Part shown: positions 1 to 64,000 of the stretch, piece by piece
Position numbering within the stretch: the first letter of the stretch is position 1
Layout of the letters: the number at the start of each line of letters is the position of its first letter
From: Ostreococcus lucimarinus
Taxonomy: Eukaryota
DNA length: 64,000 nt
Strand: one strand, 5' to 3'
Assembly (NCBI GenBank): GCA_000092065.1
Contig: CP000585.1
Position numbers and translations under genes: made by a program
The notes under the pieces: generated by a model
The model's input: only the letters and a program-made list of their open reading frames with translations
Told to the model about the DNA's origin: nothing
Database searches by the model: none

Positions 1-1104
1 TAATTCGCGCAGAACCGCCACTGCGTCTCCTTGCGACTGCGCAGAGCTAAGAAACGTCGCAGGAATGTTGAAGTCTTTCACTAAGTGCGATACCTGATCC
101 TGGATGAGAGACAGGAGCGGCGAGCACACGATGGTGACGCCACCTTGTAAAATCGCGGGTAGCATGTAACACAACGACTTCCCACCGCCAGTTGGCATTA
201 AGACGAAACAATCTTCGCCCCGAACGCTCTGCTCGCAAATTTCTCGCTGACAGTGCCGGAACGAGGCATTCTTGAAAATCATCGTGTTCGCTAAATCAAA
301 ATCGTCCATATCTTCCCAATTCGTCGGCACCGCCGTCGACGTGGTGGGACGCTGAACATTCGCTATGTCCGTGTTTCTGCGCACATCCGACGCCGCGACG
401 GTCGTTATCGCGCGCACATTCGCACTCGATCGAACCACGGGCGGCTTCACGCCCGCCATCGCCAGTACAGCCTCCCCGCGTCGAAACTCCACACCGTTGC
501 TCGTGCCTCGCCCGACGAACGCGGGCGCCGTCGACTTCCCGTACCCATTCTCTCTCGTCCACGCCACGCTCCCTCCCAAAACATCTCGACCCGCCACACG
601 CTTCGCTAACTCGCGTTCGCGCTCGGAATCCTCGTCTGAATCGCTCAAAATCACCACGCTCTGACTCGTCGCCGCCGCGTTCGATCGCCGGCGCGTCCTC
701 GGCGGCGACAAATCGCTCTCCGACTCCAACTCCACCACATCAACGCTCGCCGTCGCCACGACATCGCGACCACGTTTCACGCGCTCGCTCTCTTCGCCCG
801 CGTCCTCATCCGCGTCCTCGATCTCATCCTCCGTCGTCTCTTCGTCGTCGTCGCTCTCCGTCAGCTGTCGCTCGCGACAAAACTGCACAAACTCCTCACC
901 CACGATCTCCGCCCGCACCTCGCTCGCGTGCTCGTCGAACGGCTTCAAAAACAACTCCACCGCGCGCGCCGCGACCGCCTCGCGCACCCCGACGCTCGTC
1001 GCGCGCGCGACGAGCTCGCGCTGATTTTTTGAACACTTCCAGCGCCCCGTCGCGCGCTCCCTCGCGGCGGGCGTCGCGCGCTCCCTCGCGGCGCGCTCGA
1101 ACAT
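1..1104 (-). CDS. RecQ-family DNA helicase, N-terminal portion only. The gene continues past window position 1, so its C-terminus is not in this window.
   Basis: Hand translation of the minus frame whose codons end at position 3 gives ...[65 protein letters not shown] (RecQ motif I and Ia region). This is preceded by a long acidic Asp/Glu-rich N-terminal region. The only in-frame ATG found upstream is at 1104-1102; I did not check further upstream. The ORF track does not list this frame because it has no stop inside the window. Confidence 0.7.
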   Translation of the reverse strand, partial: [368 protein letters not shown]

Positions 1105-1272
1105 GGCGGCGATGCCGCTCGCGCGCGGCGCCGCCGTCGCGCGCGGCGCGCGCGCGCGCGCGCGAGACGCCATCGCGCGCGAGTCTGCGGCACTTCGCGT
1201 CGACGAGGACGCGCCGACGCGCCGACGCGACGCGCGCGCGACGACGCCGGGGCGCCGAACGAAACGCGCGGG

Positions 1273-3186
1273 ATGTCGATCGCGGCGCGGGGCGGCGCCG
1301 CGACGCGCGTCGGGCGCGAGCGACGCGCGCGAGGGATGAATCGGACGTGGAATTGGGTCGCGCTCGTCGCGCTCGCGTTCGCCGCGGTGGCGCGCGCGGA
1401 GACGCTCGTTGACGTTGAGCTCGCGGTCGCGGATGACGTCGGCGCGAGCGTGCGCGCGCGCGCGGGACGACGCGCGCTCGGGGCGAAACCGGCGGTGCAG
1501 GCGCCGGAACCGCCGCCGCCGCCGGCGACGAAGAAGGAGCGGTTGCGCGCGCAGTTTGAACTCGCGAGAGAAGACGCGGAACGCGCGCCTTGCGCGCCGA
1601 GTAAGGTGCAGGGCGGACGGGAGGCGAAGTGCGATCACGTGCGCTCGACGGACGCGTGTGACGGGCGGTTGAAGGCGTATTTGGAATACTCGTATTGCGA
1701 CGACGAAGCGTTCGGGATGCAAAACATGGTGACGCCGGTGATCGGGTTGACGCTCATCGCCGTCGCGTCGACGTATGCGTTGGCGGTCGCGGCTGGGACG
1801 TTTTTCGTGCCGGCGTTGGAGTACACGGCGACGTTGATGAAGATTTCTCCGGAAGCCGCGGGGGTGACGCTGTTGGCGTTGGGTAACGGCGCGCCGGATC
1901 TTTACGCGCAAGTGTCAGAATTAAGTGAAGGCGTGCTTCCGGACCTCAACGTCGTCATCGGTTCGACGCTCGGTAGTGGGTTCTTCATCGCCACCGTCGT
2001 GCTCGGCGTGGTGATTCGGGCGTCGCCGAACGCCGTCGTGATTAACAAGGACGCGCTCGGAGCGTCCATGGGATTGTTCGCCGTGGCGAACATCGCTTTG
2101 CTGTTGGCGATGTGCTTCGGTACGTTTAAGATGTGGTATACTATGACGTTCTTCGTCTCCTACGCGACGTACTTTTGCTTCATCGCGTTTCGCGACACCT
2201 CGATTCACGACGCGCAAGGCGACAGGCCGTCGTTGGAAGAGGGCAAGGGGGAAAAGCGACTCGAGCCGTTGTTCGACTTAGCATCGCAAAAAGGTGGTCC
2301 AGATGACATCAAAGGCTCGGTGCGCCCGATGAAGACGACGGCGAAAGACGGTGACGGCATCGTCGCCTCCGCGACGGCGGACATGAATGTGTACGAGAAG
2401 AAGTTGGCTTTGATCACGGTGCCCGTGCGCGTGGCGATGGCGTTCACGATGCCCGTCGTTCGCGCGGGAGACATGGATAAATTTTACGCCGTCACGTTGG
2501 GATTCATCGGACCGTTCTTCTTCTTGTGCGCACCCGGTAACGAATTCATGAGCGTCATCGGGTCGGACGAGGCGACGACGATGTTGTACAACATCGCCGT
2601 CGCCGGCGCGTGCAGCTTTGGCGTCGCCGCCGTCGTCAGCACAAAATACAAAGCGACCCCGCTTCCCGCATCCACAGAATTCGCCTCTATGTTCGCATTC
2701 GTGCAATCCATCTGTTGGATGCACTTGATGTCCAACGAGCTCGTCATGTCGTTGGGTGCGCTCGCGAAAATCTTTGGCATCGACGAAGAAGTTTTCGGCG
2801 TCTCCTTCGTCGCGTGGGGCGACGGCATCGGCGATCTCGTCGCCTGCCACGCCGTCGCCAAGGCTGGTCAAGTCACCATGGCCGTCGTCGCATGTTTTGC
2901 TGGCCCTGTCTTCAACTTGCTCATCGGTCTCGCCAGTTCCATCGCCTTTCTCACCACCATCTTGGGCGACCTCCCTTTCAACGTCAAGCAGGGCGAAATC
3001 GTCTTGGCCGTCGGCTCCCTGTTCTCCGTGATGTTCACCATCTCCCAGCTCCGTCACCGCTCGCCTCGCGAGTTCGAAATCCCACGTTCGTTCGCCAACG
3101 CCGCCTTCGCGACGTACGGCGCGTTTTTGCTCATCTACCTCTTGTGCGAGGCGCGGCTTTTATTCGTCTCCAAGCTCGCGTCGTGA
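1273..3186 (+). CDS. Cation/Ca2+ exchanger (CCX/NCKX6-like Na+/Ca2+ exchanger family).
   Basis: Two alpha-repeat signatures, LLALGNGAPDLYAQV and FVAWGDGIGDLVA, with multiple TM helices on both sides. ATG at 1273. A signal-peptide-like MNRTWNWVALVALAFAAVARA begins at an alternative ATG at 1336. Confidence 0.8.
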   Translation: MSIAARGGAATRVGRERRARGMNRTWNWVALVALAFAAVARAETLVDVELAVADDVGASVRARAGRRALGAKPAVQAPEPPPPPATKKERLRAQFELAREDAERAPCAPSKVQGGREAKCDHVRSTDACDGRLKAYLEYSYCDDEAFGMQNMVTPVIGLTLIAVASTYALAVAAGTFFVPALEYTATLMKISPEAAGVTLLALGNGAPDLYAQVSELSEGVLPDLNVVIGSTLGSGFFIATVVLGVVIRASPNAVVINKDALGASMGLFAVANIALLLAMCFGTFKMWYTMTFFVSYATYFCFIAFRDTSIHDAQGDRPSLEEGKGEKRLEPLFDLASQKGGPDDIKGSVRPMKTTAKDGDGIVASATADMNVYEKKLALITVPVRVAMAFTMPVVRAGDMDKFYAVTLGFIGPFFFLCAPGNEFMSVIGSDEATTMLYNIAVAGACSFGVAAVVSTKYKATPLPASTEFASMFAFVQSICWMHLMSNELVMSLGALAKIFGIDEEVFGVSFVAWGDGIGDLVACHAVAKAGQVTMAVVACFAGPVFNLLIGLASSIAFLTTILGDLPFNVKQGEIVLAVGSLFSVMFTISQLRHRSPREFEIPRSFANAAFATYGAFLLIYLLCEARLLFVSKLAS

Positions 3187-3271
3187 AGTCGCGCGTTGTA
3201 ATCTCATCTCATCGCACTCATCGCGCGCGTTCCGCACACGCGCGCGCGCGACGCCGCACCTCTCGCGCGCG

Positions 3272-3616
3272 ATGTCCCGCTTCCTCTGGGAGACCTCTGG
3301 CGCGTACCGCGCCCTCGTCCGCGTCACCGCGCGCTCAAAACTCGCCATGGGCGTCTTCGTCGTCGTCTCCTGCGTCGCCGTGCCGCTCGGCGCGACGTAC
3401 GCGGTGATGGGCGCGACGAACCCCGAGGGCGCCGAAGACGCGCGCGCGCGAGAGGTGCTCGCGGGACGCGGGATGTCGGGACGACGCGAATCGCTGGACT
3501 CGCGAATGCTGCGAGAGAGGAACAGACAGAATTTGATGGACATGCTGCGAGACGCGAACGATGGAGGAGCCAACATGGACGCGCGGTGGAAAAAGGCGCT
3601 CGGGAAGCGAACGTAG
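3272..3616 (+). CDS. Hypothetical small membrane protein (114 aa, one predicted TM helix GVFVVVSCVAVPLGATYAVMGA).
   Basis: ATG-initiated ORF in the gap between the exchanger gene and the convergent oxidoreductase gene. No recognisable family. Confidence 0.35.
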   Translation: MSRFLWETSGAYRALVRVTARSKLAMGVFVVVSCVAVPLGATYAVMGATNPEGAEDARAREVLAGRGMSGRRESLDSRMLRERNRQNLMDMLRDANDGGANMDARWKKALGKRT

Positions 3617-3690
3617 GGATTTTTGTCGCGCGAAGGGCGTTAGATTTAGGGACTGTATTGCTACTATCGATGATTTTAATTTAATTTAAT

Positions 3691-5109
3691 TTACGGCGCG
3701 CGGCGCGCGTCGAGCGCCCGGAGCGCGCGCTCGGCGACGTCGGCGCCGATCGCGTCCGCGGGTCCGGCGCCCTTGCCCTGACACGCACCGACGGCTATGA
3801 TGTTCGCGCCTGGGCCTAGTGTTTGAATTTTCAACGAACCGTCGTCGGACGTGGAGTACGCGCACGCCTTGGACGTCAAGCTTTGGAAATTCGTCGAAGG
3901 AAACAAGTGGAATAAGATTTCTTGGAGCTGATCCGCCACGACTTCGTCGCCGTCGCTGGACATCCAATCCGCGAGCTCGCGTTCGGTGCGAGCCCAACTC
4001 GGGTCGCTCTTGTCGAAGTAGTCGAGCGGGCCTCCACCGATCTTGATGTACCACCCCGGCGCGGGTTCGGGGCCCGGGTAATAAATCGGCGGCAACACGT
4101 AGACGGATTTCGCCTCGTTCACGCTGTGATCGCTCCCTCCGCCCGACGACGCGCGCACGCGCGCCGCATCGAGCACGGCTCGAGGTACCTCGTACTTGAT
4201 CGTGGGCATCGTCGCGAGCGCGCCGAGCGCTTCGGACTCGAGCACCTCGGCGAGTAAAACGGTGCGCCGCGCGATTTTCACGTCGCCGAAATCCGCGCTC
4301 GCGTCGTCCGTCAATAACCCGCACTCGCGCGCCAGGGGCTCGGTGTAGAACCCACACGCGAGCACACACACGTCACACGCGTACGTCTCCCCCGTGGACG
4401 TGCGCACCTCGCACTCGCCCGTCGCCGCGTTCGATTCCACGCGTTCGCACGTCGTCCGCGTCACCGTCGCCCTCCCCTCGCTCGCCCTCCGCATCAGCGC
4501 GTTCTGCGCCGCTCGCATCGCGTGCGGGTTCACGTACCCCCCGACTTCGTCCCACACCGCCTCGTACTCGCTCGGAATCCCATCTCGCGCGAGAAATCCC
4601 CACGCCTCCGCGACGCCGCCGTCCGCGTTCGTCCTTCGCTCGTGCGTCACCCCTCGCGCTCGCAACCGCGCCGCCCCTCGCTCCACGAACGCCTCGCTCC
4701 CGATCGCCAGCGACCCTTTACGCGTGAAAAACTGTATCCCGCTCAGTCGCTCCGCTTCCTCGAACCCATCGATCGATCGCGCGTTCAGCGCCGTCCACTC
4801 GTCTCGTCCCTCCGCGTCGAGCGGCCGCGCGATGCGTCCCAGATCATCGCTCCCGCTCCGCAGCCGCTCGCTGTCCAGCACCGCCACGCGCAGCTCCGGT
4901 CGACGCTCGCTGACGTGCCTCGCGCACGCCGCGCCGATCGGCCCGTTCCCGGCGACGACGACGTCGACGCGCGTCGCCGTGCGTGGGTCCTCGTTCATTC
5001 GCGCCGTCGCGTCGCGTCGCCCGCGGTCACCGCGCCGCGCGCGCGACGCGACGCGACGGCGCGCGACGCCCGCTCGCGTCGTCGACGCGCCCGCGCCCGC
5101 GCGCGACAT
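3691..5109 (-). CDS. FAD-dependent oxidoreductase (DAO/sarcosine-oxidase-like).
   Basis: N-terminal dinucleotide-binding fold VDVVVAGNGPIGAACARHV...VAVLDSER. The track start at 5151 is GTG. The first ATGs are at 5109 (MSRAGAGAS..., Arg/Ser-rich presequence-like) and 4998 (MNEDP...). Confidence 0.7.
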   Translation of the reverse strand: MSRAGAGASTTRAGVARRRVASRARRGDRGRRDATARMNEDPRTATRVDVVVAGNGPIGAACARHVSERRPELRVAVLDSERLRSGSDDLGRIARPLDAEGRDEWTALNARSIDGFEEAERLSGIQFFTRKGSLAIGSEAFVERGAARLRARGVTHERRTNADGGVAEAWGFLARDGIPSEYEAVWDEVGGYVNPHAMRAAQNALMRRASEGRATVTRTTCERVESNAATGECEVRTSTGETYACDVCVLACGFYTEPLARECGLLTDDASADFGDVKIARRTVLLAEVLESEALGALATMPTIKYEVPRAVLDAARVRASSGGGSDHSVNEAKSVYVLPPIYYPGPEPAPGWYIKIGGGPLDYFDKSDPSWARTERELADWMSSDGDEVVADQLQEILFHLFPSTNFQSLTSKACAYSTSDDGSLKIQTLGPGANIIAVGACQGKGAGPADAIGADVAERALRALDARRAP

Positions 5110-5295
5110 GTCGCGCGCGACTCTGCCGCGACGCCGTCGGCGCGGCTGCACGAAACGAAGACGCGTCGCTCACGAATCAATCAATCGGTGGTAATACAAC
5201 GCGAATCGCGTCGACGCGTCGACGCGACGCGATTCGGGCGACGACCGGTGCGTCGCCTCACCGCGCGTCGCGCCCGCGGTCGCTCGGACGCCTCG

Positions 5296-5631
5296 CTAAA
5301 TCCCGTCGCCTCCGCCCCGCGCGCGTCCTCGCAGCAGCGTCGCCTTGGCCTCGTTGATCTTCGTGCTCAGAAACGCCGACCCGCCCGCGTCGGGATGGTT
5401 CGCCATCATCACGCGTCGGTGCGCGTCGAGCACGCGCTGCCGCGCCGCGCCCTCGCGGACGCCGAGGATGAGCGCGGCTTCGCGCCGGGTCATCGTCGCC
5501 TCGAATCCGCCGTGGTAAAACGCGCGCGCGCGCGGGCCGGCGAGCGCCCACGCCTCGACCGTCGTCACGACGGCGCGCGCGGCGAGCGCGGTCGCGGCGA
5601 CGGCGAGGCCGGTGACCAGGGGCGTGGCCAT
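5296..5631 (-). CDS. TIM14: Mitochondrial import motor J-protein TIM14/PAM18.
   Basis: MATPLVTGLAVAATALAARAV TM segment, then a J-domain with HPD: ...TRREAALILGV...RRVMMANHPDAGGSAFLSTKINEAKATLL. The ATG at 5631 is verified. It is divergent from the AQR gene with about 157 bp between the start codons. Confidence 0.8.
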   Translation of the reverse strand: MATPLVTGLAVAATALAARAVVTTVEAWALAGPRARAFYHGGFEATMTRREAALILGVREGAARQRVLDAHRRVMMANHPDAGGSAFLSTKINEAKATLLRGRARGGGDGI

Positions 5632-5788
5632 CCGCGCCGCGCGTCGAGGAGTGACGACATCGGCGACGCCCCGCGACCGCATTCGACGACGTGCGCGCGA
5701 CCGCGACGCGTCGATCGCGGCGATCGCGGCCGCGACGCGCGACGGACGCGCGCGAGACCGCGCGAGGGACGTCGACGGGGGTCTCGCG

Positions 5789-8700
5789 ATGCCGCCGCGA
5801 CGGTCGGCGCGGTCGAAATCGCCGGCGAAAGCGACGAAGGATGCGATTGCGAACGCGGCGGCGGACGCGACGGCGACGAAACGACGACCGGACGCGCGCG
5901 AGGCGACGGACGAGGGCGCGCGGACGGTGAAAGCGGCGCGAACGGCGCGAGGGACGGCGGCGGGGCGGGGGAGCGCGCGTGGGGGGGGTAGTAGAGGGTT
6001 GACGACGCGCGCGATCGAGGACGACGCGCTGTTCGCGACGGCGCGAGAGACGTGGCGGCGAAACGACGGCGAAGCGGCGTACGACGGCGAGGTGGTGCGA
6101 AAGATTTACGAGGAGGAGCTTGGGGGGGGGAGAGCGGCGGCGGCGACGGGGCGATTGCAGGTTTTGGACGCGACGGGGTACGCGGAACGGTTTCTCGCCG
6201 TCGGCGCGCGCGATCGAGGGAATTGCGATCGAGCGCTCGTGATGTCGGTGATTTTAGGGGTGAATGAAAAGTTTCGACAAGGCGTGGACGGATTCGGGGC
6301 GTTCGCGGGAGAGGAAGGCGCGACGGCGTTTCGGAACGCGCTCGAGAGCGCGCTCGACGCGTACGCGTCGTTGACGACGATCGAGAAGACGGCGTGCTTG
6401 ATGTTCCTCATCAAGACGTTTGCGAGTTTGGAAAACGAAGCCGTGCGCGCGGTTGCGCTGCCGTTGGTGTCGCTGCCGCTGTGGAACAAACTCAGCGAAG
6501 GGCGTTTGCAATTGGAATTGACCAAGCACGAGTCGCTCGCGAAGCATCACTCGAAAATGTTGAAAAAGGAAGCCAAGACGGCGAAAAAGGCGGCCGAAGC
6601 GGGAGAAGCGCACGTGCCGATCGGAGAACGCCGCGAGTCGTGCTGGCTCGTGCGCGTGATTGATGATTTCGTGTCGTACGCCTCGGACGCGACGGACGAG
6701 GACGGCGTGCGCTTTTGCGAACGGTTCATGGAGTTGGTGATTGATTTACTCTCTCAGCTCCCCACGCGTCGCTTCACGCGCACGCTCATGAGCGACAAGG
6801 CGTTGCTCGTGAAAGCACGCATGGTTCCGTTGTACACGGCCCCGAACGGTCGCCTGTACGCGCAGTTGGTCGATTTGTTCACATTTTACCAGTACTTTGA
6901 AATCGACGATCACACGGGCGCGGCGCTCAAAGACGAAGAAGTCGCGTCCGCACACTACGATCGCTTGCTTCAGCTGCAAAGGTTAGCGTTCAAGTACATC
7001 CCAAAGTTGAAAGATCTCGCGCTCGGGAACTGCGCTGGGATCGAGAGAAGAAAGAACTTGATTCAGCACCTCGCCGTGCTCGAGCCCGAGGAGTTGTTCA
7101 AGCTCGTCACAGCGCAGCTTCGTTTGGTGGATCCGAATGATCCGTGGGCGAAGGACCCGAAATTTTTGTTAGAGGTCATGGTCAACGTGTTCGAAAAAAG
7201 GCGCAGTCAGCGCCAGATGATAAACTCCATGCCGCTCTACCCGAACGAGGACGTTTTGTGGAACGAAAACATCATTCCGAGCATCGAGTACGACGGTCAG
7301 GGCGCGTTGGCGTTGCCCAAACTCAACTTGCAGTTTTTGACCATGCACGATTACTTGCTTCGAAATTTCAACTTGTTCCGCCTGGAAGCGACGTATGAAA
7401 TTCGCGAGGACCTAGCTGATGTGTTGAAGCGCATGCAGCCCGTCGGCGATGGCAGCGGTGCTCGCGCGCGTTTCAACGGCTGGGCGCGTATGGCGATAGA
7501 AATTCCTTCTAACGGCGTCGAAGTCGTTGAGGTATGTAAGCCGAACGTCGGTGAATCGAAGCCTGCCGCGGTGACGATTGAGGTTTCAGTGGACTTTAAA
7601 AATGCGCGTCCTGACGTGCGAGAGGAATGGGATCGATTGCGCGTGCATGACGTCGTCTTTATGCTCGACTGCGAGGGCGTCGGTCCGAGCTCGAGCGAAG
7701 CTAAGAATCCTGGAGAAAAGTTCGGTCTTCGCCACGTGCGCGGTGCCGAAGTGATTGATATTCGTGATGGGTATGGGACGTACTTGAAAGAGTTTAGGTC
7801 AAGAAATCCGAACCCACGCGAAGACGACAAGCCACCGAAAACCGTCACCGGAACGCGTCGCATCTTTACGCTTGCGCTCGACACGGCGCAGTATCAAATG
7901 GACGTGAACAAGCAGAAAGAAGGAGGCGAAAACGTCTACAATCGACTGAACGTGCTCGTTCGCCGCGAAGCGAAAGAAAATAACTTCAAGGCGATCCTGG
8001 CGTGCATTCGAGACTTGATGAACACCGACGTCAGCGTTCCAGAGTGGCTGCACGACGTGTTTTTGGGTTACGGCGATCCCTCCGCCGCTGCGTTGTTGAA
8101 CACACACGAAGCCTTGCACACGATTGATTTCAAAGACACTTTCTTGGATGAGCAACACCTAGTGGAATCGTTCCCGAATCATAAAGTTTCGTGGAAGAAC
8201 AAGGCGAAGAAGCACATCGCACCATTTCGCGTCACGTTTCCGAAACCGGAAGACGAGACTCAAGACACAATTGAAGTGGAATCGTACGTCCGTCCTGATC
8301 CCGGTCCGTATCCGGAAGATCAGCCGAACACGAACCAAGTTCGTTTCACGCCCGTACAAGTTGAAGCGATTCGCGCCGGGTTAAACCCGGGATTGACCAT
8401 GGTCGTCGGTCCGCCCGGTACGGGGAAGACGGATACGGCGGCGCAAATCATGCACTGCCTGTACCACAACGAGCCGGGTCAGCGTACGCTTCTCATCACG
8501 CATTCCAACGCGGCGCTGAACGACTTATTCATCAAGCTTCTTCAGCGCGATGTCCCAGCGCGCTATTTGTTGCGTCTCGGCCAAGGCGAATCCGAACTCG
8601 ACACAGACTTGAGTTTTACTCGCGCCGGCCGCGTCGACGCCATGTTGACCAAGCGCTTGGAGATTTTGGCTGAAGTCGAAAAGCTCGCGGATTCGATCGG

Positions 8701-10072
8701 GCTCAATGGTGAGGATGTTGCGTACACGTGTGAAACTGCGGGATTCTTTTGGAAAATTCACGTGCTGGCGAAGTGGGAAAAGTTCACCGCCGACTTTGAT
8801 GCGAGCGACGAAAAGAACTTCGTGGAGACGTCGTTCCCATTTAAGGATTATTTCGCCTCGGCGCCGAACCAGCCACTTTTCTTGGGCAAAGACAAAGAAG
8901 AAGACTTTTCGCGCGCAAAAGGCTGCATGCGGCATCTGCAGGTGATGTTCACCGCCTTGGAAGAGTGTCGGGCGTTCGAATTACTTCGTACGCAAGGCGA
9001 CCGCTCCGAGTACTTGCTCACCAAGCAAGCGAAGATCATCGCCATGACGTGCACGCACGCCGCGTTGAAGAGACATGATTTCATCAAGCAGAGCTTGCGA
9101 TACGACAACTTGATCATCGAAGAAGGCGCTCAGATTCTCGAAATCGAAACCTTCATACCGATGTTACTTCAGAAGAATGAAGACGGTCACTCGCGTCTCA
9201 AGCGCGTCGTCATGATTGGCGATCACAACCAGCTTCCACCCGTGGTGAAGCACATGGCGTTTCAAAAGTATTCGAACATGGATCAATCCATGTTCGCTCG
9301 CTTCGTGCGTTTGGGTACGCCGTACACGCAGCTTGACGCGCAAGGTCGTGCGCGCACCGAGTTGGCCAACTTGTACAACTGGCGTTACAAAAACTTGGGC
9401 AACCTCCCGAACACGCAAACGGGGCCGTACACGCTCGCGAACGCGGGATTCGCCCATCCGTTGCAATTCGTGGATGTTCGTGGAGAAGAGTCGACACCGA
9501 CGCCGTTCTTCTACCAGAATCTCACCGAAGCGGAGTATATCGTCAGCGTGTACCAATACATGCGCATGTGCGGCTACCCGGCTGAGAAGATTTCCATCTT
9601 GACGACGTACAACGGGCAAAAGAATTTGCTTTGCGACGTCGTGAATCAAAGGTGCACGAATCACCCGTTATTCGGCGCGCCCGCTCACGTCACGACCGTG
9701 GACAAGTTCCAAGGCCAACAAAACGACTTCATTTTGCTTTCGTTGGTGCGCAGCAAGACTGTCGGTCACTTGCGAGACGTCCGTCGTATGGTCGTTGCGT
9801 TTTCGCGCGCGCGATTCGGCTTGTACGTCTTCGGCAACTGCGACATGTTCTCCGAGTGTTTCGAGTTAGCGCCGGCGTTCGAGACGCTGGCCAAGTACCC
9901 TACCACACTCGAATTGTGTGTGGGCGAAAAGTACGGCGCGTGCGATCGCAAGACGAGCGATCAAGGCGAAAATACCGAAACAATCGCCGACGGCGCCGCC
10001 ATGGGTTCGGCGGTAAACACGCTTGCGTCGCAGTGGCAAGCGAGCCAAATGGCGGTGCACGCCAAAAAATAG
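5789..10072 (+). CDS. AQR: Intron-binding protein Aquarius (AQR) RNA helicase.
   Basis: Strong similarity across the AQR helicase core: MVVGPPGTGKTDTAAQIMHCLYHNEPGQRTLLITHSNAALNDLFIKLL...YTCETAGFFW...VMIGDHNQLPPVV...TVDKFQGQQNDFILLSLVRS. The track start at 5612 is GTG. The first ATG is at 5789. Confidence 0.9.
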   Translation: MPPRRSARSKSPAKATKDAIANAAADATATKRRPDAREATDEGARTVKAARTARGTAAGRGSARGGGSRGLTTRAIEDDALFATARETWRRNDGEAAYDGEVVRKIYEEELGGGRAAAATGRLQVLDATGYAERFLAVGARDRGNCDRALVMSVILGVNEKFRQGVDGFGAFAGEEGATAFRNALESALDAYASLTTIEKTACLMFLIKTFASLENEAVRAVALPLVSLPLWNKLSEGRLQLELTKHESLAKHHSKMLKKEAKTAKKAAEAGEAHVPIGERRESCWLVRVIDDFVSYASDATDEDGVRFCERFMELVIDLLSQLPTRRFTRTLMSDKALLVKARMVPLYTAPNGRLYAQLVDLFTFYQYFEIDDHTGAALKDEEVASAHYDRLLQLQRLAFKYIPKLKDLALGNCAGIERRKNLIQHLAVLEPEELFKLVTAQLRLVDPNDPWAKDPKFLLEVMVNVFEKRRSQRQMINSMPLYPNEDVLWNENIIPSIEYDGQGALALPKLNLQFLTMHDYLLRNFNLFRLEATYEIREDLADVLKRMQPVGDGSGARARFNGWARMAIEIPSNGVEVVEVCKPNVGESKPAAVTIEVSVDFKNARPDVREEWDRLRVHDVVFMLDCEGVGPSSSEAKNPGEKFGLRHVRGAEVIDIRDGYGTYLKEFRSRNPNPREDDKPPKTVTGTRRIFTLALDTAQYQMDVNKQKEGGENVYNRLNVLVRREAKENNFKAILACIRDLMNTDVSVPEWLHDVFLGYGDPSAAALLNTHEALHTIDFKDTFLDEQHLVESFPNHKVSWKNKAKKHIAPFRVTFPKPEDETQDTIEVESYVRPDPGPYPEDQPNTNQVRFTPVQVEAIRAGLNPGLTMVVGPPGTGKTDTAAQIMHCLYHNEPGQRTLLITHSNAALNDLFIKLLQRDVPARYLLRLGQGESELDTDLSFTRAGRVDAMLTKRLEILAEVEKLADSIGLNGEDVAYTCETAGFFWKIHVLAKWEKFTADFDASDEKNFVETSFPFKDYFASAPNQPLFLGKDKEEDFSRAKGCMRHLQVMFTALEECRAFELLRTQGDRSEYLLTKQAKIIAMTCTHAALKRHDFIKQSLRYDNLIIEEGAQILEIETFIPMLLQKNEDGHSRLKRVVMIGDHNQLPPVVKHMAFQKYSNMDQSMFARFVRLGTPYTQLDAQGRARTELANLYNWRYKNLGNLPNTQTGPYTLANAGFAHPLQFVDVRGEESTPTPFFYQNLTEAEYIVSVYQYMRMCGYPAEKISILTTYNGQKNLLCDVVNQRCTNHPLFGAPAHVTTVDKFQGQQNDFILLSLVRSKTVGHLRDVRRMVVAFSRARFGLYVFGNCDMFSECFELAPAFETLAKYPTTLELCVGEKYGACDRKTSDQGENTETIADGAAMGSAVNTLASQWQASQMAVHAKK

Positions 10073-10242
10073 TCAACCATCTTAGGCGATTATCGTTGTC
10101 AAATAAGCAGGATCGATCATGGATTCAAACCCTTCCCTCGACGCATTCGCTTCGCGCCTGGAATCCTCCGTCGCTTCGCGCGAGACTGAGATTCCGAAAA
10201 TCCCTCAAAGATCTCCATTCGCGCGCGCGCCCATCGTCCGCG

Positions 10243-11130
10243 ATGGACGACCTCGACGTCGATTTCGACTTCGAGGACAAGCTCGATGTCAACGACACCC
10301 AACCCCAGGCCCCGCCGCCCGAGCTCAACGAGCGCGGGCGTAAAAACTACCGTCAAACCGTGTGCAGGCACTGGCTGCGAAACTTGTGCATGAAGGGCAA
10401 CGCGTGCGGGTTCCTGCACCAGTTCGACAAGTCCCGCATGCCCACGTGTCGGTTTTTCGCAAAGTACGGCGAGTGCAAGGAACCGGATTGTCCGTACAAG
10501 CACTCGTTGGAGGACATGAAGGATTGCAACATGTACAAGCTCGGGTTCTGCATTCACGGGTCGCTGTGCAGGTTTAGACACGTGAAATTGCCGGGACCGC
10601 CGCCGCCGGTGGAAGAACAGGCGCTGATTGGACAACCGGGACACCTGCACGGGGCGAAGTCGTTTAAACAGCGCGAACGGGAGAAGATGATGTCGCAGGC
10701 GTTGGCGCCGAGGCCGGAGGCGGACTCGACGTTTAAGCCGCCGCCGTTGCCGCCGGGACCGCCGCCGAAGGATGCGAAAAAGCTGGAAGAAAGGTTGGCG
10801 CTGCCGCCTACGACGATAGAGCATACTGGACACGATGCTGGACGGGTGTCGGTGCCCCCACCGCCTACGATGCAGGCACCGGCGCAGAGGACGGAGCCGC
10901 CGGCGAGACCTAGCGCGCCGCCGGGCAGGCCAAGCGCGCCGTCGAGGGCGCCGACGGGGGCGCGTCCGCCCGTCGCTCCGCCGGGAGCGCCGCCGGGTTT
11001 ACCGCCGGGCGTGTCTGCGCCCGCGGCACCGGCGGCGAAATTGCGCGGATGGGGTGCGGGAGGCGTGAAGCGTAAAGCCGAATCCGCGCCCGAAGTACCG
11101 GAGGCGGATGGATTTCCGGGCGCGGCGTAA
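10243..11130 (+). CDS. CPSF30: Cleavage and polyadenylation specificity factor 30 kDa subunit (CPSF30/YTH1-like) with tandem CCCH zinc fingers.
   Basis: CRHWLRNLCMKGNACGFLHQFD...CRFFAKYGECKEPDCPYKH...CNMYKLGFCIHGSLCRFRHV, followed by a Pro/Ala-rich tail. ATG at 10243, in frame with track ORF 9631..11130, whose 5' part overlaps the AQR CDS. Confidence 0.85.
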   Translation: MDDLDVDFDFEDKLDVNDTQPQAPPPELNERGRKNYRQTVCRHWLRNLCMKGNACGFLHQFDKSRMPTCRFFAKYGECKEPDCPYKHSLEDMKDCNMYKLGFCIHGSLCRFRHVKLPGPPPPVEEQALIGQPGHLHGAKSFKQREREKMMSQALAPRPEADSTFKPPPLPPGPPPKDAKKLEERLALPPTTIEHTGHDAGRVSVPPPPTMQAPAQRTEPPARPSAPPGRPSAPSRAPTGARPPVAPPGAPPGLPPGVSAPAAPAAKLRGWGAGGVKRKAESAPEVPEADGFPGAA

Positions 11131-11196
11131 CTAGTCTGTGTTTGTTTAGCAAGTTTGTTAGAATCATTACAACGTTCACACTCACTAGATAAAAAA

Positions 11197-12591
11197 TCAT
11201 TTCCCCCAATCGTCATCGCCCCAGTCTTCATCCGGTTCTTTCGCGGACTTTTCCTCTTCCGAGTCGCTCACGCCCCACTCGTCGAGTGCGCTCGCGGACT
11301 GCGTTCGACTCGACGAACGGCTCGCATTTTGGTTCGCGCGCTGCGGCTGCGGCCGCGGCTGGCTCTGCGCGCTCTGAAAACTCGACGAGCTGCCGAATCC
11401 AGCGTACTTACCGCCTTGCGATGGGGGTAAGTTTGACGGACGATGCGAGTTTTCGGCTTGCTTACGGGCGAAGAAGTCGTCTCGCTGCGCGGCGACGGGA
11501 TCGCGATCGCGCCGCTCTGCGTCGTCCCAGCCCGCGCCCCAACCGTCGTTTTTCCGTTGTGCGTATTGCGGGTCGGCGCTGTTACCGCCGCGAGGAAATC
11601 CATCGTCGAATCCCGTGGTGGGGATATCGCTCGTCAAGGTTTCGATCGACTTCATCGCTTGCCCGGAGACGGCTTTGAAAAAACCCCAACCTTGCTTCGC
11701 GAGTTCCGACGCCTTATTCGCCGCCACGGTCGCGGTTTGCGACGCGCGATGCTGAAGCTGATCGTAGTCTCCGTCAGAGATGTTGCTCACGATGGACGAC
11801 GTCGCCTGCGCCGCGCGGTTCGCCGCGCTCATCGTAAACTGCCCGAGCTTGGACGTCACGTTGCTCACCTGCCCGATGATGGCCTCGAACTCGTCCTCCT
11901 GCCGCGGCGCGCCGCCACCGCCCGATCCAAACCCGACGTACTTCCCGCCCTGACTCGGATGCAACCCCTCGGGCTTATTCGCGTTCAACGCTTGCTGCCG
12001 CGCGAAGAACGCGTCCTTTTGCGCCGCGCTCGCCGCGTACTCCGACGCCGTGTACTCCTCTCCCGGTCTCGCGCCCGCGCGTCCGCGCCCTCGCCCGTCG
12101 TCTATCCCACCATCATTCCACCCCCCCCCATCGCCTCCGTGCCCTCGTCCTCGGCCCTCCGCGTCTCGACGCGTCTCCGCGTCTTCTCGCCGCGCGCCTC
12201 GCTCGACCCGCGTCGGCGCCGTCCACGCCTCCCCGTTCGCCTCCGCCGCGACCTTCTCCCTGAACACCCGCGCCGCGTCGGAATTATACTTTTCCTTTAT
12301 CGCCGTCCGTCTCGGCACGCCGTGTCGCTCCAAGAACGCGTTCAACGCGTCGTTCCCGCCCGCCCGCATCTTCGCCAGCTGCGCCGCGCTCCACGAATCC
12401 ATCGACGCCGATCGCACGAAGCTCACGTGCACGCCCAGCGATCTGTGCACGCCCGAGCACTCCAAGCACACGAACGCGCCGTGCGACACGCTCGCCCACT
12501 GCGGGTTCTTCGTCTCGCAGTCCGCGCACTGCGCGTTGCCGTCCGCGCGCTGGAGCGCGCGAAGCGCGTCGCGCGCGTCCGGCGACGCCAT
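11197..12591 (-). CDS. ADP-ribosylation factor GTPase-activating protein (ArfGAP domain protein).
   Basis: ArfGAP zinc finger [50 protein letters not shown]-terminal low-complexity region with repeated GGKY(V/A)GFG motifs. The ATG at 12591 ([13 protein letters not shown]...) is verified. The upstream part of the track ORF is Arg-rich antisense artefact. Confidence 0.8.
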
Positions 12592-12849
12592 GGCGCGCGT
12601 CGAGCGCTCGACGTCCCGAGCGCGTCGAGCGATACAGCGAGACGCGCGTCCGAGACGATCGAGAGACGCGCGCGCGCGTCCGGCCGCGATCGCGCGGCGC
12701 GATGGCGAGATTCGCGATCGGAATCTCCGCGTCCGAGACGTCCGAGACGTCCGAGACGATCGAGCGACGCGAGCGTTCGCGAACGGCAGTCGCGCGCGCG
12801 CCCACACGCGATCGAGGCGCGCGTGCGATACGACGAACGCGGCGTCGCG

Positions 12850-13998
12850 ATGCCGAGCTTCCGCGATCGCGCGCACGCGGACGCGCGCGCGGCGCGCGCG
12901 GCGCCGGCGTACGCGCACCCGACGGCGAAGGAGCGCGAGTCGATGGCGCAGATGCGCGCGTGGTTGGCGCGCGATGGATCGGCGCTGCCGCGCACGATGA
13001 CGCGCGCGGAGTGCGGTGGGGAAGAGCGCGCGCTGTTGAAGTTCGTGCGGGCGAGGAAGAGCGCGGAGAAGTCGTACGAGATGCTGAGGAACACGCTGGC
13101 GTGGCGGGCGAGGGAACGCGTGGACGCGTGCCTGTCGGAACCGATCGACGACGATAAATTGAAACACGTGGAGAGGATACCGGCGTATTACGCCGGGTTC
13201 GGGAAGACTGGACATCCGATCTACGTCGAGCACACGGCGGTGATTCCGTGGCCGACGATATTGGAGCACATGACGGCGGATGAGTTTTTGAAGAGTCAGG
13301 TGCAGACGCTCGAGTGGCAGGCGAGCGTGGTGTATCCGGAGGCGTCGCGACGGGCGGGGGAGCCGATCACGCAGGTGATTAACGTTTGGGATTTGAAAGG
13401 GCTCACCATGAGTGGGTTCACGAGCGAGATCAGGGCGTTCGTGAAGAAGGCGAGCGCGGTGGCGCAGGACAATTATCCCGAAGGATTGTACGCCGCGTAC
13501 ATCGTCAACGCCCCGAAGATTTTCTCCTTCGTTTGGGCGGTGGTTAAGCAGTTTTTAGACGCTAAAACGGTGGCTAAGGTGCACATTTACGGCAGTGGGT
13601 CGAAAATGTACGAAAAACTCTTAGATAGGCTCGGGCCGGCGACGCTGCTGCGCAAGGAGATGCTGTGCTGCCGGACGAAAGAAATCGGCGAAGCCGAGGC
13701 GGCCGCCGGGTTGCAACCCGCGCACGGTGCCACGCAAGAATGGATCAAATCGCAGCTAAAGGGCGAGGAACCCACGGGTGGGGCCGCCCCTGGATCGCTC
13801 CGTCGCGAGAGTAGCACGCAGAACCTGTACGACGTCTTCTTCGACGCCGCATCCGAACTTCCGCCGTCGTCCATGACCGAAAGGGAACTCGAACGATACG
13901 CGACGACAAAAGACTCGTTCGGACTGGCGAGCGAACAACCCGATGCGCTCGCACCGGATGTCGTGGACGAGAAGCAGAAGTGTTGCAAATGTTGCTAG
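12850..13998 (+). CDS. SEC14-like phosphatidylinositol transfer protein (CRAL-TRIO domain).
   Basis: CRAL-TRIO_N ([25 protein letters not shown]) and CRAL-TRIO core (...[19 protein letters not shown]...GLTMSGF...[29 protein letters not shown]). ATG at 12850. It is divergent from ArfGAP, about 258 bp apart. Confidence 0.75.
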
Positions 13999-14198
13999 CG
14001 CGTCGCCGCGATAGTCAAAGTGACGACCGAGGACACGCATCGTAGCCAATCTTGTACATTCTAGCATGCAATAACTTATAATAACAGCGACATCCGTCGT
14101 TCAAATCATTTTACATCGTCACCATCGTCTAGTACGACGGCGATTCATAATCTAAGAAGAGTGTGTACACGAGAGGAACGCGCTCGAGTCGAGCGCGT

Positions 14199-14488
14199 CT
14201 AGAAATCAACCTCCGGTTGTTGCGTCGGCAAAAGTGAAAACCGCTTCTTCAGCGCGACTCGTTGCTTCGAAAACTTATCATCCGGCGAAAATCTCGCCGG
14301 GTGCGCCGATTGCGTCGGCGTTCCATCCGGGGCGGTTTTCTGCGTCGCGAAATCCGGCGCGTCAGTCGCGCGTCCGTAGGGTTGCGTCGCCTCGCGCGCG
14401 CGTCGCGAATTCGCCTCGCGCGTCGTCGCCCGCGCTCGCGCACCTTGAGCGTGTACACCCGCTCGCCCTTCTCGTTCATGTAATACAT
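14199..14488 (-). CDS. NOP10: H/ACA snoRNP protein NOP10 with two exons: 14444..14488 and 14199..14339.
   Basis: Exon 1 reads [15 protein letters not shown], then the donor AAG|GTGCGCGAG. After the acceptor CGCAG, exon 2 in a different frame reads [46 protein letters not shown] and matches the NOP10 C-terminus. The gene is hidden in the ORF track inside a 436-aa Arg-rich antisense ORF. Confidence 0.8.
14340..14443 (-). other. Spliceosomal intron of NOP10 (104 nt).
   Basis: GTGCGCGAGCG...GACTGACGCGCCGG...CGCAG. Splicing restores the NOP10 reading frame. Confidence 0.75.
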
Positions 14489-14767
14489 CAAGTACCTGCG
14501 TTCGTTCGCGCGCGTTCGACGCGCGTCAGTCGCTCGCGTTCGCGTCCCGTCGCCGCTCGAAATTCCGGCGGCGGCGATCGCCTCTCGGCGTTTCCGCGCC
14601 GTCCCCGTCCCGCGTCCGCGACGCCGCGTCCGCGTCCGCGATCGCGCGCGCGTCGCGCGATTCTCGCCCGCGCGTCGCGTCGTCGCGTCGTCGCGTCGTC
14701 GCGCGCACGCACATGTCGCTCGTGACCTCGCGTCGCGCAATGCCGAATCGGCATTCGCCGGCGCGCC

Positions 14768-15106
14768 ATGTCGCGCGCGCTGCGGCGCCTCGCGCGCGCC
14801 AAGCACGACGCGGCGACGAATCCCATGGGGTTCCTGCTCGAGAACCCGCTGAAGCTGTACCGCGATTGCATGCGGTTGGCGGATTTCTTGGCGCACAAGC
14901 AGGGACACTCCAGGGACGCGCTGCGCGCGACGGTGCGAGCGCCGTGGAGGACGCACAGGGACGAGCGCGATCCGGAAAAAATCGTGGCGCTGCGAGAGAA
15001 CGCGGTGCGGGGGCTGTCGAATTACATGATGTACGAGGCGTCGCGGGGCGCGATGGCGGGGACGCCGGCGTTCGCGAAGGAGGACGAGGAAGAGCGACGA
15101 GAGTAG
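14768..15106 (+). CDS. LYR-motif (Complex1_LYR family) small protein.
   Basis: ATG ORF of 112 aa with NPLKLYRDCMRLADFLAHKQ... (L-Y-R motif), typical of the LYRM / ISD11 / SDHAF-like family. Confidence 0.6.
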   Translation: MSRALRRLARAKHDAATNPMGFLLENPLKLYRDCMRLADFLAHKQGHSRDALRATVRAPWRTHRDERDPEKIVALRENAVRGLSNYMMYEASRGAMAGTPAFAKEDEEERRE

Positions 15107-15133
15107 ACGAGAGTAGACGAGAGTAGACGCGAA
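15100..15133 (+). repeat. Three tandem copies of an 11-nt unit (gagtagacga) at the stop codon / 3' end of the LYR gene.
   Basis: gacgagagtagacgagagtagacgagagtagacg; each unit contains a TAG. Confidence 0.8.
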
Positions 15134-15171
15134 GGATGTAACATATTGCGATTTGATGGTTTCACGAGTCG

Positions 15172-15924
15172 CTAGTGCGCCGCGTCGCCGCGAGCGAGCG
15201 CTCGCCAGAGGCAACCGCCGAGCATGACGATTTGAGGATACGAAAACGCCGCAATCGAAATCGCGAACGTCAACGAGAATGCGTGCTTGATTCGTCGCTC
15301 TTGCGTCGGAATCGGCCGCAGCGCTAAACCGAAGGCAATTTGATGCGTTATGAACATGCTCAGCGCGTAGAGCCAAAGAAATGCACGACTGTCGCTTCTC
15401 GGCACGCTCGCCCTTCGCAAAGGAATGATGAAGAACCCGACGCCCATGAGAATTCCCAAACCGAAGCAATACGACATCGCCAGCGCTGGTCCGATGGGAA
15501 TACCGAGCAACAACCGCAAGCACACCCACACCGAGCAAAACGTGGTCAAGAAGATCCAAATCACGTCCCCGACCGCGGGTCCGTATTCGCGCGCGTCGTC
15601 GCCTCGATCTCGTTCCGACGCGACGCCGGCTCTCCTGAGAAGTCGTCCCACGAAGCTCTCCGGCACGTCAAACTGCGTCGACTCCCTGCACACTTCGCAC
15701 ACGTTCGATCCCTTCGTTCGCAACCACTTCTCCGCGCACGTTTCGTGGACGTAGACGCCGACGCACGCGCACTCGAGTTTCACCAGCCTTGACTCTGGCA
15801 ACTCCTCGACGTCGCAGAGACACACTCGGCACACGGCATCGGCGGGCGCGTCGTCGTCGGATGGGCGTGGCGCCGGATGTGTCGCGGATGGGCATGGCGT
15901 CGACGCATCGACGCGCGGCGGCAT
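15172..15924 (-). CDS. RING-CH (MARCH-type, C4HC3) membrane E3 ubiquitin ligase.
   Basis: CRVCLCD...LVKLECACVGVYVHETCAEKWLRTKGSNVCEVC, followed by several TM helices. The ATG at 15924 is verified. Confidence 0.75.
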   Translation of the reverse strand: MPPRVDASTPCPSATHPAPRPSDDDAPADAVCRVCLCDVEELPESRLVKLECACVGVYVHETCAEKWLRTKGSNVCEVCRESTQFDVPESFVGRLLRRAGVASERDRGDDAREYGPAVGDVIWIFLTTFCSVWVCLRLLLGIPIGPALAMSYCFGLGILMGVGFFIIPLRRASVPRSDSRAFLWLYALSMFITHQIAFGLALRPIPTQERRIKHAFSLTFAISIAAFSYPQIVMLGGCLWRALARGDAAH

Positions 15925-16051
15925 GACGTTCGGGTCGAGTGACGAGCGTCATTGTGTGCGTCGGCGCGCTCGAGACGGTTCGCGTTCCACGAGGCGATCG
16001 CGGTGGTTAATACAACAACAACAGCGAGGCTGGCGGATAGCGCGACGGCGA

Positions 16052-17227
16052 TCACGCGGACGCTTCTTTCGCTTCTTCGTCCTCGTTCGTCGCGTCCGCG
16101 ACGGCTTCGGTCGGTTCGATCGGTGCGTCGGCGGGTGCGTCGGCGGTCGGCGCGGCTTCGATCGGCGGCGGCTCGAGATCGTGCAAGCCGTGCGCCTCCA
16201 ACGCGGCTTTCGCTTCGGCCTCCTCCTTCAGCGCGGCGCGCTTCGCGCGCTCGTCGGCTAATTGCCTGGCGGCTTCTTTGTTTGCCTCTTCTTCCTTGAT
16301 CGCGCGCTTGATGAGCTTGGCGCAGTCGTCGTGCCCCTTTTTATTGGCGATTTGGCGCGGCGTCTTCCCCTTGGCGTCGACGGCGGCGGTGTTCGCGCCT
16401 CGCTTGAGGAGCAAACCGACGACGTCTTCGTACCCACCGCTGCACGCGGCGTGAAGTGGCGTCGCACCTTTTCCATCGAGCGATTCGATCTGCATGTCAC
16501 TATCGAGCAAGAGTTCGACGACGTCGTCGTGGCCTTTTCTCGCGGCGAGATGCAGCGCCGTGGCGCCGTTGCCCGCGCGCGTCTCGACGTCGCACCCAGC
16601 CTTGATCAAGCGACTCACCACGTTGACGTGTCCTTTAGAACACGCGACGTGTAACGCGTTGTTATCGCAGTCGTCCTGCGCGTCCAAGTTTGCACCGCTC
16701 TTGATCAAGAGCTTCACCATCTCGACGTTGCCCTTGGCGGCGGCGACGAGCAACGGCGTCGTCGAATCTTCCTCCGACTTCGGCTCGTTCACGTTCGCAC
16801 CGAGCTCGAGGAGTTCGCGCGCGTCGACCACATCCCCGCTCGCCACCGCCGCGTGCAGCGCGCCCGCCTCTTTCGCCCGCGCCGCCTTCTTCTTCAACAT
16901 CTTTTTCGACGGTTCTTTATCCATCCCAAACATTTCCTCCGCCGTCTTCTCCTTCGGCGCGTCCGCCTCGTCCTCGGAGTCCGCGTTCCTGGGCTTAGGC
17001 GGTGGATTATCCCACGAATAACTCGTCGCGTTCCTATTATTCATCCCCCCCGGTCCACCGTCACCGAAATTCGCCGCGCCGCCGCCGCCGCCCGCGCGTT
17101 CGTACGACGCCGCCTTCTCTCCCGCGGGTCCCCTCGACCCCTCCCCGCGCTGTGCGTCCCACTCCGGCGTCGGCGGCATATTATGCGCTTCCGCCTCCTT
17201 CTTCTCGCCGCTTTTCCCTCCGAACAT
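16052..17227 (-). CDS. Ankyrin-repeat protein.
   Basis: About six ANK repeats, e.g. TPLLVAAAKGNVEMVKLLIKSGANLDAQD and NALHVACSKGHVNVVSRLIKAGCDV. The track start at 17290 is TTG. The first in-frame ATG is at 17227 (MFGGKSGEKK...). An upstream spliced exon is possible. Confidence 0.7.
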   Translation of the reverse strand: MFGGKSGEKKEAEAHNMPPTPEWDAQRGEGSRGPAGEKAASYERAGGGGGAANFGDGGPGGMNNRNATSYSWDNPPPKPRNADSEDEADAPKEKTAEEMFGMDKEPSKKMLKKKAARAKEAGALHAAVASGDVVDARELLELGANVNEPKSEEDSTTPLLVAAAKGNVEMVKLLIKSGANLDAQDDCDNNALHVACSKGHVNVVSRLIKAGCDVETRAGNGATALHLAARKGHDDVVELLLDSDMQIESLDGKGATPLHAACSGGYEDVVGLLLKRGANTAAVDAKGKTPRQIANKKGHDDCAKLIKRAIKEEEANKEAARQLADERAKRAALKEEAEAKAALEAHGLHDLEPPPIEAAPTADAPADAPIEPTEAVADATNEDEEAKEASA

Positions 17228-17699
17228 CGCGCCCGCTTTATCCGCGACGCTTCGCGCCGTCGACGTCAATCCATCCTTCAGCGAACTCAAATCGATCCCA
17301 CGACCCTGCGTCGCCCCATCTCCTCGCTGCTTCGTCCCGTTCGCCCCATCGGCCGCGCGTCAGTCTCCATCGCCTCCCCGTCGCGCGTCTCGCCTCTCTT
17401 CGCGCATCGCGTCGCCATCCGCGTCGCGATCCTCGTCGGCGTGGATGGTGTTACGCATCCATCGATTCGCGTCGCGTCGCGTCGCGTCGCGCCGCCGCGC
17501 CGCCGCGCCGTCGTCGCTCGCACCTGGTGCGTCTCGCCCACGCGCTCGTACCCCGCGGTCCAGTTCTTGAGCGCGTCCATCGTCGTCGCGCTGTGCCGCG
17601 CGTCGTCACTCCATCGCGCGCGCGTCGTCGCGCCTCCATGCTCGCGCCGCTCGCGCGCGTCGCGCGTCGCGCGAGGACGACGGCCGAGGACGCGTCGTC

Positions 17700-18857
17700 G
17701 TGGTCGGCGGCGGCGCGGCGGGCGTCGCGTGCGCGCGCGCGCTCGCGGCGACGCGCGAGGTGACGCTGTTCGACGGCGGACGCGCGCCGGGAGGGCGGGC
17801 GTCGACGCGAGAGGGACGAAGAGGGGCGTGGGAGCACGGCGCGCGCTTCGTCGACGTCGAACGCGAACGCGAACGGGAACGCGACGACGACGACGACGAC
17901 GCAGCGGACGCGTGGATGCGAGACAGAGCGCGCGAGGGCGCGTTCGTAAGATGGGAAGGCGCGGTGGTGGCGCTGCGCGGCGGACGCGCGGTGAAGAAAA
18001 GGCTGGGCGCGCGACGGACGGCGACGCCGTCGTTCGGCGCCGTCGCGAAGGCGCTGCTCGAAAAGGTGGATTTGCGCGCGAGCGCGCGCGTCGTCGGGTT
18101 CGACGCGAGCGACGTCGACGGCGCGGGCGTGGTGGTGAAGTATCGAAGCGCGGCGCCGGACGAGGGAGGCGAGACGCGGTCGATGTCGGGGTTCGACGTG
18201 GTGGTGCTGGCGGATAAGAACGCGGCGAACGTCGCGGACGCGTTGGGCGTGGAAGAGCTCGCGCGAGCGATGCGGGAGGTGCCGTCGGTGCCGTCGTTGG
18301 TGTTGATGGTGACTTTGAATCGCGCGCCGGCGATCGAATTCGTGGGGGCTGAGATTGAGAACGACGACGCGTTGAGTTGGATCTCGAACGAGTCGTCGAA
18401 ACCGTCGCGGCGGCGCGACGCCAACTGTTGGGTCGCGCACTCCACCGACGCGTACGCGCGCGCGAAAGTGAATCTCGACACGCGTCCCGGAACTCGCGAG
18501 CACGACGCGTGGATGGACGCGGTCGCGAACGAGATGAGCGAGTCGTTGTTGCGAATTCTTCGCGAAGCCGAGGCGAACGCCGACGTCGACGTCGACGGCG
18601 CTCCGCTGGAGATTACGTACGCGCGCGCCCATCGCTGGGGCGCCGCGTTCCCGGCGGCCGTCGCCGCGGGCGCCGAAAAGTCCAAATTTCTTCGCGCCAC
18701 GTCGACGTCGCCGACCGGTCGCGTCACCACCGTGTACGCCGTCGGCGACTATTGCGTCGAGCACGATAGATTCGGCGGCTTTCGCGCCGCCGTCGCGAGC
18801 GGTCTCGCCTGCGCCGAAGACATACTCGCGACGAAATCGGCGCGTTCAAAACTTTAG
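17700..18857 (+). CDS. NAD(P)/FAD-binding amine-oxidase/renalase-like oxidoreductase. The 5' end is unresolved.
   Basis: Rossmann motif VVVVGGGAAGVACARALAA...LFDGGRAPGGRAS. The track start at 17700 is GTG. There is no in-frame ATG after the upstream stop, and the nearest ATG (17638) is out of frame. Confidence 0.55.
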   Translation: MVGGGAAGVACARALAATREVTLFDGGRAPGGRASTREGRRGAWEHGARFVDVERERERERDDDDDDAADAWMRDRAREGAFVRWEGAVVALRGGRAVKKRLGARRTATPSFGAVAKALLEKVDLRASARVVGFDASDVDGAGVVVKYRSAAPDEGGETRSMSGFDVVVLADKNAANVADALGVEELARAMREVPSVPSLVLMVTLNRAPAIEFVGAEIENDDALSWISNESSKPSRRRDANCWVAHSTDAYARAKVNLDTRPGTREHDAWMDAVANEMSESLLRILREAEANADVDVDGAPLEITYARAHRWGAAFPAAVAAGAEKSKFLRATSTSPTGRVTTVYAVGDYCVEHDRFGGFRAAVASGLACAEDILATKSARSKL

Positions 18858-18957
18858 CGGCGCATCGTCGTCATCTGTATCATACGCATTGTTTGTCTCC
18901 GAGCGCCCGTCGTCTTCGCGAGTCCTCACTTCGGTGCTCGCGCGCGCCGTCGTCGCC

Positions 18958-19776
18958 ATGCTCATCCTCTTCGGTCGCCATCCCACCCCTGGTCGCTGTA
19001 AATCCCGCCTCGCCCGCGCGTTGAACTCCGACGAAGCCGCCGCGGCGATCTACGACGCCATCGTGCGCGTCGTCTTGCTCAGAACGTCTCGCGAACGCGA
19101 CGACCGGGACACCGGTGGGTTACAGTTGAAATTTTCGTGCGCGTCCAGCGACGACGTCGCCGCGTGCGAAGCGCTGTTCGCGACCGGTGGGCGCTGGCGA
19201 GCGTGCGCGCGAAACGCGCGCGACGCGGCGGCGATCGAGGTGGAGGCGCAGACGCAGGTGGATGATTTAGGCGCGCGCATCGTCGAGGCGTTTCGCCGCG
19301 AAGTCGACGGCGACGCTCGATCGAGCGATTCCTCGATCGGACGCGCGGTCTGCGTCGCGGGAACGGACGTTCCGGAGTTTTCGAGAGCGCACGCGCTCGA
19401 GGCGCTGGCTCTCGTGGAGGGCGCGTCGAGCGCGGACGCGCCGCGCGTCGCGTTCGGCCCGTCGCGAGACGGCGGCTTTTACTGCGTCGCCGCGCGCGCC
19501 ACGCGCGCTAATTGCGACGCCCTCGAGCGCGCGCTCGCGGGCGTCCGCTGGAGCGCGTCGACGACGCTCGAAGAGTGCGCGCGCAACTGCCGCGCGAACG
19601 GTTTCGACGTGCGCGCGACGATGCCGGAATTATTAGACGTCGACGACGACGGCGATTTGGACGCCCTCCTCGCCGAGCGTCTCGCCGCCGACGACGAGCG
19701 CGAGTCCCCAGCCGTGCGCGACGCGTTCGCGGAAATGGTGCGAATATTAGAGAACAGCCGCGCGGCGCGGCCTTAG
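18958..19776 (+). CDS. DUF2064-family protein (nucleotidyl/glycosyl-transferase-like).
   Basis: N-terminus MLILFGRHPTPGRCKSRLARAL matches the characteristic DUF2064 start (...PGRVKTRL). The track start at 18889 is TTG. The ATG is at 18958. Confidence 0.5.
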   Translation: MLILFGRHPTPGRCKSRLARALNSDEAAAAIYDAIVRVVLLRTSRERDDRDTGGLQLKFSCASSDDVAACEALFATGGRWRACARNARDAAAIEVEAQTQVDDLGARIVEAFRREVDGDARSSDSSIGRAVCVAGTDVPEFSRAHALEALALVEGASSADAPRVAFGPSRDGGFYCVAARATRANCDALERALAGVRWSASTTLEECARNCRANGFDVRATMPELLDVDDDGDLDALLAERLAADDERESPAVRDAFAEMVRILENSRAARP

Positions 19777-19894
19777 ATTTAGCCCTTCCGGCGATGAGGT
19801 GTGATGGAATCGTCGTCGTCGTCGTCGCCTCGGCGCTCGCGTCGCGCGCGAATTCGCCCGCGGCGCCACACCGCGCCTCGGCGCGACGCGCGCC

Positions 19895-21478
19895 ATGGAC
19901 CCGCGCTTCGGTCGCGACCGCGCGAACGCGCGCGCGCGCGCGCGCGCGCCGCCGCCGCCGCCGCCGTTGCCGCACCGCGCGCCGCCACCGCCACCGCCAC
20001 CGCCGCACCCCGCGAACGACGACGCGAACGTCGAGATCGACGTCGACGCGCTGCGATCGATGCCCAAGGACGAGCGGCGCGCGCTGGCGCGCATCGCCAA
20101 AGCGCTGCTGTCCGCCGAGGACGAAGAGACGAAGATCGAGCTCGCGGCGGAGTTGCAAAAGAGATGCGCGCGCGCGGCGAATGCGGCGGCGAACGGGACG
20201 GCGACGCCGAACGCGGGACGCGAGGACGACGACGCGCGACGACGCGATGAGGACTCGAACGCGACGGGAACGTCGGCGATGGCGCGCGCGGGCGCGCGGT
20301 TCGGCGACTGGACGGCGTCGCGAGAGGACGCCGAGACGCCGAGGACGAAGAAGCGCAAGACGACGACGAGCGAGACGGCGAGCGGGACGGTTCCGTCGTC
20401 GACCGAACGCGCGGCGCGCATGGATCGCGCGCAGCGATTCGCGCGGGAGGCGATACAGTTCGCGAGCGACGTGGCGAACGCGAAGGGGCGCGGGACGCCG
20501 ACGATGCAGGAGATGAAGATGCGCGACGCCGCGGCGGTGGGGACGAACACGGCGCTGGAGAAGACGTATTTACGCCTGACGGAGGCTCCGTCGATGGCCA
20601 CGGTGCGACCGCCGCACGTGTTAGAGCGCGCGCTCGAGTTGGTAAAGAGTAAATGGGTCGCGCATAAAGATTACGAGGGTTACGCCAAGGATCAGTTGAA
20701 ATCGATCCGGCAGGATTTGACGGTGCAGCACATTCGCGACGGGGATTTGGTGTTGCAGACGTACCAGACGCACGCGCGCATCGCGCTCGAGTGCGGAGAT
20801 TTAGCGGAGTATAATCAGTGCCAAGCCGTGCTGAAGGTGCTTCACGCGGAACTACTCGAGCGCACGTTCGGCGTCGATCACCCGTCGCCGTCGAAAAAGG
20901 GGAAAAAGTCTGCGTCCAAAAAGTCGAGCGGGAAGAAGCGATCGTCGAGCGAACGCGACGAAGACACGGATCGTTTCCCGGAAGGTACGGACGATATCGC
21001 CGAGTTCGCGGCGTACAGATTAATCTACGCCGCGGGCGCGGGCTCGAAGGGCGAGCGAAGTGCCGCGCTTCTGCGCGAGCTTCGCGACATCCCGCCGCGG
21101 CTGCGAACGCACCCCTTCCTGGAGCACGCCGTCCGCGTCTGCCGAGCGCTCGCGTCGTCCAACTTCCACCGTTTCTTCGCCCTGTACAACACCGTTCCGC
21201 GCATGGGCGCGTACCTCATGGACATCATCGCTCCATCCGTTCGCACGGACGCCGTTCGCGCCGTTCTCCGCGCGTACGCTCCCACCGTTCCCGTGGAATT
21301 CGTCGCCTCGGCGCTCGGCTTTTCCTCGAGCGCTTCGTGCGCCGACGCCCTGGCCGAGCGCCATCGCGCCGTCTTCGACGGCGCCGCGCGCGATCGCCTC
21401 GACGTCAGGGCCACGAACGCCGCCATCGCCGCCAACGCCGTTCGACCGTCCGTGTTAGATCGTCTCGCGCGTTTTTAA
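19895..21478 (+). CDS. SAC3/GANP-domain protein (THP3/LENG8-like).
   Basis: LEKTYLRLTEAPSMATVRPPHVLERALELVKSKW...DYEGYAKDQLKSIRQDLTVQHIRDGDLVLQTYQTHARIALECGDLAEYNQCQAVLKVLH is the SAC3/GANP signature. The N-terminus is Pro/Ala/Arg-rich. ATG at 19895. Confidence 0.75.
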   Translation: MDPRFGRDRANARARARAPPPPPPLPHRAPPPPPPPPHPANDDANVEIDVDALRSMPKDERRALARIAKALLSAEDEETKIELAAELQKRCARAANAAANGTATPNAGREDDDARRRDEDSNATGTSAMARAGARFGDWTASREDAETPRTKKRKTTTSETASGTVPSSTERAARMDRAQRFAREAIQFASDVANAKGRGTPTMQEMKMRDAAAVGTNTALEKTYLRLTEAPSMATVRPPHVLERALELVKSKWVAHKDYEGYAKDQLKSIRQDLTVQHIRDGDLVLQTYQTHARIALECGDLAEYNQCQAVLKVLHAELLERTFGVDHPSPSKKGKKSASKKSSGKKRSSSERDEDTDRFPEGTDDIAEFAAYRLIYAAGAGSKGERSAALLRELRDIPPRLRTHPFLEHAVRVCRALASSNFHRFFALYNTVPRMGAYLMDIIAPSVRTDAVRAVLRAYAPTVPVEFVASALGFSSSASCADALAERHRAVFDGAARDRLDVRATNAAIAANAVRPSVLDRLARF

Positions 21479-21571
21479 TCGCGCCCGAGCGCGCGTCCCG
21501 CCCCGTCCCGTCCCGACGACAGTTGGTAAAGTGCGCTGGGCGCACATCGCGGCGCGATTCCTGACGCGAGC

Positions 21572-23086
21572 ATGGCGCGCGCGAAGATGACGTCGAGGCG
21601 CGCGCCCGGCGGTAAGGTCCGCCGTCCGCAGTTCACCGTCGGGTCGCCTCGCGCGCCCGCGCGCGATCGCGTCGGCGCGAGCGACGCCGCGCGGCGCAAC
21701 CGCACGCTCGCGCGCGTCTTCGCGCTCGGCGAGGATTGGACGGTGGCGGACGCGCGCGCGCGCGAGCGAGCGTTCCTCGCCGAGTGCGACGACGGCGCGT
21801 GGACCGGGCTGACGACGTACGACGCGCTGGAGGAACACGGGCTGTTCACGGCGGTGGTGGAGGCGGGATGGCACGAATTGTGTCGAGCGCTCGGCGTCGA
21901 CGAGGACGAACGCGCGGCGTACGGACCGTGGCGGTACGTTCCGGGACGGATTTCGCACGAAGCGGTGCCGTGGGATGATTTCGACGAAATGTATTGGAAG
22001 CACAAGGCGAAGGGACTCGTGGACGACGATTTGATCGAGACTTTAGAAGACGAAGGCGACGAAGACGAATACGTCACGACGCACGCCAAGCTTTCTCGCG
22101 ACGACGTGGCGTCGCTTCTGGAGGAGTACGGTAAGCGTTACCTGTTCCTCATCGTCCGCGAATTTGAAGGCGCCGACCACGTGGCGGCGAAGAGCCTAGC
22201 GTTGGACGCCAATATGGAGTACGTGCGGCACCAGCACGAGCAGAAGAGCGCGCACCCGGGCGTGCCCATGGCGAGGCTTTTAGATCCGAAAGAGCTCTCT
22301 TTCGACGAAATCAAGGCTATGTATAAGGCGGCGGGGCTGCGCGTAGGAAAGAACGCCAAGCGCGAGTCGCTTCTCAGAGAACTCGTCATTGAGGACAGAG
22401 CGCTCGAGCTCGACGCGTACGGAAAGGCGTTCGCAAAAGTTGTGAAGCGGCTCGACGTGGAGACCAAAAAGTTGCAGGACAAAATAGAAAAAGCCGTGAA
22501 CAAAGCCGTCAAGTCCGTGATCATCGACAAGTGGGACACCGATCGCAAAAATGATTTCCTCGCCACTCACGACCATTGGAGCGACGAGCGAAAGAAGGCT
22601 TGGCACGATGGCGTTGCCAGTCGATTGAAGAAGACGCAGAACGCGAAAAAGGTGCAGCCGAAGACGACGAAAGCGCAGCCGAAGACGACGAAAGCGCAGC
22701 CGAAGACGACGAAAGCGCAGCCGAAGACGACGAAAGCGCAGGCTAATAAACCGGCGAAACCCAAACGAAAACGAAACGATCCGTTGGTCACGTCGGACTT
22801 CGCCGTCGGGATGGAATTGTACGTCCGAGGCGCGAAAGGCGAGACGTGGCACGCCGAGGTGACGAAAGTGCGACCGTCGAACGCGAAGTGCCCGATCGAG
22901 GTAGCTTGGCTCGTCAAGCAAAGCGATGATGCATACGTGTACTGGGACTGCGCGCACAGAGACGTGATCGATTTGCGCACCGTCCTCGAGACGCACGCGC
23001 CCGGGCACTTTCCAGCCGGGAAACGCGCGCGGTGCGTCGCGTGCGAGGCGGCGAAAACCACGTGCGCCAAGCGCGCGAAGACGTGA
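21572..23086 (+). CDS. Hypothetical nuclear protein with a SAP-like motif, 4-5 tandem KAQPKTT repeats and a C-terminal basic region.
   Basis: ATG at 21572. LSFDEIKAMYKAAGLRVGKNAKRESLLRELV resembles a SAP DNA-binding motif. The repeat block is (T)KAQPKTT x4-5. No clear family. Confidence 0.55.
   Translation: MARAKMTSRRAPGGKVRRPQFTVGSPRAPARDRVGASDAARRNRTLARVFALGEDWTVADARARERAFLAECDDGAWTGLTTYDALEEHGLFTAVVEAGWHELCRALGVDEDERAAYGPWRYVPGRISHEAVPWDDFDEMYWKHKAKGLVDDDLIETLEDEGDEDEYVTTHAKLSRDDVASLLEEYGKRYLFLIVREFEGADHVAAKSLALDANMEYVRHQHEQKSAHPGVPMARLLDPKELSFDEIKAMYKAAGLRVGKNAKRESLLRELVIEDRALELDAYGKAFAKVVKRLDVETKKLQDKIEKAVNKAVKSVIIDKWDTDRKNDFLATHDHWSDERKKAWHDGVASRLKKTQNAKKVQPKTTKAQPKTTKAQPKTTKAQPKTTKAQANKPAKPKRKRNDPLVTSDFAVGMELYVRGAKGETWHAEVTKVRPSNAKCPIEVAWLVKQSDDAYVYWDCAHRDVIDLRTVLETHAPGHFPAGKRARCVACEAAKTTCAKRAKT
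22650..22748 (+). repeat. 21-nt coding tandem repeat (aagcgcagccgaagacgacga), about 4.7 copies, encoding KAQPKTT.
   Basis: Direct reading of the sequence at 22649-22748. Confidence 0.9.
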
Positions 23087-23302
23087 CAACCGCATCGACG
23101 ATAATCACTCGATTTCCGAACGCGACCACCGCCCGAATCGCTCGCATTACCGCGTATTCATTGTAGACCCAAATGCGTCGCGTTCGTCCCGTCCCGTCCC
23201 GTCCCGTCGAGGTGACAGAATTCACGATCCAACGCATTCCGCGACGTTCGACGCGCTCGCACGCCCGCGCTCGCACGCTCCGCGCCCTCGCGCGCGCTCG
23301 AT

Positions 23303-23677
23303 ATGTTCACGACGGCGTCCACGACGCTCCAATTCGCGCGCGCGCGCGTCGACGCGCCGCGAAAGCGCGCGCGCGCGATGCGTGAGTCAGCACGAGATAA
23401 CCGTCGCGGTGGGTTCGCGCTGACGACGCGCGCGAGCAAGGACGACCGACCGACGAAGGCGTCGGAAGAGCTCGCGGAAAAGTTCACCACGGGTGGCGGC
23501 GGCGCCGATGGATTCTGCGATTACGACGACATCAAGGACGCGATCAAGGAGTGCGAGGGACTGGAGGGCGCGAAGCTCGAGGCGTGCTACGCGCAGTACG
23601 GATGTAACCTCGAATCCGTGACCGAGCACTACGCGAAAGCGGCGGGGATCGACAGCAAGAATGAAAAGGCGAAGTAG
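23303..23677 (+). CDS. Hypothetical small Cys-containing protein (124 aa) with a transit-peptide-like N-terminus.
   Basis: ATG ORF. The N-terminus is Ala/Arg/Thr-rich. The mature part is ...FCDYDDIKDAIKECEGLEGAKLEACYAQYGCNLESV. I considered CP12 but the AWD-VEEL core is absent. Confidence 0.4.
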   Translation: MFTTASTTLQFARARVDAPRKRARAMRESARDNRRGGFALTTRASKDDRPTKASEELAEKFTTGGGGADGFCDYDDIKDAIKECEGLEGAKLEACYAQYGCNLESVTEHYAKAAGIDSKNEKAK

Positions 23678-23745
23678 GCTTGACTAGGTACGCGCGTACC
23701 GTGTAAGTTATTACAACAACAAGAAAGAATATTTCGACGCGGCGA

Positions 23746-25305
23746 TCATTTGAAAAAGCACATTTTTCCGTAGTGCATCAACGTTCTGTAAAAGAACTTT
23801 TCCTGTAACAAGACGCGGGAGAGCTGGGAGTCAGCCTTGGACGTGCCCGGGACGGCGACCATGTGAGCGTAACCGCGAGCGTTGTGGTACCAATCGATCG
23901 GGACGCCCGGTTGGCCGTAAACGTCGACGCGCGCGCAGCGGTTGGATCGAAGGAGCATGAGCAGGGCGACGAACGCCGGTGATGGGTCGCCGCGATAGCC
24001 CCAACCGACGACGTTCGAGCCTAGCTCGAGGTCCGCGGAGAGCGAGTCGTGGATGATGCGGCCGACCTTGCGCGCAGATTCGTAGGCTTGCTCGTCCAAC
24101 TCCACCGTTATCACGTCTTCCGGGCCGTCGCGAATCATGGTGAATTTGCAATACTTGCGTTCCGTCAAGACGTTGCAGTACACAGCCGTGTCGTGCGCGT
24201 CGATAGCGGTGGCGAATCGACTGACAGCTCCGTTGTATCGTTCGCCAGTTTCGGGATTATACTCCGCCTCGGTCGTCCACGCGCAGGTGCCCATGCCTTG
24301 CGGCGCGCCGCCAAGCGACGGAAGGTCGGTGGCGTTAAACTTGGTACGCGGATCGTTGGAGTATTTAATCAACACCGTTGACAGACGCTTTAACGTCTCC
24401 GCGCTCGCTTGTGGATTCACCACGGCAGCCGCATCGGCCTTGAGCGCTCGTGCGAGTAAGTCTGTCGCCATGTCGGCGCATTGCATCGTTTTGAATTGGC
24501 AGCGAGCGTCGTAGCCCGTGATGTTCGCGGCGTGAAATATTAATTGCCGCTCCGTGGTTTCTTTCCTCCAATCCATGTCTTTCGTCATTCCGCTCAACAT
24601 TAGCGGGTTTTGGAATCTATACCTCCGCACGAGCTTGCCGTCTTTGTGGATAAGCGTCGACGTAGGCACCTCCACCTCGACGTCTTGCGCGCCGTCTTCT
24701 CCCTCGTCGTCCGCGTCGCCCAATAATTTACGCCTACCGATGACGTTCGGCAACGGATCACGTCCCGAAATGATCTTCAACTCCTCCTCCTCTGTCACAA
24801 TCTCGCTCTCCAGCGTCTTTTCCGCCTCCTTCATCTCCGTCTTCGCCTCCTTCAGTTCCTCCTTCACCGACTCTTCCTCCTCCAACTCGCTCGCCGTGCG
24901 CACCTTTTCCGTCGTCTTCGCCTCTTTGGTCAGGTAAAACGCCCGTTCACCGTCCAATTCGTGCAACTCTAACCCAGGAATCACCGCCGTGGGCGTGAAA
25001 TCATTCTTCAAGCACTGATCCGGCACTCCTAGCGCGGCCCATCGTCGCGTGGCGTCTCTCGGCGGCGCCGTCGCCGACGATCGTTCCGGCGTCTTCGTCC
25101 GCATCGACACGCGCCCGTGTCGACCGACGATGTGCGATTTACTCCCTCCTCGATCGCCCGCGCCGACGTCCGTCGTCACCGCCGCGACGACCAACGCGAC
25201 GAGGAATATCGCCGCCACGCTCGCCGCCACGAAGAGCGCCGGGTCGCGCGCCCAATCGAATCGCACCCCCGACCGCAGCGCCCGCCGCGCGATCGCGCGC
25301 GCCAT
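23746..25305 (-). CDS. Type II membrane glycosyltransferase, sialyltransferase-like (GT29-like).
   Basis: N-terminal signal anchor FVAASVAAIFLVALVVAAV. A C-terminal block PSPAFVALLMLLRSNRCARVDVYGQPG...WYH resembles the sialyl S-motif and VS/H motif. The ATG at 25305 is verified. Confidence 0.6.
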   Translation of the reverse strand: MARAIARRALRSGVRFDWARDPALFVAASVAAIFLVALVVAAVTTDVGAGDRGGSKSHIVGRHGRVSMRTKTPERSSATAPPRDATRRWAALGVPDQCLKNDFTPTAVIPGLELHELDGERAFYLTKEAKTTEKVRTASELEEEESVKEELKEAKTEMKEAEKTLESEIVTEEEELKIISGRDPLPNVIGRRKLLGDADDEGEDGAQDVEVEVPTSTLIHKDGKLVRRYRFQNPLMLSGMTKDMDWRKETTERQLIFHAANITGYDARCQFKTMQCADMATDLLARALKADAAAVVNPQASAETLKRLSTVLIKYSNDPRTKFNATDLPSLGGAPQGMGTCAWTTEAEYNPETGERYNGAVSRFATAIDAHDTAVYCNVLTERKYCKFTMIRDGPEDVITVELDEQAYESARKVGRIIHDSLSADLELGSNVVGWGYRGDPSPAFVALLMLLRSNRCARVDVYGQPGVPIDWYHNARGYAHMVAVPGTSKADSQLSRVLLQEKFFYRTLMHYGKMCFFK

Positions 25306-25572
25306 CGTCGTCGTCCGCGACGTCGTCGGCGCGCTCTTACCTCTCGCGTCCTTTCCCTGTTCGAGCGCGCGTCGTCGTCAGTCTCGTTCGCGCGCGTCTC
25401 GATCGCGACGTCGCCGCGTTTCGCATCGTTCGTTCGTCCACCGCCGTCGTCGCGGCGTCGCGCGCGCGCGCACCTCGTCCATCGCGACCTCTTCGTCGTC
25501 GCCGCGCCTCGGCGCGTCGCGCGCGTCCATCGCGTCCGTCGCGCGTCGAGGTGTCGACCGAAGTCGCGCGTC

Positions 25573-25598
25573 GATTCGATTCGATTCGATTCGATTCG
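25573..25598 (+). repeat. (GATTC)5 microsatellite in the 5' leader/promoter of the esterase gene.
   Basis: gattcgattcgattcgattcgatcg. Confidence 0.85.
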
Positions 25599-25641
25599 AT
25601 CGACGCGCGCGGACGCACACGGCGACGCGCGCGCCGCGGGC

Positions 25642-26961
25642 ATGGAGCGCGAGTCGGCGCCGATACGCGCCGCGCGTCGAGCGTTCGGCGCGACGGACGA
25701 CGACGCGCGCGCGAGCGCGAGGGACGGCGCGCGCGCGCGCGGGCGAGGGCCAACACCAAAACCAAAGGCGGAGCTCGCGCGCGGAGGCGCGCTGGCGAGC
25801 GCGCGGAGCGCGACGCTGGCGCTGGCGAGCCTGTGCGCGATCGCGGTGGTGAGCGCGCGACTGGACGCCGCGTCGAGGGGCGCGCGGGCGAGCGCGGTGG
25901 TGGTGGGAACGACGACGAGGACGAGGACGACGGCGACGGCGACGCTGCGCGAGGACGAGGCGGTGGAGCCGGAGTTGCGCGTGGGCGATCGCAGCGTGGC
26001 GTACGTCGCCAAGGGATGGAACGCGGAGCGAAGATTGATAGGGGACGATAAGATCGAGGCGATTTGGGAAGGACCGGCGGCGGAGAACGCGGCGGGGGAG
26101 TTTGAGGCGACGAAGCCGAAGGGCGCGCTGTTGGCGCTGCACGGTTGTCATCATAGCGCGAAGGACTTCTTCGCGACGAACACGAAGTGCTCGCAGTGTC
26201 GAGGACTTGCGCAAGAAATGGCGATTACACGCACGGCGCTGAATCGAGGATACGTCGTGTTGGCGATTTCGTCGTTGGGGACGTGTTGGAGCAAGGACAT
26301 CGACGCGCCGCGCGTGCAGGCGGTGTTGGACGTCTTTTACAACGACACCGCGCTGAGTGACTTGCCATTGTTTGCGTTTGGTGCGTCGAGCGGTGGTTCG
26401 TTTGTGGGAGCGATGCCGCAAATGCAACTGACGCCGAAGGCGGCGGGTTTAATTATTCAAATCGCTCCGGGACCGACGGCGTCGGGCGTCGTCGGCGAAG
26501 TTTTGGCGGATTACCCGCCGACGGTGTTCTCGCACATGCCGCGCGACGCGCGCACCGCCGAGTTCATCGCAGCGTCGATCGCAGACTTCCGCAACGCCGG
26601 CGTTCGCATAATTGAATCTCGTCTAGAGCCGAGAGCGATCGACGACGCATATTTCTACGAACAAAGTTTTGGACGAGTCTCTGAAGAGGAGAGCGCGGCG
26701 ATGGTCGCTTCTCTTCGCTCCTTTAACTTGATCGACGCCCAGGGCTTGCTCACGGAGGATCCGCGTTTGTTCGACGACGATCATATCATCATGATCAAAC
26801 GACACGCACCGGAGTGGGATAGCTTGCTCGCCGACCAGAGCGATACGCGCGAGTTATTAAACGTCGCGTACGCCATGCACGAGCTCAGCGCGCAGGACTT
26901 TAGCAAGAACTTTGCGTGGCTCGTTCGTTCGCACGCGCGCGTCGCGCGCTCGACGTCTTAG
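25642..26961 (+). CDS. Secreted/membrane-anchored alpha/beta-hydrolase (esterase/PHB-depolymerase-like).
   Basis: Signal anchor ALASARSATLALASLCAIAVVSA, HG oxyanion motif LALHGCHHSAKDFF, and nucleophile elbow FAFGASSGGSF. ATG at 25642, in frame with the track ORF from 25117. Confidence 0.7.
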   Translation: MERESAPIRAARRAFGATDDDARASARDGARARGRGPTPKPKAELARGGALASARSATLALASLCAIAVVSARLDAASRGARASAVVVGTTTRTRTTATATLREDEAVEPELRVGDRSVAYVAKGWNAERRLIGDDKIEAIWEGPAAENAAGEFEATKPKGALLALHGCHHSAKDFFATNTKCSQCRGLAQEMAITRTALNRGYVVLAISSLGTCWSKDIDAPRVQAVLDVFYNDTALSDLPLFAFGASSGGSFVGAMPQMQLTPKAAGLIIQIAPGPTASGVVGEVLADYPPTVFSHMPRDARTAEFIAASIADFRNAGVRIIESRLEPRAIDDAYFYEQSFGRVSEEESAAMVASLRSFNLIDAQGLLTEDPRLFDDDHIIMIKRHAPEWDSLLADQSDTRELLNVAYAMHELSAQDFSKNFAWLVRSHARVARSTS

Positions 26962-27008
26962 TTCGATTGGTGGGTTTTGTAATGACTATCTTGTTCGTAG
27001 AAGTATTA

Positions 27009-28037
27009 TTAATCCGACGAGGTTTTAAGCTTCTGAAACTCTTCGTCCAACTCGTCTGTCGCCGACCGCGTCGACGAGCCGTGCTTCTTCTTTGACAGGT
27101 GTTCGGATACATCGGCGTCGTCCTCGACGTCGTCATCTTTGGACGAGTGGCTCGACGAGTGATGCTTCTTCGACGAAGAGTGCTTTGAAGAGAGTTTCGT
27201 GCTCTTCTCTTCTTCTTCTTCTTCTTCTTCTTCTTCTTCTTCTTCTTCTTCTTCGTCGCGATGGCTATGTTTGGAGTGTTTCGAGTGCTTGGAATGGTGA
27301 TGACTGTGACCGATTTTTGCGACGTAATCGACCCCGGGACACTCTGTGGCGTGTATGTTCAAATCGTCGCACACGGCCGGAGGGCAGTACGGCCAACCGT
27401 CCATGGGATCGTCCACGCTTTTCAACATGCACATTCTACACGGCGTCTCGCCCGGCTTCTGACACGCGCTCGGCACGCCCTCGTGGTTCGCGCACTCCCA
27501 ATCGCGAAAGGCGTGACGCCCGGCGTTACGATTGCCGACATCCGTCGAGCAATCACCGAGATCGTACTTCTTCTCCTTCGATCTCGTCTCCACGCCTTCG
27601 CACCCAGAGACTTCGTACTTGTCGCACACCCACGAGCTACACTTCGCCGTGCCCGACCCCTCTTTCGACGCTTCCGAGCCGGCGAGATGACAAAACTGGC
27701 ACCCGTGCGACCCGACGCAGTTCGACGGCACTCCCTCGTCGTCGGTGCAGTGCTTGTTGTACTGCTGATACAGCCCGATCGCTCGATCGCCGTGCGACGC
27801 GTCGCAATCCACCTTCGGCGGCGGCGGCGGCCGCGGCGGATGATGCGGATGCGGCGGCGGCGGCGTCGGCGGCGGCATCGGCGGCGTCGGCGGCGGCATC
27901 GGCGGCGGCATCGGCGGCGCCGGCGGCGACTCCGCCCCGATCCCGAACCCTCCGTCCCACCCCCGTCGCGCGAGCGCCAGCGCGCCGACGCACGCCGCCG
28001 CCGCCGCCGCGCCGACGCGTCCTCGCCACCGCCCCAT
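27009..28037 (-). CDS. Secreted protein. It has a signal peptide, a Pro-rich (PPMPPPTPP...) stretch, a Cys-rich domain, an HSKHSKHSKHSH stretch, and a (Glu)16 run followed by a Ser/His/Lys-rich tail.
   Basis: Internal ATG at 28037 (MGRWRGRVGAAAAAACVGALALARRGW...) in frame with track ORF 27009..29090, whose upstream 351 aa are Arg-rich artefact. About 16 Cys in CxxC-type spacing. The (TTC)15-16 microsatellite encodes the poly-E run. Confidence 0.55.
   Translation of the reverse strand: MGRWRGRVGAAAAAACVGALALARRGWDGGFGIGAESPPAPPMPPPMPPPTPPMPPPTPPPPHPHHPPRPPPPPKVDCDASHGDRAIGLYQQYNKHCTDDEGVPSNCVGSHGCQFCHLAGSEASKEGSGTAKCSSWVCDKYEVSGCEGVETRSKEKKYDLGDCSTDVGNRNAGRHAFRDWECANHEGVPSACQKPGETPCRMCMLKSVDDPMDGWPYCPPAVCDDLNIHATECPGVDYVAKIGHSHHHSKHSKHSKHSHRDEEEEEEEEEEEEEEEEKSTKLSSKHSSSKKHHSSSHSSKDDDVEDDADVSEHLSKKKHGSSTRSATDELDEEFQKLKTSSD
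27204..27255 (-). repeat. (GAA)n/(TTC)n trinucleotide microsatellite, about 16 units, encoding poly-Glu.
   Basis: tcttcttcttc... run at 27204-27255. Confidence 0.9.
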
Positions 28038-28745
28038 CTCGCGCCCGCGCGCGCGCGCCGCGTCCCCGCCGCGTCCCCGCTCGACGTCTTCGTCCTCGCG
28101 CGCGTCCTCGCGCGCGCGCGCGTCCTCGCGCGTTCGCCGCGCGCGTCCGCGCGTCGCCTCGTCGTCGTCGTCGCTCGCGCTCGATCCCGCGCCCGACGAC
28201 GCGCGCGCCGTCCGCGCGTCGCGCGCCGACGCGCGTTCGCCGCGAAGGAGCGCCTCGCGCTCGTCGCGCGACGACCGCGGCATCCTCGCCCGCGCCGTCG
28301 TCTCGCGCGCGCGACGACGCCGTCGCGATGGTGTTGCGCGCGCGGCGTTACGAAAACCCGTAACACACCGCACACGCGTGCGATCGCGCGCGCGCGTCCC
28401 GTCCCATCGCGCGCCGTATTTAAGCCCCGAGGGACTCGCGCTCGAGTCGCGACTCGTCGACGAGATCGGATCCGTCGATCGCGCGAAGATACGCCCGCAC
28501 ACCCCGACGACGACGATGCTCGCGCGCACGACCGCACCGACTCGCACGACCGCCACGCTGCGCAGGTGCGCGCGAAGCGCGACGCGAATCGCGGCGCGGC
28601 GCGACCGCGCGCGCGACCGGAGACCGAGGACGCGCGACCGGAGACCGAGGACGCGAGGACGAGGGAATCGTCGCGCGAGGCGCGGCGAGGCGAGCGATCG
28701 CGCGCGCGAACGGACGAGAGGACTGACGAGACGCGATGGTGACGA

Positions 28746-29102
28746 ATGAATAGCCGCGTGGCGAAGCAAACGCGCACGGCGAAGCGCGGCGCGCGCGTCG
28801 CGGCGCGCGCGTTCGATGACGTGAACGTCGTGATCTCGTCGGCGAACGCGATTTGCCTGGCGTTGGGACGATTCGTGTTTTTGCCGTACCAACGCGCGCA
28901 AGTCGAACGCGTGGGCGCGCCGACGCAAAACGGACAGACGCACTTCGCGGCGGGCGACTCGCGCGCGGAGGAGGCGTCCTTCATCGTGTCGACGAACGAT
29001 CCGGCTGGGTTCACGATCGTGGACCTGCTCGCGTGGGGGTCCATCGGGCACGCCGTCGGATTTCTCGCGCTCGCGTCCCAGTCGGCGCAAACGATGTTGT
29101 GA
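28746..29102 (+). CDS. PSAG: Photosystem I reaction centre subunit PsaG (PSI-G) precursor.
   Basis: ALGRFVFLPYQRAQVERVGAPTQNGQTHFAAGDSRAEEASFIVSTNDPAGFTIVDLLAWGSIGHAVGF matches PsaG (LAWGSIGH...), not PsaK. ATG at 28746 with a short basic presequence. A longer transit peptide in an upstream exon is possible. Confidence 0.8.
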   Translation: MNSRVAKQTRTAKRGARVAARAFDDVNVVISSANAICLALGRFVFLPYQRAQVERVGAPTQNGQTHFAAGDSRAEEASFIVSTNDPAGFTIVDLLAWGSIGHAVGFLALASQSAQTML

Positions 29103-29202
29103 GCGTCGCCGCCGCCTCTAGTGGGTTTGTGATCGTATGAAAGACCGAACATAAGTCAATAATTCAATCGCGCTACGCTAAGAATGCTACTTTCTATGTG
29201 AG

Positions 29203-31515
29203 CTACGTGTGAGGCGGGGGGCGAAGAAACTGCCGCGCGTGCGCGCTCAACTCGCCGGCGTTTTCGAAATCCGACGCCGAGACAAAGGCGTTGACGCGCT
29301 CGAGCTTGAGCAAACGCAACGCGTCGGCGTTCAAATCGAGATCGAAATCGTCGTGAAGTTTTGAAATCGTGCGCGTCAACGCGTCGACGTTTGCGAGATC
29401 GGTCTCGTAGGTCAAGTTCACGCACTCGCGCTGGTGCGCTCGCAAGACGCTCGCCGTCGCCTCGTACCATCGCTTGTCCTCTCGAATGAGATTTCTGAAC
29501 GTTTTCTCGATAAACTTCACCCGCACGTTCGCGGACGTGACGTTCGGATCGCGCGCGGTGATGTTTTCCGCGTCGAAAGGCTCGGCAGCCTCTCGAATCT
29601 GCTGGAACGGCGCGTCGCCGTTCACCGCACGCATCGACGACGCGTACATGTCGAGCTTGTTTTCGCGACTCAAGCACAACAGCACGGGGTCTTCCGTAGC
29701 GGCGTCCAAGATGGCGCTGAGAACATCTTCCGAATGTTTGCTCGTCTCGGGCGTTGAATGGATGTGCGCGCCGATGATGGATACGTACACCTTGTCCACG
29801 CCAGCCTCCCACGCTCGGCTCAATACTTCGTTGACGAACTCACCCGGATACGTCAGCGAGGCGTCAATCGTGGCATCCTTGACGCCGATGTCTTGCAAGT
29901 ACTTTCGGAGCTTTGAACGCCAAGACGTTTCGTCGTCTTTGTCGGGGAGTTCGTCCACCGACCACCAATCGCCAAGGGTGATGTAATTCGCAAAAAACGA
30001 ATCCGTTCGCACCTGGCCGTCTCGCTCCCACAACGTGGACGACGTCGGATGATTGGAAGACGTCGCAAGCGCTTCACCGAGAAGTGACGCGCCGCCGCGC
30101 AAAGGCGACGAAGCGAGCACGAGACGGGCTTTTTTATACACGCCCTCGGTTTCGTGCAATCGCACGCGCGTGACGAGCGAGCTCGTAGCCTCGGACGAGA
30201 GCACGCGAACGAAAGACAGCGCCCACTTGTGCACGAGATCTTCATCTGCCGGGATGTTCTTCTCGAGCCATTCCACCACCATGGCTTGTCGCTCTTGATT
30301 CGTGCACCCATCCTGCCAACTCGCGCCGTGAAACGAAAAGTGGTCGATAGCGTACGATTGCGGGTACGCGCTGGCGATCGACGTGCACGGAAGAGTCGTT
30401 TTCCAAAACGTCCCGTCCGCCTCCTCCACGAGCGCGTTTGAGAGCGACAACGGATTCCAATCATCGTTGCCAGATGTCACACGCCGCCACGTCTGCGTCA
30501 CGTACTTAGTGAACGACGATTTCGTACCATCTAAATCGCTCCCATCCACCGCCTTGCCGTTATTCATCATCCACCGCATGCCAGGATCGTTCTTGGCGTC
30601 TTCGTGCGTGACTTGCTTGACGCACGTATCGAACTCATTTTCGCCGCATCCGAGCGGGTACGCGACGTCGCGATCGAGCCTCAGTATCGTGTCTCTCAAA
30701 TCGTTCGCACGAATGATGTGCGACAACCACACAGGACCCGTGATCGCGTTCGCGATGCACCGCTTGCCGAAATCTATGTTTTGCAGGTATCCGTCCGAGG
30801 AGGTGTCGTTGAACAAACTTCGAAACACGCTCGCTCCGGGCGTGAGCGCGCCGAATATCCCAGCGCTAAAGAACCTCGAGTCCCCGGGGTCGGCCACCAT
30901 GAACACCTCCTTGTTCGCCCGCAACGTCTTATGAAACAACGGCGTGATGTCCTTGAACAACTCCACGTTCGTGTCCAAGTACAATCCGCCGTGACGAAAC
31001 AACACCTCGTACTTCATCAAATCCACCAACATCGAATACACGTTCGATCCCGTGAGTTGATGAAACGCCCGCCCGCGCTCGAGCGTCGCCAGCGTAATCG
31101 GAAAGTTCCTCTCATTAATGTCTCCCTCCGTCCACAGCCGCATCTCCCACCCAGCCGCCTCCAACACCCTTCGGTTGCGCTCGAAAATCATTCGCTTCAC
31201 CCCCGGCACCTCGCTCCCGAGCCAAATCTCGTGCGCCACGCGCACGAACGCCCCCGCGTCGCTCTGTTTCGCCAGCATCTCCTCCCTGGCCACCATCCCA
31301 CACACGCCCAGCGTCAGCATCGTCGCCACGACGATCGGATGCGTCGCCCACGTCGTCGTCGCGCGCAGCCAGCCGCGTCGTCGCTCGGGGTGTTGACGCG
31401 TCGTCGCGTCGCCGCGCTCGACGTCCGGCGCGTCATCGCGCGCGCGCGCGAGCAGCGCGAGCGACTCGTCGCCGCCGGCGATCGCCGCCGACCGCGCGCC
31501 GTCGCCGACGCCCAT
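29203..31515 (-). CDS. Large membrane-anchored glycosyltransferase with an N-terminal GT32-like (DXD sugar-binding) domain and an approximately 500-aa C-terminal extension of unknown function.
   Basis: TM anchor IVVATMLTLGVCGMVA. GT32 signature ...FHQLTGSNVYSMLVDLMKYEVLFRHGGLYLDTNVELFKDITPLF. The track start at 31611 is TTG. The first ATG is at 31515 (MGVGDGARS...). Confidence 0.65.
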   Translation of the reverse strand: MGVGDGARSAAIAGGDESLALLARARDDAPDVERGDATTRQHPERRRGWLRATTTWATHPIVVATMLTLGVCGMVAREEMLAKQSDAGAFVRVAHEIWLGSEVPGVKRMIFERNRRVLEAAGWEMRLWTEGDINERNFPITLATLERGRAFHQLTGSNVYSMLVDLMKYEVLFRHGGLYLDTNVELFKDITPLFHKTLRANKEVFMVADPGDSRFFSAGIFGALTPGASVFRSLFNDTSSDGYLQNIDFGKRCIANAITGPVWLSHIIRANDLRDTILRLDRDVAYPLGCGENEFDTCVKQVTHEDAKNDPGMRWMMNNGKAVDGSDLDGTKSSFTKYVTQTWRRVTSGNDDWNPLSLSNALVEEADGTFWKTTLPCTSIASAYPQSYAIDHFSFHGASWQDGCTNQERQAMVVEWLEKNIPADEDLVHKWALSFVRVLSSEATSSLVTRVRLHETEGVYKKARLVLASSPLRGGASLLGEALATSSNHPTSSTLWERDGQVRTDSFFANYITLGDWWSVDELPDKDDETSWRSKLRKYLQDIGVKDATIDASLTYPGEFVNEVLSRAWEAGVDKVYVSIIGAHIHSTPETSKHSEDVLSAILDAATEDPVLLCLSRENKLDMYASSMRAVNGDAPFQQIREAAEPFDAENITARDPNVTSANVRVKFIEKTFRNLIREDKRWYEATASVLRAHQRECVNLTYETDLANVDALTRTISKLHDDFDLDLNADALRLLKLERVNAFVSASDFENAGELSAHARQFLRPPPHT

Positions 31516-31825
31516 CGCCGCGTCGTCTGCCGTCCGCTCGCCGATGGTGTTACGCCGCGCGCGAACTTCGAGGTCGATACGAAACGCCGTCTTGGTTTGC
31601 GCACCATGCAAAAACGTCTCTTCGTCTTCCGAACGCGATCATCGCCCGCCGCGCGCCGCGCGCGCGGCGTCACACGCGCGCGCGCGACGACGCGATCGAT
31701 CGACGCGCGCGCGACGGACGCGCGCGGCGAACGCGCGCGCGGCGCGAGACGACGCGCGGCGCGACGTCGGGGACTCGAATTCGGACGGTTCGGTGAAAGC
31801 CGCGCGCGGCGAGGCGTCGGTGACG

Positions 31826-34800
31826 ATGGCGCGGGCGAGGCGTCGCGCGATCGTCGCGGTGCTGGCGTGGGCGTGCGCGAACGCGATCGCGGCGCGCGCG
31901 GAGGATCCCGGGACGCACTGCACGACGAACGCGAGCGATCTGGCGCCGTGCGCGAGCGGTGGGGGATCGGCGTGCTGCGCGGCGATTACGGAGTGGAACG
32001 CGAAGGGGTGCTTTTGCGACGGCGTGGCCACCGCGCTCGACGCCACGCAAAGCGCCGGGGCTGTTTCGTTCGCGAGCGCGTGTTCGGTGACAAGAACGAC
32101 GGCGAGCGGTGACGCGATCTGCGTGGCGGCGCTGGCGAACCAGGGTGGTTCTTCTTCTTCGTCGTCGGGATCTCCGCCCGCGACGCCGGCGCCGCCGGCG
32201 GGTCCCGCCGCGCCCACGGATGTGTACGCCCTTCGCACCGGTGCGAACGAGATCACGCTCGCGTGGTCCGCGAGCACGTCGAGCGATGTCGTGGCGTACG
32301 CGATCGATGCGTGCGATTCGGCGAATCTCGCGACGTGCGCTACGCCGACGCGAACCACCGTCGCGGCGTCCGCCGGGACGAGCAAAGTCTTCTCAGGGGT
32401 GTCCGCTCCGAACACCATGGTGTACCGCATCAAGTCTGCGACGCTGACGGAAGCGGGTGCGTCTTCGTCACCGACGGCGATTCCCGTGATCGACGCGCGC
32501 GATTCGATCCTCGTCTCAAACGACGCGTCGACGAGTTCTTCGTCGTCGAGTTGCGGCTCCTTCGCGACGCCGTGCGATTCCGTTGGATCGGCGCTCGCCG
32601 CGACGACATCCTCGCCGTCGACGCCGCGATCGATCTTGGTACTCCCTGGCACACACACATCTTCGTGCGGATCCACGCTCGGGTCTACGGGCGATGTCAC
32701 GGTCACCTCAGCGCTCGGGGCGTCTCGCACCGTTTTGGATTGCGGCGAAAACTCTCGAGGTTTCGAAATCTCCGGGTCAGACGCCATCGAAATCTCTGGT
32801 CTCACGGTAAAGAAAGGCCTCGCCACCACGGGTGGTGGATTTAAAATTACGAACGCCGATTCGGTGACGATTGACAGTGTCGACGTCGTCGAATGCAAAT
32901 CGCAAACCATGGGCGGCGGCTTGCACGCGATCAACTCCACGCCGACGATTCGACATTCTCGATTCATCGGCAACATCGGTGGGAACGATCGAAGCGGCAA
33001 CAACGTCCGTGGAGCCGGCGCGTACTTTCAGACGTCTTCGCACGCTTCGTTGCAAAACGTGAGCTTCATCGGAAACGAACTGATGGATAGTGGCAAGGGC
33101 GCCGGATTGAACGTCGACGAGAACTCAAACGTCACCGCCGTTGGATTAACGCTCAAGGACAACAAGGCTTTCTTCGCCGCCGGCCTCTTTGTCGGTAGTG
33201 GCTGTCATGGTAACTTTTCAAATATTGTCGCCACGGGCAACGAAGCGTCGTACGGGGCTGCTATCGGTGTCTTTGCCGGTGGTAGACCAAAGTTCAACGG
33301 CGGCACCGTGTCAAAGAATACCGCCACTCTCTGGGGCGCGGGCGTCATCGTGTACACCACCGCGTCCGCCGAATTCAACGGATTCAATTTCACAGAAAAT
33401 GAAGCCGAAATCGGCGGTGGTGTCTTCATGTACTCCCAAAGCTCGGCCAAGATGTATAACTCGCGCGTGTCTTCGAACGTCGTTTCCAAGCACGGCGCCG
33501 GGATTCGCGTCGAGGACCGCGCCGACCTCGCGTTGGTGAGCACCGAAGTTTCGCACAACGTCGCGAATCTCGGCGGTGGTGGCGCACACGTCACTACCGG
33601 CTCGCTACTTTCCGTGAGGGGTGGTAAGTTCGAGAACAACACCGCTCCGAACGGTGCCGCATTCATGTGCGAAGGCGGCGCTCACGGCGGAGGCGAAATC
33701 GTCGGCTCTGGCGTCAGCGTCAAATCCAACGTCGCTTCTGGTCTCGGCGGCGCTATGTATCTCGCAGGTGCGTGCGATGTTCAAGTTAAAGACGCATCTG
33801 AGATTGAATCCAACTCCGCTGTGAGTGGCTCGAGCTGCCGTTCGTTGTACGCCGTCGGTGGAGGCGCTTTTGCGCTCGTACCAAACACCGAGAACGCGCC
33901 GACGAAGCTCGCAATCGAAGGTTCAACGATCGTTCGCAGAAACACTGCGCCAACTGGTGGAGCGATTTTCGTCATTCCTGCATCGACTTCTGCCGATGTG
34001 AACTCTCCGCGGGGAGCGCAAATCACCGTGACATCATCGACGTTGTCTAACAACGAAGCCAACGGCTGCGGTTCAACCGTACCCGGTCGCGGTGGGGCAA
34101 TGTTTGTGGCTGCGGGCAACCACACGCTACTGCAAGCCTCACTCAGTGAAAACACGGCGGACAAAGATGGTGGAGCGGTGTTCATCGCGAGCTTCGGCGC
34201 GCTGACGATGGATTCTTGCACCACGAGCGACAACACAGTGTCTCGGTTCGGCGGCGCCGTGGCGCACGCTGGCGCCAAACTCAAAGTCACTGCCGGTGTG
34301 ATCGAATCCAACAACGCGGGCAGCGGTGGTGGCGTGTACATCGGTGCTGATAATACCTTGCCTATGTTTGCTCTGATTGGCACGTCGTTAAAGACGAACT
34401 CGGCGACTCGCGGTGGGGCAATGTATTTCGCCGCAAATCTCGCGCTCGGAATGCTGAGTCAGCTCTCCCTCGATCGCAACGTCGCGACAGCTGGGGCTGA
34501 TTCGTACTGGCTTCGCTCGTCGAGTGCGAACGCGGAGTTTACGTGTACTGGATGCGCTTACGCTCACGCCAGTGGCTCGAGTACCGGTGTCATCGCGACC
34601 GAGGCTCTCGCGCTGACGACCGCCAGAGCGATCGCTTCGCGAATTCAATCTGGAAAAGTCACGGACGATTACTCCGTTCAGCTCGTGGACTTCTACTCGA
34701 ACCCCGTGACGAGTGAGATCGCGCCGACAGAGTGTACGATTGCGCCCGTGACGAGCTCTTCTACGCTCGCGCGGCATGAACTCGAAATCAGTGGCTCGAC

Positions 34801-36496
34801 GTCTGCTGCAACGAGCGCCGGCGTTGCGACATTCAGCGGATCCATCTTGCGCGGTGAGCTGAACGAGGAGTACACCGCCAAAGTTACGTGCACGCGTGAC
34901 ACCACTATGTCGCTCACGGACATCACTCCGCTCTCGCTACCTGTTCGTATCGGCCTCTGTTCCCCAGGCTCTGAACCGCTCTTCGTGCAGCACGCCGACG
35001 GAGTCTCCGTCGCTCGTGAATGCACGGTCTGCAAAGATCGGACGTTCAACTTCGACGGCATTGCGTGCCGCGCGTGTCCTGAAGGTGGCGACTGTCGAGG
35101 TGGCACTTCTCTCGATGCCCTGCCCGGTTGGTGGCGTTCTTCCGATTCCGCCGAAGTTCTATTCTCATGCCCGATTCGCGAATCGTGCGTCGCCGGCAAC
35201 GTCACCGGCGCGAACGCGTGTGACGAAGGATACGAAGGTCCAGTGTGTGCGCTCTGCGCCGAAGGTTACCGGCACTGGGGTGGAAAATGCTCAAAGTGCG
35301 GCTCCAACGCCTCGTTGGCGATGCCCACGCTCGGAATCATGGCGTTTATTGCGTTTTTGGTGTACATCTTCCGCAAGCCTCTCAAGCAAGCCGTCGGCAC
35401 GGTTATCTTCGCCGCTCTGCTCTTCGTCGCGCAAATTGTGGGCTTGCTCAAAGAGTACGACATCTCTTGGCCTAAATCTATCGGTCGATTGGTTGAAGTG
35501 TTGGATATCACGAACTTCAACATGGAGTCCCTCACGCCCGGGTGCTCATCGAGCAAATCCAACTACTACTCGACGTACATCACCGCAGTCGTCGTGCCGC
35601 CCGCCGTCACGTTATTCTGTGTACTCGTGTACGTCCTCATGGGCGTCATTGAACGTCGCGCGCCTTTCTATCGCTTACGCGAAATGGCGTGCGATGTGAG
35701 AACGAAGTGCCGTCGCAATGCCACTTGGCTCGTCGTGCTTTCGTACTCGGGCGTCGCGAAGACGGTGTTGCAACTCTACAATCAGCGCCATCTCGATGTG
35801 GGCACGTACTTGAGACGGGACTACTCCATCGACGCCTCCAACACGGAGCACATGGTTTATCGCATCACCGGCTACGTCGCGCTGATCGTGTATCCGATCG
35901 GTATTCCGCTCGTCATCACGTACATTCTCGTGCGCAATCGCAAACGACTCGACGATCCCTCGGTGCAGGCCAACTTCGGATTCCTCTACAACACCGTTCG
36001 CGAAGAAGTCCCTTTCTGGGAACTCACCGGGCTATTCTTGAAGTTTATGCTCGCCGCGATTCCAGTGTTTGCGAACGAACGCCTGCTGCGCATGAAGGCC
36101 AGTGCGTTCGACACAACGAGCGACTTCAACGGCGCGACGCAACTCTCGCTCGCCCAGCTCTTCATCGGCGTCGTGTTCATCGCCACGATCTGCGTGCGAC
36201 CGTACAGAAAGACACTGCACAACGTGCAATTTTCCCTCGCGATCGGGATCGTATTTGCGTTCGTCACCCTCAGTGCGAACGTTTTCAACGCCGTGAACAC
36301 GTACACGGAGCGTGAAAAAACCGGCGTCGCCGGCGTCGCCGTGGCGCTCGCCGCGGGTGCCCTGTTTGCCTCCGTCGTCAACTCGTTCCGCGCGGGCGAG
36401 TTCAAGCCCGCCTCCAAGGGCGACGCCGGCAACGACAGCGACGACAGCGCCATGAGCGCCGGCGTCGACGTCACCAAGCTCAAGTCAACCGTTTAA
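31826..36496 (+). CDS. Giant (about 1556 aa) cell-surface protein with four parts: a signal peptide; a right-handed beta-helix region with Chlamydia-PMP-like GGA[IMV]/FxxN repeats; a Cys-rich GCC2_GCC3/ephrin-receptor-like module; and a C-terminal region with about 9 TM helices.
   Basis: Signal MARARRRAIVAVLAWACANAIAARA (ATG 31826). Repeats TGGAIFVIPAS, GGAMYLAG, GGAMFVAAGNHT, GGAVFIASFG, GGAMYFAANL, FENNTAP, FNGFNFTENEAE. Cys module CTVCKDRTFNFDGIACRACPEGGDCRGG...CDEGYEGPVCALCAEGYRHWGGKCSKCG. Then multiple hydrophobic helices (MAFIAFLVYIF, VIFAALLFVAQIVGLL, ...). Confidence 0.75.
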   Translation: MARARRRAIVAVLAWACANAIAARAEDPGTHCTTNASDLAPCASGGGSACCAAITEWNAKGCFCDGVATALDATQSAGAVSFASACSVTRTTASGDAICVAALANQGGSSSSSSGSPPATPAPPAGPAAPTDVYALRTGANEITLAWSASTSSDVVAYAIDACDSANLATCATPTRTTVAASAGTSKVFSGVSAPNTMVYRIKSATLTEAGASSSPTAIPVIDARDSILVSNDASTSSSSSSCGSFATPCDSVGSALAATTSSPSTPRSILVLPGTHTSSCGSTLGSTGDVTVTSALGASRTVLDCGENSRGFEISGSDAIEISGLTVKKGLATTGGGFKITNADSVTIDSVDVVECKSQTMGGGLHAINSTPTIRHSRFIGNIGGNDRSGNNVRGAGAYFQTSSHASLQNVSFIGNELMDSGKGAGLNVDENSNVTAVGLTLKDNKAFFAAGLFVGSGCHGNFSNIVATGNEASYGAAIGVFAGGRPKFNGGTVSKNTATLWGAGVIVYTTASAEFNGFNFTENEAEIGGGVFMYSQSSAKMYNSRVSSNVVSKHGAGIRVEDRADLALVSTEVSHNVANLGGGGAHVTTGSLLSVRGGKFENNTAPNGAAFMCEGGAHGGGEIVGSGVSVKSNVASGLGGAMYLAGACDVQVKDASEIESNSAVSGSSCRSLYAVGGGAFALVPNTENAPTKLAIEGSTIVRRNTAPTGGAIFVIPASTSADVNSPRGAQITVTSSTLSNNEANGCGSTVPGRGGAMFVAAGNHTLLQASLSENTADKDGGAVFIASFGALTMDSCTTSDNTVSRFGGAVAHAGAKLKVTAGVIESNNAGSGGGVYIGADNTLPMFALIGTSLKTNSATRGGAMYFAANLALGMLSQLSLDRNVATAGADSYWLRSSSANAEFTCTGCAYAHASGSSTGVIATEALALTTARAIASRIQSGKVTDDYSVQLVDFYSNPVTSEIAPTECTIAPVTSSSTLARHELEISGSTSAATSAGVATFSGSILRGELNEEYTAKVTCTRDTTMSLTDITPLSLPVRIGLCSPGSEPLFVQHADGVSVARECTVCKDRTFNFDGIACRACPEGGDCRGGTSLDALPGWWRSSDSAEVLFSCPIRESCVAGNVTGANACDEGYEGPVCALCAEGYRHWGGKCSKCGSNASLAMPTLGIMAFIAFLVYIFRKPLKQAVGTVIFAALLFVAQIVGLLKEYDISWPKSIGRLVEVLDITNFNMESLTPGCSSSKSNYYSTYITAVVVPPAVTLFCVLVYVLMGVIERRAPFYRLREMACDVRTKCRRNATWLVVLSYSGVAKTVLQLYNQRHLDVGTYLRRDYSIDASNTEHMVYRITGYVALIVYPIGIPLVITYILVRNRKRLDDPSVQANFGFLYNTVREEVPFWELTGLFLKFMLAAIPVFANERLLRMKASAFDTTSDFNGATQLSLAQLFIGVVFIATICVRPYRKTLHNVQFSLAIGIVFAFVTLSANVFNAVNTYTEREKTGVAGVAVALAAGALFASVVNSFRAGEFKPASKGDAGNDSDDSAMSAGVDVTKLKSTV

Positions 36497-36771
36497 TCGT
36501 CCGACGAAGCGCTCCTTTATCCTCGGAGCCGTCGTCGCGACGCCGCAGAGACGACGTCCCGCGTCGACGATCGTCGACGCCGCTCGCGCGACGCGCGCGC
36601 CGCGCCGCACCGCGCCCGCGATAAATTTACTTTCATCAATAAGCGCGCCCACGGCCGCATTTTACGCTGTAACACCGACGTCTCCGGTCACGTTTACGCC
36701 TCGCCGCGAAACCGCTCTGGAAAACGCTCCGCCGCGCGCCGGCGCCTCCGCAGATCCTCGCGCGCGCCGCC

Positions 36772-37194
36772 ATGGATCGCCTCATGCGCGACCTGCGCGA
36801 TCTAGACGACGACATACGGCAAAACGCGAGCGCGTCGGCGTCGCCGTCCTCGCCCGCGCGCGCGTCCGCGCGTCGTCGCGGCGCGTCGCCGTCGTCGTCG
36901 AGCGGGGTCAAGTCCAAGTCGGGGACGCCCGAGCCCACGAGCGCGCTCGCGCCGCGCACGCCCGCGCGCGACGCGACGTACGACGGACCGTGGTCGCCGG
37001 TCCCGTGCGCGACGCTGCGCGACGCGCGCTCGGCGCTGGAGACGGCGGCGCGGGAGCTGAGCGCGCTCGAGGCGACCGAGTTGGCGCGCGCGAACGCGAG
37101 CGGAGCGCTGCGAGCGCCGCGAGGGAAGAGCGTCGACGCGAGCGAGCGCGTCGCGGGGCGAACGGCGACGCGCGGCGCGGCGCTGGGACGGTAG
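36772..37194 (+). CDS. Hypothetical low-complexity protein (140 aa).
   Basis: ATG ORF MDRLMRDLRDLDDDIRQN...; Ser/Ala/Arg-rich; no family recognised. The region is extremely GC-rich with Arg-rich ORFs in every frame. Confidence 0.25.
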   Translation: MDRLMRDLRDLDDDIRQNASASASPSSPARASARRRGASPSSSSGVKSKSGTPEPTSALAPRTPARDATYDGPWSPVPCATLRDARSALETAARELSALEATELARANASGALRAPRGKSVDASERVAGRTATRGAALGR

Positions 37195-37329
37195 CGTCGC
37201 GCGCGCGCCATCATTTTTTGTCGCACCGACGACGGCTCGCCGCGGGGCTCGAGGCGTCGACGACTTGTAACGATACGATACCACACACACTCGCGCCTCG
37301 ACGCGCGCGGCTCGGCGGTCGACGTCGAC

Positions 37330-38118
37330 ATGGCGTCCGCGACGATGGCGTCGACCGCGTCGACGCGCGCGCGCGACGCGAGACCGCGGCGACGCGCGTC
37401 GGGACGGCGCGCGACGCGAGCTTCGGGACGCGAGCTGGCGCGAGCGTCCCGAGGCGAAAGCGACCCGGACGACGCGCGCGACGCGCCGGCGGTCGCGTCG
37501 ACGTCGCGTCGCGTCGCGTGCGCGGCGTTGCTGCTGGCGACGCGCGCCGGACGCGCGCGCGCGGCGACGGATGGATCTCGGGCGGCGCTGGAAGAGGTGC
37601 GCGCGGCGCGCGAGGACGTCGCGACGGCCAGAGCGGCGCTCGGCGACGTCGACGCGGACGCCGACGCGAGCGCGGACGCGCCGTCGGTGTCGAAGCCGTT
37701 GCCTTTGAAGGAAATCGCGGCCGCGCTGAACACGAGCGCGGTGAAGAATTTGGAGCGCAACGCCGTGGCGCTGGACGCCGTCGCGAAGGCGAGGCCGCTC
37801 GAGGACTGGGAACGCGAGGCGTGGCGAGGCGTGCGCGAGGATGAATGGTTGACGCAGAGTCAAACGACGACGCTTCCCATGGCAAAACGTCCGAATGACT
37901 TCTTGTGCTTCGTGTTCTCGTGCTACAACGATCCCAGGGCGCCGGCGAGCACGGAAGTTTTATTGACGATGCGCTTGGCCAAGGACGGCGTCGCGATGGG
38001 TCAACGGGGTGACAAGCGCATCACCGATCTCGGTCTCGCTGCGTCTCTGGATGACGTTTTAGAAAAATTAGACGCCTATTTGGCATTTGCGTCGAAATTC
38101 GTCGAAGCGGGCGAGTAG
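37330..38118 (+). CDS. Hypothetical protein with a transit-peptide-like N-terminus and a twin-arginine-like hydrophobic segment. It is possibly targeted to the thylakoid lumen.
   Basis: ATG at 37330. MASATMASTASTRARDARPRRR...SRRVACAALLLATRAGRARAA, followed by a more complex C-terminal half ...NDFLCFVFSCYNDPRAPASTEVLLTMRLAKDG...LDDVLEKLDAYLAFASKFVEAGE. Confidence 0.4.
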   Translation: MASATMASTASTRARDARPRRRASGRRATRASGRELARASRGESDPDDARDAPAVASTSRRVACAALLLATRAGRARAATDGSRAALEEVRAAREDVATARAALGDVDADADASADAPSVSKPLPLKEIAAALNTSAVKNLERNAVALDAVAKARPLEDWEREAWRGVREDEWLTQSQTTTLPMAKRPNDFLCFVFSCYNDPRAPASTEVLLTMRLAKDGVAMGQRGDKRITDLGLAASLDDVLEKLDAYLAFASKFVEAGE

Positions 38119-38250
38119 GATTGATGCGGGTCGATGGCGTCGCGTCGCCGACGCCGTCGCCGACGCCGACGCCGACGGTTAATATCACGAGACGCGCCTC
38201 TGTACGACACATCCACGCGCGCGAGCGCGCGCGATTTCGAACACACAGCG

Positions 38251-39681
38251 ATGTTTGAAGTTCTAAACGTTCCTCTCGCGTTCGCGTTCGCGTGCTTTCG
38301 TCCGAAACGAATGAGCAAACCGACGACGTCCCGCTCGCCGCGCCCCGCACACGCCGCCTCCGACCGGTCCTCCATGTCTCGCTCCATCGTCGTCGTCGGC
38401 GGTGGTAACGCCGCGGGCTATCTCGTCCGCGCGTTGGTGAGCGCCGATCCGACCCTGGGCGCGCGAACGCTCGTCATCGGTGCCGAGGACGTCGCGCCGT
38501 ACGAGCGTCCCGCGCTCACCAAAGGATTCCTGCACAAAGAAAGCCCGCCGCGTCTGCCCGGTTTCCACACCTGCGTCGGCGGCGGCGGCGAGCGACAAAC
38601 GCCAGAGTGGTACGAACAGCACGGGGTGGAACTGAGGCTGAACACGACGGTGACGGCGGCGGATTTCAAGAGCCGTACGGTGACGACGAGCGCGGGCGAG
38701 TCGATCGGCTACGAAACGTTGGTCCTCGCCACGGGATGCGGCGTCATTCGGCTTCCCGAAGCCATCGGGGGGACGTTACCGGGAGTTCACTACGTGCGGA
38801 ACAACGCCGATGGACTCGCGCTCGTGGAAGCGATGGACAAGGCGACGAAGGCGGTTGTCGTCGGCGGCGGGTACGTCGGTTTGGAAGTCGCGGCGTCGTG
38901 CGCCACGCGCGGATTGAAGCCGGAGGTGGTGATGATGGAGCCGCACGTCATGGCGAGGCTTTGGAACGCCGATATCGCGCAGCATTACGAGCGATTGTAC
39001 GAAACTCGGGGTACGACGTTTCACAGGTCGAGTAAGCTCAAGGCAATTTTGGCCGACGCCGACGGCAAGGCGCGCGGGATTGAATTAGAGTCTGGCGCGG
39101 TGATCGACGCCGATTTAGTCGTCGTGGGCGTCGGCGCGACCGCGCCCGTGCCTTTCACCGGACTGGACGCCCCCGAAGGACGCGTGGGTGGGATCAAGGT
39201 GGACTCGCGATTCCGCGCTTCTGGCGCGGACGTCGCGCCCGGTAGCGTGTACGCCATCGGCGACATCGCGGCGTTCCCACTCAAGCTCGCCGACAACGAG
39301 ATCGTCCGCATGGAACACGTCAAGCACGCGCGCGACAGCGCCACCTTGGTCGGTAACATCATCGCCGGCAAATCCGACGACGAGTACGATTACACGCCCT
39401 TCTTTTACAGTCGCGTCTTCGAGCATCCCGGCACCGAGCGCGCCGTCAACTGGGTCTTCCACGGCTTACAGCGCGGTGAAATCATCACCATAGGCAATCT
39501 CGACCCCACGCTCGCCGCGTTCTGGATTGACGACGGCAAGTGCGTCGGCATCATGCTCGAATCCGGCGCCCCCGAGCGCGTCGCCGCGCTCGCCGCCGCT
39601 GTTCGCGCCCGCAAATCCGTCGACGTCTCCGCGCTCCGCGCGTGCGCTTCCGTCGACGACGCCCTCGCGTTGGTCCTTTAA
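38251..39681 (+). CDS. MDAR: Monodehydroascorbate reductase (MDAR/MDHAR), probably organelle-targeted.
   Basis: SIVVVGGGNAAGYLVRALV...YERPALTKGFL...GGGYVGLEVAA...AIGDIAAFP; class-I pyridine nucleotide-disulfide oxidoreductase of the MDAR type. The track ORF starts at 38134 with poly-Arg. ATG candidates are 38251 (MFEVL...) and 38311 (MSKPTTS...). Confidence 0.85.
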   Translation: MFEVLNVPLAFAFACFRPKRMSKPTTSRSPRPAHAASDRSSMSRSIVVVGGGNAAGYLVRALVSADPTLGARTLVIGAEDVAPYERPALTKGFLHKESPPRLPGFHTCVGGGGERQTPEWYEQHGVELRLNTTVTAADFKSRTVTTSAGESIGYETLVLATGCGVIRLPEAIGGTLPGVHYVRNNADGLALVEAMDKATKAVVVGGGYVGLEVAASCATRGLKPEVVMMEPHVMARLWNADIAQHYERLYETRGTTFHRSSKLKAILADADGKARGIELESGAVIDADLVVVGVGATAPVPFTGLDAPEGRVGGIKVDSRFRASGADVAPGSVYAIGDIAAFPLKLADNEIVRMEHVKHARDSATLVGNIIAGKSDDEYDYTPFFYSRVFEHPGTERAVNWVFHGLQRGEIITIGNLDPTLAAFWIDDGKCVGIMLESGAPERVAALAAAVRARKSVDVSALRACASVDDALALVL

Positions 39682-39885
39682 TCTTCCCTTCTTTACTCGT
39701 CCCGCTTTCAATTTTATCCCACTTTCATTCGTTTAAATTCGTTCAGACGCCGCGGCGACGTCGTCGGCGTCAGAGCCACGTCACCAGTCGCTTCGCGCGG
39801 ATAACTTTGCCTCAGACACCACCGCGCGCGCGACGACGCGCCGTCGTTCGCGCCGCGCGTGGACGTCGAACGACGCGCGGCGACG

Positions 39886-41580
39886 ATGCGCGCCAATGTC
39901 GTGGGGTGCGAGCGTCCAGCGGCGCGCGCGCGCGTCGCGACGGCGCCGCGAACGTCGCCGCGTCCCTCGCCGCGGTCGTTCGTCGCGACGGTTTCGCGAC
40001 GCGTGACGCTCGGTGCGACGACGAAATCGCGCGTTGAGAGCGCGGAAGCGCGCGCATGCGTCGCGCGCGGCGCGTGGTGCGCGCGACGCGCGGCAGGAGC
40101 GATGGAGATGGCGGGAGACGCGAGCGAAGGCGCGGCGAGAGGGGACGCGGGCGCGGCGTGGCTGAGCGAGGACGCGACGCCGCGGAACGACGCGCTGGAT
40201 AAGCTCATCATCAGTCTGTTCGTGCCGGCGATGCTAAACTTTTTGATAATCCCGCTCGTGGGCGCGGTGGATGTGTTTTGGGTCGGGCGATTGGAGGACG
40301 CGGTGGCGCTCGCGGCGCAGGGGGCGGCGAATCAGGTGTTTCAGAGCGCGTTTTGGATCATTTCCTTCATTCCGAGCGTCGTCGCGCCCGTGGTGGCGAA
40401 AGCGGCGGCGGGAGGTGATACGAACGAATTGTCGAAAAAGATTGGGGAGGGGATCTTCTGCGCCGCCGTGGTGGGGGCGATGGGGATGGTGTTGATGTAT
40501 ACGATGCAAGAGCGCGCGTTGGGCATCGTCGGCGTCGCCGCGGGGAGCGTGACGGCGCATCAAGCGGCGCCTTACGTTGGGTATCGCGCGCTGACGTTCA
40601 TTCCAGCGATCGTTTCCACGGTTGGTTTCGCCGCATTTCGTGGGACGCTTGACGTGATGACACCGATGAAGATTACGTTGGCGAGTCAAATGTTAAACGT
40701 CGTCCTCGACCCGCTCTTCATCTTCGGCGTCGGCACGTTCAAGGCGATGGGGGTCGCTGGCGCCGCAATCGCGACGTCGATTTCAGAGATTTTCTCTGCG
40801 GGTTTGTACACTACGTTACTCGTCAAGCGCAAGCTGGTCGATCTTAAGGATATGTTTAGGCCTCCGAGCGCGGCGGCGTTGGGGACGCTTCTCGTCGGCG
40901 GCGCCGGCGTGCAGCTTCGAGCAGTGGCGCAAAATATCACGTTCTTGGCAGTGATGCGCGCCATACTTACGATGGACTCCACCGGTACGGCGGCTGCGGC
41001 GCACACGATCTCGTCGCAGGTGTTTCAGCTCGGTGTTATCGCTATTTTGGCGTTGAGCACCATCGCCACCATTTTGATCCCCCAGCGCATGAACTCGATG
41101 GAAAAAGGTGGACCTCGCGAAGCCAAGCGCGTGGCCGATCGTTTGCTCGTATGGGGCGTTGTTATCGGTGTCATCTTGGCCGTCTTACAAGCGGGCGCGA
41201 TTCCGTTCCTCGGCGTCTTCTCCTCCTTGTCTGAAGTTCAAGAACAGGCCAAGATGCCCTGCATCATCGGCGCGTTGCTGCAGCCGCTCAACGGCATCGT
41301 TTTCGTCGGAGAGGGCTTGATGCAAGGCCATCAAGCTTTCCTTCGTCTTGCCGCGGGCATGTTCGTCTCCACGGGTGCCATGCTCGTCGCATTGAACATA
41401 TACGGCAACTCCCTCGCCGGCGTGTGGTTTTGCTTCACCGTATTCAACACGTTTAGATTGTTCTTCGGCTTGCGTCATCACTTCTTCGACGGCCCGCTCG
41501 CGCCGCGTCACATCGACGCCACGATCGCCAAGCTCGAAGTGGAGACCGCAGCCAAGGCTGCGGCCGCCAAGACGGATTAA
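39886..41580 (+). CDS. MATE (multidrug and toxic compound extrusion, DinF-like) transporter with a presequence.
   Basis: 12 predicted TM helices and the MATE duplication. The track start at 39859 is GTG. The first ATG is at 39886 (MRANVVGCERPAARARVATAPRTSPRPS..., transit-peptide-like). Confidence 0.8.
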   Translation: MRANVVGCERPAARARVATAPRTSPRPSPRSFVATVSRRVTLGATTKSRVESAEARACVARGAWCARRAAGAMEMAGDASEGAARGDAGAAWLSEDATPRNDALDKLIISLFVPAMLNFLIIPLVGAVDVFWVGRLEDAVALAAQGAANQVFQSAFWIISFIPSVVAPVVAKAAAGGDTNELSKKIGEGIFCAAVVGAMGMVLMYTMQERALGIVGVAAGSVTAHQAAPYVGYRALTFIPAIVSTVGFAAFRGTLDVMTPMKITLASQMLNVVLDPLFIFGVGTFKAMGVAGAAIATSISEIFSAGLYTTLLVKRKLVDLKDMFRPPSAAALGTLLVGGAGVQLRAVAQNITFLAVMRAILTMDSTGTAAAAHTISSQVFQLGVIAILALSTIATILIPQRMNSMEKGGPREAKRVADRLLVWGVVIGVILAVLQAGAIPFLGVFSSLSEVQEQAKMPCIIGALLQPLNGIVFVGEGLMQGHQAFLRLAAGMFVSTGAMLVALNIYGNSLAGVWFCFTVFNTFRLFFGLRHHFFDGPLAPRHIDATIAKLEVETAAKAAAAKTD

Positions 41581-41678
41581 TATCGTCATCGCTAGATTGA
41601 GTAGTTCGCTGTGTAGTTTCTATTTCTAATCCACGTTTTGTCACGCGCCAGAACCTCGCGCGGCACGCGCGCGCCGTC

Positions 41679-42373
41679 ATGGGGCTTCTCAGCATCATAA
41701 AAAAAGTACGCTCGGCGTCGCCCGCGCGCGCGTTTCGTCTCTCGCCTCGCGCGCGCGTCGCTCGCGACGCCGAACCGTCGAGTCGAGTTCGTTGTTCGTT
41801 GACCCGCGCTGACGCTGACTTCGTCCCCGCGCTCGCGAAACGCAGGTCAAGGCCAAGGAGCGCGAGCTCCGCGTCCTCATGGTCGGCCTCGATAACGCCG
41901 GGAAGACGACGATCGTGAAACGAGTGAACGGGGAACCGATCGATGAAATCTCCCCGACGCTCGGGTTCAACATCAAGACGATGACGTTCGGCGCGTACTC
42001 GTTGAACATCTGGGACGTAGGCGGACAGAAAACGCTGCGGTCGTATTGGAAAAACTATTACGAAGCGACGGATGCACTGATTTGGGTCGTGGACAGCGCG
42101 GACGGGCGACGGATGCGAGACTGCGCTCGCGAACTCGCGGGCGTGCTCGGCGAGGAGAAGCTCGCGGGGGCGAGCGTTTTGATTTTCGCGAATAAGCGCG
42201 ATATTCAAGGCGCCATGGACGTGGATGCTATGGTGGATGCGTTAGGGTTGAAGACGCTGGTGAATCGGCACTGGAACATCGTCGCGTGCTCGGCGGTGAC
42301 CGGCGAAGGGTTACTCGAGGGGTTCGACTGGCTCGTGAAAGACTGCGCGGATAGGATTTACATGTTCGATTAG
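41679..42373 (+). CDS. ARL2: ADP-ribosylation factor-like protein 2 (ARL2) with two exons: 41679..41705 and 41846..42373.
   Basis: Exon 1 MGLLSIIKK, then an intron GTACGC...CGCAG, then exon 2 [46 protein letters not shown]...[17 protein letters not shown]...FANKRDI.... This is co-linear with human ARL2 ([31 protein letters not shown]...). Confidence 0.85.
41706..41845 (+). other. Spliceosomal intron of ARL2 (140 nt).
   Basis: GTACGCTCGG...GCTGACGCTGACTTCG...CGCAG; phase 0. Confidence 0.8.
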
Positions 42374-42565
42374 CGGAGTTGGCGCGGCCATCGCGCGTCG
42401 CCAATATAGTCATAGATCGCTGTACAACAACCACATTCTTTCGGCACTCATCGCGCCGCGCGATGGCGAGAAGAATCGAAACCGCGGCGCGCCGAGCGCG
42501 ACAGCTCTCTCGCGTTTGAATCTCCCCGACCTCACAAATCCGCGCACGATCGCGCGCGCGCCGCG

Positions 42566-43141
42566 ATGCCGCCTAAAACCCCCAAAACCGTCCTCGACAA
42601 GGTTTTGCACGCCATCGAGACCCTGCAAACGCCCGGCGGATCGTCGCGCCAAGCCATCGCGAAATATCTCAAGGAACACTTCGACGCCGATAACGCTCCC
42701 GCACTCAAGCGCGCGCTCGCCAAGGGCGTCGCCGACGGCAAGCTCGAACAGAGCGGGCAATCTTTCTCGATTCCTGGCCTCGAATTCGACGCGCCCGAGG
42801 ACGAAAAGGTGAAGATTGAAGTCTTGGACGAGGGACGGTACGCGAGCGAGTCGGGACGGTGCGAGCGAGGCGACCAAGTGATGGTGGACTACGTCGGCAC
42901 GCTCGCGGCCACGGGCGAGGAGTTCGATCGCTCGGACGGACCGTTTCGGTTTAATCTCGGGTACGGCGAGGTGATCAAGGGATGGGAAGAGGGAGTGATC
43001 GGAATGCGGTGCGACGAGACGAGACGGTTGACGATTACGCCAAAGTTGGCGTACGGGAAACGAGGGAGTCCACCGGAAATCCCGCCGGACGCGACGTTGG
43101 TGTTCGAGGTGACGATGTTGCGGTTCGAGCCGGTGGGATGA
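42566..43141 (+). CDS. Fusion protein: linker-histone H1/H5 globular (H15 winged-helix) domain plus an FKBP-type peptidyl-prolyl cis-trans isomerase domain.
   Basis: N-terminus KTVLDKVLHAIETLQTPGGSSRQAIAKYLKEHFDADNAPALKRALAKGVADGKLEQSGQSFSIPG is the H15 signature. C-terminus GDQVMVDYVGTLAATGEEFDRSDGPFRFNLGYGEVIKGWEEGVIGMRCDETRRLTITPKLAYGKRGSPPEIPPDATLVFEVTMLRF is the FKBP_C domain. ATG at 42566. Confidence 0.8.
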   Translation: MPPKTPKTVLDKVLHAIETLQTPGGSSRQAIAKYLKEHFDADNAPALKRALAKGVADGKLEQSGQSFSIPGLEFDAPEDEKVKIEVLDEGRYASESGRCERGDQVMVDYVGTLAATGEEFDRSDGPFRFNLGYGEVIKGWEEGVIGMRCDETRRLTITPKLAYGKRGSPPEIPPDATLVFEVTMLRFEPVG

Positions 43142-43210
43142 GCGCGCGGTCGTCGGGGGTTCGATTACTCGAGGGTCGGCGTCGACGGGCGCGTCAGACG
43201 ACGCCTCGAC

Positions 43211-44293
43211 ATGCGCGCGGCGGCGACGGCTCGACCATCGACGGCTCGACCGTCGACGTCCGCGAGACGCGCGCGGCGAGCGCGAACGCGCGCCGTGCGT
43301 GATGAACGAATCGACTTCCTCTCCACGACGCTCATCGTCGACGACCTGGTGTTCGCGGACGGGACGACGCGGATGGCGGTGCTCGGCGGCGGTGGGCCGC
43401 AGACGCTGTTCGGCGCTGCGGTGACGTCCGACGGTGAGCTCACGCTCGGTCTCGTCGCGGGCGTGGGCGAGGGCGATTGCCCGGAGACGTGCGCGAGGTG
43501 GCTCGCGGACATTGGCGCGGAAGCGTTTTTGTTGACGTTGGGGACGTCGACGCCGCGGGCGTGGCAAATCACCGAACGCGACGGACGTCGCACGCAGGTG
43601 TGGAGATTGGACGCAAGCGATGCTTTGTACGCGATGTTGCGTCCGAAATACGCGATTTGGCCAGAGAAGTGTAAGCGTGCGAACGCGGTGCACTTTGGCT
43701 TGAATCCGTCGCGACCAGACGTCGAGCTCGTGCAAGCGCTTCGCGAAGGCGGGTGCGGCTTGATTTCGATCGAACCGTTCACGCACGCCGAGGCACCGCT
43801 ATCGAGGAAAGATTTGGAAAATCTCGTTTCCATGGGTGATGTTTTCTCGCCGAATGAGCGCGAGGCGAGGAGTTTCTTTGCGAAGGGCGACGGGATGTCG
43901 CCGAAGGATTTGATCAAAGCCATGCGAAAAGCTGGGGCGACGATATGTTGTTTGCGGCGCGGGTCGCGCGGTGCGATGGTGTATGATTCGCGAACGAACG
44001 AGGGTTACGAGTGCGAGGCGCTCTCTGCGAATGTCGTAGACGAAACTGGATGCGGCAACGCGTTTTGCGGCGCTTTCGCCGCCGCCTTGGCGCAGGGCGC
44101 CACGATACGCGACGGTCTTATCCGTGGAACGGTTGCGGCGAGCATCATGCTCGAACACGTTGGCGTCCCAAACGGCACATTGGTCGAGTATCGCGCCGAA
44201 GCAGCGAGGCGTGCGAACTTGATCAATCCCGTTGCGTTTAGTCTCGACGAAGAGGTTGCCGCGTTCGTCGACTTCGACGAGTACATCCCCTAG
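43211..44293 (+). CDS. PfkB-family carbohydrate/nucleoside kinase (ribokinase-like).
   Basis: C-terminal PfkB signature DETGCGNAFCGAFAAAL, with an upstream ...GGGGPQ... di-Gly region. ATG at 43211. Confidence 0.75.
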   Translation: MRAAATARPSTARPSTSARRARRARTRAVRDERIDFLSTTLIVDDLVFADGTTRMAVLGGGGPQTLFGAAVTSDGELTLGLVAGVGEGDCPETCARWLADIGAEAFLLTLGTSTPRAWQITERDGRRTQVWRLDASDALYAMLRPKYAIWPEKCKRANAVHFGLNPSRPDVELVQALREGGCGLISIEPFTHAEAPLSRKDLENLVSMGDVFSPNEREARSFFAKGDGMSPKDLIKAMRKAGATICCLRRGSRGAMVYDSRTNEGYECEALSANVVDETGCGNAFCGAFAAALAQGATIRDGLIRGTVAASIMLEHVGVPNGTLVEYRAEAARRANLINPVAFSLDEEVAAFVDFDEYIP

Positions 44294-44333
44294 TTTAGCT
44301 CTAGATGTTCAGATTAAAGTTATGCAACGCGTT

Positions 44334-45325
44334 TTATTTACACTCCTCCTCCTCGTCTTCTGGGTCACCTCCGGCGTGATAGAACGGACTCGTCGTCAAC
44401 TTGCGGCGAGTGTCGACGACGACGAGCGGGCGGCACTCGCAGTTCTGCGGCCACGCGTGCATGTGTTCGCGCATATTTTCGCTCGGCACGTGTCCACCGA
44501 AGCAGTACTCCACCATTAGATTGCACATGAACGCCGAGTGTGTGACGACTATGATTGAATCTTCCTCGCGATCGAAACACCAGTCGAGAAACTTTCGCGC
44601 TCGCGCTCGCAGCACCGGTTCGGGCTCGCGATTCTCTCGGCCCGGCTTCCACAACACGTCGTCCTCGTCCTCGATGAACGAAAAGTCAACCCCAGGAAAC
44701 TCTCGTCGATATTCGCTGACGCTGCGCCGTCTATCGCACGGATTCCCGCCTATTTGCTCGCGCACCATTTCGAGCGCGACGAATTTCTTCCCCCCGCGCA
44801 ACCGCGCGTCGCACCTCAACGCCGGTCGTTCGCACGCCTTCATCGCCTCCGCCCTCGTCGCCTCCATCAGCACGCACCCATCGCCGTCGACCGATCCGAA
44901 CATCCCCGCCGCCGTCTCCATCGCTCGCGTCAACGGCGACACCACCACCAGTTCGCACGTCTCCAACATTTTCCCGTACGCGTCGCGCGACTCGAGCGTC
45001 TCTTTAAAATGTTCGCACTGTCGCCATCCTCGCGCCGTGAGTCTCGCGTCCGCGTACGCCTCGCTCCCGTACTCCTTCGGGTCTCGCTCGCCCGCTGCGC
45101 TCCCGGCGCTCGACGCGCGCCGTCAGTCGTTTTCCTTCGGCTTTCGTCACCGACCGTCTCTGATTTCAATCTTCTCGCGCGTCGCGTCCGTCGCGTCGCG
45201 CGCGTCGCACCTCGATTGTGAAACCCCTCGGCGTGTCGTATGAGATAGATCGTCTTCGTCGCGCCCGCCGGCGCGCAGTGCACGTCGCGCGCGTCCGCGC
45301 TCGGCGGATGGCGCACCCAGCCCAT
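44334..45325 (-). CDS. Phosphoglycerate-mutase-like histidine phosphatase (plant PGM-like protein 1 family) with two exons: 45211..45325 and 44334..45094.
   Basis: Exon 1 MGWVRHPPSADARDVHCAPAGATKTIYLIRHAEGFHNR carries the RHG catalytic motif, with donor CGAG|GTGCGACG in phase 1. After CGCAG, exon 2 continues (A)GERDPKEYGSEAYADARLTARGWRQ...LVVVSPLTRAMETA...NPCDRRRSVSEYRREFPGVDFSFIEDEDDVLWKP...IIVVTHSAF. Plant PGM-like 1 reads HNVEGEKNHDAYLS...LTPLGWKQ...ITSPLLRTMQTA...HPCDKRRSVTEYKALFP. Confidence 0.8.
45095..45210 (-). other. Spliceosomal intron of the PGM-like gene (116 nt).
   Basis: GTGCGACGCGCGCGACGCGACGG...GACTGACGGCGCG...GCGCAG; phase 1. Splicing joins the RHG exon to the downstream ORF in frame. 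Confidence 0.75.
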
Positions 45326-45382
45326 GTCGCGGCGAAAAGTGCCGTCGCGGTGCCGACCCGGTGCCGCACTCGCCGTCGCGCG

Positions 45383-46528
45383 ATGGCGGCGACGCGCGGG
45401 GAGTACGCGACGTACGGCGTGGGCGCGTTTTTGGCGTGCGTGTCGAGGGTGCGCGACGGCGCGACGCGACGCGACGCGACGCGACGGCGCGGCGCGACGG
45501 CGCGACGGCGCGACGGCGCGACGCTTTCTCTTCGCCGCGACGACGCGTCGACGCGCGAACGCGACGCGCGAAGGAGCGACGCGCGAAGAAGCGCGGACTG
45601 ACGGGAGTCGTGACTCGCGTGACAGGGCGTCACGGGCGTGGGCGCGGCGATACTGTTCCTCGTGACCTGGGTCGTGTTCTCCGTGGCGGGCGCGGAGACG
45701 AGCTCGCTGAAGGACACGGTGGCGCTGGAGGCGTTCGTGGGATTGGTGACCATGGTGCCGTTCATCACGTCGGCGAACATTCGCGAACACACGAATTGGG
45801 TGATACTGGCGTCGTTTTTACCGTGTCAGGCGGCGAGTGTGCCGTTGGGGGCGCTCGCGTTGCAGAGGGTGTCGCCGGCGTATTTGGAGCTGACGTTTTC
45901 GGCGTTGATCGCGTTGTTCGTGAGCGAACGCACGGGGGCGTTCGGGTACGTCGCGCGAAAGTGTGGAGGTGGCGAGAGTACGACGACGGTATCGACGACT
46001 GCCGGTGACGGTGATGGCGACGCACGGGGCGTGAACGCACCCGACGTGGAGACGGGCGAAGAGGTCGAGGCGCGCGCAAACTGGTGGAAAGAGCCCAAGA
46101 AATTCCTCATGTTGCCCGTGGACAACGATGGCTTGACATTCAACGGCGAAAATTGGAAGTTTATGCTTTGTTGGGCCGTCGCTGGGTGCATGAGTGGCTT
46201 TTTGGGCGGTATGACGGGCACGCACGGTCCGCCGGCCATCGCGTGTTACACGATGATGAAGGTGAGTAAAGACATCGTGCGCGCCACGAGCGCGGCGATT
46301 CTTGTCACAGTCATGTGCTCGCGCCTCGTCACGTACGCCGTGAACGGGATGTTTGACATTAGTAAACCCGGCGTCTACGGCACCGCTGGCGGCTGCGGAC
46401 TCGCCGGCGTGTTCCTCGGCATTTACGCGCAAAAGTTCGTCGACAAGGACCAGTTTACGAAAATTTTACTCGGCATCCTCGGACTCGGTTCGGTGCTCAT
46501 GCTCTACAAGGGCATCGAAGATCTATGA
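45383..46528 (+). CDS. TauE/SafE (DUF81) family membrane permease with two probable exons: 45383..45448 and 45626..46528.
   Basis: The downstream ORF (track 45638, GTG start) lacks an ATG. An upstream ATG at 45383 gives MAATRGEYATYGVGAFLACVSR, then donor AGG|GTGCGCGACGG. After branch ACTGACGG and acceptor GTGACAG comes GVTGVGAAILFLVTW.... The second TauE half-repeat is present (...GCMSGFLGGMTGTHGPPAIACYTMMKV...). It is divergent from the PGM-like gene, only about 57 bp apart. Confidence 0.6.
45449..45625 (+). other. Probable intron of the TauE/SafE gene (177 nt), internally repetitive ((GCGACGCGAC)n and (GGCGCGACG)n).
   Basis: GTGCGCGACGGCGCGACGCGACGCG...GCGGACTGACGGGAGTCGTGACTCGCGTGACAG. 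Confidence 0.55.
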
Positions 46529-46670
46529 TATTCGGTCATTAATACTCGACCACCAGTTATATTCTTTGTAGTCTGTTGTATGGTATTCGCATCGCTCGCG
46601 CCGCGCGACGTCCCGCTCGCCGCGCTCGCGCGAGCGTCGACGCCTCAGACGCCGCCGCGCGCTTCTCGAG

Positions 46671-47546
46671 ATGTCGGACAGCGCCGCGCGCGTCACCGCC
46701 GCGAGACGCGCGAAGGAACGCGGGAGCGATTTGTACAAATCTGGCAAGTGGCGTGACGCCGCGGACGCGTTCGGGGAGGCGATTAAAATCGCCCCGCGAG
46801 ATGACGAAGACGTCGCCGTCTACCATTCCAATCGCGCGGCGGCGCTCCTGCAACTCGGCGACGCGAAAGCCGCGCGCTCGGACGCGGAGAAATGCGTGCG
46901 TCTTCGCCCGCACTGGGCTCGCGGGTGGTCGCGCGTGGCCGCGGCGTGCGAAATGCTGCAAGATGACGCCGGCGCCGAGCGGGCGTTGGAAAAGTTGATT
47001 TCGCTCGACGCCGATAACGCGGACGCGAGGCGGAACCTGAACGCGGTGCGGGCGAGAATGCGCGAGCGCGGTGGCGCGTCTCGGGGATGGCGCATGCCGT
47101 CGATGCCGTCGATGCCGTCGATGCCGTCGATGCCAGACGTGTCGGCGACGGCGGCGGCGGGCGCGGCGTTTTGTCGCATGCGCTACGCGCGCGCGACGCC
47201 GAACGAGCAGTTGGCGGTGAAGTGCGCGCTCGGCGTTTTAGCGTACTTTGTGTTCAAGCGCGTGGCGAGCGTTTTCGGATTCGGTGGTTACGGCTACGGT
47301 TCGTACGGTGGTGGTTACGATCCGTACGACGGCGGTGGTTTTTCGTTGTATACGCTCTTGGGCGTGGTGGCGCTGTACTACGCTCACAAGAGCGGCGCGA
47401 GTTGGTGGAACTTGCTTTCGATCGCAAACATGTTTGGCTTGACCGGAGGAGGTCGGCGTAGAGGCTACGGCGGCTACGGCGGCTACGGCGGCTACGGCGG
47501 CTACGGCCGACCCGGGTTCGGCGGACCGGGGATGTTCTTTCGATGA
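46671..47546 (+). CDS. TPR-domain protein with a C-terminal hydrophobic, Gly/Tyr-rich region. Possibly a tail-anchored receptor.
   Basis: N-terminal 3-TPR unit (...WRDAADAFGEAIKIAPRDDEDVAVYHSNRAAALLQLGDAKAARSDAEKCVRLRPHWARGW...). Then MPSMPSMPSMPSMP, two hydrophobic segments, and GYGGYGGYGGYG repeats. ATG at 46671. Confidence 0.55.
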   Translation: MSDSAARVTAARRAKERGSDLYKSGKWRDAADAFGEAIKIAPRDDEDVAVYHSNRAAALLQLGDAKAARSDAEKCVRLRPHWARGWSRVAAACEMLQDDAGAERALEKLISLDADNADARRNLNAVRARMRERGGASRGWRMPSMPSMPSMPSMPDVSATAAAGAAFCRMRYARATPNEQLAVKCALGVLAYFVFKRVASVFGFGGYGYGSYGGGYDPYDGGGFSLYTLLGVVALYYAHKSGASWWNLLSIANMFGLTGGGRRRGYGGYGGYGGYGGYGRPGFGGPGMFFR

Positions 47547-47608
47547 ACGCGTACGATTACATCGGCGCGTGGAAAACGCCTAGCCTAGCCTAGCCTAAAT
47601 CGCTAAAT

Positions 47609-48283
47609 CTACATCTCCAACAGTCCCCGCAACGCCTCCCTCGCATCGTCCTTTTCCGCATCCCGTTTCCTCTTCCTATCCTTCTTCTCTCGCTTCCTAT
47701 CCTTCGGCTTCGCCCTCGAGACCCCCCCGCCGGCGCCGAGCTTCTCCGCGCACCGCGCGCACGCGCGCACCTTCATCATCGCCTTCTTCCTCACCCCTCC
47801 CTCGTCGTACGCGAACACGCACTCGAACGACGCCAACCCATCGCTCGTCTCGCATCTCTTCTCGCCGCACGTGAACTGCCCCTTCCCCGCCCGCACCTCC
47901 GCCGCCGTTCGCCACCGCGCCCCCGTCTCGCCGTCTCGCGTCGTCGCGTCGAACACCGCGTACGCCTTGTACAGCTTTTCGTGATACCGTCTCGCCAGTC
48001 GCACCGCCCACGCGTCGCCGCGCCTTTCGTCCTCCTCGTCGTCTCTCACGAATCGGTGCTCGCGCGCCAGCGCGTCGCCGTCGCCGCGCGCGCGCCGCGC
48101 GTTCGCGCCGCAGAACCGCTCGTGCGCGTCGAGCAGCGCGGCGTGACGCGCGCGAGGGCTCAGCCGCGCGAAGTCGGCGCGATCGAGCGCGGCGCGCGCG
48201 ACGTCGTCGCCGCGCGCGCGCCGCATCGCGCGTCGCGGCGTGCGGGCGACCGACCGCGCGGGCGCCGTGCACGCATAAATCAT
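47609..48283 (-). CDS. FRA10AC1: FRA10AC1 homologue.
   Basis: RYHEKLYKAYAVFDATTRDGETGARWRTAAEVRAGKGQFTCGEKRCETSDGLASFECVFAYDEGGVRKKAMMKVRACARCAEKL matches the conserved Fra10Ac1 core (YHKKLFKEY...GKGQFxCGxKxC...). The ATG at 48283 is verified. C-terminal Lys/Arg-rich tail. Confidence 0.7.
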   Translation of the reverse strand: MIYACTAPARSVARTPRRAMRRARGDDVARAALDRADFARLSPRARHAALLDAHERFCGANARRARGDGDALAREHRFVRDDEEDERRGDAWAVRLARRYHEKLYKAYAVFDATTRDGETGARWRTAAEVRAGKGQFTCGEKRCETSDGLASFECVFAYDEGGVRKKAMMKVRACARCAEKLGAGGGVSRAKPKDRKREKKDRKRKRDAEKDDAREALRGLLEM

Positions 48284-48392
48284 CCATCACACATGGGCGA
48301 ACGGGTCGCAGAGTACGCGATCGAACGCGCGGGCGCCGTACACGCATAAATCATCACACATGGGCGAACGGGTCGCGGAGTACGCGATCGAA
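48258..48392. repeat. Tandem duplication (about 69 + 66 nt, about 92% identical) spanning the FRA10AC1 start codon and 5' leader.
   Basis: cgcgggcgccgtgcacgcataaatcatccatcacacatgggcgaacgggtcgcagagtacgcgatcgaacg is followed by a near-identical copy at 48327. The copy creates extra upstream ATGs, including a 25-codon uORF. Confidence 0.85.
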
Positions 48393-48617
48393 CGCCCGCG
48401 GCGCGCGATAAAAATCGACCGCGCGACGTCACCCGTTTGACCGCGGCGCCGCACACGCCGGCGCGCCGCGCGACCGCGCGCGCACGAGCGCGCGGACGTC
48501 GAGCGCGACGTGAAGCGTCGCGTCGTCGCGGCGAGCGCGCGCGCGACGCGAGGAAGCGAACGCGACGCGACGCGAGGAAGCGAACGCGAAGACGCATTCG
48601 CGCGCGCGGCGCGCACG

Positions 48618-49514
48618 ATGAGCGAGGTGCCGATCGTCGTCGGCCTGCTGCACGGCTTCGACGGCACGGGACACTGGTTGAATCACGTGCTGATCGATCG
48701 GTACGTGCTCGGGGTGACGAAGGCGGGAGACGCGTACGATCCGTCGAGATATTCGATGGCGAGAAAGTTTACGGTCATGTGGGCCTTTTTGACGTTTTTC
48801 ACGTACGCGCTGTACTTTACGCTGTGCCCGTTGTCGTATTGGTGGAATTTTAAGCGGAAGAACGCGGAGGGGAAGAATAAGGCGAAATGGCTCGGTCGCG
48901 AGGGGAAGGATCAGGTGAAAAACGAGATCGTGCTCTCGGTGTGGTCCATCGCGGTGATGACGTTTATGATTGCGCCGTTCGAGCTGATGGTCGAGGCGGG
49001 ATGGACGAAGTTGTATTGGGACGTCGATAAGTACGGCATGACGTACTTTTGTCTCACGCCGTTGTTGTTTTTGGTGTTCAGCGACACGTGCATTTATTGG
49101 ATTCATCGCGGGTTGCATCATCGCGCGGTGTACGCGCCGATTCACAAGTTGCACCACAAGTACAAGGACACGACGCCGTTTAGCGCGTACGCGTTTCACC
49201 CGCTCGACGGCTGGTTACAAGGGTGCCCGTATCACTTGTTCATCTTCCTGTTCCCCATGCATCACATGACTTACTTTATTTCTCTCGCCATCGTTGGTTT
49301 GTGGACGATCAATATCCACGACCGCGTTTCGATGCGGTTTCCTTACGTCAACTGCGCGGCGCACCACACGATTCATCACACGGGGTTCAATTACAACTAC
49401 GGGCAGTACTTTACGTTTTGGGACAAAATCGGAGGGTCGTACAGGGACCCGCACTCATACCCGCCTTACGCGGACAAGAACCCGAACTTGACGACTAGCA
49501 AAAAAGCTGATTGA
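48618..49514 (+). CDS. Sterol C-5 desaturase / fatty-acid hydroxylase superfamily (ERG3/SC5D-like).
   Basis: Three histidine boxes: WIHRGLHH, HKLHHKY and HHTIHHTGFNYNYGQYF, with 4 TM helices. The track start at 48510 is GTG. The ATG is at 48618 (MSEVPIVVGLL...). Confidence 0.8.
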   Translation: MSEVPIVVGLLHGFDGTGHWLNHVLIDRYVLGVTKAGDAYDPSRYSMARKFTVMWAFLTFFTYALYFTLCPLSYWWNFKRKNAEGKNKAKWLGREGKDQVKNEIVLSVWSIAVMTFMIAPFELMVEAGWTKLYWDVDKYGMTYFCLTPLLFLVFSDTCIYWIHRGLHHRAVYAPIHKLHHKYKDTTPFSAYAFHPLDGWLQGCPYHLFIFLFPMHHMTYFISLAIVGLWTINIHDRVSMRFPYVNCAAHHTIHHTGFNYNYGQYFTFWDKIGGSYRDPHSYPPYADKNPNLTTSKKAD

Positions 49515-49713
49515 TCGATTAATAATTGTTTGTAACGCTCACGAAGAATTTAGCGAAAGGGGTGCGCGTCGCGCCGACGAAAAGCTTTTTGGTTTTATCG
49601 TTACAGTGAAAGGCTCCTTTGTGTCTTCTAATCTCCGAAAATATGCATCACCGAGACGACGCGATCACTTTCGCATCTCAAAAAACCAGCGGCCGACGGC
49701 GCTCGCCGTTCGC

Positions 49714-50360
49714 TTACAGGTACTTTTCCACCGTCCCGGTGAGCGTGCTCTTCGGCACCGCGCCAATCACAGTGTCCATCTTTTGACCACCCTTGAAGAT
49801 CATCACGGTCGGGATGGAACGAATGCCGTACTCCGTCGCCACGCTAGGGGATTCATCCGTGTTAAGCTTGACCTGCACGCGCACAAAAATCGTTGAAACT
49901 CGTCAGTCGCCGCGCTTTGTTTGTCTCACCGCGTCACCCTCGCTCGACGCCGCCCCGCGCGCGGCGTTCTACGCTCGCGCGCGCACCCTCGCGCGCGCCA
50001 TCGCGCGCGACTACACTCGCGATCGAACATTTTCAACGTACCGCCTTGAGCTTCCCTTGGTACTCCTCCGCGAGTTGATCAATCAAAGGCGCAATCATTC
50101 GGCACGGCCCGCACCACGGCGCCCAAAAATCCACGAGCACCGGAACGTCGGACTTCAACACTTCCGCCTCAAACGTCGCGTCCGTGACCACGGTCGCGAG
50201 CGAGCCTGCGCGTGCACACACATTTTCATCCGTCAGTCGCCTCGTTCGCGAATATCGCGCGTCCGCGCGCGCCGCGATTCTCTTGTCTATAGAGCCCTCG
50301 GACCCCCACACCCGGGTGGCTTATCGCGAACGCGATCAGGGGTAACGACGCGATTCCCAT
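49714..50360 (-). CDS. Thioredoxin (m-type, plastid-like), spliced. Exons are 49714..49872, 50042..50205, and a 5' exon that is not resolved (candidate 50312..50360 or longer).
   Basis: The middle exon reads ...[54 protein letters not shown], then donor GCG|GTACGT. The last exon, after GTGCAG, reads [52 protein letters not shown]. The middle exon starts 2 nt after CGCAG, implying a phase-1 upstream exon. Candidates are [16 protein letters not shown]+G (ATG 50360, donor G|GTGTGG) or a longer Ser/Thr/Arg-rich transit peptide from further upstream. Confidence 0.75.
49873..50041 (-). other. Intron between the thioredoxin middle and last exons (169 nt).
   Basis: GTACGTTGAAAATG...GTGCGCGTGCAG; phase 0. 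Splicing joins ...KLKA to VKLNTDE..., as in Trx m. Confidence 0.75.
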
Positions 50361-50866
50361 CGCGCCCGCGCGCCGCGCGCCGCCCCGCATCCGCCCCCCG
50401 GCGCCCGCGTTCGACGCGCGTAAATCTCCACCGCGCATTCCCACCCCTCGACGTCCGAGCGTCGCGTCGCGCGCGCGTCGCGCGTCGCGAATGCACCGCG
50501 CGCGCGCGCCCGCGATCGCGCGCATCTTCATTCGCGTTGACGCACCGCTCGTGCTCGTCTCCTCCGCGCGCGCGACGACGCGCGCGCGGTTGGACGGCGT
50601 TCTATTTTGGTGCGTTTTTCGCGTCACCGAGGTCATCGCGGGGCATCGCGCGAGGGTGAGCGACATCGTATACGCGCGTCGCGCGATGCCGACGTGGCCA
50701 TTATCCGAGTTGATCCGGCGCGGTAAACAATGATCCGTGTTGTATTGCACGAAACGACCCCATGTTTCTTTGAGTCAAGATCCGTCAGAGCTGAGGATCA
50801 CGTATTTCGAGCGCTGGAAGCGCATGAGTCGCGCGACGCGGCCGCCGCACGCCGCGGCGCGCGGCG

Positions 50867-51797
50867 ATGGCGACGCCGGCGTCCACCGTCGCGGGCACGC
50901 GCGTGGTGAAGATCGGGGACGCGTCGCTCGAGGTGCGGACGCGCGCGACGCGCGCGCGCGACGGCGCGACGGCGCGAACGCGCCAACGCGCGCGATGGGC
51001 GATGGGCGACTGACGGCGCGGTGACGACGACGCAGGTGCCCTCGTTCGTGAGCGCGTCGAACGTCGGGACGAGCGCGCCGCGAAAGAAGCATTTTCGTCA
51101 GCGCGCGCACTGTAATCCGTTGAACGATGGGTACTATTACGCGCCCGTGGGACCGTGGGAGATCGACTGGCGCGAGCACTACGAGGAATTTTTCGCGAAG
51201 CGGGACGGCGACGGCGACGCGGGAAGTCTGAAGATACGCTTCGCGGACGTCGGATGTGGGTTCGGAGGGATGCTCGTGCGACTGGCGGAGGTGTTTCCGG
51301 AAAAGTTGATGCTCGGGATGGAGATACGGGACAAGGTGAGCGAGTACGTGCGCGAGCGGTGCGCGGCGTTGCGCAAGGACCACCCGGGTAAGTACTGGAA
51401 CATTTCGTGCGTGCGGGCGAACGCGATGAAAAATTTGCCGCAATATTTCGAAAAGGGGCAATTGGAGAAGCTCTTCTTTTTGTTTCCCGATCCACACTTC
51501 AAGGCGGCGAATCATAGGCGAAGAATCGTGACGACGACGTTACTCGCCGAGTACGCGTACGTGCTCGCCGAGGGCGGAATTTTGTACACCATCACCGACG
51601 TCGAGGAACTCGGTAAATGGATGTCCGATCACATGTCCGCGCATCCAATGTTTGAACGCGTGCCCGAGGCTGAGCTCACGAAAGATCCCGTGGTGCCGCT
51701 CCTTTACACGGGCACCGAGGAAGGGCAAAAAGTTGAGCGAAACTCGGGTTCGACGTTTCTCAACGTCTTCAGGCGCGTCGCCAACCCGAACCATTAG
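50867..51797 (+). CDS. TRM8: tRNA (guanine-N7)-methyltransferase TRM8/METTL1 with two exons: 50867..50932 and 51036..51797.
   Basis: Exon 2 reads VPSFVSASNVGTSAPRKKHFRQRAHCNPLNDG...FADVGCGFGGMLVRLAEVFPEKLMLGMEIRDKVSEYV...FFLFPDPHFK...ITDVEELGKWM.... Human METTL1 reads ...KRYYRQRAHSNP...FADIGCGYGGLLVEL...FFLFPDPHFK. The track start at 51021 is GTG. The proposed exon 1 is MATPASTVAGTRVVKIGDASLE, with donor GAG|GTGCGGACG, branch GACTGACGG and acceptor CGCAG. Confidence 0.75.
50933..51035 (+). other. Proposed intron of TRM8 (103 nt).
   Basis: GTGCGGACGCGCGCGACGCGCGCGCGCGACGGCGCGACGG...GGGCGACTGACGGCGCGGTGACGACGACGCAG. Confidence 0.6.
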
Positions 51798-51893
51798 TTA
51801 GCGCGCGTCAAGACGCAACGTAGTTTTCTAGATTCTAAGCCATCACAGTATTACATGATTCCCTACGTGCGCGCGACTTCCTCGCCCTCGCTC

Positions 51894-52217
51894 CTACGTC
51901 GCCTTTGCCTTCGCCGCCTGCGCTTGGTCGTACGAAAACCTTCGAAACAGTTGATACGACCCCGTCGCCGCCATCACCATGTTCACCGCCATCAAGTTGT
52001 AGTTCACGGGCGTGATGTCCAGCGCGTACTTGCACCAGATCAATCCCGTGAGCGTCACCGCGCTCTGCTGCGGGACGCTGAGCAATTCGGGCGGGCGCGA
52101 GAAATCCTTCACGTTCGCCGCGGTGATCCCCCATTTCATCGTCGGCGCCCAGAAGAAGATGGTTTTAGGGCCCGCGGGGTGGTTCCAGAATGATCGCGCG
52201 CTCGCGGCGAACGACAT
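51894..52217 (-). CDS. MPC: Mitochondrial pyruvate carrier (MPC/UPF0041 family).
   Basis: FWNHPAGPKTIFFWAPTMKWGITAANVKDFSRPPELLSVPQQSAVTLTGLIWCKYALDITPVNYNLMAVNMVMAATGSYQLFR matches MPC. The ATG is at 52217 (MSFAASARS...). The track ORF start at 52424 overlaps the upstream DNMT CDS. Confidence 0.75.
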   Translation of the reverse strand: MSFAASARSFWNHPAGPKTIFFWAPTMKWGITAANVKDFSRPPELLSVPQQSAVTLTGLIWCKYALDITPVNYNLMAVNMVMAATGSYQLFRRFSYDQAQAAKAKAT

Positions 52218-52353
52218 GGCGAACGCGCCGCGGAATGCGTCGCGGCGGAAACCCCCTGAATGGACTTTTGCGCTGTGTTCCGAACACTGGCTACGTAGAG
52301 CTCGGATGAATGTCGTATCACATGGGTCGTGGTGAAAATCGTCGAGAAGGAAA

Positions 52354-54816
52354 CTAGAGTTTGAGCTGGATGGCGACGCCGGCGTCATCGCGTCGCATGG
52401 TTTTCGTGCAGAGAGGATTTTCATCGAGCGCCGCGTCGGCGGCGGTGTGAACGATGATTTTCGCCTTGAGCGCGGACGCGGCGTTGGCCTTCTTTGCCAA
52501 AGCGATATCCGAGTCGACGTTTGACGGGACGTATTGCGCTACCATGACGGATTCAGTCCACGGCTTGAAGTTCAAGTCGACGTCGCCGTCATCGTAATCG
52601 ACGCGAAACGAATACGTGTGCGGATCGAAGGCGGTAATCGTGCCAGAGTAAAACGCGTTGTCCCGCTGCCACAGCACCACTATCCTCTGGCCTACGGCTT
52701 TGTCCTTGCGAAGCGCTAGTGTGGCGCCGATTTGACCGTGTCTCGCGAGTTCTATGATCTTCATCTGTGCGCACTTTGATTTCATCTTAGAACGACCAGC
52801 CGCGAGCTCCGACTCCGTGCCGGACGAACGCCGCGATCTCGTCTGCGGTTTGCTATCGGCCATAGCCTTGTGCGCTTCGGTGACGCACACGTCACATTCG
52901 TAACATGGCGATGGATCGGTGAAGAGATGTGCGTTGTTACGCTGCACGATTGGGTTGACGGGAGCCTCTAAATTCCTCGCATTGCACCACGCCCGTGCCG
53001 ACTCGACTGACTGCGTAAATTTCGCCTTTGAAGAAAACACAGGTTGTTTCATCGCTTCGCCGTAAAATTTGTCGAACGGATAAACTTCCGACGCTTTAAC
53101 CCATGCGAAGGATCTGCGATCGTCGAAAAAGATCACTAAACGATGATCCTCGGTGAACTTGGGGCTGAAAGCTGCAACACGTGCGCCCTCAGGGATAACG
53201 GCGTGATCCCGAAGCGGATGGAGCGCGACGCATGGCCAGTACATGGTCTTTCCTCGCACAGCTCCTTTCCATTTCACCCACGAGCACTCGCCGTGTGTCG
53301 TCATGCCATGTTCGTCTAAGTCGTTTTCGTTGTTTTCGTCTCGATGTCTCTTTTCCTTTGCAGCCTCTGTTTCTTCGCTCTCCCCCTCGTCTTCATCCGA
53401 ATCGTCGTCGTACTCATTGGCAGCTTGTTCGTCGTCTTCGGCGTCAATGTCTTCTAAAATGTCAATCTTAGACTTCTTTGATGGCGACGGCAGGGTCACT
53501 TGTGTCGAGTCACGCTTGACGTCTAACGCCGCGAGAATCGTCGAGTCAATGTTCTCGTGCGCGAGCTCGAGTCTCCGCAAGTAGCCTTCTCGAAGTTCGT
53601 ACCGCACGGGTTTGTTCTTTGTGAATTCAAGAAAATCGCCGAGCGGTGTGAAACCGCGAATGAGTGGAAACTCTGAAACTTCGTTCGGCGCGCGTTGTCG
53701 ACCTGTCCATTTCGGATCGCCGTTCACGTTGAGCATGTTGTAAGCGGCGAGCGGCCATGCCTTTGAAGATCGATCGCGCGTCGCTGGTCCCGGACACGGC
53801 TTTTCGAATGGCGTCGCCAGCGCATCGTAGGTAAATTTCACGTTGTACGGGCATTTCAACTGCTCGCCAAGCCACCGGCTTTGTGGGACGCTGCACGCCA
53901 GACCTAAGAGACTAAATCTTTTCATCGTTTGTAAATCCGTGTCGAACACCGGCGCTCGTTCGTTGGGACGCATGAGCGGATAGCAGGGTTCCGTATAACC
54001 CGGAGGAAATCCCATCAATCGTTCGGCGTCTTCTATCGCCAACATTGACAACTCAGCCTTTTGCTTTCCGATTTGGGTCGCGACACATGTACGACGTCCG
54101 TTGCTCGTCGTGAAGCAGTGCATGATATCGCAACACGGCGCTCGACGCTTCTCCCCGAGATCTATCGACGCCGAAAACATCTTTGTCGGTACTCGCGGTG
54201 GAGTGATGAAGCACTCGTAACACTCGTTGTTCATTCCCAGCTGGACGCACTCTCCCGAACACATCGCGCTCTGCGACAATAACACGTCTCGGGGATCACC
54301 GTGCAAAGATGCGACGACGAAAACGCGTCGTCGCTTATGAGGCGTCCCAAAGGACAAAAGATCGACGACGCGATACGCCCATCTGTATCCGAGATTTTCC
54401 AATTCATTGACTACGTAATCGATCGCCGGTCTCTGTTCGCCGTCGCTGTGCCACTTCAACAACCCGACGACGTTCTCGAGCAACAGCCACGGCACCCGTC
54501 TCGCCTCGAGCAAGCGAAACACGTGCGAGACGGAACGCGTGGCGCCGCCGAGCTCGAGTCCGGGTCGCTTGAGATTCTCGCAGCTGCAGTCGTTGCACGG
54601 AAACCCAGCGACGACGCAGTCGATGTTTTCGAGCATGAACGGGAGCACCTCCGCCACGTCATTGAGCAGCGCGACGCCCGGAAAGCGCGCCGAGAGGACT
54701 TGCTTGCAGTGGGCGTCGCGCTCTACCATGAGCTCTATGCGGTGGCCGGCTTGCTGGAGACCGAGATCGAGGCCTCCGACTCCGGAGAATAGGGACGCCA
54801 CGCGAAGACTCACCAT
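52354..54816 (-). CDS. Cytosine-5 DNA methyltransferase (Dcm/Dnmt fold). The catalytic domain is N-terminal, followed by C-terminal PWWP-like and Tudor-like reader domains.
   Basis: Motif I LFSGVGGLDLGL, motif IV GFPCNDCS, motif VI ENVVGLL, motif VIII ...TPHKRRRVFVVA, motif X-like ERLMGFPPGYTEP. Then an acidic linker. PWWP-like GECSWVKWKGAVRGKTMYWPCVALHP...FAWVKASEVYPFD. Tudor-like GQRIVVLWQRDNAFYSGTITAFDPHTYSFRVDYDDGDVDLNF. The ATG at 54816 is verified. Confidence 0.8.
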   Translation of the reverse strand: MVSLRVASLFSGVGGLDLGLQQAGHRIELMVERDAHCKQVLSARFPGVALLNDVAEVLPFMLENIDCVVAGFPCNDCSCENLKRPGLELGGATRSVSHVFRLLEARRVPWLLLENVVGLLKWHSDGEQRPAIDYVVNELENLGYRWAYRVVDLLSFGTPHKRRRVFVVASLHGDPRDVLLSQSAMCSGECVQLGMNNECYECFITPPRVPTKMFSASIDLGEKRRAPCCDIMHCFTTSNGRRTCVATQIGKQKAELSMLAIEDAERLMGFPPGYTEPCYPLMRPNERAPVFDTDLQTMKRFSLLGLACSVPQSRWLGEQLKCPYNVKFTYDALATPFEKPCPGPATRDRSSKAWPLAAYNMLNVNGDPKWTGRQRAPNEVSEFPLIRGFTPLGDFLEFTKNKPVRYELREGYLRRLELAHENIDSTILAALDVKRDSTQVTLPSPSKKSKIDILEDIDAEDDEQAANEYDDDSDEDEGESEETEAAKEKRHRDENNENDLDEHGMTTHGECSWVKWKGAVRGKTMYWPCVALHPLRDHAVIPEGARVAAFSPKFTEDHRLVIFFDDRRSFAWVKASEVYPFDKFYGEAMKQPVFSSKAKFTQSVESARAWCNARNLEAPVNPIVQRNNAHLFTDPSPCYECDVCVTEAHKAMADSKPQTRSRRSSGTESELAAGRSKMKSKCAQMKIIELARHGQIGATLALRKDKAVGQRIVVLWQRDNAFYSGTITAFDPHTYSFRVDYDDGDVDLNFKPWTESVMVAQYVPSNVDSDIALAKKANAASALKAKIIVHTAADAALDENPLCTKTMRRDDAGVAIQLKL

Positions 54817-54976
54817 CTTCGCCGCGTCGCGATGCGTCGAGCGTCGGGGTGTGTGGACGCGATCGCGGTCGCGCGGCGAGACGGGACGACGCCGACGGCG
54901 AGCAAATTCTAAAATACATTAAAAATATGCCTCTCGCTCGCGAAGAAACACACGACAATCTTGTTCTGAATCCTTC

Positions 54977-55607
54977 TTAATCTTGCTCGGAATCCTTCAA
55001 AATTTTGTTGTACAGCGTGGCTTCGTCGCATTCGACGCACTCGTCGATCTCCGCGTTGAGCGAGCAAAATAACTGTTCTCTCAAGATTTCCAAGTTCACG
55101 TCTTCGTACTTCTCCTGGCATCGCTCACCCCCGAGTCCGCGGTTGAAGTAACTGCGCCATCGTTTCAACAACACCACTCTCTGCGCGAGAATTCTCTGCG
55201 CGTGATCACTGCGCCCTTCGGCGAAGAGTTTCTTGATGAACTCGTCGCCTCGGTTCTTATACTCGCTCGCGGCGAAGTTGTACAACCACTTGTACTCCCC
55301 CTTCCCCGGCGACAAATCCGTCTCTTGCATCTGCGCCAGCGTCTCCTTGAGCGCTCGAAACGTAAAGTAGTTCATCAGCAAGCTGTCGACGTCGTTAAAA
55401 CTCTGTTCAGGCGCGCGCGCGTCGCGCATTCCGTCAGTCAATCGCTCGAAAAGTTTAAACTCGCGCACTCGCCATCGTCGAGACGTCGCCGCTACTCACG
55501 TCGCCGTACGCCCCGCCGAGGTCCCCGCGTCGAATGACATCGCGCGCGCGATGCCGCGCGACGCGTCGGGCGGCGAAAATCGGTGTCGCGCGCTTGACGC
55601 ACGACAT
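54977..55607 (-). CDS. RBCX: RbcX (Rubisco assembly chaperone) precursor with two exons: 55500..55607 and 54977..55402.
   Basis: Exon 2 SFNDVDSLLMNYFTFRALKETLAQMQETDLSPGKGEYKWLYNFAASEYKNRGDEFIKKLFAEGRSDHAQRILAQRVVLLKRW matches the RbcX core. The track start at 55468 is GTG. Proposed exon 1 is MSCVKRATPIFAARRVARHRARDVIRRGDLGGAYGD (transit-peptide-like), ending at donor GAC|GTGAGTAGC, with branch TTGACTGACGG and acceptor CTGAACAG, in frame. Confidence 0.7.
55403..55499 (-). other. Proposed intron of RbcX (97 nt).
   Basis: GTGAGTAGCGGCGACG...GATTGACTGACGGAATGCG...CCTGAACAG. Confidence 0.6.
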
Positions 55608-55831
55608 TTTGTGCGGGGTGCCCGCGTCCGTGGTCGACAGTTGAAGGGGCCTCGGCGCCAGCGTGGCTCGAGCGCGACATTCGAGGGATTGCGGTCGGGG
55701 AAGAGGGGATGTGGTATTGAATAGAGCGTAGAATGCTAAAGCGAGAGTGTGCGCGTCATCTCGACGCGCGGGTGGGCGAGAGGAGCGATGACGACGAGAT
55801 CCGCGATCGGGTCTCGGCGACTCGGCGCCGC

Positions 55832-56501
55832 TCACGCGGCGGGCTCGGGCGCGGTCAACGCCGCGTCCGTCGTGATCGTCGACGAGGTCTCCGCCACTTT
55901 GGGCGCGGGTGCGGGCTTATCGGTCGCGGGCATTCTCGCGCTCGTCGCGCGCTTCTCTACCGGTGCCTCTTGTAAGAGATCCACCACCTTGTACACGCCG
56001 AACAAGACCGCCGCTCCGACGGCGAGCGTCACGAGCGTCGTCACGCTCGGTCCCGAGCTTTCCACTACCTCGAAATCCTCTCCCCGAATCGTGTCTTCGC
56101 GCACTTGACCAGAGCGAATCGGGTCACCGCGCGCGTATCGACCCTCCTTCAGCGTCTTACTCTCCGGTCGCGAGCCGTAACTCTCCGGCGCCGTCTCTTT
56201 GCGGCCGTCCGGCAAGCTCTCCACGAGCTTTCCGATTAACCCGCCGAGCTCGGGCTTCTCTTCGCTGCGGTACGCCGAGGAATCTTTCGCCTCGTCTTCC
56301 GAACCGGCGCGTCGGACGATGTGGGCGCCTCGCGCGAGCTGCGAGCGGAAGAATCGGCGTTAATCACTGTCGACGTCATCAAACAACAAACGAGCGTCGC
56401 GCATCGTCGAACGAGCGTACCTGTCGCGCCGCGCGCGGGCATACGGTGGCGGGCGTCTTCGCGGAGACGTTTAAGCGCGCGGTGGCGGTGATGAGAGCCA
56501 T
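55832..56501 (-). CDS. Hypothetical single-pass membrane protein with a transit-peptide-like N-terminus. Two exons: 56421..56501 and 55832..56338.
   Basis: The downstream ORF (track 55832..56224, GTG start) extends in frame upstream to the acceptor CTCGCAG. Proposed exon 1 is MALITATARLNVSAKTPATVCPRAARQ, with donor CAG|GTACGCTCG. The mature part has an acidic stretch and the TM VTTLVTLAVGAAVLFGVYKVV. Confidence 0.45.
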
Positions 56502-56709
56502 GTTAAATAAAGGAGCGTCGAACAGTGATGGAGCAGAAGGGACGTGATATCCACTCACTTTATCGCTCCGCTAGCGCGAGACGCGAGACGAGGAGAATCG
56601 CGCGCGACGAGGGCTGATGAATACTCTTGAATTACAGCAAATGAATGATAAATGAACCGCTGCGCGCTAGTGTGTGTGTGTGCATTTGTATGTGTGTCGT
56701 ATCGCTCGA

Positions 56710-59316
56710 TTATTTCGCCGCCGTCCTCGCCGGACCGCTTGCGGGATTAAAGTTACGCTTGAGCGCGTCCCTGTTTCCGCCGAGGAACCGAATGAGGGAG
56801 AAAAGCTCGTCGCGCACGAGCCACGTTCGAACGGCACCACGATCGGCGACAAGACAGCCGATGTTGTGCGATGGGACTTCGAAGGGTGAGTCGAGACGAC
56901 TGAGCGTCGCGATGGTTCGCTCCTTGACAGGCGAGTGGCCGTACACGGTGCTGTGCTTGCCCCAACCAGTGACGACTTGAATCTCTTCAGGCAAGTCGCG
57001 AATGTCGATCGGCATTTCGGACTTATTCTTCAACCCTGATACGAGCGCACGCGTTCCTTTGCCCGCGGCTCGAACGTCGAGCGGTGCCAAAGCGCGTTGA
57101 CGCATTCGGCGCAACCACCAACGTAAGACGCACTGCGCGGTGCCGGCGGAACGAATACGGTGCAGGTCTAAAACACCGAGATCGTCCTCGCATTGGAAGT
57201 GCCCAGCCGCTTGAGCTTGTTCGAGCCACGTCGTTGCGCGATCCCATTGACCCATCTCCTCGCAAACATCGATGAGCGCGTCAAACGTGAGCGCGTTTGG
57301 CACGATCCCTTCACTCGTCATTTGCGTCATCGCCTCGCCCGCCTTTTGCCACTCTTTACGAGCCTCATACGAAATCAATAGCGAGTTGTACGTGTGCACG
57401 GTGCGCGTGACGTCGCTCGTCAGCATGTATTTGAATGTGTCCTCCACCTCGGCGTACTCGTTGTTAACGTGAAGCACTCGGAGCAGGGCGTCGGAAACGA
57501 ACCCTCGCCATCCTGGAACTTCTTCGAGCTCGCGATCGTCGGCGAGCGCGCGTATAAGAACCGGGAGGTTCCCGACTGGACTATCGCTCACGTCGCACGT
57601 GCGTTCGAATTCGGGCAAATCGATGCCCTCCAATTCGGCTCGCTTGATTTCCTCGCGAAGCCTTTCCTCGCGACACGCCTGAAGCTTTTCAATACCGCAC
57701 AAGCAATCGAGTGTGATGGTGTCCGGCGCGAATCCCGAAAGAAGAAGTTCTTTATATATTTTCGTCGCGCGCACCCAGTCACGCTCTGCGCTCGCCTCCA
57801 TCAGGAGCGTGTTGTACGTGACGAGAGTCGATCGCACGCCCTCCGTCTCCATCACTCGTAAAACCCGTTGCGTGCCTTCAAGATTACCCGCCTTGACACA
57901 CGCCCCGAGCGCGCTGTTGAATATCACGGCCGTCGCGTGCAAACGCGGGGCAATGATGACTTGATGCAGGAGCTCGAGAGCCCGATCGATGTTGCCGCTA
58001 TTGCCGTGCGCGGTGATTAACACGCTGTACGTGGTTTCGTTCGGCATGACCCCCGCGCGCTGCATGGATTGGCTCATATTTTCCATGTCACGAATGCGTC
58101 GCTGCCTTCCGAGCGATTGCAACATACCGTTGTATGTCGTCACGTTTCGCCTGACACCTTCCGTTTGCATGCGCTCAAACACGGCGGCGGCGTCCTTGTA
58201 ACGGCCCGAGTTCACCGCGGCAGAGAGCAATGCGTTGTACACACCCGTGTCCAATTGCACGTGCGAGCTCGCAAACAAGCTTTCGAATAACTCGCTCGCC
58301 TTTTCGAATTGTCCGCCCTTGCCGTACGCGCTGATGAGGGACGTGTACACGCGCACGCTCGGGTGCCACGTGGGCCCGCGACCTCTGAAGTCGCGCTTCA
58401 TCTCCTCAAACGTTTGTTCGGCGAGCTTCCACTCAATCGCACGCGCGTACGCCGCGATCACCTCGTGATACGTCTTGGCATCCGGACCCGGGCCGTGCTC
58501 TCGCATCTCGCGCAGCAATCTCGTCGCGTCCGCGCTCGCCGGCGGACGCGAGCGCTTGCACGCTCGCAGCGTCATGTTGTAAAACGCCAGCGGCACCGCC
58601 ACGCCGTTTCGCTCGCCCGCCTTCTTCATCCGCTGCAGCGCCGAAATCGCCTCAGGCGCGTCTCCGGTATCCGCCGCGCGCAGCATCACCGCCCCATCCA
58701 CCGCCCACATCGCGTCGTTCGCGTCCCACGCCGCGCTCGTCGACTTCTCGTCGTCGTCCGACCGCAGCGCTCGCTCGAGCGCGCCGTACGACGACGACAA
58801 CCCACCGTTTCGCCGCCCACTCCCGTTTCCACCCGTCGCGCGTCGCCACCCTCGTCGACCACCGTTCGCCGCGCCATCGAACCCGCTCCCGTCGCCCGCC
58901 GCGTCGAAATCCTCGTCGCCGCTTCGCCGCGTCGTCACCTCACCGCGCGGACCCTCGACGATTTCCAGCCCCTCCCGCGCCCAACCCCGTCGCGTCGCGA
59001 CTCCCGCGTACGCCCGCGTCCCGTTCGACGCCGCCGCGCTCGACCCGTCGTCGTCGTCGTCCTCGTCGCGCGTCGTCTCGTACGACGCGAGCGCGTCGCC
59101 CTCGTCGTCGTCGTCGCGACTCGTCGCTCTGCGGTTTTTACGGCTCGCGCGCGCCGTCACGCGCGCGCCGCGCGTCGCCATCGCCGCGCGCATCGCGCGT
59201 CGCTCGAGCGCGTCCGCGTCGCTCGCGCGTCGCGCCGTCGTCGTCGACGCGCGCGGTCGTCGTCGCGCGGTCGTGCTTCCCACCGGCGCCGTCGCGACGC
59301 CGCCGCGCGTCGCCAT
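56710..59316 (-). CDS. Pentatricopeptide-repeat (PPR) protein with a C-terminal SMR-like domain, probably organelle-targeted.
   Basis: More than 15 PPR-like repeats (e.g. VTYNTLLMEASAERDWVRATKIYKELLLSGFAPDTITLDCL, TYNSLLISYEARKEWQKAGEAMTQMTSEGIVPNALTF). C-terminal ...VLDLHRIRSAGTAQCVLRWWLRR... is Smr-like. The ATG at 59316 is verified. N-terminal Arg/Thr/Ala-rich presequence. Confidence 0.75.
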   Translation of the reverse strand: MATRGGVATAPVGSTTARRRPRASTTTARRASDADALERRAMRAAMATRGARVTARASRKNRRATSRDDDDEGDALASYETTRDEDDDDDGSSAAASNGTRAYAGVATRRGWAREGLEIVEGPRGEVTTRRSGDEDFDAAGDGSGFDGAANGGRRGWRRATGGNGSGRRNGGLSSSYGALERALRSDDDEKSTSAAWDANDAMWAVDGAVMLRAADTGDAPEAISALQRMKKAGERNGVAVPLAFYNMTLRACKRSRPPASADATRLLREMREHGPGPDAKTYHEVIAAYARAIEWKLAEQTFEEMKRDFRGRGPTWHPSVRVYTSLISAYGKGGQFEKASELFESLFASSHVQLDTGVYNALLSAAVNSGRYKDAAAVFERMQTEGVRRNVTTYNGMLQSLGRQRRIRDMENMSQSMQRAGVMPNETTYSVLITAHGNSGNIDRALELLHQVIIAPRLHATAVIFNSALGACVKAGNLEGTQRVLRVMETEGVRSTLVTYNTLLMEASAERDWVRATKIYKELLLSGFAPDTITLDCLCGIEKLQACREERLREEIKRAELEGIDLPEFERTCDVSDSPVGNLPVLIRALADDRELEEVPGWRGFVSDALLRVLHVNNEYAEVEDTFKYMLTSDVTRTVHTYNSLLISYEARKEWQKAGEAMTQMTSEGIVPNALTFDALIDVCEEMGQWDRATTWLEQAQAAGHFQCEDDLGVLDLHRIRSAGTAQCVLRWWLRRMRQRALAPLDVRAAGKGTRALVSGLKNKSEMPIDIRDLPEEIQVVTGWGKHSTVYGHSPVKERTIATLSRLDSPFEVPSHNIGCLVADRGAVRTWLVRDELFSLIRFLGGNRDALKRNFNPASGPARTAAK

Positions 59317-59488
59317 CGTCGCGTCGCCGCGCGTCGCGGTGCGTCGCGCGAGACTTCGTCGCGTCGCGCGCGCGTCGTCGCCGCGCTCGCGTCGCGTCGC
59401 GCGTCGCGCGCGCGCGTGTGACGCCGCGCCGTCGCCGCCGCCGGGCCGACCGCCTTATCTGCGACCGCGTGTGCGCAAACAGTGAGGA

Positions 59489-59650
59489 CGTACGTATACG
59501 TACCCCAGATGGGTAAAGTGCGCGCTGAATACGTATACGTACCCCAGATGGGTAAAGTGCGCGCTGAATACGTATACGTACCCCAGATGGGTAAAGTGCG
59601 CGCTGAATACGTATACGTACCCCAGATGGGTAAAGTGCGCGCTTGAATAC
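59489..59650. repeat. 39-nt tandem repeat, about 4.2 copies (acgtatacgtaccccagatgggtaaagtgcgcgctgaat), relatively AT-rich. It lies in the intergenic/promoter region between the divergent PPR-SMR gene and the gene starting at 59672.
   Basis: The period of 39 nt was verified at four successive positions (taccccagat at 59501, 59540, 59579, 59618). The copies are near-identical. Confidence 0.9.
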
Positions 59651-59671
59651 GAGCGGCGCACCGCGACGCGC

Positions 59672-60232
59672 ATGCGCGCGACGCCGCGCGCGCGCGCGCG
59701 CGTCGCGACGCCGCGACGTCGGCGACGACCGCGCGCGGTGACGCCGATCGCGTCGGCGTCGTCGGACGCGCGGCGCGCGACGCGACGCGTCGCGCTGACG
59801 ACGACGGCGATCGCGCTCGCGGCGTTCGGCGACGCGCGCGACGCGCGCGCGCGGCCGCTCGCGGTCGTCGAGGCGCGCGACGCGGTGGCGCGCGACGGCG
59901 GACGGTTTACGTTTGAGATCGAGCTTCCGAGGGGGTATCACTTCACGGAGGGCGCGAACTCGAGGTACGAGACGACGGCGGCGGCGAGCGGGACGAGGGG
60001 CGCGCTGGAGGGCGACGGCGGAGCGAAGAGGACGGTGGTCGTGCGCGCGGCGGAGGGGGTGAACGAGGCGCGCGTGGATTGCGTGGTGTATTTTTGTCGA
60101 ACGGATGACGTGTGCCTGATGCAGCGCGTGCGGTTCGAGGTGCCGGTGGCGACGGGGGGGGCGAGCGAGACGACGGCGGAGTACGTCGTCGCGGCGGAGG
60201 CGAACGACGCGGCGGTGCCGAGTTTTGATTGA
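59672..60232 (+). CDS. Hypothetical protein with a transit peptide and a twin-arginine-like signal. It is possibly targeted to the thylakoid lumen and carries a Cys pair.
   Basis: ATG at 59672. MRATPRARARVATPRRRRRP...RRVALTTTAIALAAFGDARDARA (RR plus hydrophobic core plus AxA). Mature part ...FTFEIELPRGYHFTEGANSRYE...VDCVVYFCRTDDVCLMQRVRFEVPV. No family recognised. Confidence 0.5.
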   Translation: MRATPRARARVATPRRRRRPRAVTPIASASSDARRATRRVALTTTAIALAAFGDARDARARPLAVVEARDAVARDGGRFTFEIELPRGYHFTEGANSRYETTAAASGTRGALEGDGGAKRTVVVRAAEGVNEARVDCVVYFCRTDDVCLMQRVRFEVPVATGGASETTAEYVVAAEANDAAVPSFD

Positions 60233-60299
60233 ATCGCTGCTCTCGTGTTGTATTGTTCGTACATGTGTTAGGTGCGTGATTCGCGCGCGTCGCGTTCGC

Positions 60300-63200
60300 C
60301 TACTTCTTGGCTTTGGCGAGCTGAACGCCTTCCATTTCGTCTTCGACGTCTGAAAAAAGCTCGCGTAAATTCTCGAGAGTCTCCTCGTCGGCGTCCCACA
60401 TTCCGCGACCGGCGGCTTCGAGCATGCGCTTGACGACGTTCCTGAACGCCTGCGGGTTCGATTTTCTCAGCTTGTCACGCATCTCTTCGTCTTCGACGTA
60501 GGTTTCGTGCGCGCCGTCGTACACCCAGTTCTCGGCGAACCCGCTCGTGGCGCCCCAGCCCACGAGCGCGGTCATGCGTTGGGAAATTTCGTACGCACCG
60601 CCCGATCCTTGGTCCGCCATCGCGGTCGCCCATCGCGGGTTGAGTAGTTTCGTGCGGTACTCCATGCGAAGCGTCTCGTCGAGATCTTTCGGGGTGACGT
60701 CTTTACCGAAAGTCTCGACGATGGAGCACGCGACGTCGGGATTTTTCACGCCCGCGTCTTCCTTCGCGGCCTTGGCTGCGGCGACGAGCGCGCCCGTGTT
60801 GGCGTAGTACTCTTGGATGTCGGTCAGACCGTACTCTACAGAATCGATTTCCTGAACCACGCGCTCGGTGGTGCGTAAGAGCGATTGTAAAACTTCTGGT
60901 CGCGCGGTGCCGCGTTCGTCGCCTTTGCCGTACGAGTACGCGTTTCTCGACGCCCACGTATCTCCAAGCTCGCGAGAGTCCTCCCATCCACTCGTTCCGA
61001 CGCGTTCGTTCACCATGGAACCGTAGTCTCCGGGAGGGTTGCTGAACAAGCGTGCGGTGGTGTTCTCGATCCCCTCGCTTTGCATCTCTCTCGAGTGTTT
61101 GCGAATGAAGTTCATCTCAATCGGCTCGTCCGCCTCAGCCGCTCGAACGAAGAGGTCATCCAACAAACCAACGACGCTTGCAAAGCTGTCCCGGAAAATG
61201 CCAGACATGTTACACAAAACATCGACGCGCGGACGCCCATTCATCTCGCTGAGAGGAATCAGTTCGTATCGCACGACGCGACCGGTGCCTTCTTTCACCG
61301 CTCGAGCGCCGACGAGTTGCAAAACTATGCCGACGCTCTCTCCTTTCGTTTTGATCGCGTCGAGTCCCCACAAATTTACGCTGACTGATTCTGGATACGC
61401 ACCGTCGTTTGCGTCTTGATGTTGTTTCAGAATGGCATCCGCCACTGCGGCGCCGCGCGTGGCGGCGGCGGCCGATGGCATGCGGTACGGATCGAGTGCG
61501 TGAATGTTCCTTCCGGTTGGAAGGACTCCTTTACCGTCGCGCAACAAATCACCACCCACTGCCGGAGGCACCCATTCGCCGTCCAGGGCTCGATGCATAC
61601 CCGTGATCTCTTCTGTGTTCATCGAGAGCAGATCACGAATCTCGATCGCTTCCGTGACCTTGTCGCTGACAGTCGCCGTAGCGCCTCCGCTTTGCAGCGC
61701 GTCTTGCGCGCTGACGGGCACGGATAGGTTGAACGTTTGCTCGAGCCTAGCTTTGACCGCGTCCAGTGATTCGTTTGGATCAGCCTTGACAATTTCATCG
61801 ATCAGGCCCGCTTCGATATCACCGTCAAAGTACGCGCTAAGATACTGTGTCATTGACTCGCGCGTCGGCGCGGTGCCGAGCGAATGCAAGCCTTCGCTGA
61901 AGAGTCGATTTTCCAGAACGCCAAGGTACGTGTAGAGCTCGCTGGCATACGCATCGAAGTCTTTCTGAGAGAGAGACTCCGCCATTTCCGGCGTCATGCG
62001 AACATGCTCGCTCGTTTGTGCGTCGACGTAAGGGCAGTCGCTGTCTAATCCAGCCGCAGTCACCATGTCAAAGATGGACGTGCGCAAAGCGCTGTTCTCG
62101 TCGGGATTTTCCCTATACTCGTTCAAAATTTCACGCAACTGCGCGGTTTGCTTGTACAAGCCGGCGCGTCCGTACGGTGGCACGTTGTGCGAAATGATGA
62201 CTCCGTATCCGCGTCGCTTCGCGATGATGCTTTCACTAGGATTGTTCGCGGCGTATACGTACACATTCGGCATCGCGCCCAACAACTGTTCGCTCCACGA
62301 CAAGCTCGTGTTCCCGAGCGGCGAACCCGGGAGCCACTCGACGGTACCATGCATGCCGAAGTGAACGATCGCGTTCGCCTTGAACTCGTTTTGAAGCCAT
62401 TTGTAATACGCGGCGTACTGCGGATGCGGCGTGAGATCGCGCTCAAACAACAATCGCATCGGATCGCCCTCCACGCCGAGCGCAGGTTGAATGCCGATGA
62501 AGACGTTACCAAGCTGGAGACCAGTGACGACGCTCCCTTTGCCTGGCGCAGTCGCAAGTCCGATGTAATTTTCGAGCGGTCCCCACGCCGCTTCCATCTT
62601 TTTTACGAGTACGTCGGGTTCTGGTAAGTATGGAATCGGTCCCCACTCCGTCGGTCCCCACTCCTTTGGAAACGCGAGCCACTTCTTCAGCTGCGCCGGC
62701 GTCACGTTCGCACCCGCAACCGTGACTCCAGGGAGCTCACCGCCTTTCGCCATGTCGCTCACCGCGTTCACCGCTCCATCGTAACCAGCCATGATTGTGG
62801 CGTTTTCTTCCAACGTACGCAAAGCTTTGACGATGGACTCGCCCGTGGGGAGCTCGTCGGCGTCGCCGAGGTAGTACCCTTCAGCTTTGAGCGACTGTAA
62901 CATGTTTTCTAAAGAATTCGGCACGTTTAGTAACGCCGCCGTACCCGTGGCACCGACGCCCGGGGGGAATCCGTACATCATCACTGCGATTTTGCGCTCA
63001 TCTCGCTTGGTTTTGCGTAAACTGTGCCATTGCTTCAGACGATTTGAAAGCGCAAAGACGCGCTCGCGAGTGAGGTAAATGTTGTCGCCGCACAACCCAC
63101 CGAGCGCGACCGTGTCGATCGCGCCGTCAAGTTCTGGCAACGCGTAGAGAATTGTACTTTGTAAACCACCAACGCCACTTCGAACCCAGGAAGCGATGTC

Positions 63201-64000
63201 TTGAATCAACAACGGCGCGGCGACGAAGTACGGAATGTTCTTCGCTCCCAAGATACCTTGCGCAACTTCAGCCTGCCGACCCGCCTCCATACTTCCCGCG
63301 GGGCCGCCGACGAGAGGAAATCCGACCGTGCTAACCACGGCGTCTACAACTGTGGCGTCTTGCTTCAAAGAATCGACCTCTACGACGCCTTCAGCGCGTC
63401 TTTGTTGTTCGTATTCAGACGTCAGCATGTCGCGCACAATGGTGTGCGCCTCGACGCCGTTGATGAAAATTGGAATCGGCAGAACGCCGGAGTCTTCGAA
63501 TGATTCGACTAAATCCGCAAGATATGGCTGCTTCGTGATGACGTGCTTACGGTAAAGAAGCATAGCCACGCGCGGGGCACCCGCTGGAACTTTGTGGGAA
63601 CGCGTCCGAGCGTGCCAATCAAGGTAGGACGCGATCGTCTCGAAGTACGGCATCTTTTCTCGCTCGCGTTGCGGATGATAGAGACCCAGCGCCGGAGTTT
63701 CCACGGGAGGTTTTGGCGCGCCAGAGACACCGAAGATCCGTTCTATGAACGATTTCGGCTTGTTCTCGTCACCGGGCGGGGCCAAGTACTCTGACGCAAG
63801 ATACGCGAACGCTTCTTCAACGTTTTCTTTGCCGCCTTGGTTCCAGTACGCGTACACCGTGAGCCAATTCTTCAGATCACGCGCCTTATCCCCGGGAACA
63901 AACTTCAAAAGTTGTGGGCCGATCTTCAAGAACGACAAGTAGCCGACGAGCTTGTCCTCCTCCTTGCCGCTTCCAAACTTGGCGAGCACGGCTTTCACTG
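60300..64000 (-). CDS. CHLH: Magnesium-chelatase subunit H (ChlH/CobN family). Only the C-terminal ~1230 aa are present. The gene runs off the window end and its N-terminus is missing.
   Basis: Long collinear similarity to ChlH, e.g. ...RKHVITKQPYLADLVESFEDSGVLPIPIFINGVEAHTIVRD...GDNIYLTRERVFALSNRLKQW...PGSPLGNT...VISHNVPPYGRAGLY.... The 'M' at 63998 in the track is a GTG artefact. Confidence 0.9.
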   Translation of the reverse strand, partial: VKAVLAKFGSGKEEDKLVGYLSFLKIGPQLLKFVPGDKARDLKNWLTVYAYWNQGGKENVEEAFAYLASEYLAPPGDENKPKSFIERIFGVSGAPKPPVETPALGLYHPQREREKMPYFETIASYLDWHARTRSHKVPAGAPRVAMLLYRKHVITKQPYLADLVESFEDSGVLPIPIFINGVEAHTIVRDMLTSEYEQQRRAEGVVEVDSLKQDATVVDAVVSTVGFPLVGGPAGSMEAGRQAEVAQGILGAKNIPYFVAAPLLIQDIASWVRSGVGGLQSTILYALPELDGAIDTVALGGLCGDNIYLTRERVFALSNRLKQWHSLRKTKRDERKIAVMMYGFPPGVGATGTAALLNVPNSLENMLQSLKAEGYYLGDADELPTGESIVKALRTLEENATIMAGYDGAVNAVSDMAKGGELPGVTVAGANVTPAQLKKWLAFPKEWGPTEWGPIPYLPEPDVLVKKMEAAWGPLENYIGLATAPGKGSVVTGLQLGNVFIGIQPALGVEGDPMRLLFERDLTPHPQYAAYYKWLQNEFKANAIVHFGMHGTVEWLPGSPLGNTSLSWSEQLLGAMPNVYVYAANNPSESIIAKRRGYGVIISHNVPPYGRAGLYKQTAQLREILNEYRENPDENSALRTSIFDMVTAAGLDSDCPYVDAQTSEHVRMTPEMAESLSQKDFDAYASELYTYLGVLENRLFSEGLHSLGTAPTRESMTQYLSAYFDGDIEAGLIDEIVKADPNESLDAVKARLEQTFNLSVPVSAQDALQSGGATATVSDKVTEAIEIRDLLSMNTEEITGMHRALDGEWVPPAVGGDLLRDGKGVLPTGRNIHALDPYRMPSAAAATRGAAVADAILKQHQDANDGAYPESVSVNLWGLDAIKTKGESVGIVLQLVGARAVKEGTGRVVRYELIPLSEMNGRPRVDVLCNMSGIFRDSFASVVGLLDDLFVRAAEADEPIEMNFIRKHSREMQSEGIENTTARLFSNPPGDYGSMVNERVGTSGWEDSRELGDTWASRNAYSYGKGDERGTARPEVLQSLLRTTERVVQEIDSVEYGLTDIQEYYANTGALVAAAKAAKEDAGVKNPDVACSIVETFGKDVTPKDLDETLRMEYRTKLLNPRWATAMADQGSGGAYEISQRMTALVGWGATSGFAENWVYDGAHETYVEDEEMRDKLRKSNPQAFRNVVKRMLEAAGRGMWDADEETLENLRELFSDVEDEMEGVQLAKAKK

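Follow-up and report, generated by a model that had tools for sequence, protein, structure and literature searches.

Outside chromosome 2, the introns of Ostreococcus lucimarinus follow a splice code that is already known since 2008, with a GTGCGTG 5' splice site (4.8 bits), a CGCAG acceptor and a branch-to-AG distance of 20-35 nt, and with ACTGAC in 87% and the extended form GACTGACG in 66.5% of the EST-confirmed introns (PMC2483917). In the sister genus Micromonas, introners have been described as D-IE/IE-A in M. pusilla CCMP1545 and as ABC-IE/IE-C in M. commoda RCC299 (Worden 2009, PMC3879977, PMC4540971), and the IE-C elements of M. commoda carry the same GACTGACG branch motif (PMC3879977). 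Introners have also been screened for with a rule under which at least four introns of unrelated genes must share BLAST similarity at E ≤ 1e-5 that reaches both ends and does not come from microsatellites or low complexity; low-complexity families were discarded as possible microsatellite expansions (Gozashti et al. 2022). GCA_000092065.1, the assembly studied here, was among the genomes screened; the resulting table of introner genomes lists Micromonas and not Ostreococcus, and the first 'Ostreococcus' entry in the supplement belongs to the MAG list (Gozashti et al. 2022).

We studied one 64-kb window of the O. lucimarinus genome (the whole stretch of 64,000 nt that was analysed), in which a sequence-only reading had proposed a propagating introner-like family, with a very rigid splice consensus as its fallback. 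The directly examined sample comprises 13 introns, eight listed in that reading and five further candidates (Table 1). Very probably these are all canonical U2-type spliceosomal introns of the kind found in O. lucimarinus outside chromosome 2. We are likewise highly confident that the motifs they share are the strict published splice signals plus CG-rich simple repeats, and that no spreading intron element is involved.

Splice signals

Each of the eight listed intervals starts with GT and ends with AG on the expected strand and spans 82-177 nt; nine introns had been announced, the ninth without coordinates. GT and AG ends are also found in the five additional candidates. The donors agree with those proposed, being GTGCG in four, GTACG in three and GTGAG in one of the eight, and GTGCG in nine, GTACG in three and GTGAG in one of all 13. 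The branch-like motif, placed by the reading 15-30 nt upstream, was recovered as GACTGACG or CTGAC 20-34 nt before the 3' end. GACTGACG itself is present at this distance in 11 of the 13 introns, and the window holds 11 copies against 4.3 ± 1.9 expected, every one of them (11/11) in an intron context. Among the introns that lack it, ARL2 has CTGAC/TTGAC, and the TM intron, which is devoid of CTGAC, likely uses GATTAAC as its branch. Three other occurrences of ACTGAC, at 24220, 26427 and 53006 (+), were rejected as introns, being without the extended motif or an intron context. The signals are established, and they support the fallback reading of a very rigid consensus, as published by Irimia & Roy 2008 (PMC2483917).

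The five further candidates all have a GTGCG donor and GACTGACG. The branch motif lies 26 nt before the AG in the PsaG/PsaK intron, 32 nt before the AG in candidate 17k, which joins two open frames, and 20 nt before AACAG in candidate 25k. The putative first introns of thioredoxin (donor GCG|GTGCGTC) and NOP10 (donor GTGCGTG) place it 26 and 29 nt before CGCAG, respectively.

Table 1. Introns and candidate introns in the 64-kb window, with the evidence available for each.
Intron	Position	Strand	Length (nt)	Phase	Remarks
NOP10 intron 2	14340..14443	-	104	0	after codon 18; XP_001417920.1 match, L016
NOP10 intron 1, putative	14496..14712	-	217		start codon split AT|G; absent from RefSeq
Candidate 17k, minus-strand gene	17327..17523	-	197		signals only
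Candidate 25k, upstream of or inside 23746-25305 gene	25357..25473	-	117		signals only
Photosystem I PsaG/PsaK gene	28566..28753	+	188	2	Pfam PSI_PSAK
ARL2	41706..41845	+	140	0	after codon 9; XP_001417689.1, L008, L009
His_Phos (PGM-like)	45095..45210	-	116	1	XP_001417926.1 (partial)
TauE	45449..45625	+	177	0	internally repetitive; XP_001417692.1
Thioredoxin intron 2	49873..50041	-	169	0	Pfam domain continuity
Thioredoxin intron 1, putative	50206..50545	-	340	1	joins transit-peptide exon
TRM8	50933..51035	+	103	0	XP_001417695.1
RbcX	55403..55499	-	97	0	absent from RefSeq model; signals, strain comparison
Membrane (TM) protein gene	56339..56420	-	82	0	XP_001417932.1, L014, L015

Splicing and gene models

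In six cases the spliced product agrees residue for residue with a RefSeq protein of O. lucimarinus CCE9901 (accessions in Table 1), namely NOP10 with intron 2 removed, ARL2 (184/184 residues), TauE, TRM8, the TM protein, a 195-aa membrane protein of no known family, and the His_Phos product, whose junction is covered by a partial model. Pfam domains cross the junctions in five cases (NOP10, Arf, His_Phos_1, TauE and Thioredoxin), and the spliced PsaG/PsaK product matches PSI_PSAK with an E value of 8e-21. Splicing that had been predicted from the letters was observed for three introns, RNA-type contigs being without exactly the intervals in question: the ARL2 intron is cleanly missing from Logan contigs L008 and L009, the TM intron from Logan contigs L014 and L015, and the exact interval of NOP10 intron 2 from JGI contig L016. 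Spliced contigs were obtained from metatranscriptome runs SRR28369058, SRR28369194 and SRR28369219. These splice junctions are established. The end of L008 coincides with the acceptor edge of the His_Phos intron. Exact look-up of the 64-aa NOP10, 291-aa His_Phos, 177-aa RbcX and 147/137-aa thioredoxin spliced models gave no match, because the RefSeq NOP10 start differs, the RefSeq His_Phos model is partial and the RefSeq RbcX is truncated; the thioredoxin look-up did not locate a RefSeq model. Two further ORFs, P0208 and P0209, proved to be genomic read-through and were set aside as uninformative.

The RbcX intron and NOP10 intron 1 are missing from the 2007 annotation. The RbcX intron has a GTGAGT donor and GACTGACG 29 nt before its 3' end (27 nt to the AACAG pentamer). 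A strain with 91% identity has GTGCGTGG at the donor and retains the branch, the acceptor and the ATG upstream. RefSeq XP_001417931.1 corresponds to the 150-aa ORF of exon 2, and judging from the sequence this model appears to be truncated, having missed a first exon that ends at the putative intron. The only full-coverage match to spliced RbcX in the homology search, P0210, was rejected as a transcript, being a genomic read-through of the intron; the P0210 locus supplied the strain comparison.

The start codon of NOP10 is split by putative intron 1, an observation that came as a by-product of the analysis. Removing this intron restores the conserved N-terminus MYLMYY of intronless relatives, and the arrangement AG|G-TAT-TTG is found again in eight related loci. 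RefSeq appears to have missed the first three codons of NOP10. Intron 1 is retained in the contig from which intron 2 has been removed, and none of the RNA contigs among 98 loci was without it.

Judged by coordinates, 10 of the 11 placed introns are no farther than ~120 nt from the ATG. Since most introns sit in the first ~120 nt of the CDS, naive ORF calling loses a short first exon, and in this respect the prediction that gene callers truncate these genes was borne out for naive callers; the reference annotation already contains six of the eight listed introns. Truncated proteins are found in metagenome catalogues for ARL2 (164 aa), TauE (296 aa), TRM8 (258 aa), TM (130 aa) and RbcX (150 aa). 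In catalogues made with prokaryotic gene callers, truncated Ostreococcus proteins number in the hundreds, and what the lost first exons encode is often a transit peptide or a conserved N-terminus. The practical value of these results is modest but real. Their consequence for intron biology is small, most of the introns being already in the 2007 reference annotation.

Shared strings and intron composition

Several introns had been said to begin with nearly the same 20-25 nt. These starts are really out-of-register stretches of a GCGACG-type simple repeat, and the repeat nature of the common strings is established. Positional information after the donor is confined to positions 1-6, the relative entropy of the 13 introns at donor positions 7-40 being 0.4 bit or less versus a null 95th percentile of 0.49. 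Global identity reaches a median of 0.53 and a maximum of 0.77 for real introns, versus 0.49 and 0.71 when interiors are shuffled. The TauE intron is internally repetitive, as had been noticed (an 8-nt unit nine times and a 15-nt unit three times).

BLAST was run with and without DUST. Without it, many short off-diagonal HSPs appear among the introns; with it, the sole collinear pair consists of the His_Phos (PGM-like) and TRM8 introns, which align over almost their whole length (70% over 102 nt, E = 1e-3), and a trivial 13-nt antisense match between the TM intron and thioredoxin intron 2 (E = 0.01) also remains. No pair among the 13 introns has qualifying HSPs at both ends. When the introns were compared with the whole window by unmasked BLAST, 156 of 198 HSPs (79%) fell outside introns, and the best non-intron match exceeded the best intron match for 7 of the 11 introns having any match. 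Target-site duplications were not found, an intron's own 5' and 3' junctions matching at 7.6 of 20 positions versus 6.8 ± 2.3 in mismatched pairs; nor were terminal inverted repeats, inverted end matches being 10 nt or shorter and CG-palindromic. An 8-nt inverted repeat or zipper stem in thioredoxin intron 2 was rejected, its fold being no better than that of shuffles (z = 0.35); the motif is also not conserved in lineage B.

For the composition around 5' gene ends, 24-25 curated start codons served as reference, in place of a GC3-based gene map that proved too crude for a coding/non-coding partition. CGCGACG occurs 286 times in the window, 242 of them outside introns, including a 5' UTR along which RNA contig L014 aligns collinearly. 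Introns have 21.5 copies per kb, against 11.6 per kb in the 200-nt stretches that precede start codons. A sense-strand bias of the intron repeats emerged as a by-product: CGCGACG is oriented 41:3 in introns versus 30:23 and 14:10 in 5' flanking regions, counts that are inflated by tandem copies and come to ~9:1 per intron in a small sample. T content is 8% or less in 8 of the 13 introns, and where introns have 5-8% T, the non-intron sequence around them has 13-16%. Neither the intron density and sense bias of CGCGACG nor the low T is expected from plain neutral slippage.

These features could be read as traces of descent, the purine-type introns (NOP10 introns 1 and 2, 17k, 25k, PsaG/PsaK, His_Phos, TauE and TRM8) being derived from an old, degenerate introner-like element whose body would have been a short unit of the form GTGCG-(GCGACG)n...GACTGACG...CAG, resembling the 67-nt IE-C/ABC-IE family in M. 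commoda. The enrichment and orientation of CGCGACG fit such an origin, as do the PGM-TRM8 alignment, the branch motif identical to that of IE-C (PMC3879977) and a TauE 21-mer whose other matches at three or fewer mismatches lie only in two other introns. It is very improbable, however, in view of the lack of in-register likeness past donor position 6, an identity scarcely above that of composition-matched shuffles, a single HSP surviving DUST with none reaching both ends at E ≤ 1e-5, strings that find equally good matches in UTRs and at coding 5' ends, and the lack of target-site duplications and terminal inverted repeats. The published screen of this genome, which left Ostreococcus out of the introner table (Gozashti et al. 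2022), also speaks against it.

Strict splice signals and simple repeats very probably account for the shared strings. This intron-poor genome has a very strict code, consisting of a G|GTGCG(T) donor, the extended branch GACTGACG 20-35 nt upstream and a (CG)CAG acceptor, so that any two of its introns have ~20 nt of signal in common. The interior between the signals is unconstrained and filled with CG-rich simple sequence (GCGACG / GCGCGACG units) of the kind that typifies non-coding DNA and the 5' ends of genes in this genome, and the shared starts of 20-25 nt are donor consensus followed by simple repeats in arbitrary register. Such repeats lengthen and shorten through replication slippage, an origin that we infer for the intron repeats, and the introns are very probably inherited vertically instead of being copied by a mobile element. 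A donor consensus followed by CG microsatellite can thus look like an intron family in GC-rich picoalgae, and low-complexity masking is essential ahead of introner calling.

Intron conservation and known systems

The introns are old, and other Ostreococcus lineages have kept most of the positions checked. The positions of the ARL2 and TauE introns are kept in three lineages: the ARL2 intron lies at the same place in two other lineages, with GTTCGTTGAC kept, and lineages B and C both have the TauE intron where it stands here. Thioredoxin intron 1 is kept in both checkable lineages, the homologous exon end in lineage C reading ...ACGAGCG|GTGCGTG with the intron at the same place, while the lineage B locus (L010) stops before it. 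NOP10 intron 2 falls at the same codon boundary across Mamiellales-like loci, with an intron GC of 0.38-0.75 and a T content from 8% to 43%. The position of NOP10 intron 1 also recurs in other lineages. The tblastn match of TRM8 in lineage C begins exactly at exon 2. Positional conservation is established, and since their positions are shared with other lineages, NOP10 intron 2, ARL2, TauE and thioredoxin intron 1 predate any species-specific burst. Turnover was observed in two orthologous comparisons and adds to what favours introner descent: thioredoxin intron 2, present in lineage B, is absent from lineage C, where the coding sequence is contiguous in an otherwise collinear orthologue, and the His_Phos intron, at the same position in lineage B, lies 17 nt downstream in lineage C. 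The proposal of a propagating introner-like family is not supported, in view of the lack of both-ends similarity, of target-site duplications and of terminal inverted repeats, and of the conservation of most checked positions. From the published screen and the 13 introns examined here, we infer that there is no such intron family elsewhere in the genome.

Repeat length is polymorphic. All six introns between 31.9 and 52.4 kb are present in the population haplotypes (n = 6), which show no presence/absence polymorphism of introns in this interval; the TauE intron shows 5- and 6-nt repeat-unit indels, and such indels between strains make repeat length variable. Composition type is kept in orthologues, TauE being purine-type in three lineages and ARL2 pyrimidine-type in two. 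Together with the sense orientation and the low T of the introns relative to their surroundings, this would suit a T-poor, GCGACG-rich sense composition maintained by selection, that is, convergence and not drift or descent, which might act as a splicing enhancer or avoid U-rich decoys upstream of the branch or stop codons. We give this explanation very little credence, given that the feature is lacking in 5 of the 13 introns, at least two of which (ARL2 and TM) are demonstrably spliced, that NOP10 intron 2 functions over its whole range of T content, that repeat length varies freely among strains, that tandem copies inflate the orientation counts, and that the sequence following start codons has a positive GC skew in general, which is not specific to introns. 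That the sense-oriented, T-depleted (GCGACG)n tracts found in most 5'-proximal introns of this Ostreococcus lineage represent either the eroded body of an ancient low-complexity introner-like element akin to IE-C or a selected intronic splicing element particular to a spliceosome with so strict a consensus, and not neutral slippage, is very unlikely.

The introns of this window resemble the Micromonas introners in being short, GC-rich and located in unrelated genes, with an AG|GTGCGT donor and an NCTGAC branch. Micromonas introners, in contrast, have ordered motifs along the whole element at about 80-100% identity and hundreds to thousands of copies at lineage-specific positions, whereas likeness here is at shuffle level, without register, and most checked positions are conserved.

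Hemiascomycete yeasts (GTATGT / TACTAAC) are, like Ostreococcus, poor in introns with a near-invariant donor and branch. Introns in these yeasts cluster at 5' gene ends. The consensus sequences of the two groups differ, and in Ostreococcus chromosome 2 carries another class of introns, a lax one. A constrained branch-to-AG distance is common to intron-poor eukaryotes with strict signals (PMC2483917).

The closest system is that of Irimia & Roy 2008 (PLoS Genet 4:e1000148, PMC2483917), where the GCGACG simple repeats and their sense bias are not discussed. Their introns come from the same species and have the GTGCG(TG) donor, GACTGACG, CGCAG and an equal branch-to-AG spacing of 20-35 nt; both sets are about 100-200 nt long and GC-rich, nothing essential is different, and the case is an ordinary one.

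Splice junctions and their annotation

The window has a GC content of ~62% and densely packed genes. With the proposed intron spliced out, ARL2 encodes 184 aa and is identical in sequence to XP_001417689.1 from O. lucimarinus CCE9901, and the spliced models of NOP10 (intron 2), TauE, TRM8 and the membrane protein gene TM are also identical to CCE9901 RefSeq proteins, the latter four being encoded on one 847,696-bp chromosome. Metagenome contigs over 31.9-52.4 kb share ~99.4% identity with the window. Judged by these matches, the sequence is assigned to O. lucimarinus, outside the atypical chromosome 2.

All eight intron intervals put forward in the sequence-only reading have GT..AG ends on the strand proposed. 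Comparison with RNA-type contigs showed the intron to be missing in three cases: the Logan contigs align to the window without exactly 41706/8-41845 for ARL2 (L008 and L009) and without 56339/42-56420 for TM (L014 and L015), and the JGI contig L016 without 14340/2-14443 for NOP10 intron 2. Pfam matches run unbroken over the junctions of NOP10, Arf, His_Phos_1, TauE and Thioredoxin, and the partial RefSeq model XP_001417926.1 extends over the junction of the PGM-like gene (His_Phos). For RbcX the evidence consists of splice signals and conservation; its donor GTGAGTAG becomes the consensus GTGCGTGG in a 91%-identical strain, where the branch site, the acceptor and the upstream ATG are all kept. 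The observation of the introns is thereby confirmed. A branch-motif scan of the window returned five further candidates, listed in the table; the motif GACTGACG occurs 11 times, always in an intron context (11/11), for an expectation of 4.3 ± 1.9.

Further intron candidates from the branch-motif scan of the window
Feature	Position	Strand	Remarks
NOP10 intron 1 (putative)	14496-14712	-	
Candidate intron	17327-17523	-	GACTGACG
Candidate intron	25357-25473	-	GACTGACG
Candidate intron in PsaG/K gene	28566-28753	+	GACTGACG; connects transit-peptide exon with PsaG/PsaK domain
Trx intron 1 (candidate, 340 nt)	50206-50545	-	GACTGACG; position conserved in lineage C

Splice sites fall after CDS nucleotides 2, 54, 27, 115, 66, 121, 285, 66, 108 and 81 of the respective genes, and first exons are hidden because the introns lie 5' in the genes. 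The expectation that gene callers would truncate these genes holds for prokaryote-style callers, and the reference annotation already has six of the eight introns; metagenome catalogues carry fragments of ARL2 (164 aa), TauE (296 aa), TRM8 (258 aa), TM (130 aa), RbcX (150 aa) and His_Phos (208 aa). What the reference annotation appears to lack is the first exon of RbcX and the first three codons of NOP10. RefSeq RbcX (XP_001417931.1, 150 aa) comprises the exon-2 ORF only, and a 36-codon first exon, which likely encodes a transit peptide, is unannotated together with the 97-nt intron (55403-55607, minus strand, for the two). At 14496-14714 (minus strand), a putative 217-nt intron with perfect consensus signals appears to interrupt the start codon of NOP10 as AT/G, and the RefSeq start lies three codons downstream. 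Removing this intron restores the conserved N-terminus MYLMYY, which intronless relatives encode as ATG-TAC-CTC-ATG-TAC-TAC, and in the extended model the match to the Nop10p profile begins with residue 3. The split-start layout AG/G-TAT-TTG is found in eight related loci (e.g. L051 and L078), and the intron is retained in the transcript contig L016.

Two other gene models deserve mention. On the minus strand, 29203-31638 and 31639-33027 are long ORFs in one frame with a single stop codon between them, which could represent two closely adjacent genes, or a single gene that is read through or has an intron not yet recognised. The 820-aa protein encoded at 52354-54816 (minus strand) has a C5 DNA methyltransferase domain and weak Tudor-like matches; the only exact copies of it came from Logan read-set assemblies.

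Similarity between introns beyond the splice signals

We aligned the 13 introns at the donor and determined relative entropy per position against a null for 13 sequences. Information was present at positions 1-6 only, and positions 7-40 gave at most 0.4 bit (null mean 0.19, 95th percentile 0.49); therefore, the "nearly the same" first 20-25 nt described earlier are out of register, and that description does not stand. These similar starts are runs of GCGACG / GCGCGACG units. CG-rich tracts of this kind occur throughout the window: stretches of at least 30 nt number 74 without T and 88 without A, and TRF arrays run to dozens. For the 21 nt that open the His_Phos intron, eight further sites match with up to three mismatches, none of them in introns (0/8), and the 21-mer from TauE has matches in two other introns.

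We applied the criteria of Gozashti et al. 2022 (PMC9860276), in which introns with 20-nt flanks are compared by BLAST at E ≤ 1e-5, similarity must reach both ends and low-complexity families are discarded; no pair among the window introns qualified. With DUST the sole collinear intron-intron pair was PGM and TRM8 (70% over 102 nt, E = 1e-3), together with a trivial 13-nt antisense match between TM and Trx intron 2 (E = 0.01), and without DUST many short, overlapping, off-diagonal HSPs appeared. When the introns were searched against the whole window, 156 of 198 HSPs lay outside introns, and the top non-intron match outscored the top intron match for 7 of the 11 introns having any match. RNA contig L014 aligns collinearly across one such region, the 5' UTR at 59304-59438 (minus strand). 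Compared globally in pairs, the introns have a median identity of 0.53 and a maximum of 0.77, hardly above the 0.49 and 0.71 obtained when their interiors were shuffled. We found no locus-specific target-site duplication (own junctions matched at 7.6/20, mismatched pairs at 6.8 ± 2.3) and no terminal inverted repeats in the introns beyond CG palindromes. The proposal of a propagating, introner-like family is not supported for the window introns.

Two other tandem repeats were noted. The 56710-59316 gene has an array of 4.1 copies of a 39-nt unit (99% identity) directly before its 5' UTR, at 59491-59651, and L014 terminates within this array. A 67-nt unit (2.3 copies, 48246-48404) occupies the divergent promoter of the Fra10Ac1 and fatty-acid hydroxylase genes and shows 58-68-nt indels among population haplotypes.

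Age, turnover and composition of the introns

All six introns in 31.9-52.4 kb are present in six same-species metagenome haplotypes. Their lengths differ among these only in the TauE repeat, where deletions of 5 nt (CGCGA) and 6 nt (GCGACG) occur, and in Trx intron 2, by 1 nt. NOP10 intron 1 has five GCGACGAC units in another strain versus three here. Such changes in repeat length are microsatellite behaviour. We further compared the window with two syntenic Ostreococcus lineages, B and C (ARL2 identity 83-87%). The ARL2 and TauE introns occupy identical positions in both, and Trx intron 1 shares its position with lineage C, the lineage B locus ending before the site. The sequences of these three introns are largely unalignable between lineages; near the ARL2 branch site, the motif GTTCGTTGAC is kept. 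NOP10 intron 2 lies at one codon boundary across loci with intron GC of 0.38-0.75 and T of 0.08-0.43, its interior tracking the composition of each genome.

Two cases of turnover were found among the compared lineages. Trx intron 2 (49873-50041, minus strand) is present in lineage B (L010, 18214-18255) and absent in lineage C (L013, ~18,650-18,700), where coding is contiguous (AAGGCG/GTGAAG); this is a gain or loss within the genus, unpolarised. In both O. lucimarinus and lineage B, the His_Phos intron (45095-45210, minus strand) follows CACAATCGAG in phase 1; in lineage C (L012, 13357-13483) it lies 17 nt downstream in phase 0, reflecting either sliding or loss plus gain.

We propose that these introns are canonical, vertically inherited and subject to a strict splicing code, with interiors that are free of constraint and filled with slippage-prone CG-rich simple sequence. 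Sequence of this kind is also typical of 5' UTRs and of the N-terminal parts of coding sequences: the density of CGCGACG is 11.6 per kb before ATGs, 8.3 per kb over the initial 150 nt of CDS and 2-4 per kb further in. The repeat is denser in the introns (21.5 per kb), with a sense:antisense ratio of 41:3 there and unbiased ratios of 30:23 and 14:10 in the 5' flanks of the same genes, these counts being inflated by tandem copies and drawn from a small sample (13 introns). The sense strand contains at most 8% T in 8 of the 13 introns and 13-16% T in adjacent sequence outside introns. Such repeat density, sense bias and low T are not predicted by plain drift, and we allow a small probability for a selected role or for an eroded common origin.

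Relation to introners and to the published splice code

O. lucimarinus GCA_000092065.1 belonged to the genome set that Gozashti et al. 2022 (PMC9860276) screened, and it is absent from the section of their supplement listing introner-containing genomes, where M. pusilla (3,566) and M. commoda (44) appear. The canonical introns of Micromonas have an AG/GTGCGT donor and NCTGAC (Verhelst et al., 2013; PMC3879977). In our view the introns described here are ordinary for this well-studied genome, and the by-products are minor corrections to its annotation. A rigid splice consensus, the fallback reading of the shared motifs, is supported and already in the literature: among EST-confirmed O. lucimarinus introns, chromosome 2 left out, Irimia and Roy (2008; PMC2483917) reported ACTGAC in 87% and the extended GACTGACG in 66.5%, an atypical 5' splice site consensus GTGCGTG (4.8 bits), a preferred CGCAG acceptor and 20-35 nt from branch site to AG. 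The donors of our 13 introns (nine GTGCG, three GTACG and one GTGAG) and their branch-to-end distances of 20-34 nt fit these published non-chromosome-2 introns.

Follow-up and report, generated by a model that had tools for sequence, protein, structure and literature searches.

A protein-coding gene of Ostreococcus lucimarinus CCE9901, on the minus strand at positions 27009 to 28283 of the window (the whole 64,000-nt stretch of contig CP000585.1 that was analysed), starts at a conserved ATG upstream of the methionine codon at which it was originally predicted to begin. Read from this start, the 424-aa product is likely (with a probability of about 0.6) to be a single-pass type II membrane protein that is sorted by adaptor protein (AP) complexes and is receptor-like, with a head made of cysteine modules. 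All statements on its topology in the membrane, its disulfides, its location, a ligand and binding by AP complexes are predictions from the sequence. The features of the gene, from its 5' end, are:

27009..28283, minus strand: complete coding sequence, 424 aa plus a TAA stop, single exon (frame open from the first ATG to the stop)
28281..28283, minus strand: conserved start codon (ATG kept in L001 and L008, both of the sister lineage, and in all 99%-identical contigs)
28017..28283, minus strand: N-terminal tail, aa 1-89, rich in Arg, Asp and Glu, predicted to be cytosolic (GC3/GC2 coding signal, frame conservation, flanking charges)
28245..28262, minus strand: acidic dileucine motif, E8-R-E-A-L-L13, of the form [DE]xxxL[LI]
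28035..28037, minus strand: internal Met83 codon, the start presumed originally (ACG, Thr, in L001 and L008)
27969..28016, minus strand: hydrophobic segment VGAAAAAACVGALALA, aa 90-105, predicted signal-anchor/transmembrane helix
27816..27926, minus strand: proline-rich stalk PPAPPMPPPMPPPTPPMPPPTPPPPHPHHPPRPPPPP, aa 120-156 (direct reading; Tandem Repeats Finder [TRF] repeat 27816-27928)
27600..27806, minus strand: 8-Cys module 1, aa 160-228 (module profile match, E 6e-21; holds the hypervariable codon 204, and codon 208)
27339..27551, minus strand: 8-Cys module 2, aa 245-315 (module profile match, E 4e-24)
27261..27308, minus strand: His/Ser/Lys repeat HSHHHSKHSKHSKHSH (direct reading)
27207..27254, minus strand: poly-Glu tract E16, a (GAA)15 GAG microsatellite (direct reading and TRF)
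27012..27206, minus strand: Ser/His/Lys/acidic C-terminal tail, aa 360-424 (direct reading)
27009-27011, minus strand: stop codon, directly after the Ser/His/Lys/Asp tail

The gene and its start codon

The original prediction had the strand and the reading frame right, and correctly took the frame to be protein-coding. However, it placed the start at 28037 (Met83), and the frame remains open upstream of that position; the first ATG, at 28283, lies 82 codons further upstream. In an alignment of orthologues, the N-termini follow the pattern M[PAS]xSS..ERExLL, and the upstream ATG together with the N-terminal ExxxLL is kept in all orthologues and in most paralogues. No other Ostreococcus clade has a Met at position 83. 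In L008, an intact ORF of 414 aa runs from the upstream ATG despite the change of Met83 to Thr, and all of the length differences between the two genes preserve the frame. (Two 1-nt frameshifts in L001 could suggest a pseudogene; this reading is ruled out by the intact ORF of L008, which belongs to the same lineage.) The 246 nt upstream of Met83 have GC contents of 0.85/0.70/0.90 at codon positions 1/2/3, compared with a flat 0.72/0.71/0.74 in intergenic DNA; the difference between GC3 (0.90) and GC2 (0.70) indicates that the N-tail region is coding. On O. lucimarinus-type contigs, gene callers give the same gene, with 423-433 aa and a start 463 nt from the PsaG start. Thus, because the ATG at 28283 is the conserved one, the gene comprises 27009-28283 rather than 27009-28037.

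If translation nevertheless began at Met83, residues 83-105 would serve as a cleavable signal peptide and the product would be a soluble, secreted protein of the extracellular matrix or a metal-binding protein. The sequence MGRWRGR-VGAAAAAACVGALALA-RRG does have regions resembling the n, h and c regions of a signal peptide as well as an A-x-A site, and the composition of the ectodomain is typical of extracellular proteins. However, this arrangement is quite improbable given the lack of conservation of Met83 in the sister lineage and in the other clades, the retention of the reading frame, its first ATG and the ExxxLL, the coding periodicity of the upstream 246 nt, and the use of the upstream start by all other gene calls. 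Moreover, O. lucimarinus is naked, with no scales and no wall that a secreted matrix protein could build, and the suggestion of a scale-associated protein is unsupported on the same ground.

That the ORF arose by chance in GC-rich DNA containing a microsatellite has next to no probability. The region does contain several long overlapping ORFs, read in different frames or from the opposite strand, and an exact look-up found no match for the 342-aa or 424-aa products, for products of three shorter Met starts, or for two overlapping ORFs (one antisense, the other on the same strand in a different frame). The same kind of look-up gave exact matches to O. lucimarinus NCBI entries for several of the neighbouring genes. 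However, the chance reading is refuted by conservation. The 16-Cys pattern is kept down to 50% identity, in a syntenic position adjoining PsaG, and none of the 16 Cys varies among 8 orthologues, the most divergent of which is 56% identical. The dN/dS ratio is below 1 for the gene and 0.15-0.33 for the Cys region, which, together with the 16 invariant Cys, places the Cys-rich feature beyond chance. The family has 46 profile matches, and one of the relatives is transcribed: expression evidence comes from the family only, as a Mantoniella antarctica MMETSP transcript fragment and one protein with a "merc" source label, which we take to be metatranscriptome-derived.

The hydrophobic segment and the dileucine motif

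The protein contains a single hydrophobic segment (Kyte-Doolittle mean of 1.73 over 17 aa), which holds one Cys in addition to the 16. It follows the N-tail and precedes the bulk of the protein, the layout of a type II membrane protein. The same N-tail and hydrophobic-segment layout is present in about 30 family members; in distant orthologues the architecture is clear, and the homologous segments of relatives have Kyte-Doolittle values of 2.0-3.0. The N-flank, DAARARGREMGRWRGR, contains five Arg and one Glu, and the C-flank, RRGWDGGFGIGAESPP, has a net charge of 0, giving a positive-inside bias. The initiator Met is not directly upstream of n, h and c regions, as it would be in a secretory protein. 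Since the ATG at 28283 and the ExxxLL are conserved and the ATG at 28037 is not, the segment presumed to be a signal peptide probably acts instead as a signal-anchor behind an 89-aa cytosolic tail. The original prediction of a signal peptide and secretion depended on the Met83 start and, by its own terms, falls with a different one. In this orthologue the segment is short (16 aa), Ala-rich and moderately hydrophobic, and it ends in A-L-A followed by RR. As A-L-A|RR is an acceptable signal-peptidase site, the anchor could be cleaved at this predicted site and the ectodomain released.

The EREALL sequence at aa 8-13 of the predicted cytosolic segment matches the [DE]xxxL[LI] consensus. Its E...LL recurs in 29 of the 33 N-tails of the family, compared with 0.67 expected from composition-preserving shuffles, and the motif sits within N-tails of divergent subfamilies that are otherwise unalignable. 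Conservation of the motif is therefore beyond chance. AP complexes are present in Ostreococcus. The [D/E]XXXL[L/I] sequence is a signal for the AP sigma subunit, documented for plants and animals (PMC8905187). A distance of 76 residues separates the motif from the membrane, which is more than in many of the lysosomal cargoes that have been characterised, and the motif could have a purpose other than sorting. (The acidic C-termini of other clades, such as ...KDDE and ...DDDE, were considered for a role in ER retention; this was dropped, as they contain no K/HDEL motif and are unconserved.)

In the best reading of these features, the gene would be translated from the conserved ATG at 28283, and the charged, probably disordered N-tail (residues 1-89) would remain in the cytosol with E8-REA-LL13 near the N-terminus. 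Residues 90-105 would act as an uncleaved signal-anchor, and the translocated part would comprise a polyproline stalk of ~37 residues, the two 8-Cys modules, and a tail of His/Lys/Ser, poly-Glu and acidic residues. The dileucine signal would be read by clathrin-adaptor (AP) complexes, so that the protein would be sorted to, or cycle among, the trans-Golgi, the plasma membrane, and the endosome or vacuole. Such an adaptor-sorted, receptor-like surface or endosomal protein would use the Cys modules as a conserved binding head for a putative ligand, and its loops and low-complexity tail would form a fast-evolving, population-variable surface.

This predicted layout resembles that of type II endocytic receptors whose N-terminus holds a dileucine signal, such as DC-SIGN/CD209 and the MHC class II invariant chain. 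In these, too, the cytosolic N-tail is short or disordered and has a dileucine-type AP signal with acidic residues; one signal-anchor follows, then an extended neck or stalk, and finally a ligand-binding head, stabilised by disulfides, that is outside the cell or luminal. However, the algal protein has neither a C-type lectin nor a thyroglobulin domain, its stalk is polyproline rather than coiled coil, and its putative binding head is an unrelated 8-Cys module without a Pfam or PDB match.

Stalk, cysteine modules and C-terminal tail

The Pro-rich tract, the HSK repeats and the Ser/His/Lys tail noticed originally are all read in the minus-strand ORF. A Pro-rich stretch occupies the stalk position in all orthologues; here, the tract consists of PPxPPP with interspersed Met, Thr and His. 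The polyproline rod adjoins a globular region rich in Cys, a layout common to green-algal hydroxyproline-rich glycoproteins (HRGPs), and volvocine pherophorins and extensin-like proteins likewise join a polyproline rod to globular, Cys-containing domains outside the cell. Thus, the protein might be a structural HRGP of this type, in which the rod would join globular domains within an extracellular lattice. This is very improbable, however: there is no Pfam pherophorin or extensin match at E <= 1, SPPPP-type repeats are absent from this orthologue, the protein is predicted to be N-terminally membrane-anchored with a sorting signal, and the organism is wall-less.

The original prediction of a ~200-aa domain with about 16 Cys was right about the cysteines, which number 16 within 169 aa (aa 160-315), but missed that the region consists of two tandem copies of an 8-Cys module, 32% identical to each other. 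Eight invariant Cys and one invariant Gly are common to all 61 modules. The module defines a family of about 45 proteins, Mamiellophyceae-like as far as sampled. With the 61-module alignment, AlphaFold2 models a single module (module 2) with a pLDDT of 92.0 and a pTM of 0.79; for the whole double-Cys region, with 8 orthologues only, the pLDDT is 37.8. Four disulfides are presumably formed per module. Given the 16 invariant Cys behind the hydrophobic segment, the Cys-rich part should face away from the cytosol, and to this extent the extracellular character first proposed for it is supported.

Known relatives of the module were not found. The pLDDT-92 model has no fold match in the PDB, and the module profile matches nothing among all PDB sequences (best E 0.31). 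Searches of Pfam-A, at E <= 1 for this protein and E <= 0.1 for 10 relatives, gave no match, and the protein does not fit EGF, TNFR, furin-like, GCC2_GCC3, CFEM, thaumatin or the CXXC pattern of Giardia VSPs. A scan of viral contigs revealed no homologues, leaving a prasinovirus-borne copy without support in IMG/VR. A word-index protein search with the module alignment returned no scored match; the same index also missed proteins that are 98-99% identical, and so absence there is no proof of absence. A search of the literature on Ostreococcus dileucine motifs or cysteine-rich, proline-rich or transmembrane proteins gave nothing relevant to the family.

Beyond the modules, the poly-Glu tract does contain 16 consecutive Glu, as first described. 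It is encoded by 15 GAA and one GAG, so that the run is nearly pure rather than pure (TRF: period 3, 17.7 copies, 27203-27254). The expectation that its length varies holds, since a comparison of the run on about 20 environmental O. lucimarinus-type contigs gives 11-23 units. At the same site the sister lineage has GAC GAA GAC GAC GAC GAA GAC GAG (DEDDDEDE); the tract is a young, length-polymorphic microsatellite absent from that lineage. Orthologues from elsewhere in Ostreococcus have His-rich stretches too, such as the H8-9 of L021-L027. The C-terminal tail evolves fast (dN/dS of 0.79 versus L008) and is missing from orthologues about 50-55% identical (L031-L042), one of which clusters with the Mantoniella antarctica transcript. 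Consequently, the His/acidic tail cannot be the core function, and metal binding by this protein is a guess based on composition.

The tail and the dileucine motif would both have a role if the same type II protein resided in a vacuole, acidocalcisome or lysosome-like compartment. Here the acidic dileucine would drive AP-dependent delivery, as in plant tonoplast proteins, and the luminal His-rich, poly-Glu and acidic tail would buffer or store divalent cations (Ca, Zn, Fe, Cu). Such a location is possible, if somewhat unlikely. In plants, AP-1 and AP-4 deliver VIT1 and NRAMP3/4 to the vacuole by way of dileucine motifs (PMC8905187); these are also green-lineage proteins with a cytosolic acidic dileucine, which in the algal protein would be read by AP-1/AP-4, but they are polytopic transporters, and the algal protein is single-pass, lacks a transporter domain and has a large ectodomain rich in Cys. 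His-rich and acidic tails recur in several groups of paralogues (for example, P0105, P0112, P0117, P0121 and P0125). The poly-Glu region also resembles bone sialoprotein, though below threshold (Pfam BSP_II, E = 0.041, 14 bits against a cut-off of 25.1). Bone sialoprotein II and the sarcoplasmic histidine-rich Ca-binding protein (HRC) have comparable luminal or extracellular low-complexity regions with poly-Glu and His; the likeness is compositional only, and the protein falls outside the BSP-II/HRC-type family profile. Against cation storage, the tail is the least conserved part of the protein, the role of the conserved, selected Cys modules is left unexplained, and loops of the ectodomain are hypervariable, as would be expected of an exposed interface more than of a lumen used for storage.

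Population variation and candidate roles

Among contigs of the population, which are metagenome consensus sequences rather than individuals, the gene has 17 nonsynonymous variants and 1 synonymous, compared with 8 and 19, respectively, in four neighbouring genes counted on the same contigs (Fisher p = 1.4e-5); the Cys region alone has 9 and 0 (p = 2.6e-4). Within the population, codon 204 in module 1 (27672-27674) encodes any of five residues (E, Q, K, G or D) and codon 267 in module 2 encodes H, D or P; the sister lineage has H at codon 204. Thus, amino-acid polymorphism is in excess and the microsatellite is polymorphic. Diversifying selection is one possible cause of this excess; another, above all for the parts that lie outside the Cys modules, is a relaxation of constraint.

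A more specific and rather speculative idea, which we consider unlikely, is that the protein and its paralogue family are cell-surface recognition molecules of the Mamiellophyceae engaged in an arms race; prasinoviruses, for example, might use the protein as a receptor for attachment or entry, or it might be a gamete/self-recognition factor. The 8-Cys modules would then be the binding head and the dileucine the endocytic route, and an escape surface would be provided by the poly-Glu tract of variable length and by the loop that is hypervariable at codon 204 (E/Q/K/G/D/H).

No free-living eukaryote is known to be smaller than Ostreococcus, which contributes greatly to marine primary production and serves as a model for interactions between algae and viruses; homologous recombination is available for the transformation of O. 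tauri. To our knowledge, almost nothing is known about Ostreococcus surface proteins. The corrected gene model changes a secreted protein into a predicted type II membrane protein and brings to light an uncharacterised family whose 8-Cys module folds confidently in prediction and is without a Pfam or PDB relative. The locus stands out for its conserved adaptor-sorting motif, for an ectodomain whose amino-acid polymorphism, unlike that of the neighbouring genes, far exceeds the silent polymorphism, and for a hypermutable coding microsatellite. Together, module, sorting motif, polymorphism and microsatellite make the protein a concrete candidate for a trafficked surface receptor, with candidate roles in virus susceptibility, nutrient or metal capture, or mating.

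The start codon and a probable membrane anchor

Translation of 27009-28037 on the minus strand agrees exactly with the composition that the original prediction had read from the sequence. In order, the protein contains a hydrophobic stretch, PPAPPMPPPMPPPTPPMPPPTPPPPHPHHPPRPPPPP, a Cys-rich region, HSHHHSKHSKHSKHSH, sixteen Glu residues, and a Ser/His/Lys/Asp tail, with 17 Cys residues in total (16 within aa 160-315 and one in the hydrophobic segment). However, the start assigned there, at 28037, is the internal codon Met83. The frame is open to 29090 and its first ATG lies at 28283, giving a 424-aa product, so that 82 N-terminal residues had been omitted. The gene and its neighbors are:

27009-28283 (-), target gene, 424-aa Cys-rich protein
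ending at 26961 (+), gene for a 439-aa product, convergent with the target gene
28746-29102 (+), psaG (PsaG/PSI-G), divergent from the target gene; ORF an exact match to ABO95977
neighbor of the target gene, SAC3/GANP protein; ORF an exact match to ABO95973
21572-23086 (+), neighbor gene, ABO95974, 504 aa
29203-31611 (-), 802-aa ORF adjoining psaG

The start at 28283 is conserved. On L001, a contig with 91% DNA identity to the window, the 28283 ATG is kept and the position of the 28037 ATG is occupied by ACG. This copy carries two 1-nt frameshifts, one after the transmembrane (TM) segment and one at the 3' end, which are probably assembly errors, since in L008, a member of the same lineage, a 414-aa ORF runs intact from the upstream ATG and encodes Thr at the Met83 position. 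Some 20 environmental contigs with 99% identity to the window also carry the gene, called at 423-433 aa and starting 463 nt from psaG. Coding-like GC1/2/3 values (0.85/0.70/0.90) are seen in the 246 nt just upstream of 28037, whereas the intergenic DNA past 28283 is flat (0.72/0.71/0.74). The N-terminus M-P-R-S-S-R-D-E-R-E-A-L-L-R in the window can be compared with M-x-S-S-S-(G)-E-R-E-S-L-L-R in orthologues of other Ostreococcus clades. Exact sequence look-ups returned no match on record for the target products; a protein cluster 98% identical to the product (419 aa) exists. The target is a real gene, and a chance ORF is effectively excluded. An extra in-frame ATG 16 codons upstream of the conserved start (MVLRRRRARETTARAR-MPRSS…) is present in contigs L003 and L006 and absent from the window; on some 99%-identical contigs, called products with this ATG reach 442 aa, indicating start-codon heterogeneity within the population.

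Given this start, the hydrophobic segment (aa 90-105) is internal, lying behind an 89-aa charged tail, and the signal peptide and secretion originally proposed are disfavored. A scale-associated role does not apply, because Ostreococcus cells are naked and lack scales, a wall and flagella. Residues before and after the segment (five Arg and net 0, respectively) fit the positive-inside rule for an N-in orientation, and it is best read, from its sequence, as a type II signal-anchor. In the window protein it is short and Ala-rich (mean Kyte-Doolittle value 1.73, versus 2.0-3.0 in relatives) and is directly followed by an A-L-A|RR site, making cleavage of the anchor after insertion possible. The 424-aa product (27012-28283, -) contains no N-x-S/T sequon, an unusual absence in an ectodomain of 300 aa; thus glycosylation, if any, would be O-linked, for example in Pro/Ser/Thr-rich parts.

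The ATG codons of the target gene and psaG are separated by 462 bp. This region contains a perfect 21-bp x 2.2 tandem repeat (CGCGCGACCGGAGACCGAGGA) at 28610-28655, which could be a promoter element shared by the two genes. At the other end, the convergent stop codons are only 47 bp apart (26961-27009), so the 3' UTRs either overlap or are extremely short. A PSI_PSAK-family gene also adjoins the target homologue, with a SAC3 gene nearby, on both L001 (close) and the distant contig L002. ABO95974 carries a perfect 21-bp x 4.2 repeat at 22654-22741, encoding a 7-aa unit, and its product on environmental O. lucimarinus-type contigs varies in 7-aa steps (483, 490, 497 or 504 aa). The 802-aa ORF, which is 770-811 aa on related contigs, has a faint match to Pfam Gly_transf_sug and may be a divergent glycosyltransferase.

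A duplicated 8-Cys module and its family

The Cys-rich region consists of tandem, duplicated modules, aa 160-228 and aa 245-315, that are 32% identical and share the spacing C-x18/19-C-x9-C-x5/7-C-x2-C-x14/16-C-x4-C-x7/9-C. The module profile matches them at E 6e-21 and 4e-24, respectively, and matches nothing else within the 64-kb window. Eight Cys and one Gly do not vary across an alignment of 61 modules (consensus C-x5-D-x3-G…C…GC…C[RQ]FC…WPxCPxxVC…C). The AlphaFold2 model of module 2 built from this alignment is confident (pLDDT 92.0, pTM 0.79). Foldseek searches with the model gave best E values of 8.2 against the PDB and 4.8 against BFVD, and the best match of the module profile to all PDB sequences had an E of 0.31. 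Judged against the PDB and BFVD, the modeled fold is provisionally novel.

Among 1.84 billion representative proteins, 46 match a profile built from the Cys region at E <= 1e-3, 22 of them at E <= 1e-10; one of the 46, P0118, is a bacterial repeat protein and looks like a spurious match. Scanning metagenome contigs yielded 40 family loci. Full-length members have a common architecture: an N-terminal tail, one TM segment, a Pro-rich or acidic low-complexity stalk, and two 8-Cys modules, often ending in an acidic or His-rich tail. No Pfam domain was found in the scanned members, and no account of the family turned up in literature searches. Among the profile matches is a distant subfamily (P0123, P0127, P0134, P0135 and P0137) in which each of the five proteins carries a pair of shorter, 6-Cys modules (…C..GG.GC.G..GCR.C…C..CVC.K.G..GC) as well as another conserved Cys-rich domain at the C-terminus (…GPVDPLPE..RI…W.Q..FG..Q.C…); its scanned members also lack Pfam matches, and in P0127 and P0134 an E...LL motif precedes a hydrophobic segment.

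Selection, polymorphism and the His/acidic tail

Between lineages, the Cys region is under purifying selection, with dN/dS values of 0.33, 0.15, 0.17 and 0.22 against L008, L018, L009 and L023, respectively; change is much faster in the tail, the stalk and the C-terminal region. Within the population, 19 contigs were compared with the window over the 1026 nt that precede the repeat. Seventeen of the 18 segregating variants are nonsynonymous and one is synonymous, versus 8 and 19 in four neighboring genes combined on the same contigs (Fisher's exact test, p = 1.4e-5); the Cys region alone has 9 and 0 (p = 2.6e-4). The long loop of module 1 (…HLAGS-E-ASK…) contains codon 204, which encodes E, Q, K, G or D in this population; the sister lineage (L001 and L008) has H there. 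Codon 267 encodes H, D or P, and codon 110 encodes D, V or N. The module 1 loop is also variable in another Ostreococcus clade (HLE[E/Q/K]S[R/H]AAK). This pattern points to diversifying or balancing selection acting at an exposed surface, with the caveats that constraint may be relaxed and that the contigs are consensus sequences.

The expectation that the poly-Glu tract varies in length proved correct. In the window, Glu16 is encoded by (GAA)15 followed by GAG (Tandem Repeats Finder: 27203-27254, period 3, 17.7 copies), and environmental O. lucimarinus-type contigs carry 11, 13, 14 (five contigs), 15, 16, 17, 18, 19, 20, 21, 22 or 23 GAA units. On L006 and L051 the run is not a multiple of three; these single-base frameshifts could be assembly errors or, alternatively, genuine alleles produced by slippage, with a truncated tail. 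At this position the sister lineage carries the imperfect GAC GAA GAC GAC GAC GAA GAC GAG (DEDDDEDE), so the pure repeat is a recent expansion.

In composition, the tail resembles poly-acidic or His-rich cation binders, and in the main rival explanation a protein of the same architecture would instead buffer cations in a vacuole-like compartment. However, orthologues ~50-55% identical lack the His/acidic tail entirely; L032 is one such orthologue and is identical to P0100, and the 90% cluster of P0100 includes a Mantoniella antarctica transcript fragment. The tail is thus an Ostreococcus-specific embellishment rather than a core function. This dispensability in other genera, together with variable loops that point to an exposed interface, weakens the cation-buffer explanation.

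A dileucine motif and a receptor-like model

E-x-x-x-L-L is present in 29 of 33 N-terminal tails, versus 0.67 expected from composition-preserving shuffles, although the sequences are not phylogenetically independent. Examples include EREALL, ERESLL, ETSALL, EKVALL, ERAPLL, ETASLL and ERQGLL. Across very divergent subfamilies this is the sole conserved element of tails that are otherwise unalignable. The sigma subunits of AP complexes recognize [D/E]XXXL[L/I] as their canonical signal, which in plants directs AP-1/AP-4 dependent vacuolar sorting and AP-2 endocytosis (PMC8905187). By analogy, the motif in the target protein would bind AP complexes.

We propose that the target is a type II membrane protein whose cytosolic N-terminal tail would recruit AP adaptors through ExxxLL. 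The polyproline stalk would carry two presumably disulfide-rich modules outward in the ectodomain, followed in Ostreococcus by the polyanionic, His-rich tail. Such a protein may cycle through, or be sorted by, the TGN/plasma membrane/endosome or vacuole system as a receptor-like binding protein for a putative ligand. Functionally it would be close to those type II endocytic receptors that bear a dileucine signal at the N-terminus, and its stalk resembles green-algal HRGPs in composition. However, no Pfam, sequence or fold match connects it to these receptors, to HRGPs or to cation binders, and a structural HRGP is effectively excluded. The protein appears to place a familiar receptor-like architecture around an undescribed, lineage-restricted domain.

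Follow-up and report, generated by a model that had tools for sequence, protein, structure and literature searches.

The gene analysed here encodes a green-algal C5-cytosine methyltransferase (MTase) in which chromatin reader domains follow the catalytic domain. We consider it probable that this protein, XP_001417930.1 of Ostreococcus lucimarinus, is a histone-mark-guided DNA methylase of the ChloroDNMT clade that, together with its paralogue XP_001422099, represents the obvious candidate for de novo methylation beside DNMT5. Pfam, family-profile and Foldseek searches agree on PWWP and Tudor domains located C-terminally to the MTase, as a preliminary description made from the DNA letters had proposed. 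The class to which the protein belongs is distinct, but it has already been published, and our contribution is a refinement of its description and a hypothesis on its function, not a discovery.

Gene and genomic context

The window, a 64,000-nucleotide stretch of O. lucimarinus contig CP000585.1, contains the complete coding sequence (820 aa and a stop codon) at 52354..54816 on the minus strand, as given by the ORF list and an exact-sequence look-up. The reading frame is intron-free, starts with ATG and has no internal stops, and in the alignment its N-terminus agrees with those of the orthologues. The look-up returned an identical protein, XP_001417930.1 of O. lucimarinus CCE9901, and an independent Logan contig carries the same methylase gene with the same neighbours. 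The flanking genes are of the housekeeping type (RbcX-like, MPC-like and TrmB-like), separated by spacers of 137-160 bp. The GC content of the methylase region is 0.556 vs a window mean of 0.626, and the GC3 of the gene (0.655) is close to the lower bound of the values for the long ORFs of the window (0.65-0.83); since this value is no outlier, composition is uninformative as to a foreign origin. A viral or mobile origin was rejected, given the housekeeping neighbours and the fact that viral relatives are no closer than bacterial ones: searching IMG/VR with the family alignment returned only three loci, with 33-44% identity and over the MTase part only.

A Dcm-like catalytic module

The catalytic module (aa 1-430; 53527..54816, minus strand) was delimited using Pfam, TIGR00675, an alignment with M.HhaI, Foldseek and BLASTP. 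Its translation and the M.HhaI alignment reveal motifs I (SLFSGVGG, aa 8-15), IV (FPCN, with Cys74), VI (ENV, aa 114-116), VIII (aa 157-166, including HKRRR at aa 160-164), IX (DAERLMGFPPGYT, aa 263-275) and X (LLGLACSVP, aa 303-311), in the canonical C5-MTase order, and the orthologues conserve them. Hence, the ENV and PCN residues and motifs I, IV, VI, VIII and X noted in the preliminary description are present. Its placing of the end of the module near aa 330 proved too short, since the homology to bacterial enzymes spans aa 4-425 and the module therefore extends to approximately aa 430; motif X is followed by an extension (AWPxAAYN ... PLGDFL) common to the bacterial relatives. The Pfam DNA_methylase profile PF00145 matches aa 5-173 (E 7.6e-30) and is aligned over its N-terminal half only, while the TIGR00675 dcm model scores 99.8 bits, just below its cut-off of 100.65. 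Glu114, Arg162 and Arg164 are invariant across the orthologue alignment, and all aligned sequences that cover the respective columns retain Cys74 and FxGxG. In the structure model, the MTase core shows pLDDT values of 80-95 and matches HaeIII, HhaI, DNMT2 and DNMT3 in Foldseek. Judged by these motifs, the MTase looks catalytically complete; by analogy to M.HhaI, Cys74 would act as the nucleophile, Glu114 of ENV would protonate N3, and motifs I and X would hold SAM.

We regard it as highly improbable that the protein is instead a catalytically dead regulatory subunit similar to DNMT3L, which would recruit or stimulate DNMT5 or the paralogue through its readers. Such a role would fit the presence of Leu in motif X where the bacterial relatives have Asn (GNAV), and the Pfam alignment to only the first half of PF00145. 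However, Cys74, Glu114, Arg162, Arg164 and FxGxG are all present, the second half of the domain, motifs IX and X included, aligns well with active-type bacterial enzymes, and the active DNMT3A has no Asn in motif X either.

A pairwise BLASTP comparison with the bacterial Dcm-like protein P0074 gave 35% identity over aa 4-425 (E 9e-59). The bacterial Dcm-like enzymes, such as P0074 and the Streptomyces protein P0085, are approximately 450-470 aa long, are collinear with XP_001417930.1 over the whole catalytic module, including the extension after motif X, and share with it near-identical stretches (VSHVFRLL, LLENV, ELE.LGY.WAYRVVD and DPRDVLLS). Several of the bacterial enzymes are fused to Vsr, a T:G mismatch endonuclease. 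They differ in having PCQ and GNAV where XP_001417930.1 has PCN and GLAC, and they lack the Cys4 insert, linker, PWWP domain, CGxCxxC motif and Tudor domain described below. Against solved structures, the algal protein matches M.HhaI (E 1e-11), DNMT2 (4e-8), DNMT3C (3.6e-4) and a cytosine-5 DNA methyltransferase chain (9baq, E 0.89); its catalytic domain is thus far closer to bacterial Dcm-like enzymes (9e-59, in the separate BLASTP comparison) than to DNMT3 (3.6e-4, among solved structures). Two other indicators of class were set aside. PCN is not diagnostic as a DNMT3 signature because members of the clade have N, Q, V, I, P or T at the position following PC, and whole-protein Foldseek against the PDB does not discriminate, as HaeIII, HhaI, DNMT2, DNMT3 and DNMT1 score alike; DNMT1 and MET1 gave generic MTase-fold matches only, with target-normalised TM values of 0.23-0.27.

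We infer that the substrate is DNA rather than RNA, given that bacterial Dcm-like enzymes, several of them Vsr-fused, are its closest relatives outside the algae and that the domains fused to the MTase are chromatin readers. The bacterial ancestry leaves room for a target that may be longer and sequence-specific rather than CG. An RNA (tRNA) cytosine methyltransferase similar to DNMT2, or to DNMT6 as recently proposed, would suit the label 'DNMT6-like', the published position of the clade near DNMT6 and DNMT3 (PMC10538959), the rank of DNMT2 among the better solved-structure matches, and the treatment of DNMT2 and DNMT6 as RNA-associated (PMC12344493). We nevertheless find this very unlikely: M.HhaI and M.HaeIII outscore DNMT2, and the protein is most closely related to bacterial DNA methylases, of which some have a link to Vsr DNA repair. 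In addition, DNMT2 and DNMT6 'consistently lack any companion domains' (PMC12344493), whereas XP_001417930.1 possesses PWWP and Tudor domains. DNMT6 sensu stricto, which includes the diatom and kinetoplastid proteins, is a stand-alone MTase.

Cysteine clusters, linker and tail

A Cys4 cluster, CSGECVQLGMNNECYEC (C186, C190, C199 and C202; 54211..54261, minus strand), was found by alignment and pattern search as an insert behind motif VIII, where the variable region for target recognition begins. All four cysteines are invariant in a 23-sequence alignment. The pattern search detected the cluster in most of the eukaryotic proteins, whereas it gave no match in the bacterial relatives P0074-P0112; one trebouxiophyte protein missed by the pattern carries it too, with altered spacing, when inspected by eye. 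The cluster has low pLDDT in a model that is metal-free, and it probably forms a zinc knuckle.

The module is followed by a disordered acidic linker (aa 437-505; 53302..53508, minus strand), defined by composition and pLDDT. The acidic character seen in the preliminary description is borne out, with Asp and Glu making up 52% of aa 455-500; pLDDT falls below 50 over aa 437-481 and 492-506, and both the length and the sequence of the linker differ between orthologues. Between the PWWP and Tudor domains, alignments and a pattern search revealed a CxxCxxC...C motif (C638, C641, C644 and C682; 52771..52905, minus strand), which reads 'CGxCxxC' in most relatives and resembles half of a CXXC zinc finger. 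C638, C644 and C682 are nearly invariant in the orthologue alignment, and the C-terminal alignment shows no variation at the positions equivalent to C641 and C682. The Pfam search gave no match to this motif, and the pattern search found it in most of the eukaryotic proteins but in no bacterial relative. Finally, the alignments show a C-terminal tail motif, TKTMRRDDAGVAIQLKL (52357..52407, minus strand; consensus TMRRDxxGxxV), which is conserved among the Ostreococcus-type orthologues and modelled with low confidence.

PWWP and Tudor reader domains

The reader folds were assessed with a structure model covering aa 501-820 (mean pLDDT 71.5), and the profile and fold searches assigned both PWWP and Tudor reader folds to the C-terminal region. 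The PWWP domain (aa 508-612; 52981..53295, minus strand) is supported by Pfam, the family profile and Foldseek. PF00855 matches aa 521-610 with 23.9 bits, just below its 25.6-bit cut-off, and the family profile matches the PWWP domains of NSD2, MSH6, NSD3 and BRPF1 (E 0.009-0.06). According to the Foldseek matches, which include the PWWP domains of DNMT3B (5CIU), HDGF, BRPF1-3 and HRP2/3, the fold is a beta-barrel followed by a helical bundle; the name-giving motif takes here the variant form M-Y-W-P. The aromatic cage was compared with DNMT3B F236, W239 and W263 by sequence alignment, not by coordinates. Two of its positions, W527 and F563, are conserved, while the third, T524 (equivalent to DNMT3B F236), is non-aromatic in 19 of the 20 sequences. 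The three-aromatic H3K36me2/3 cage is thus incomplete, and the reading of H3K36me3 is doubtful because, of the three aromatic residues that usually form the cage, the PWWP domain is missing the first.

The Tudor domain (aa 706-760; 52537..52701, minus strand) is of the RDM15/PDS5C type, as identified by PF21743, the family profile and Foldseek. PTM_DIR17_Tudor (PF21743) matches aa 720-747 with 28.9 bits, above its cut-off of 27.2 bits, and the family profile matches the RDM15 Tudor domain (7DE9) with E 1.4e-10. The model forms a five-stranded barrel, with strands at aa 711-759, that is nearly superimposable on 7DE9 (TM 0.90, rmsd 0.8 A, 30% identity). The automatic UniProt name of XP_001417930.1 also flags Tudor.

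In RDM15, the H3K4me1 side chain is bound by W616, Y623, Y641, D643 and D645, while Glu647 and Gln654 hold H3R2 (PMC8184781). The cage positions of Trp616, Tyr623 and Tyr641 are taken in the alignment by W716, Y723 and Y741, which are found in relatives as W in 17/18, Y or F in 20/20 and Y in 15/18; D743 and D745 correspond to Asp643 and Asp645 and are each kept in 17/18. All five side-chain binders are therefore identical here and retained in 15-20 of 18-20 relatives. The H3R2-binding Glu647 is replaced by D747 (D or E in 17/18), and the alignment ends before Gln654. Since every methyl-lysine-binding residue is intact, the domain is a predicted RDM15-type reader of H3K4me1, binding being predicted from these residues. 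RDM15/PDS5C and plant MSH6 Tudor domains read this mark within a cohesin regulator and a mismatch-repair protein, respectively, whereas here the host is a DNA methylase.

Two other readings of the protein bear on these domains. It is unlikely, in our view, that XP_001417930.1 is a sequence-specific 'domesticated restriction-modification' methylase, marking host DNA at a multi-base Dcm-like target (for instance, for self-marking against prasinoviruses or for mismatch-repair strand or context signalling), with readers that would merely provide general tethering to chromatin. The Dcm-like character of the catalytic module, variable region included (35% identity over aa 4-425), the frequent Vsr fusions of the bacterial relatives, and the occurrence of Dcm-like relatives (33-44% identity) on viral contigs speak for it. 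So does the infection of Mamiellales by large DNA viruses equipped with many methylases. Yet the Cys4 insert, which nearly every eukaryotic member has and the bacterial proteins lack, has remodelled the target-recognition region. The viral relatives are without the readers and resemble the family no more closely than bacterial relatives do, and the strict conservation of the methyl-lysine-binding residues of the Tudor domain argues for the reading of a specific mark.

The second reading, to which we give similarly little credence, is a silencing methylase for transposons, integrated viral DNA or outlier chromosomes, whose readers would recognise a repressive or neutral mark (for example, H4K20me1, H3K27me or H3K9me) in place of marks of gene bodies. 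The RDM15 Tudor domain also bound H4K20me1, albeit 15-fold more weakly, and RDM15 acts in RNA-directed DNA methylation at silenced loci (PMC8184781); moreover, eukaryotic 5mC is broadly tied to the silencing of viral and transposon DNA (PMC12344493). The incomplete PWWP cage is also in keeping with this reading. However, both Asp residues behind the selectivity of RDM15 for monomethyl-lysine are kept, the position of the H3R2-binding Glu is acidic (D747), and the closest structural relatives of the PWWP domain are H3K36me3 readers. Furthermore, Mamiellales methylation, as Huff and Zilberman reportedly found in 2014, is mostly located in gene bodies and in the linkers between nucleosomes.

Clade membership and distribution

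XP_001417930 has been tabled as 'Other DNMT6-like' and placed in a tree within 'Chlorophyta DNMT6-like', among proteins of Bathycoccus, Micromonas, Chlorella and Chlamydomonas (Funabiki et al., 2023, eLife, PMC10538959). Our assignment rests on this published tree, in which the clade stands apart from DNMT1, DNMT2, DNMT3/DRM, DNMT4 and DNMT5 and is also distinct from DNMT6, the latter being scored 'ND' (not detected) in O. lucimarinus. Apparently the same clade was later named 'ChloroDNMT', 'often with a PWWP domain' (MBE 2025, PMC12344493), and XP_001417930.1 differs from it in no way that would amount to a difference in kind: the green-algal distribution, the order of MTase followed by PWWP, and the bacterial-like catalytic domain are the same. 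C-terminal PWWP domains had already been described in two O. tauri DNMTs in 2012 (BMC Evol Biol, PMC3457860), and the gain of PWWP is treated as independent in published trees (PMC3457860, PMC12344493). The proposal of an uncharacterised algal DNMT class therefore holds insofar as the class is distinct from DNMT1, DNMT3 and DNMT5, but not as regards its being unrecognised, as a known family with largely this domain order was already on record. The RDM15-type Tudor domain, the Cys4 insert and the CGxCxxC motif were not found in the published descriptions of the clade that we searched; nor did the searched literature yield the two-of-three PWWP cage, the domain order in trebouxiophytes and Klebsormidium, or the 35% identity to a Dcm-like enzyme.

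In the homologue search, only green-algal proteins ranked above bacteria. The named homologues (Ostreococcus, Cymbomonas, Trebouxia, Myrmecia, Auxenochlorella, Chlorella, Botryococcus, Apatococcus, Symbiochloris and Klebsormidium) fit the restriction of ChloroDNMT to chlorophytes and charophytes, and the MTase-PWWP-Tudor order was also seen in trebouxiophytes, in a Mamiellales paralogue group and, on inspection by eye, in Klebsormidium. An exhaustive profile search provided nine matches to the full PWWP-to-Tudor module that were scanned further; five carry a DNA_methylase match and the other four comprise reader domains only, possibly representing truncated models. The Tudor domain alone is widespread in multi-Tudor proteins. 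Borrowing of the PWWP-to-Tudor module from a non-DNMT protein was also considered, and the same search found no donor.

Comparison of the protein with DNMT3A/B shows that both fuse a C5-MTase to a PWWP domain, have N in place of Q next to the catalytic Cys (PCN) and, as judged from the model, resemble each other in the PWWP fold (5CIU); the logic of using a histone reader to position a de novo enzyme on transcribed chromatin is likely shared. The order of domains, however, is PWWP-ADD-MTase in DNMT3A/B and reversed in XP_001417930.1, in agreement with the preliminary description; Pfam and Foldseek gave no ADD/PHD, BAH/RFD or SNF2 match, and the Tudor domain and Cys motifs are found instead. 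The RFD, BAH, chromodomain and C-terminal PCQ-type MTase typical of DNMT1/CMT were all absent from the Pfam results. DNMT5 (XP_001417393), which is encoded in the same genome and probably acts in the same methylation system, belongs to another clade and is SNF2-coupled, whereas XP_001417930.1 has no SNF2/helicase match in Pfam.

A proposed model for guided methylation

We envisage that a Dcm-type ancestor entered the green lineage and that its module then gained the Cys4 (probably zinc) insert; the module is followed by a reader tail arranged as acidic linker, PWWP, CGxCxxC...C knuckle and RDM15/PDS5C-type Tudor. The Tudor domain would dock on a low-methyl H3 lysine, with H3K4me1 as our best guess, and the PWWP domain would add a contact with the nucleosome, DNA or H3K36me. 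Together, they would hold the MTase on marked chromatin, so that nearby DNA would be methylated; XP_001417930.1 and XP_001422099 would seed methylation, and DNMT5 would propagate it. Our literature search found no histone-mark maps for Ostreococcus.

In Mamiellales, Ostreococcus among them, DNMT5 occurs in the absence of DNMT1 and DNMT3, and the O. lucimarinus repertoire comprises DNMT5 and two DNMT6-like proteins (PMC10538959); a report on Cryptococcus Dnmt5 ascribes to that enzyme an exquisite maintenance specificity (bioRxiv 10.1101/149385). Because O. lucimarinus has neither DNMT1 nor DNMT3 beside DNMT5, a strict maintenance enzyme in Cryptococcus, XP_001417930.1 and XP_001422099 are candidates for the de novo role. 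The homologue search places the ChloroDNMT clade also in trebouxiophyte and Chlorella-type algae. As these lineages have DNMT1/CMT, a partnership specific to DNMT5 would not be general.

A broader proposal, which we put forward only tentatively and hold to be possible rather than probable, is that ChloroDNMTs represent a second, independently assembled 'DNMT3-like' solution, in which a captured Dcm enzyme equipped with an H3K4me1-type Tudor domain, a PWWP domain and two zinc knuckles would perform de novo CG methylation of gene bodies and linkers, maintained by DNMT5 in Mamiellales or by DNMT1 in Chlorella-type algae. If true, it would explain how algae with DNMT5 only establish methylation, and it would set the link between H3K4me1 and DNA methylation well before land plants. 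Independently of this proposal, XP_001417930.1 is a clear case of convergent assembly, joining a methylase to a 'royal family' histone reader on a catalytic ancestor different from that of DNMT3. For the establishment of methylation in Mamiellales, which are abundant marine algae, the ChloroDNMT clade gives a testable candidate.

Gene identity, published family and genomic setting

The gene at window 52354-54816 (-) is a single ORF of 820 aa with an ATG start in the ORF list, and in alignment the N-terminus of its product, MVSLRVASLFSGVGG, coincides with the start of its orthologues. Exact-sequence look-up matched the protein to Ostreococcus lucimarinus CCE9901 XP_001417930.1 / ABO96223.1, annotated as 'predicted protein' and with a UniRef name taken from its Tudor domain; an independent assembly carries the gene between the same neighbours. 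The enzyme class already has a name in the literature, and a published tree includes XP_001417930. Two putative O. tauri DNMTs with a PWWP 'at the C-terminal end' were described as bacterial-like, common to Micromonas, Chlorella and ocean metagenomes, and convergent with metazoan DNMT3 (Alvarez-Venegas and Avramova, 2012; PMC3457860). The 'Chlorophyta DNMT6-like' clade was subsequently defined by Funabiki et al. (2023; PMC10538959), in whose tree XP_001417930 clusters with sequences of Bathycoccus, Micromonas, Chlorella and Chlamydomonas, and whose source table lists XP_001417930, XP_001422099 and the DNMT5 XP_001417393 for O. lucimarinus but has no entry for DNMT1, DNMT3 or DNMT6. Hence, the preliminary description was right about the domain architecture and in setting the protein apart from DNMT1, 3 and 5, but the novelty that it implied, an unrecognised algal class, largely falls away, as the protein lies inside a published clade for which the order MTase-then-PWWP has already been described.

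The neighbouring genes encode a TrmB-like tRNA m7G methyltransferase (window 51021-51797, +), a mitochondrial pyruvate carrier-like (MPC) protein (51894-52217, -) and an RbcX-like protein (54977-55429, -); the RbcX and MPC labels come from Pfam annotation precomputed for the matching contig, and the TrmB label comes from sequence reading alone. Gaps between the DNMT gene and its neighbours are only 137-160 bp, as expected for the compact Ostreococcus genome. Window 52001-54000 is the second-lowest 2-kb bin in GC (0.556; window mean, 0.626), and the GC3 of the gene (0.655) lies at the low end of the range of long ORFs in the window (0.65-0.83), with the lowest values (0.54-0.58) in the segments encoding the acidic linker and PWWP. 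Low expression, more than a foreign source, may account for this composition. Family alignment also matched Dcm-like methylases on IMG/VR viral contigs of 17-61 kb (L002 5001-6017, L003 5001-6059 and L004 5001-5483), which share 33-44% identity over the MTase module only, making them as distant as the bacterial relatives. A viral or mobile origin was rejected, since these viral-contig proteins stand no nearer than the bacterial ones and have no reader domains, the adjacent genes have housekeeping roles, and GC3 is low yet inside the window range.

The catalytic module

Direct translation and HMMER alignment to M.HhaI recovered every catalytic motif named in the preliminary description, namely motif I (SLFSGVGG, aa 8-15), motif IV (FPCN, with Cys74), motif VI (ENV, aa 114-116), motif VIII (HKRRR, aa 160-164) and motif X (LLGLACSVP, aa 303-311; window 53884-53910, -), as well as motif IX (DAERLMGFPPGYT, aa 263-275), and Pfam DNA_methylase matches aa 5-173 (E 7.6e-30). 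The Dcm-type catalytic module is complete. It is, however, longer than the N-terminal ~330 aa originally assigned to it: the conserved module reaches ~aa 430, because a bacterial Dcm-like homologue aligns over aa 4-425 (BLASTP; 35% identity, E 9e-59). Inside the clade, the residue after the catalytic Pro-Cys differs (N, Q, V, I, P or T), as does the Asn position of motif X (L, R, N or D), the bacterial relatives having L[VI]GNAVSVP where the O. lucimarinus protein has LLGLACSVP. DNMT3, an active enzyme, likewise has no Asn at the position occupied by Leu here. With its catalytic residues kept, the protein is very unlikely to be an inactive cofactor of the DNMT3L type.

PWWP and Tudor readers

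The MTase is followed by an acidic linker, as first described, in which Asp and Glu make up 52% of aa 455-500 of the translation and which is predicted to be disordered. Both reader-like segments proposed beyond it were borne out. Pfam places a PWWP at aa 521-610 (23.9 bits, just under the 25.6-bit gathering score) and a PTM/DIR17-like Tudor at aa 720-747 (28.9 bits, over the 27.2-bit cut-off). Residues 501-820 were modelled with AlphaFold using 12 family sequences (mean pLDDT 71.5; both barrel regions, 76-89). The top Foldseek/PDB match of this model was the H3K4me1-bound Tudor of Arabidopsis RDM15 (7DE9; target-normalised TM 0.90, rmsd 0.8 A over 56 columns, 30% identity), followed by the DNMT3B PWWP bound to H3K36me3 (5CIU) and then by many PWWPs of HDGF, BRPF1-3 and HRP2/3; the Tudors of PHF1 and PHF19 matched more weakly (TM 0.63-0.72). 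Searching with the C-terminal family profile gave E 1.4e-10 for 7DE9 and E 0.009-0.06 for the PWWPs of NSD2, MSH6, NSD3 and BRPF1. Since the Foldseek and profile results agree, both assignments hold.

The RDM15 Tudor forms its H3K4me1 cage from Trp616, Tyr623 and Tyr641 and holds H3R2 through Glu647 and Gln654 (PMC8184781). In a HMMER alignment that ends before Gln654, the RDM15 residues for H3K4me1 recognition align with W716, Y723, Y741, D743, D745 and D747. Of 23 family sequences, 18-20 span the domain, and 15-20 of these retain the residues. At the sequence level, no methyl-lysine-binding residue of an H3K4me1 reader is missing from the Tudor, and its predicted target is therefore a lysine of low methylation state, most likely H3K4me1. 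That the protein is instead a silencing enzyme reading a repressive mark appears unlikely. The PWWP is less canonical than the Tudor: the family alignment conserves W527 (the Trp of 'YWP') and F563, but the equivalent of DNMT3B F236 is T524, a position non-aromatic in 19 of 20 relatives, so that the aligned cage is incomplete and H3K36me3 reading by this domain is uncertain. Its main role may be DNA or nucleosome binding.

Cysteine motifs and tail

Two cysteine features accompany these domains. A quartet, CxGxC...CxxC (C186, C190, C199 and C202; aa 186-202, window 54211-54261, -), is inserted just after MTase motif VIII and is invariant in the family alignment; a CxxCxxC...C motif (C638, C641, C644 and C682; aa 638-682, window 52771-52905, -) lies between PWWP and Tudor, is conserved, takes the form 'CGxCxxC' in most relatives, and looks like half a CXXC zinc finger. 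In a pattern scan of all retrieved sequences, most eukaryotic members (P0001-P0073) had both features and no bacterial relative (P0074-P0112) had either; in a trebouxiophyte missed by the pattern, the quartet is present by eye with altered spacing. Pfam gave no match at either feature, and the models are metal-free and of low confidence there. The quartet is probably a zinc knuckle within the target-recognition region, and zinc binding by both features is plausible. The Chlorella-type members P0055 and P0067 have a second CxxCxxC copy near the C-terminus. Close orthologues also conserve a tail motif, TMRRDxxGxxV (aa 804-820; window 52357-52407, -); that it makes an arginine-anchor-type nucleosome contact is pure speculation.

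Relatives and age of the domain order

The homologue search returned three tiers: full-length relatives from marine metagenomes and O. mediterraneus (49-70% identity), MTase+PWWP proteins from Cymbomonas, many trebouxiophytes and Klebsormidium, and bacterial Dcm-like enzymes, several with a Vsr fusion. Among solved structures, DNMT3 matched no better than E 3.6e-4, and the cytosine-5 DNA methyltransferase chain 9baq no better than E 0.89. Pfam scans also recovered the MTase-PWWP-Tudor order from trebouxiophytes and from a group of Mamiellales paralogues of ~1000 aa, the Tudor scoring below threshold. The streptophyte alga Klebsormidium nitens has a 1039-aa relative (P0061) with one PWWP-like and two Tudor-like segments by eye, neither domain being called by Pfam at E <= 0.1; in its first Tudor-like segment, 'YAADE' replaces 'YDDGD' and the two RDM15-type pocket Asp are not kept. 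Given this distribution, the tripartite design seems to be older than the chlorophyte/streptophyte split.

Many metagenome or transcriptome relatives among P0015-P0026 have gene models that start only after motif IV or stop short of the Tudor, probably through truncation or mis-calling (introns, contig ends), so that database domain counts would understate the MTase-PWWP-Tudor architecture. In an exhaustive profile search, the same Tudor type also turned up in very long proteins carrying as many as 29 repeats (P0222, P0230, P0232, P0236 and P0245), one of which, P0245, combines five matched stretches with Cdc6/ORC-like AAA domains; hence, this Tudor is a widely reused module.

Proposed function

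We propose that the enzyme would methylate DNA while being held on chromatin bearing the mark read by its Tudor. DNA is the presumed substrate because the bacterial relatives act on DNA and are linked to Vsr repair, because the protein carries chromatin readers, and because the RNA-associated DNMT2 and DNMT6 are without such reader-type companion domains (MBE 2025, PMC12344493). An RNA methylase, which would have to be reconciled with both the reader domains and the Vsr-linked relatives, is thus highly improbable; a sequence-specific, restriction-modification-like marking enzyme is a doubtful reading too, if less remote.

Beyond the two clade members, DNMT5 is the sole DNMT of O. lucimarinus, and Cryptococcus Dnmt5 is strictly a maintenance enzyme (bioRxiv 10.1101/149385), which would make the protein a candidate de novo methylase. 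It is possible, though we hold this tentatively, that it is an independently assembled DNMT3 analogue seeding methylation that DNMT5 maintains. Caveats for the proposed function are the incomplete PWWP cage and the Leu in place of the motif X Asn, and also that the homologue search found the clade in trebouxiophyte and Chlorella-type algae. These algae possess DNMT1/CMT. Our literature search found no histone-mark maps for the genus Ostreococcus.

In the literature searched for the clade, we found no description of a separate Tudor, its RDM15-type character or the Cys motifs. To the published family, our analysis adds specific predictions for the readers (a Tudor of the H3K4me1 type, a PWWP that departs from the usual form), Cys motifs specific to the eukaryotic members, and the apparent age of the three-domain order.

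Follow-up and report, generated by a model that had tools for sequence, protein, structure and literature searches.

A locus-specific, copy-number-variable 39-nt tandem repeat in a divergent spacer of Ostreococcus lucimarinus

Results

A tandem array between two divergent genes

The window analysed here, a stretch of 64,000 nucleotides from O. lucimarinus strain CCE9901, contains two divergent genes whose start codons, at 59316 (minus strand) and 59672 (plus strand), enclose a spacer of 355 bp, as an earlier note on this DNA had stated and as the listing of open reading frames confirms. Within this spacer lies a tandem array of a 39-nt unit. The features of the locus are:

56710-59316, minus strand: gene for a PPR protein of 868 aa, divergent, its start codon 175 nt from the array
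59473-59488, plus strand: left flank of the array, GCGCAAACAGTGAGGA, the best-conserved spacer block across related species, outside the 39-nt unit and inside the 70-nt unit of a related lineage (see below)
59491-59529, plus strand: repeat unit 1, 39 nt, in the register TACGTATACGTACCCCAGATGGGTAAAGTGCGCGCTGAA
59530-59568, plus strand: repeat unit 2, same sequence as unit 1
59569-59607, plus strand: repeat unit 3, same sequence as unit 1
59608-59647, plus strand: repeat unit 4, 40 nt, with an extra T at 59643/59644 that makes a TGA at 59644-59646
59648-59651, plus strand: terminal TACG, right-hand microhomology arm, a copy of the unit's initial 4 nt that accounts for the "0.1" in the 4.1 copies
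59491-59502, no strand: first of four perfect 12-nt palindromes, TACGTATACGTA, the others starting at 59530, 59569 and 59608
59509-59646, plus strand: upstream reading frame using the ATG of each unit, MGKVRAEYVYVPQ three times and then MGKVRA and a stop, out of frame with the gene
59672-60232, plus strand: gene for a 186-aa protein (XP_001417697.1), beginning 20 nt downstream of the array

The sequence of the 186-aa protein is exactly that of XP_001417697.1/ABO95990.1 (UniRef100_A4RX54), a "predicted protein" of O. lucimarinus CCE9901, and has no match in Pfam. A PDB search aligned its C-terminal part, at E 1e-12, with the C-terminal domain of Arabidopsis SUPPRESSOR OF QUENCHING 1 (SOQ1), represented by 7DJM and related entries, over a segment that spans a YxC-x5-C motif; the SOQ1 domain is n-DsbD-like and carries a redox Cys pair, C1006-C1012 (bioRxiv 10.1101/2021.03.16.435614). 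Judged by this similarity, the protein is a predicted stand-alone homologue of the SOQ1 C-terminal (n-DsbD-like) domain with a Cys-x5-Cys pair. Its N-terminus (RRATRRVALTTTAIALAAFGDARDARA) resembles, by eye, a twin-arginine lumen signal, which together with the SOQ1 match bears out the label "lumen protein" that had been given to the gene. Downstream of it lies CHLH, the gene for the magnesium chelatase H subunit, and all related contigs examined share the gene order PPR, small gene, CHLH.

On the other side of the spacer, the designation "PPR-SMR gene" holds for its first half only: strong PPR matches were found with Pfam, while no SMR domain was detected either with Pfam (E up to 10) or in a PDB sequence search with the last 160 residues. 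Read by eye, the C-terminus of this protein (56713-57192, minus strand) looks Smr-like (LDLHR...VVTGWGKHS). The PPR start codon is itself spanned by a tandem duplication of 134 nt (59151-59403; 1.9 copies, 81% identity), which yields two MATRG starts 44 codons apart, and gene callers accordingly give products of 868 or 827 aa. Elsewhere in the window, a perfect 21-nt tandem repeat of 4.2 copies (GCAGCCGAAGACGACGAAAGC; 22654-22741, 100% matches, score 176) is probably an in-frame coding repeat of 7 residues.

Structure and composition of the repeat

Tandem Repeats Finder placed the array at 59491-59651, with a period of 39, 4.1 copies, 99% matches and a score of 313; such a head-to-tail arrangement belongs to the size class of minisatellites, whose units measure about 10-100 bp (PMC3887541). 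The repeat had been described as "perfect 39-nt x4", of which the four-unit tandem array stands, only three of the units being perfect: the 39-mer given in the earlier note has exact matches at 59492, 59531 and 59570, and the fourth copy, from 59609, is a near-perfect one that consists of the 39-mer plus one inserted T (GCGCTTGAAT). The 39-mer was not matched once in 100 dinucleotide shuffles of the window. As had also been noted, the array is richer in AT than its surroundings, with a GC content of 51% versus 78% in the left part of the spacer and 83% in the 200 bases to the right; it is the sole AT-richer patch in a spacer of 79% GC, and lies 20-180 nt upstream of the start codon at 59672.

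Besides a double TACGTA palindrome, each 39-bp segment has an E-box-like core, CAGATG, and an ATG whose context is strong; GCGCGC is also present in each unit beside the 12-nt palindrome. The latter, whose palindromy was read from the sequence, contains two ACGT cores and extends to 14 nt in its first occurrence (59490-59503); TACGTATACGTA has 4 matches in the window, where 0 are expected, and all of them fall in the array. Pairing between the palindromes of separate units makes the fold of the single-stranded array far more stable than that of shuffled sequences (z of -4.5 as DNA and -5.3 as RNA). "GATA-like", one of the labels proposed for cores within the unit, does not fit, since the unit reads CAGATGGG. 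Outside the unit, 30 nt to the left of the array (59454-59461), there is a GATA/I-box-like CTTATCTG (CAGATAAG on the other strand), which is the only GATA-type site in the spacer and is kept in the O. lucimarinus alleles and in the related lineage.

Copy number varies among wild alleles

The comparison of repeat number between strains that had been proposed was carried out on contigs (denoted by L numbers) that encode either the identical 186-aa protein or 201- or 214-aa calls starting from the ATG of the unit, amounting to about 30 wild alleles. The copy numbers read from them were:

1 copy: 15 contigs (L001, L004, L007, L009, L018, L019, L028-L036)
2 copies: L011 (a contig of 837 kb) and L020
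At least 2 copies: L010 and L017
At least 4 copies: L005, whose contig begins within the array
4 copies: the window (strain CCE9901)

The number of units thus ranges from 1 to at least 4, and the array varies between individuals in the manner of a VNTR (1, 2, at least 2 and at least 4 in wild alleles; 4 in the reference). These allele counts are biased to the single-copy state, as metagenome assemblies break at or collapse repeats, and some of the arrays read as multi-copy may combine more than one strain. N-gaps interrupt scaffolds L002 and L003 at the repeat and L001 just after its single unit, and four contigs (L005, L006, L008 and L010) terminate within the repeat, the usual effect of a strain-variable repeat on short-read assemblies.

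Between L011 and the window, the flanking genes are 99.8-100% identical and the spacer 94-98%; the two are therefore conspecific alleles. Two haplotypes of the unit could be distinguished, one combining TATGCG with GGTCAAG and the other TATACG with GGTAAAG, and these are mixed in the wild multi-copy arrays, whereas the array of CCE9901 is homogeneous, which argues for a recent expansion in this strain.

Two of the contigs show further peculiarities. Relative to the window, L011 (4001-4486) has an additional A in the last unit, an additional CG in a (CG)n run and a later frameshift, so that its called product is 161 aa long with a scrambled C-terminus; these indels may be long-read errors or may reflect decay of the gene in that strain. 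L030 is a mosaic, in that its CHLH is 100% identical to that of L013 (from the related lineage described below), its small gene is 100% identical to that of the window, and its spacer resembles that of L013 in the left part. The sample from which L030 came contained both lineages, and the mosaic reflects either recombination between them or a chimeric assembly.

The spacer in related lineages

Five contigs (L012-L016) represent a close relative. Its identity with the window is highest in PPR and CHLH (96-97%), lower in the small gene (88-89%) and lowest in the spacer (68-80%); the lineage at "81% identity" proved to be 96-97% identical in the flanking genes. In these contigs, the spacer carries an independent duplication, 70 nt x2 (spacings of 79 and 70, copies 95-97% alike), whose unit runs from GCGCAAACAGT to GAATACGAGCGAC and includes the counterpart of the 39-nt unit. 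This homologous segment has no ACGT palindrome, and the ATG of the unit is missing in most of its copies. In distant species (47-59% protein identity), the left flank GCGCAnACnGTG is the only part that aligns, and the unit does not; it is therefore not a conserved element. No conserved or recurrent motif was found in the unit, wider conservation being confined to the flank GCGCAAACAGTG.

In a species with 53% protein identity (L021, approximately 3945-4000), an 18-nt unit, CTCGAGCGGTGAYGACGN, is repeated three times directly upstream of the called start of the orthologue, a further case in which a tandem array arose independently in this place. For the 186-aa gene, balancing selection was considered briefly and set aside, the profile being that expected of a fast-evolving small gene, its transit peptide and a spacer.

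A single-copy progenitor flanked by TACG microhomologies

Three wild contigs (L028, L030 and L032) carry the exact 39-mer of the window once, in the context GGAAG-TACG-TATACGTACCCCAGATGGGTAAAGTGCGCGCTGAA-TACG-AGCGG. The two TACG arms are non-extendable and lie 39 nt apart, with 35 nt between them, and the array of CCE9901 ends in an extra arm of this kind, the TACG at 59648-59651 that follows unit 4. For microhomology-mediated tandem duplications (MTDs), the paired arms are defined as measuring 4-25 nt, at a spacing of 3-500 nt (PMC8639346); the single-copy allele falls within these limits and, with the terminal arm of the array, bears the signature of such a duplication. By our own estimate, a 4-nt match at random breakpoints would occur by chance in roughly 0.4-1% of cases.

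The array may accordingly be pictured as having arisen as follows. The ancestral state, which is also the commonest one, would have been one 39-bp segment starting with TACG and followed directly by a second TACG. Mispairing of these two 4-nt microhomologies during replication would then have produced a tandem duplication, from which slippage or unequal exchange between the repeated units could have led to the four copies of CCE9901; pairing of the 12-nt palindromes between units in single-stranded DNA should favour such slippage. The main consequence would probably be structural, in that the content of the 39-bp segment is multiplied and the conserved upstream block comes to lie 117 bp further from the gene.

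The case resembles the MTDs of S. pombe (PMC8639346) in several respects: a single-copy progenitor exists in which the segment lies between identical short arms (TACG, 39 nt apart), the array consists of n units plus one terminal arm, and it is variable and apparently reversible in populations and recurs at nearby sites. It differs from them in that the arm has the minimum length (4 nt) and in that it is known from standing metagenome variation alone. MTD has recently been proposed as the main and universal seed of tandem repeats (bioRxiv 10.64898/2026.02.28.708716); our literature searches returned no report of such a case in a green picoalga. Two points weigh against this explanation. With 4 nt at the lower limit for a microhomology, other routes such as unequal crossing-over are possible, and selection, not just a mutation bias, could lie behind the overlapping duplications that two lineages have beside one and the same start codon.

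Tandem duplication in a second spacer

The window contains another intergenic array, detected with Tandem Repeats Finder:

48246-48404: second spacer array, 67 nt x2.3, 89% identity

It lies in a divergent spacer of 390 bp between a Fra10Ac1-like gene, of which it is approximately 19 nt upstream, and a fatty-acid-hydroxylase gene. Among wild contigs with an identical hydroxylase protein, three (L047, L049 and L051) have one copy, and six (L042, L043, L045, L046, L048 and L050) have a different duplication of approximately 49 nt with other breakpoints. A 24-nt repeat of 2.2 copies at 48538-48589 also varies. Taken with the duplication at 59151-59403, the array at 48246-48404 indicates that recurrent tandem duplication is general in these short GC-rich spacers, and this habit favours a mutational explanation over locus-specific selection.

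Possible effects on the expression of the neighbouring genes

A regulatory effect of the array copies is possible. It could conceivably be exerted by the multiplied TACGTA palindromes, by a shift in the spacing between the conserved upstream block and the gene or, should the array be part of the transcript, by extra upstream ATGs. Repeats are enriched in plant 5'-UTR and upstream-200 regions (PMC3887541), and promoter VNTR/eQTL repeats can modify expression in humans (PMC4857002). Our literature searches on Ostreococcus minisatellites, promoter repeats and TSS or TATA data gave nothing specific to this locus. None of the 7- to 9-mers of the unit is enriched or recurs elsewhere in the window, and the MYB/GATA cores that had been suggested found no backing in any result. 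The putative repeated transcription-factor sites, one of two alternatives in the earlier note, have little support. A motif seemingly shared with the second array, ATGGGYRAA, was discarded as a promoter motif because its only other site lies inside a long coding ORF and the reasoning is circular.

The stronger proposal, that the array is an adaptive regulatory one made of putative bZIP (TACGTATACGTA, a double "A-box") and bHLH (CAGATG) modules whose copies are selected to tune the SOQ1-CTD-like gene, the PPR gene or both, appears unlikely to us. It would account for the presence, in the unit and nowhere else in the window, of a perfect 12-nt palindrome containing two ACGT cores, for the position of the spacer's only AT-richer patch within 20-180 nt of a start codon, and for the independent duplication of overlapping segments in two lineages; moreover, as the neighbouring gene belongs to a photoprotection pathway, a tuning of its expression between light niches is plausible. 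Against it, most wild alleles have a single copy, the commonest variant of the unit (TATGCG) breaks the perfect palindrome, and the related lineage does without both the ACGT palindrome and the ATG. Furthermore, no k-mer of the unit occurs in the other spacers of the window, the shared-looking motif being uninformative, and a second, unrelated spacer duplicates in the same way, which speaks for a mutational habit and not for selection at this locus.

An adaptive role of the array would parallel that of tunable promoter repeats in yeast. Vinces et al. are said to have described, in 2009, variable promoter tandem repeats in yeast as a source of "transcriptional evolvability". Like the variable promoter repeats of yeast, human and plant, the array is found no more than approximately 200 bp ahead of a start codon, has a higher AT content than its surroundings and differs in copy number between individuals; unlike them, it has a complex 39-bp unit instead of a simple AT-rich microsatellite. 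The 30-bp MAOA-uVNTR and the INS VNTR are classical promoter minisatellites with documented allele-specific expression. The array shares with them a unit of tens of bp, a small number of units and a position just upstream of a gene, but it has no sequence relationship to them, and allele-specific expression is documented for those two only. Plant bZIP factors recognize sites with an ACGT core, such as the A-box TACGTA and the G-box CACGTG; TACGTATACGTA amounts to two abutting A-box palindromes, a resemblance only, and in contrast to such sites the motif is unconserved in the nearest lineage and unenriched in the window.

Upstream ATGs and coding potential

As the period of 39 equals 13 codons, the array can be read through in a single frame, and, with A at -3 and G at +4, the ATG of each unit stands in strong context; the main ATG has a weak one. 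In CCE9901 the ATG of the last unit is at 59626, and the extra T closes the upstream frame 25 nt before the main ATG; in many alleles the ATG of the last unit is in frame with the gene, which explains the gene calls of 200, 201 and 214 aa. Within the 45 nt between the ATG of the unit and the main ATG, four different frameshifting indels were found, with the 186-aa ORF intact:

Insertion of A: L004 and L009
Insertion of T: L007 and the window
Deletion of 1 nt: L008
A different deletion of 1 nt: L010

From these indels, and from the loss of the unit's ATG in the related lineage, it follows that the segment is non-coding and that the start codon is the one at 59672. A coding repeat, a conserved uORF and the use of the unit's ATG as the true start were all excluded in this way, the frame being unconserved among alleles whose main ORF is intact.

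We regard it as very unlikely that the array lies in a transcribed 5' leader in which upstream ATGs set the translation of the main ORF, by way of a 45-codon repeat-encoded uORF or of an N-terminal extension, depending on the allele. The strong-context ATG in every unit opposite a weak main ATG, the frequent choice of the unit's ATG by gene callers, the closure of the CCE9901 frame just ahead of the main ATG and the highly structured leader that would result are all in keeping with such a role. The four frameshifting indels are not, since they leave the frame relation unconserved and would give some alleles a long overlapping out-of-frame uORF, and neither is an ATG that is absent or variable in the related lineage. 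The tolerance of out-of-frame upstream ATGs would be easier to explain if the unit's ATG lay upstream of the transcription start, and hints that this ATG is either untranscribed or irrelevant.

The unit is confined to one locus

Within the 64-kb window, no further copy of the 39-mer exists at up to 3 mismatches. JGI metagenome contigs scanned with a degenerate 26-nt core of the unit, GTACCCCAGATGGGTMAAGYGCGCGC, gave 3 matches, 3/3 of them in this spacer, and viral contigs gave 0 matches to the unit. The earlier note had held that occurrence at many unrelated loci would point to a dispersed element; the window, the metagenome and the viral contigs yielded this locus only, and a dispersed element is thereby ruled out. 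A transposable element or MITE was rejected on the same ground of a single locus, and because the palindromes are internal to each unit and not terminal. An RNA gene was likewise discarded, as Rfam 15 had no match at gathering threshold in the whole window (best local E-value 0.1, sub-threshold).

Origins as part of a dispersed mobile element, as a viral insertion, as an array of small-RNA genes or as an assembly artefact are therefore extremely improbable and already largely refuted: palindromes and tandem structure can occur in such elements and one wild scaffold (L017) fuses the repeat to unrelated low-GC DNA, but no second locus and no Rfam family at threshold came to light, independent wild contigs hold multi-copy arrays with distinguishable units, and the 156-bp array is shorter than one Sanger read of the finished reference genome. 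In L017, nucleotides 1-1560 (approximately 50% GC, encoding the C-terminal part of a poly(A) polymerase with PAP_central and PAP_RNA-bind) are joined directly to two repeat units at approximately 1561, a junction due either to chimeric assembly or to a rearrangement with its breakpoint in the repeat.

Discussion

Overall, the array is probably a young minisatellite, locus-specific and variable in copy number, that lies in the promoter or 5' leader of the SOQ1-CTD-like gene and is non-coding, seeded by TACG and expanded by slippage. The analysis establishes the repeat itself, its restriction to one locus, the variation in its copy number, a single-copy progenitor with its arms and the fact that the segment is non-coding; from these we infer a replication-slippage mechanism and a near-neutral or modest regulatory effect. 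The earlier suggestion of a "young minisatellite" has held up well, given an array found at one locus, with identical units in the reference and 1 to at least 4 copies among wild alleles, and most likely we are dealing with a real but ordinary promoter minisatellite of a well-known kind, recently expanded in CCE9901 after seeding by the TACG microhomology.

One bolder reading is that copy number acts as a heritable, reversible expression dial for the SOQ1-CTD-like lumenal redox protein, and that this is the reason why one patch of the spacer close to the gene was amplified independently, with a unit of 39 nt in O. lucimarinus and of 70 nt in its nearest relative. We hold this to be unlikely. 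Were it true, wild Ostreococcus, almost without spare regulatory DNA, would tune photoprotection to local light, and core-promoter duplication seeded by microhomology would be a general route of regulatory evolution in ultra-compact genomes.

Read as a promoter minisatellite, the array offers a clean natural case in a marine picoeukaryote, with a single-copy progenitor, its arms and several expanded states in wild populations, and it agrees with a recent proposal in which most tandem repeats are seeded by microhomology-mediated duplication. It can serve as a ready-made PCR marker for strain typing, and, if copy number affects expression, it would give easy experimental access to a gene related to photoprotection in an algal group amenable to transformation. 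It also marks, along with the second array, the very short GC-rich spacers of Ostreococcus as recurrent hotspots of tandem duplication, at which metagenome assemblies break.
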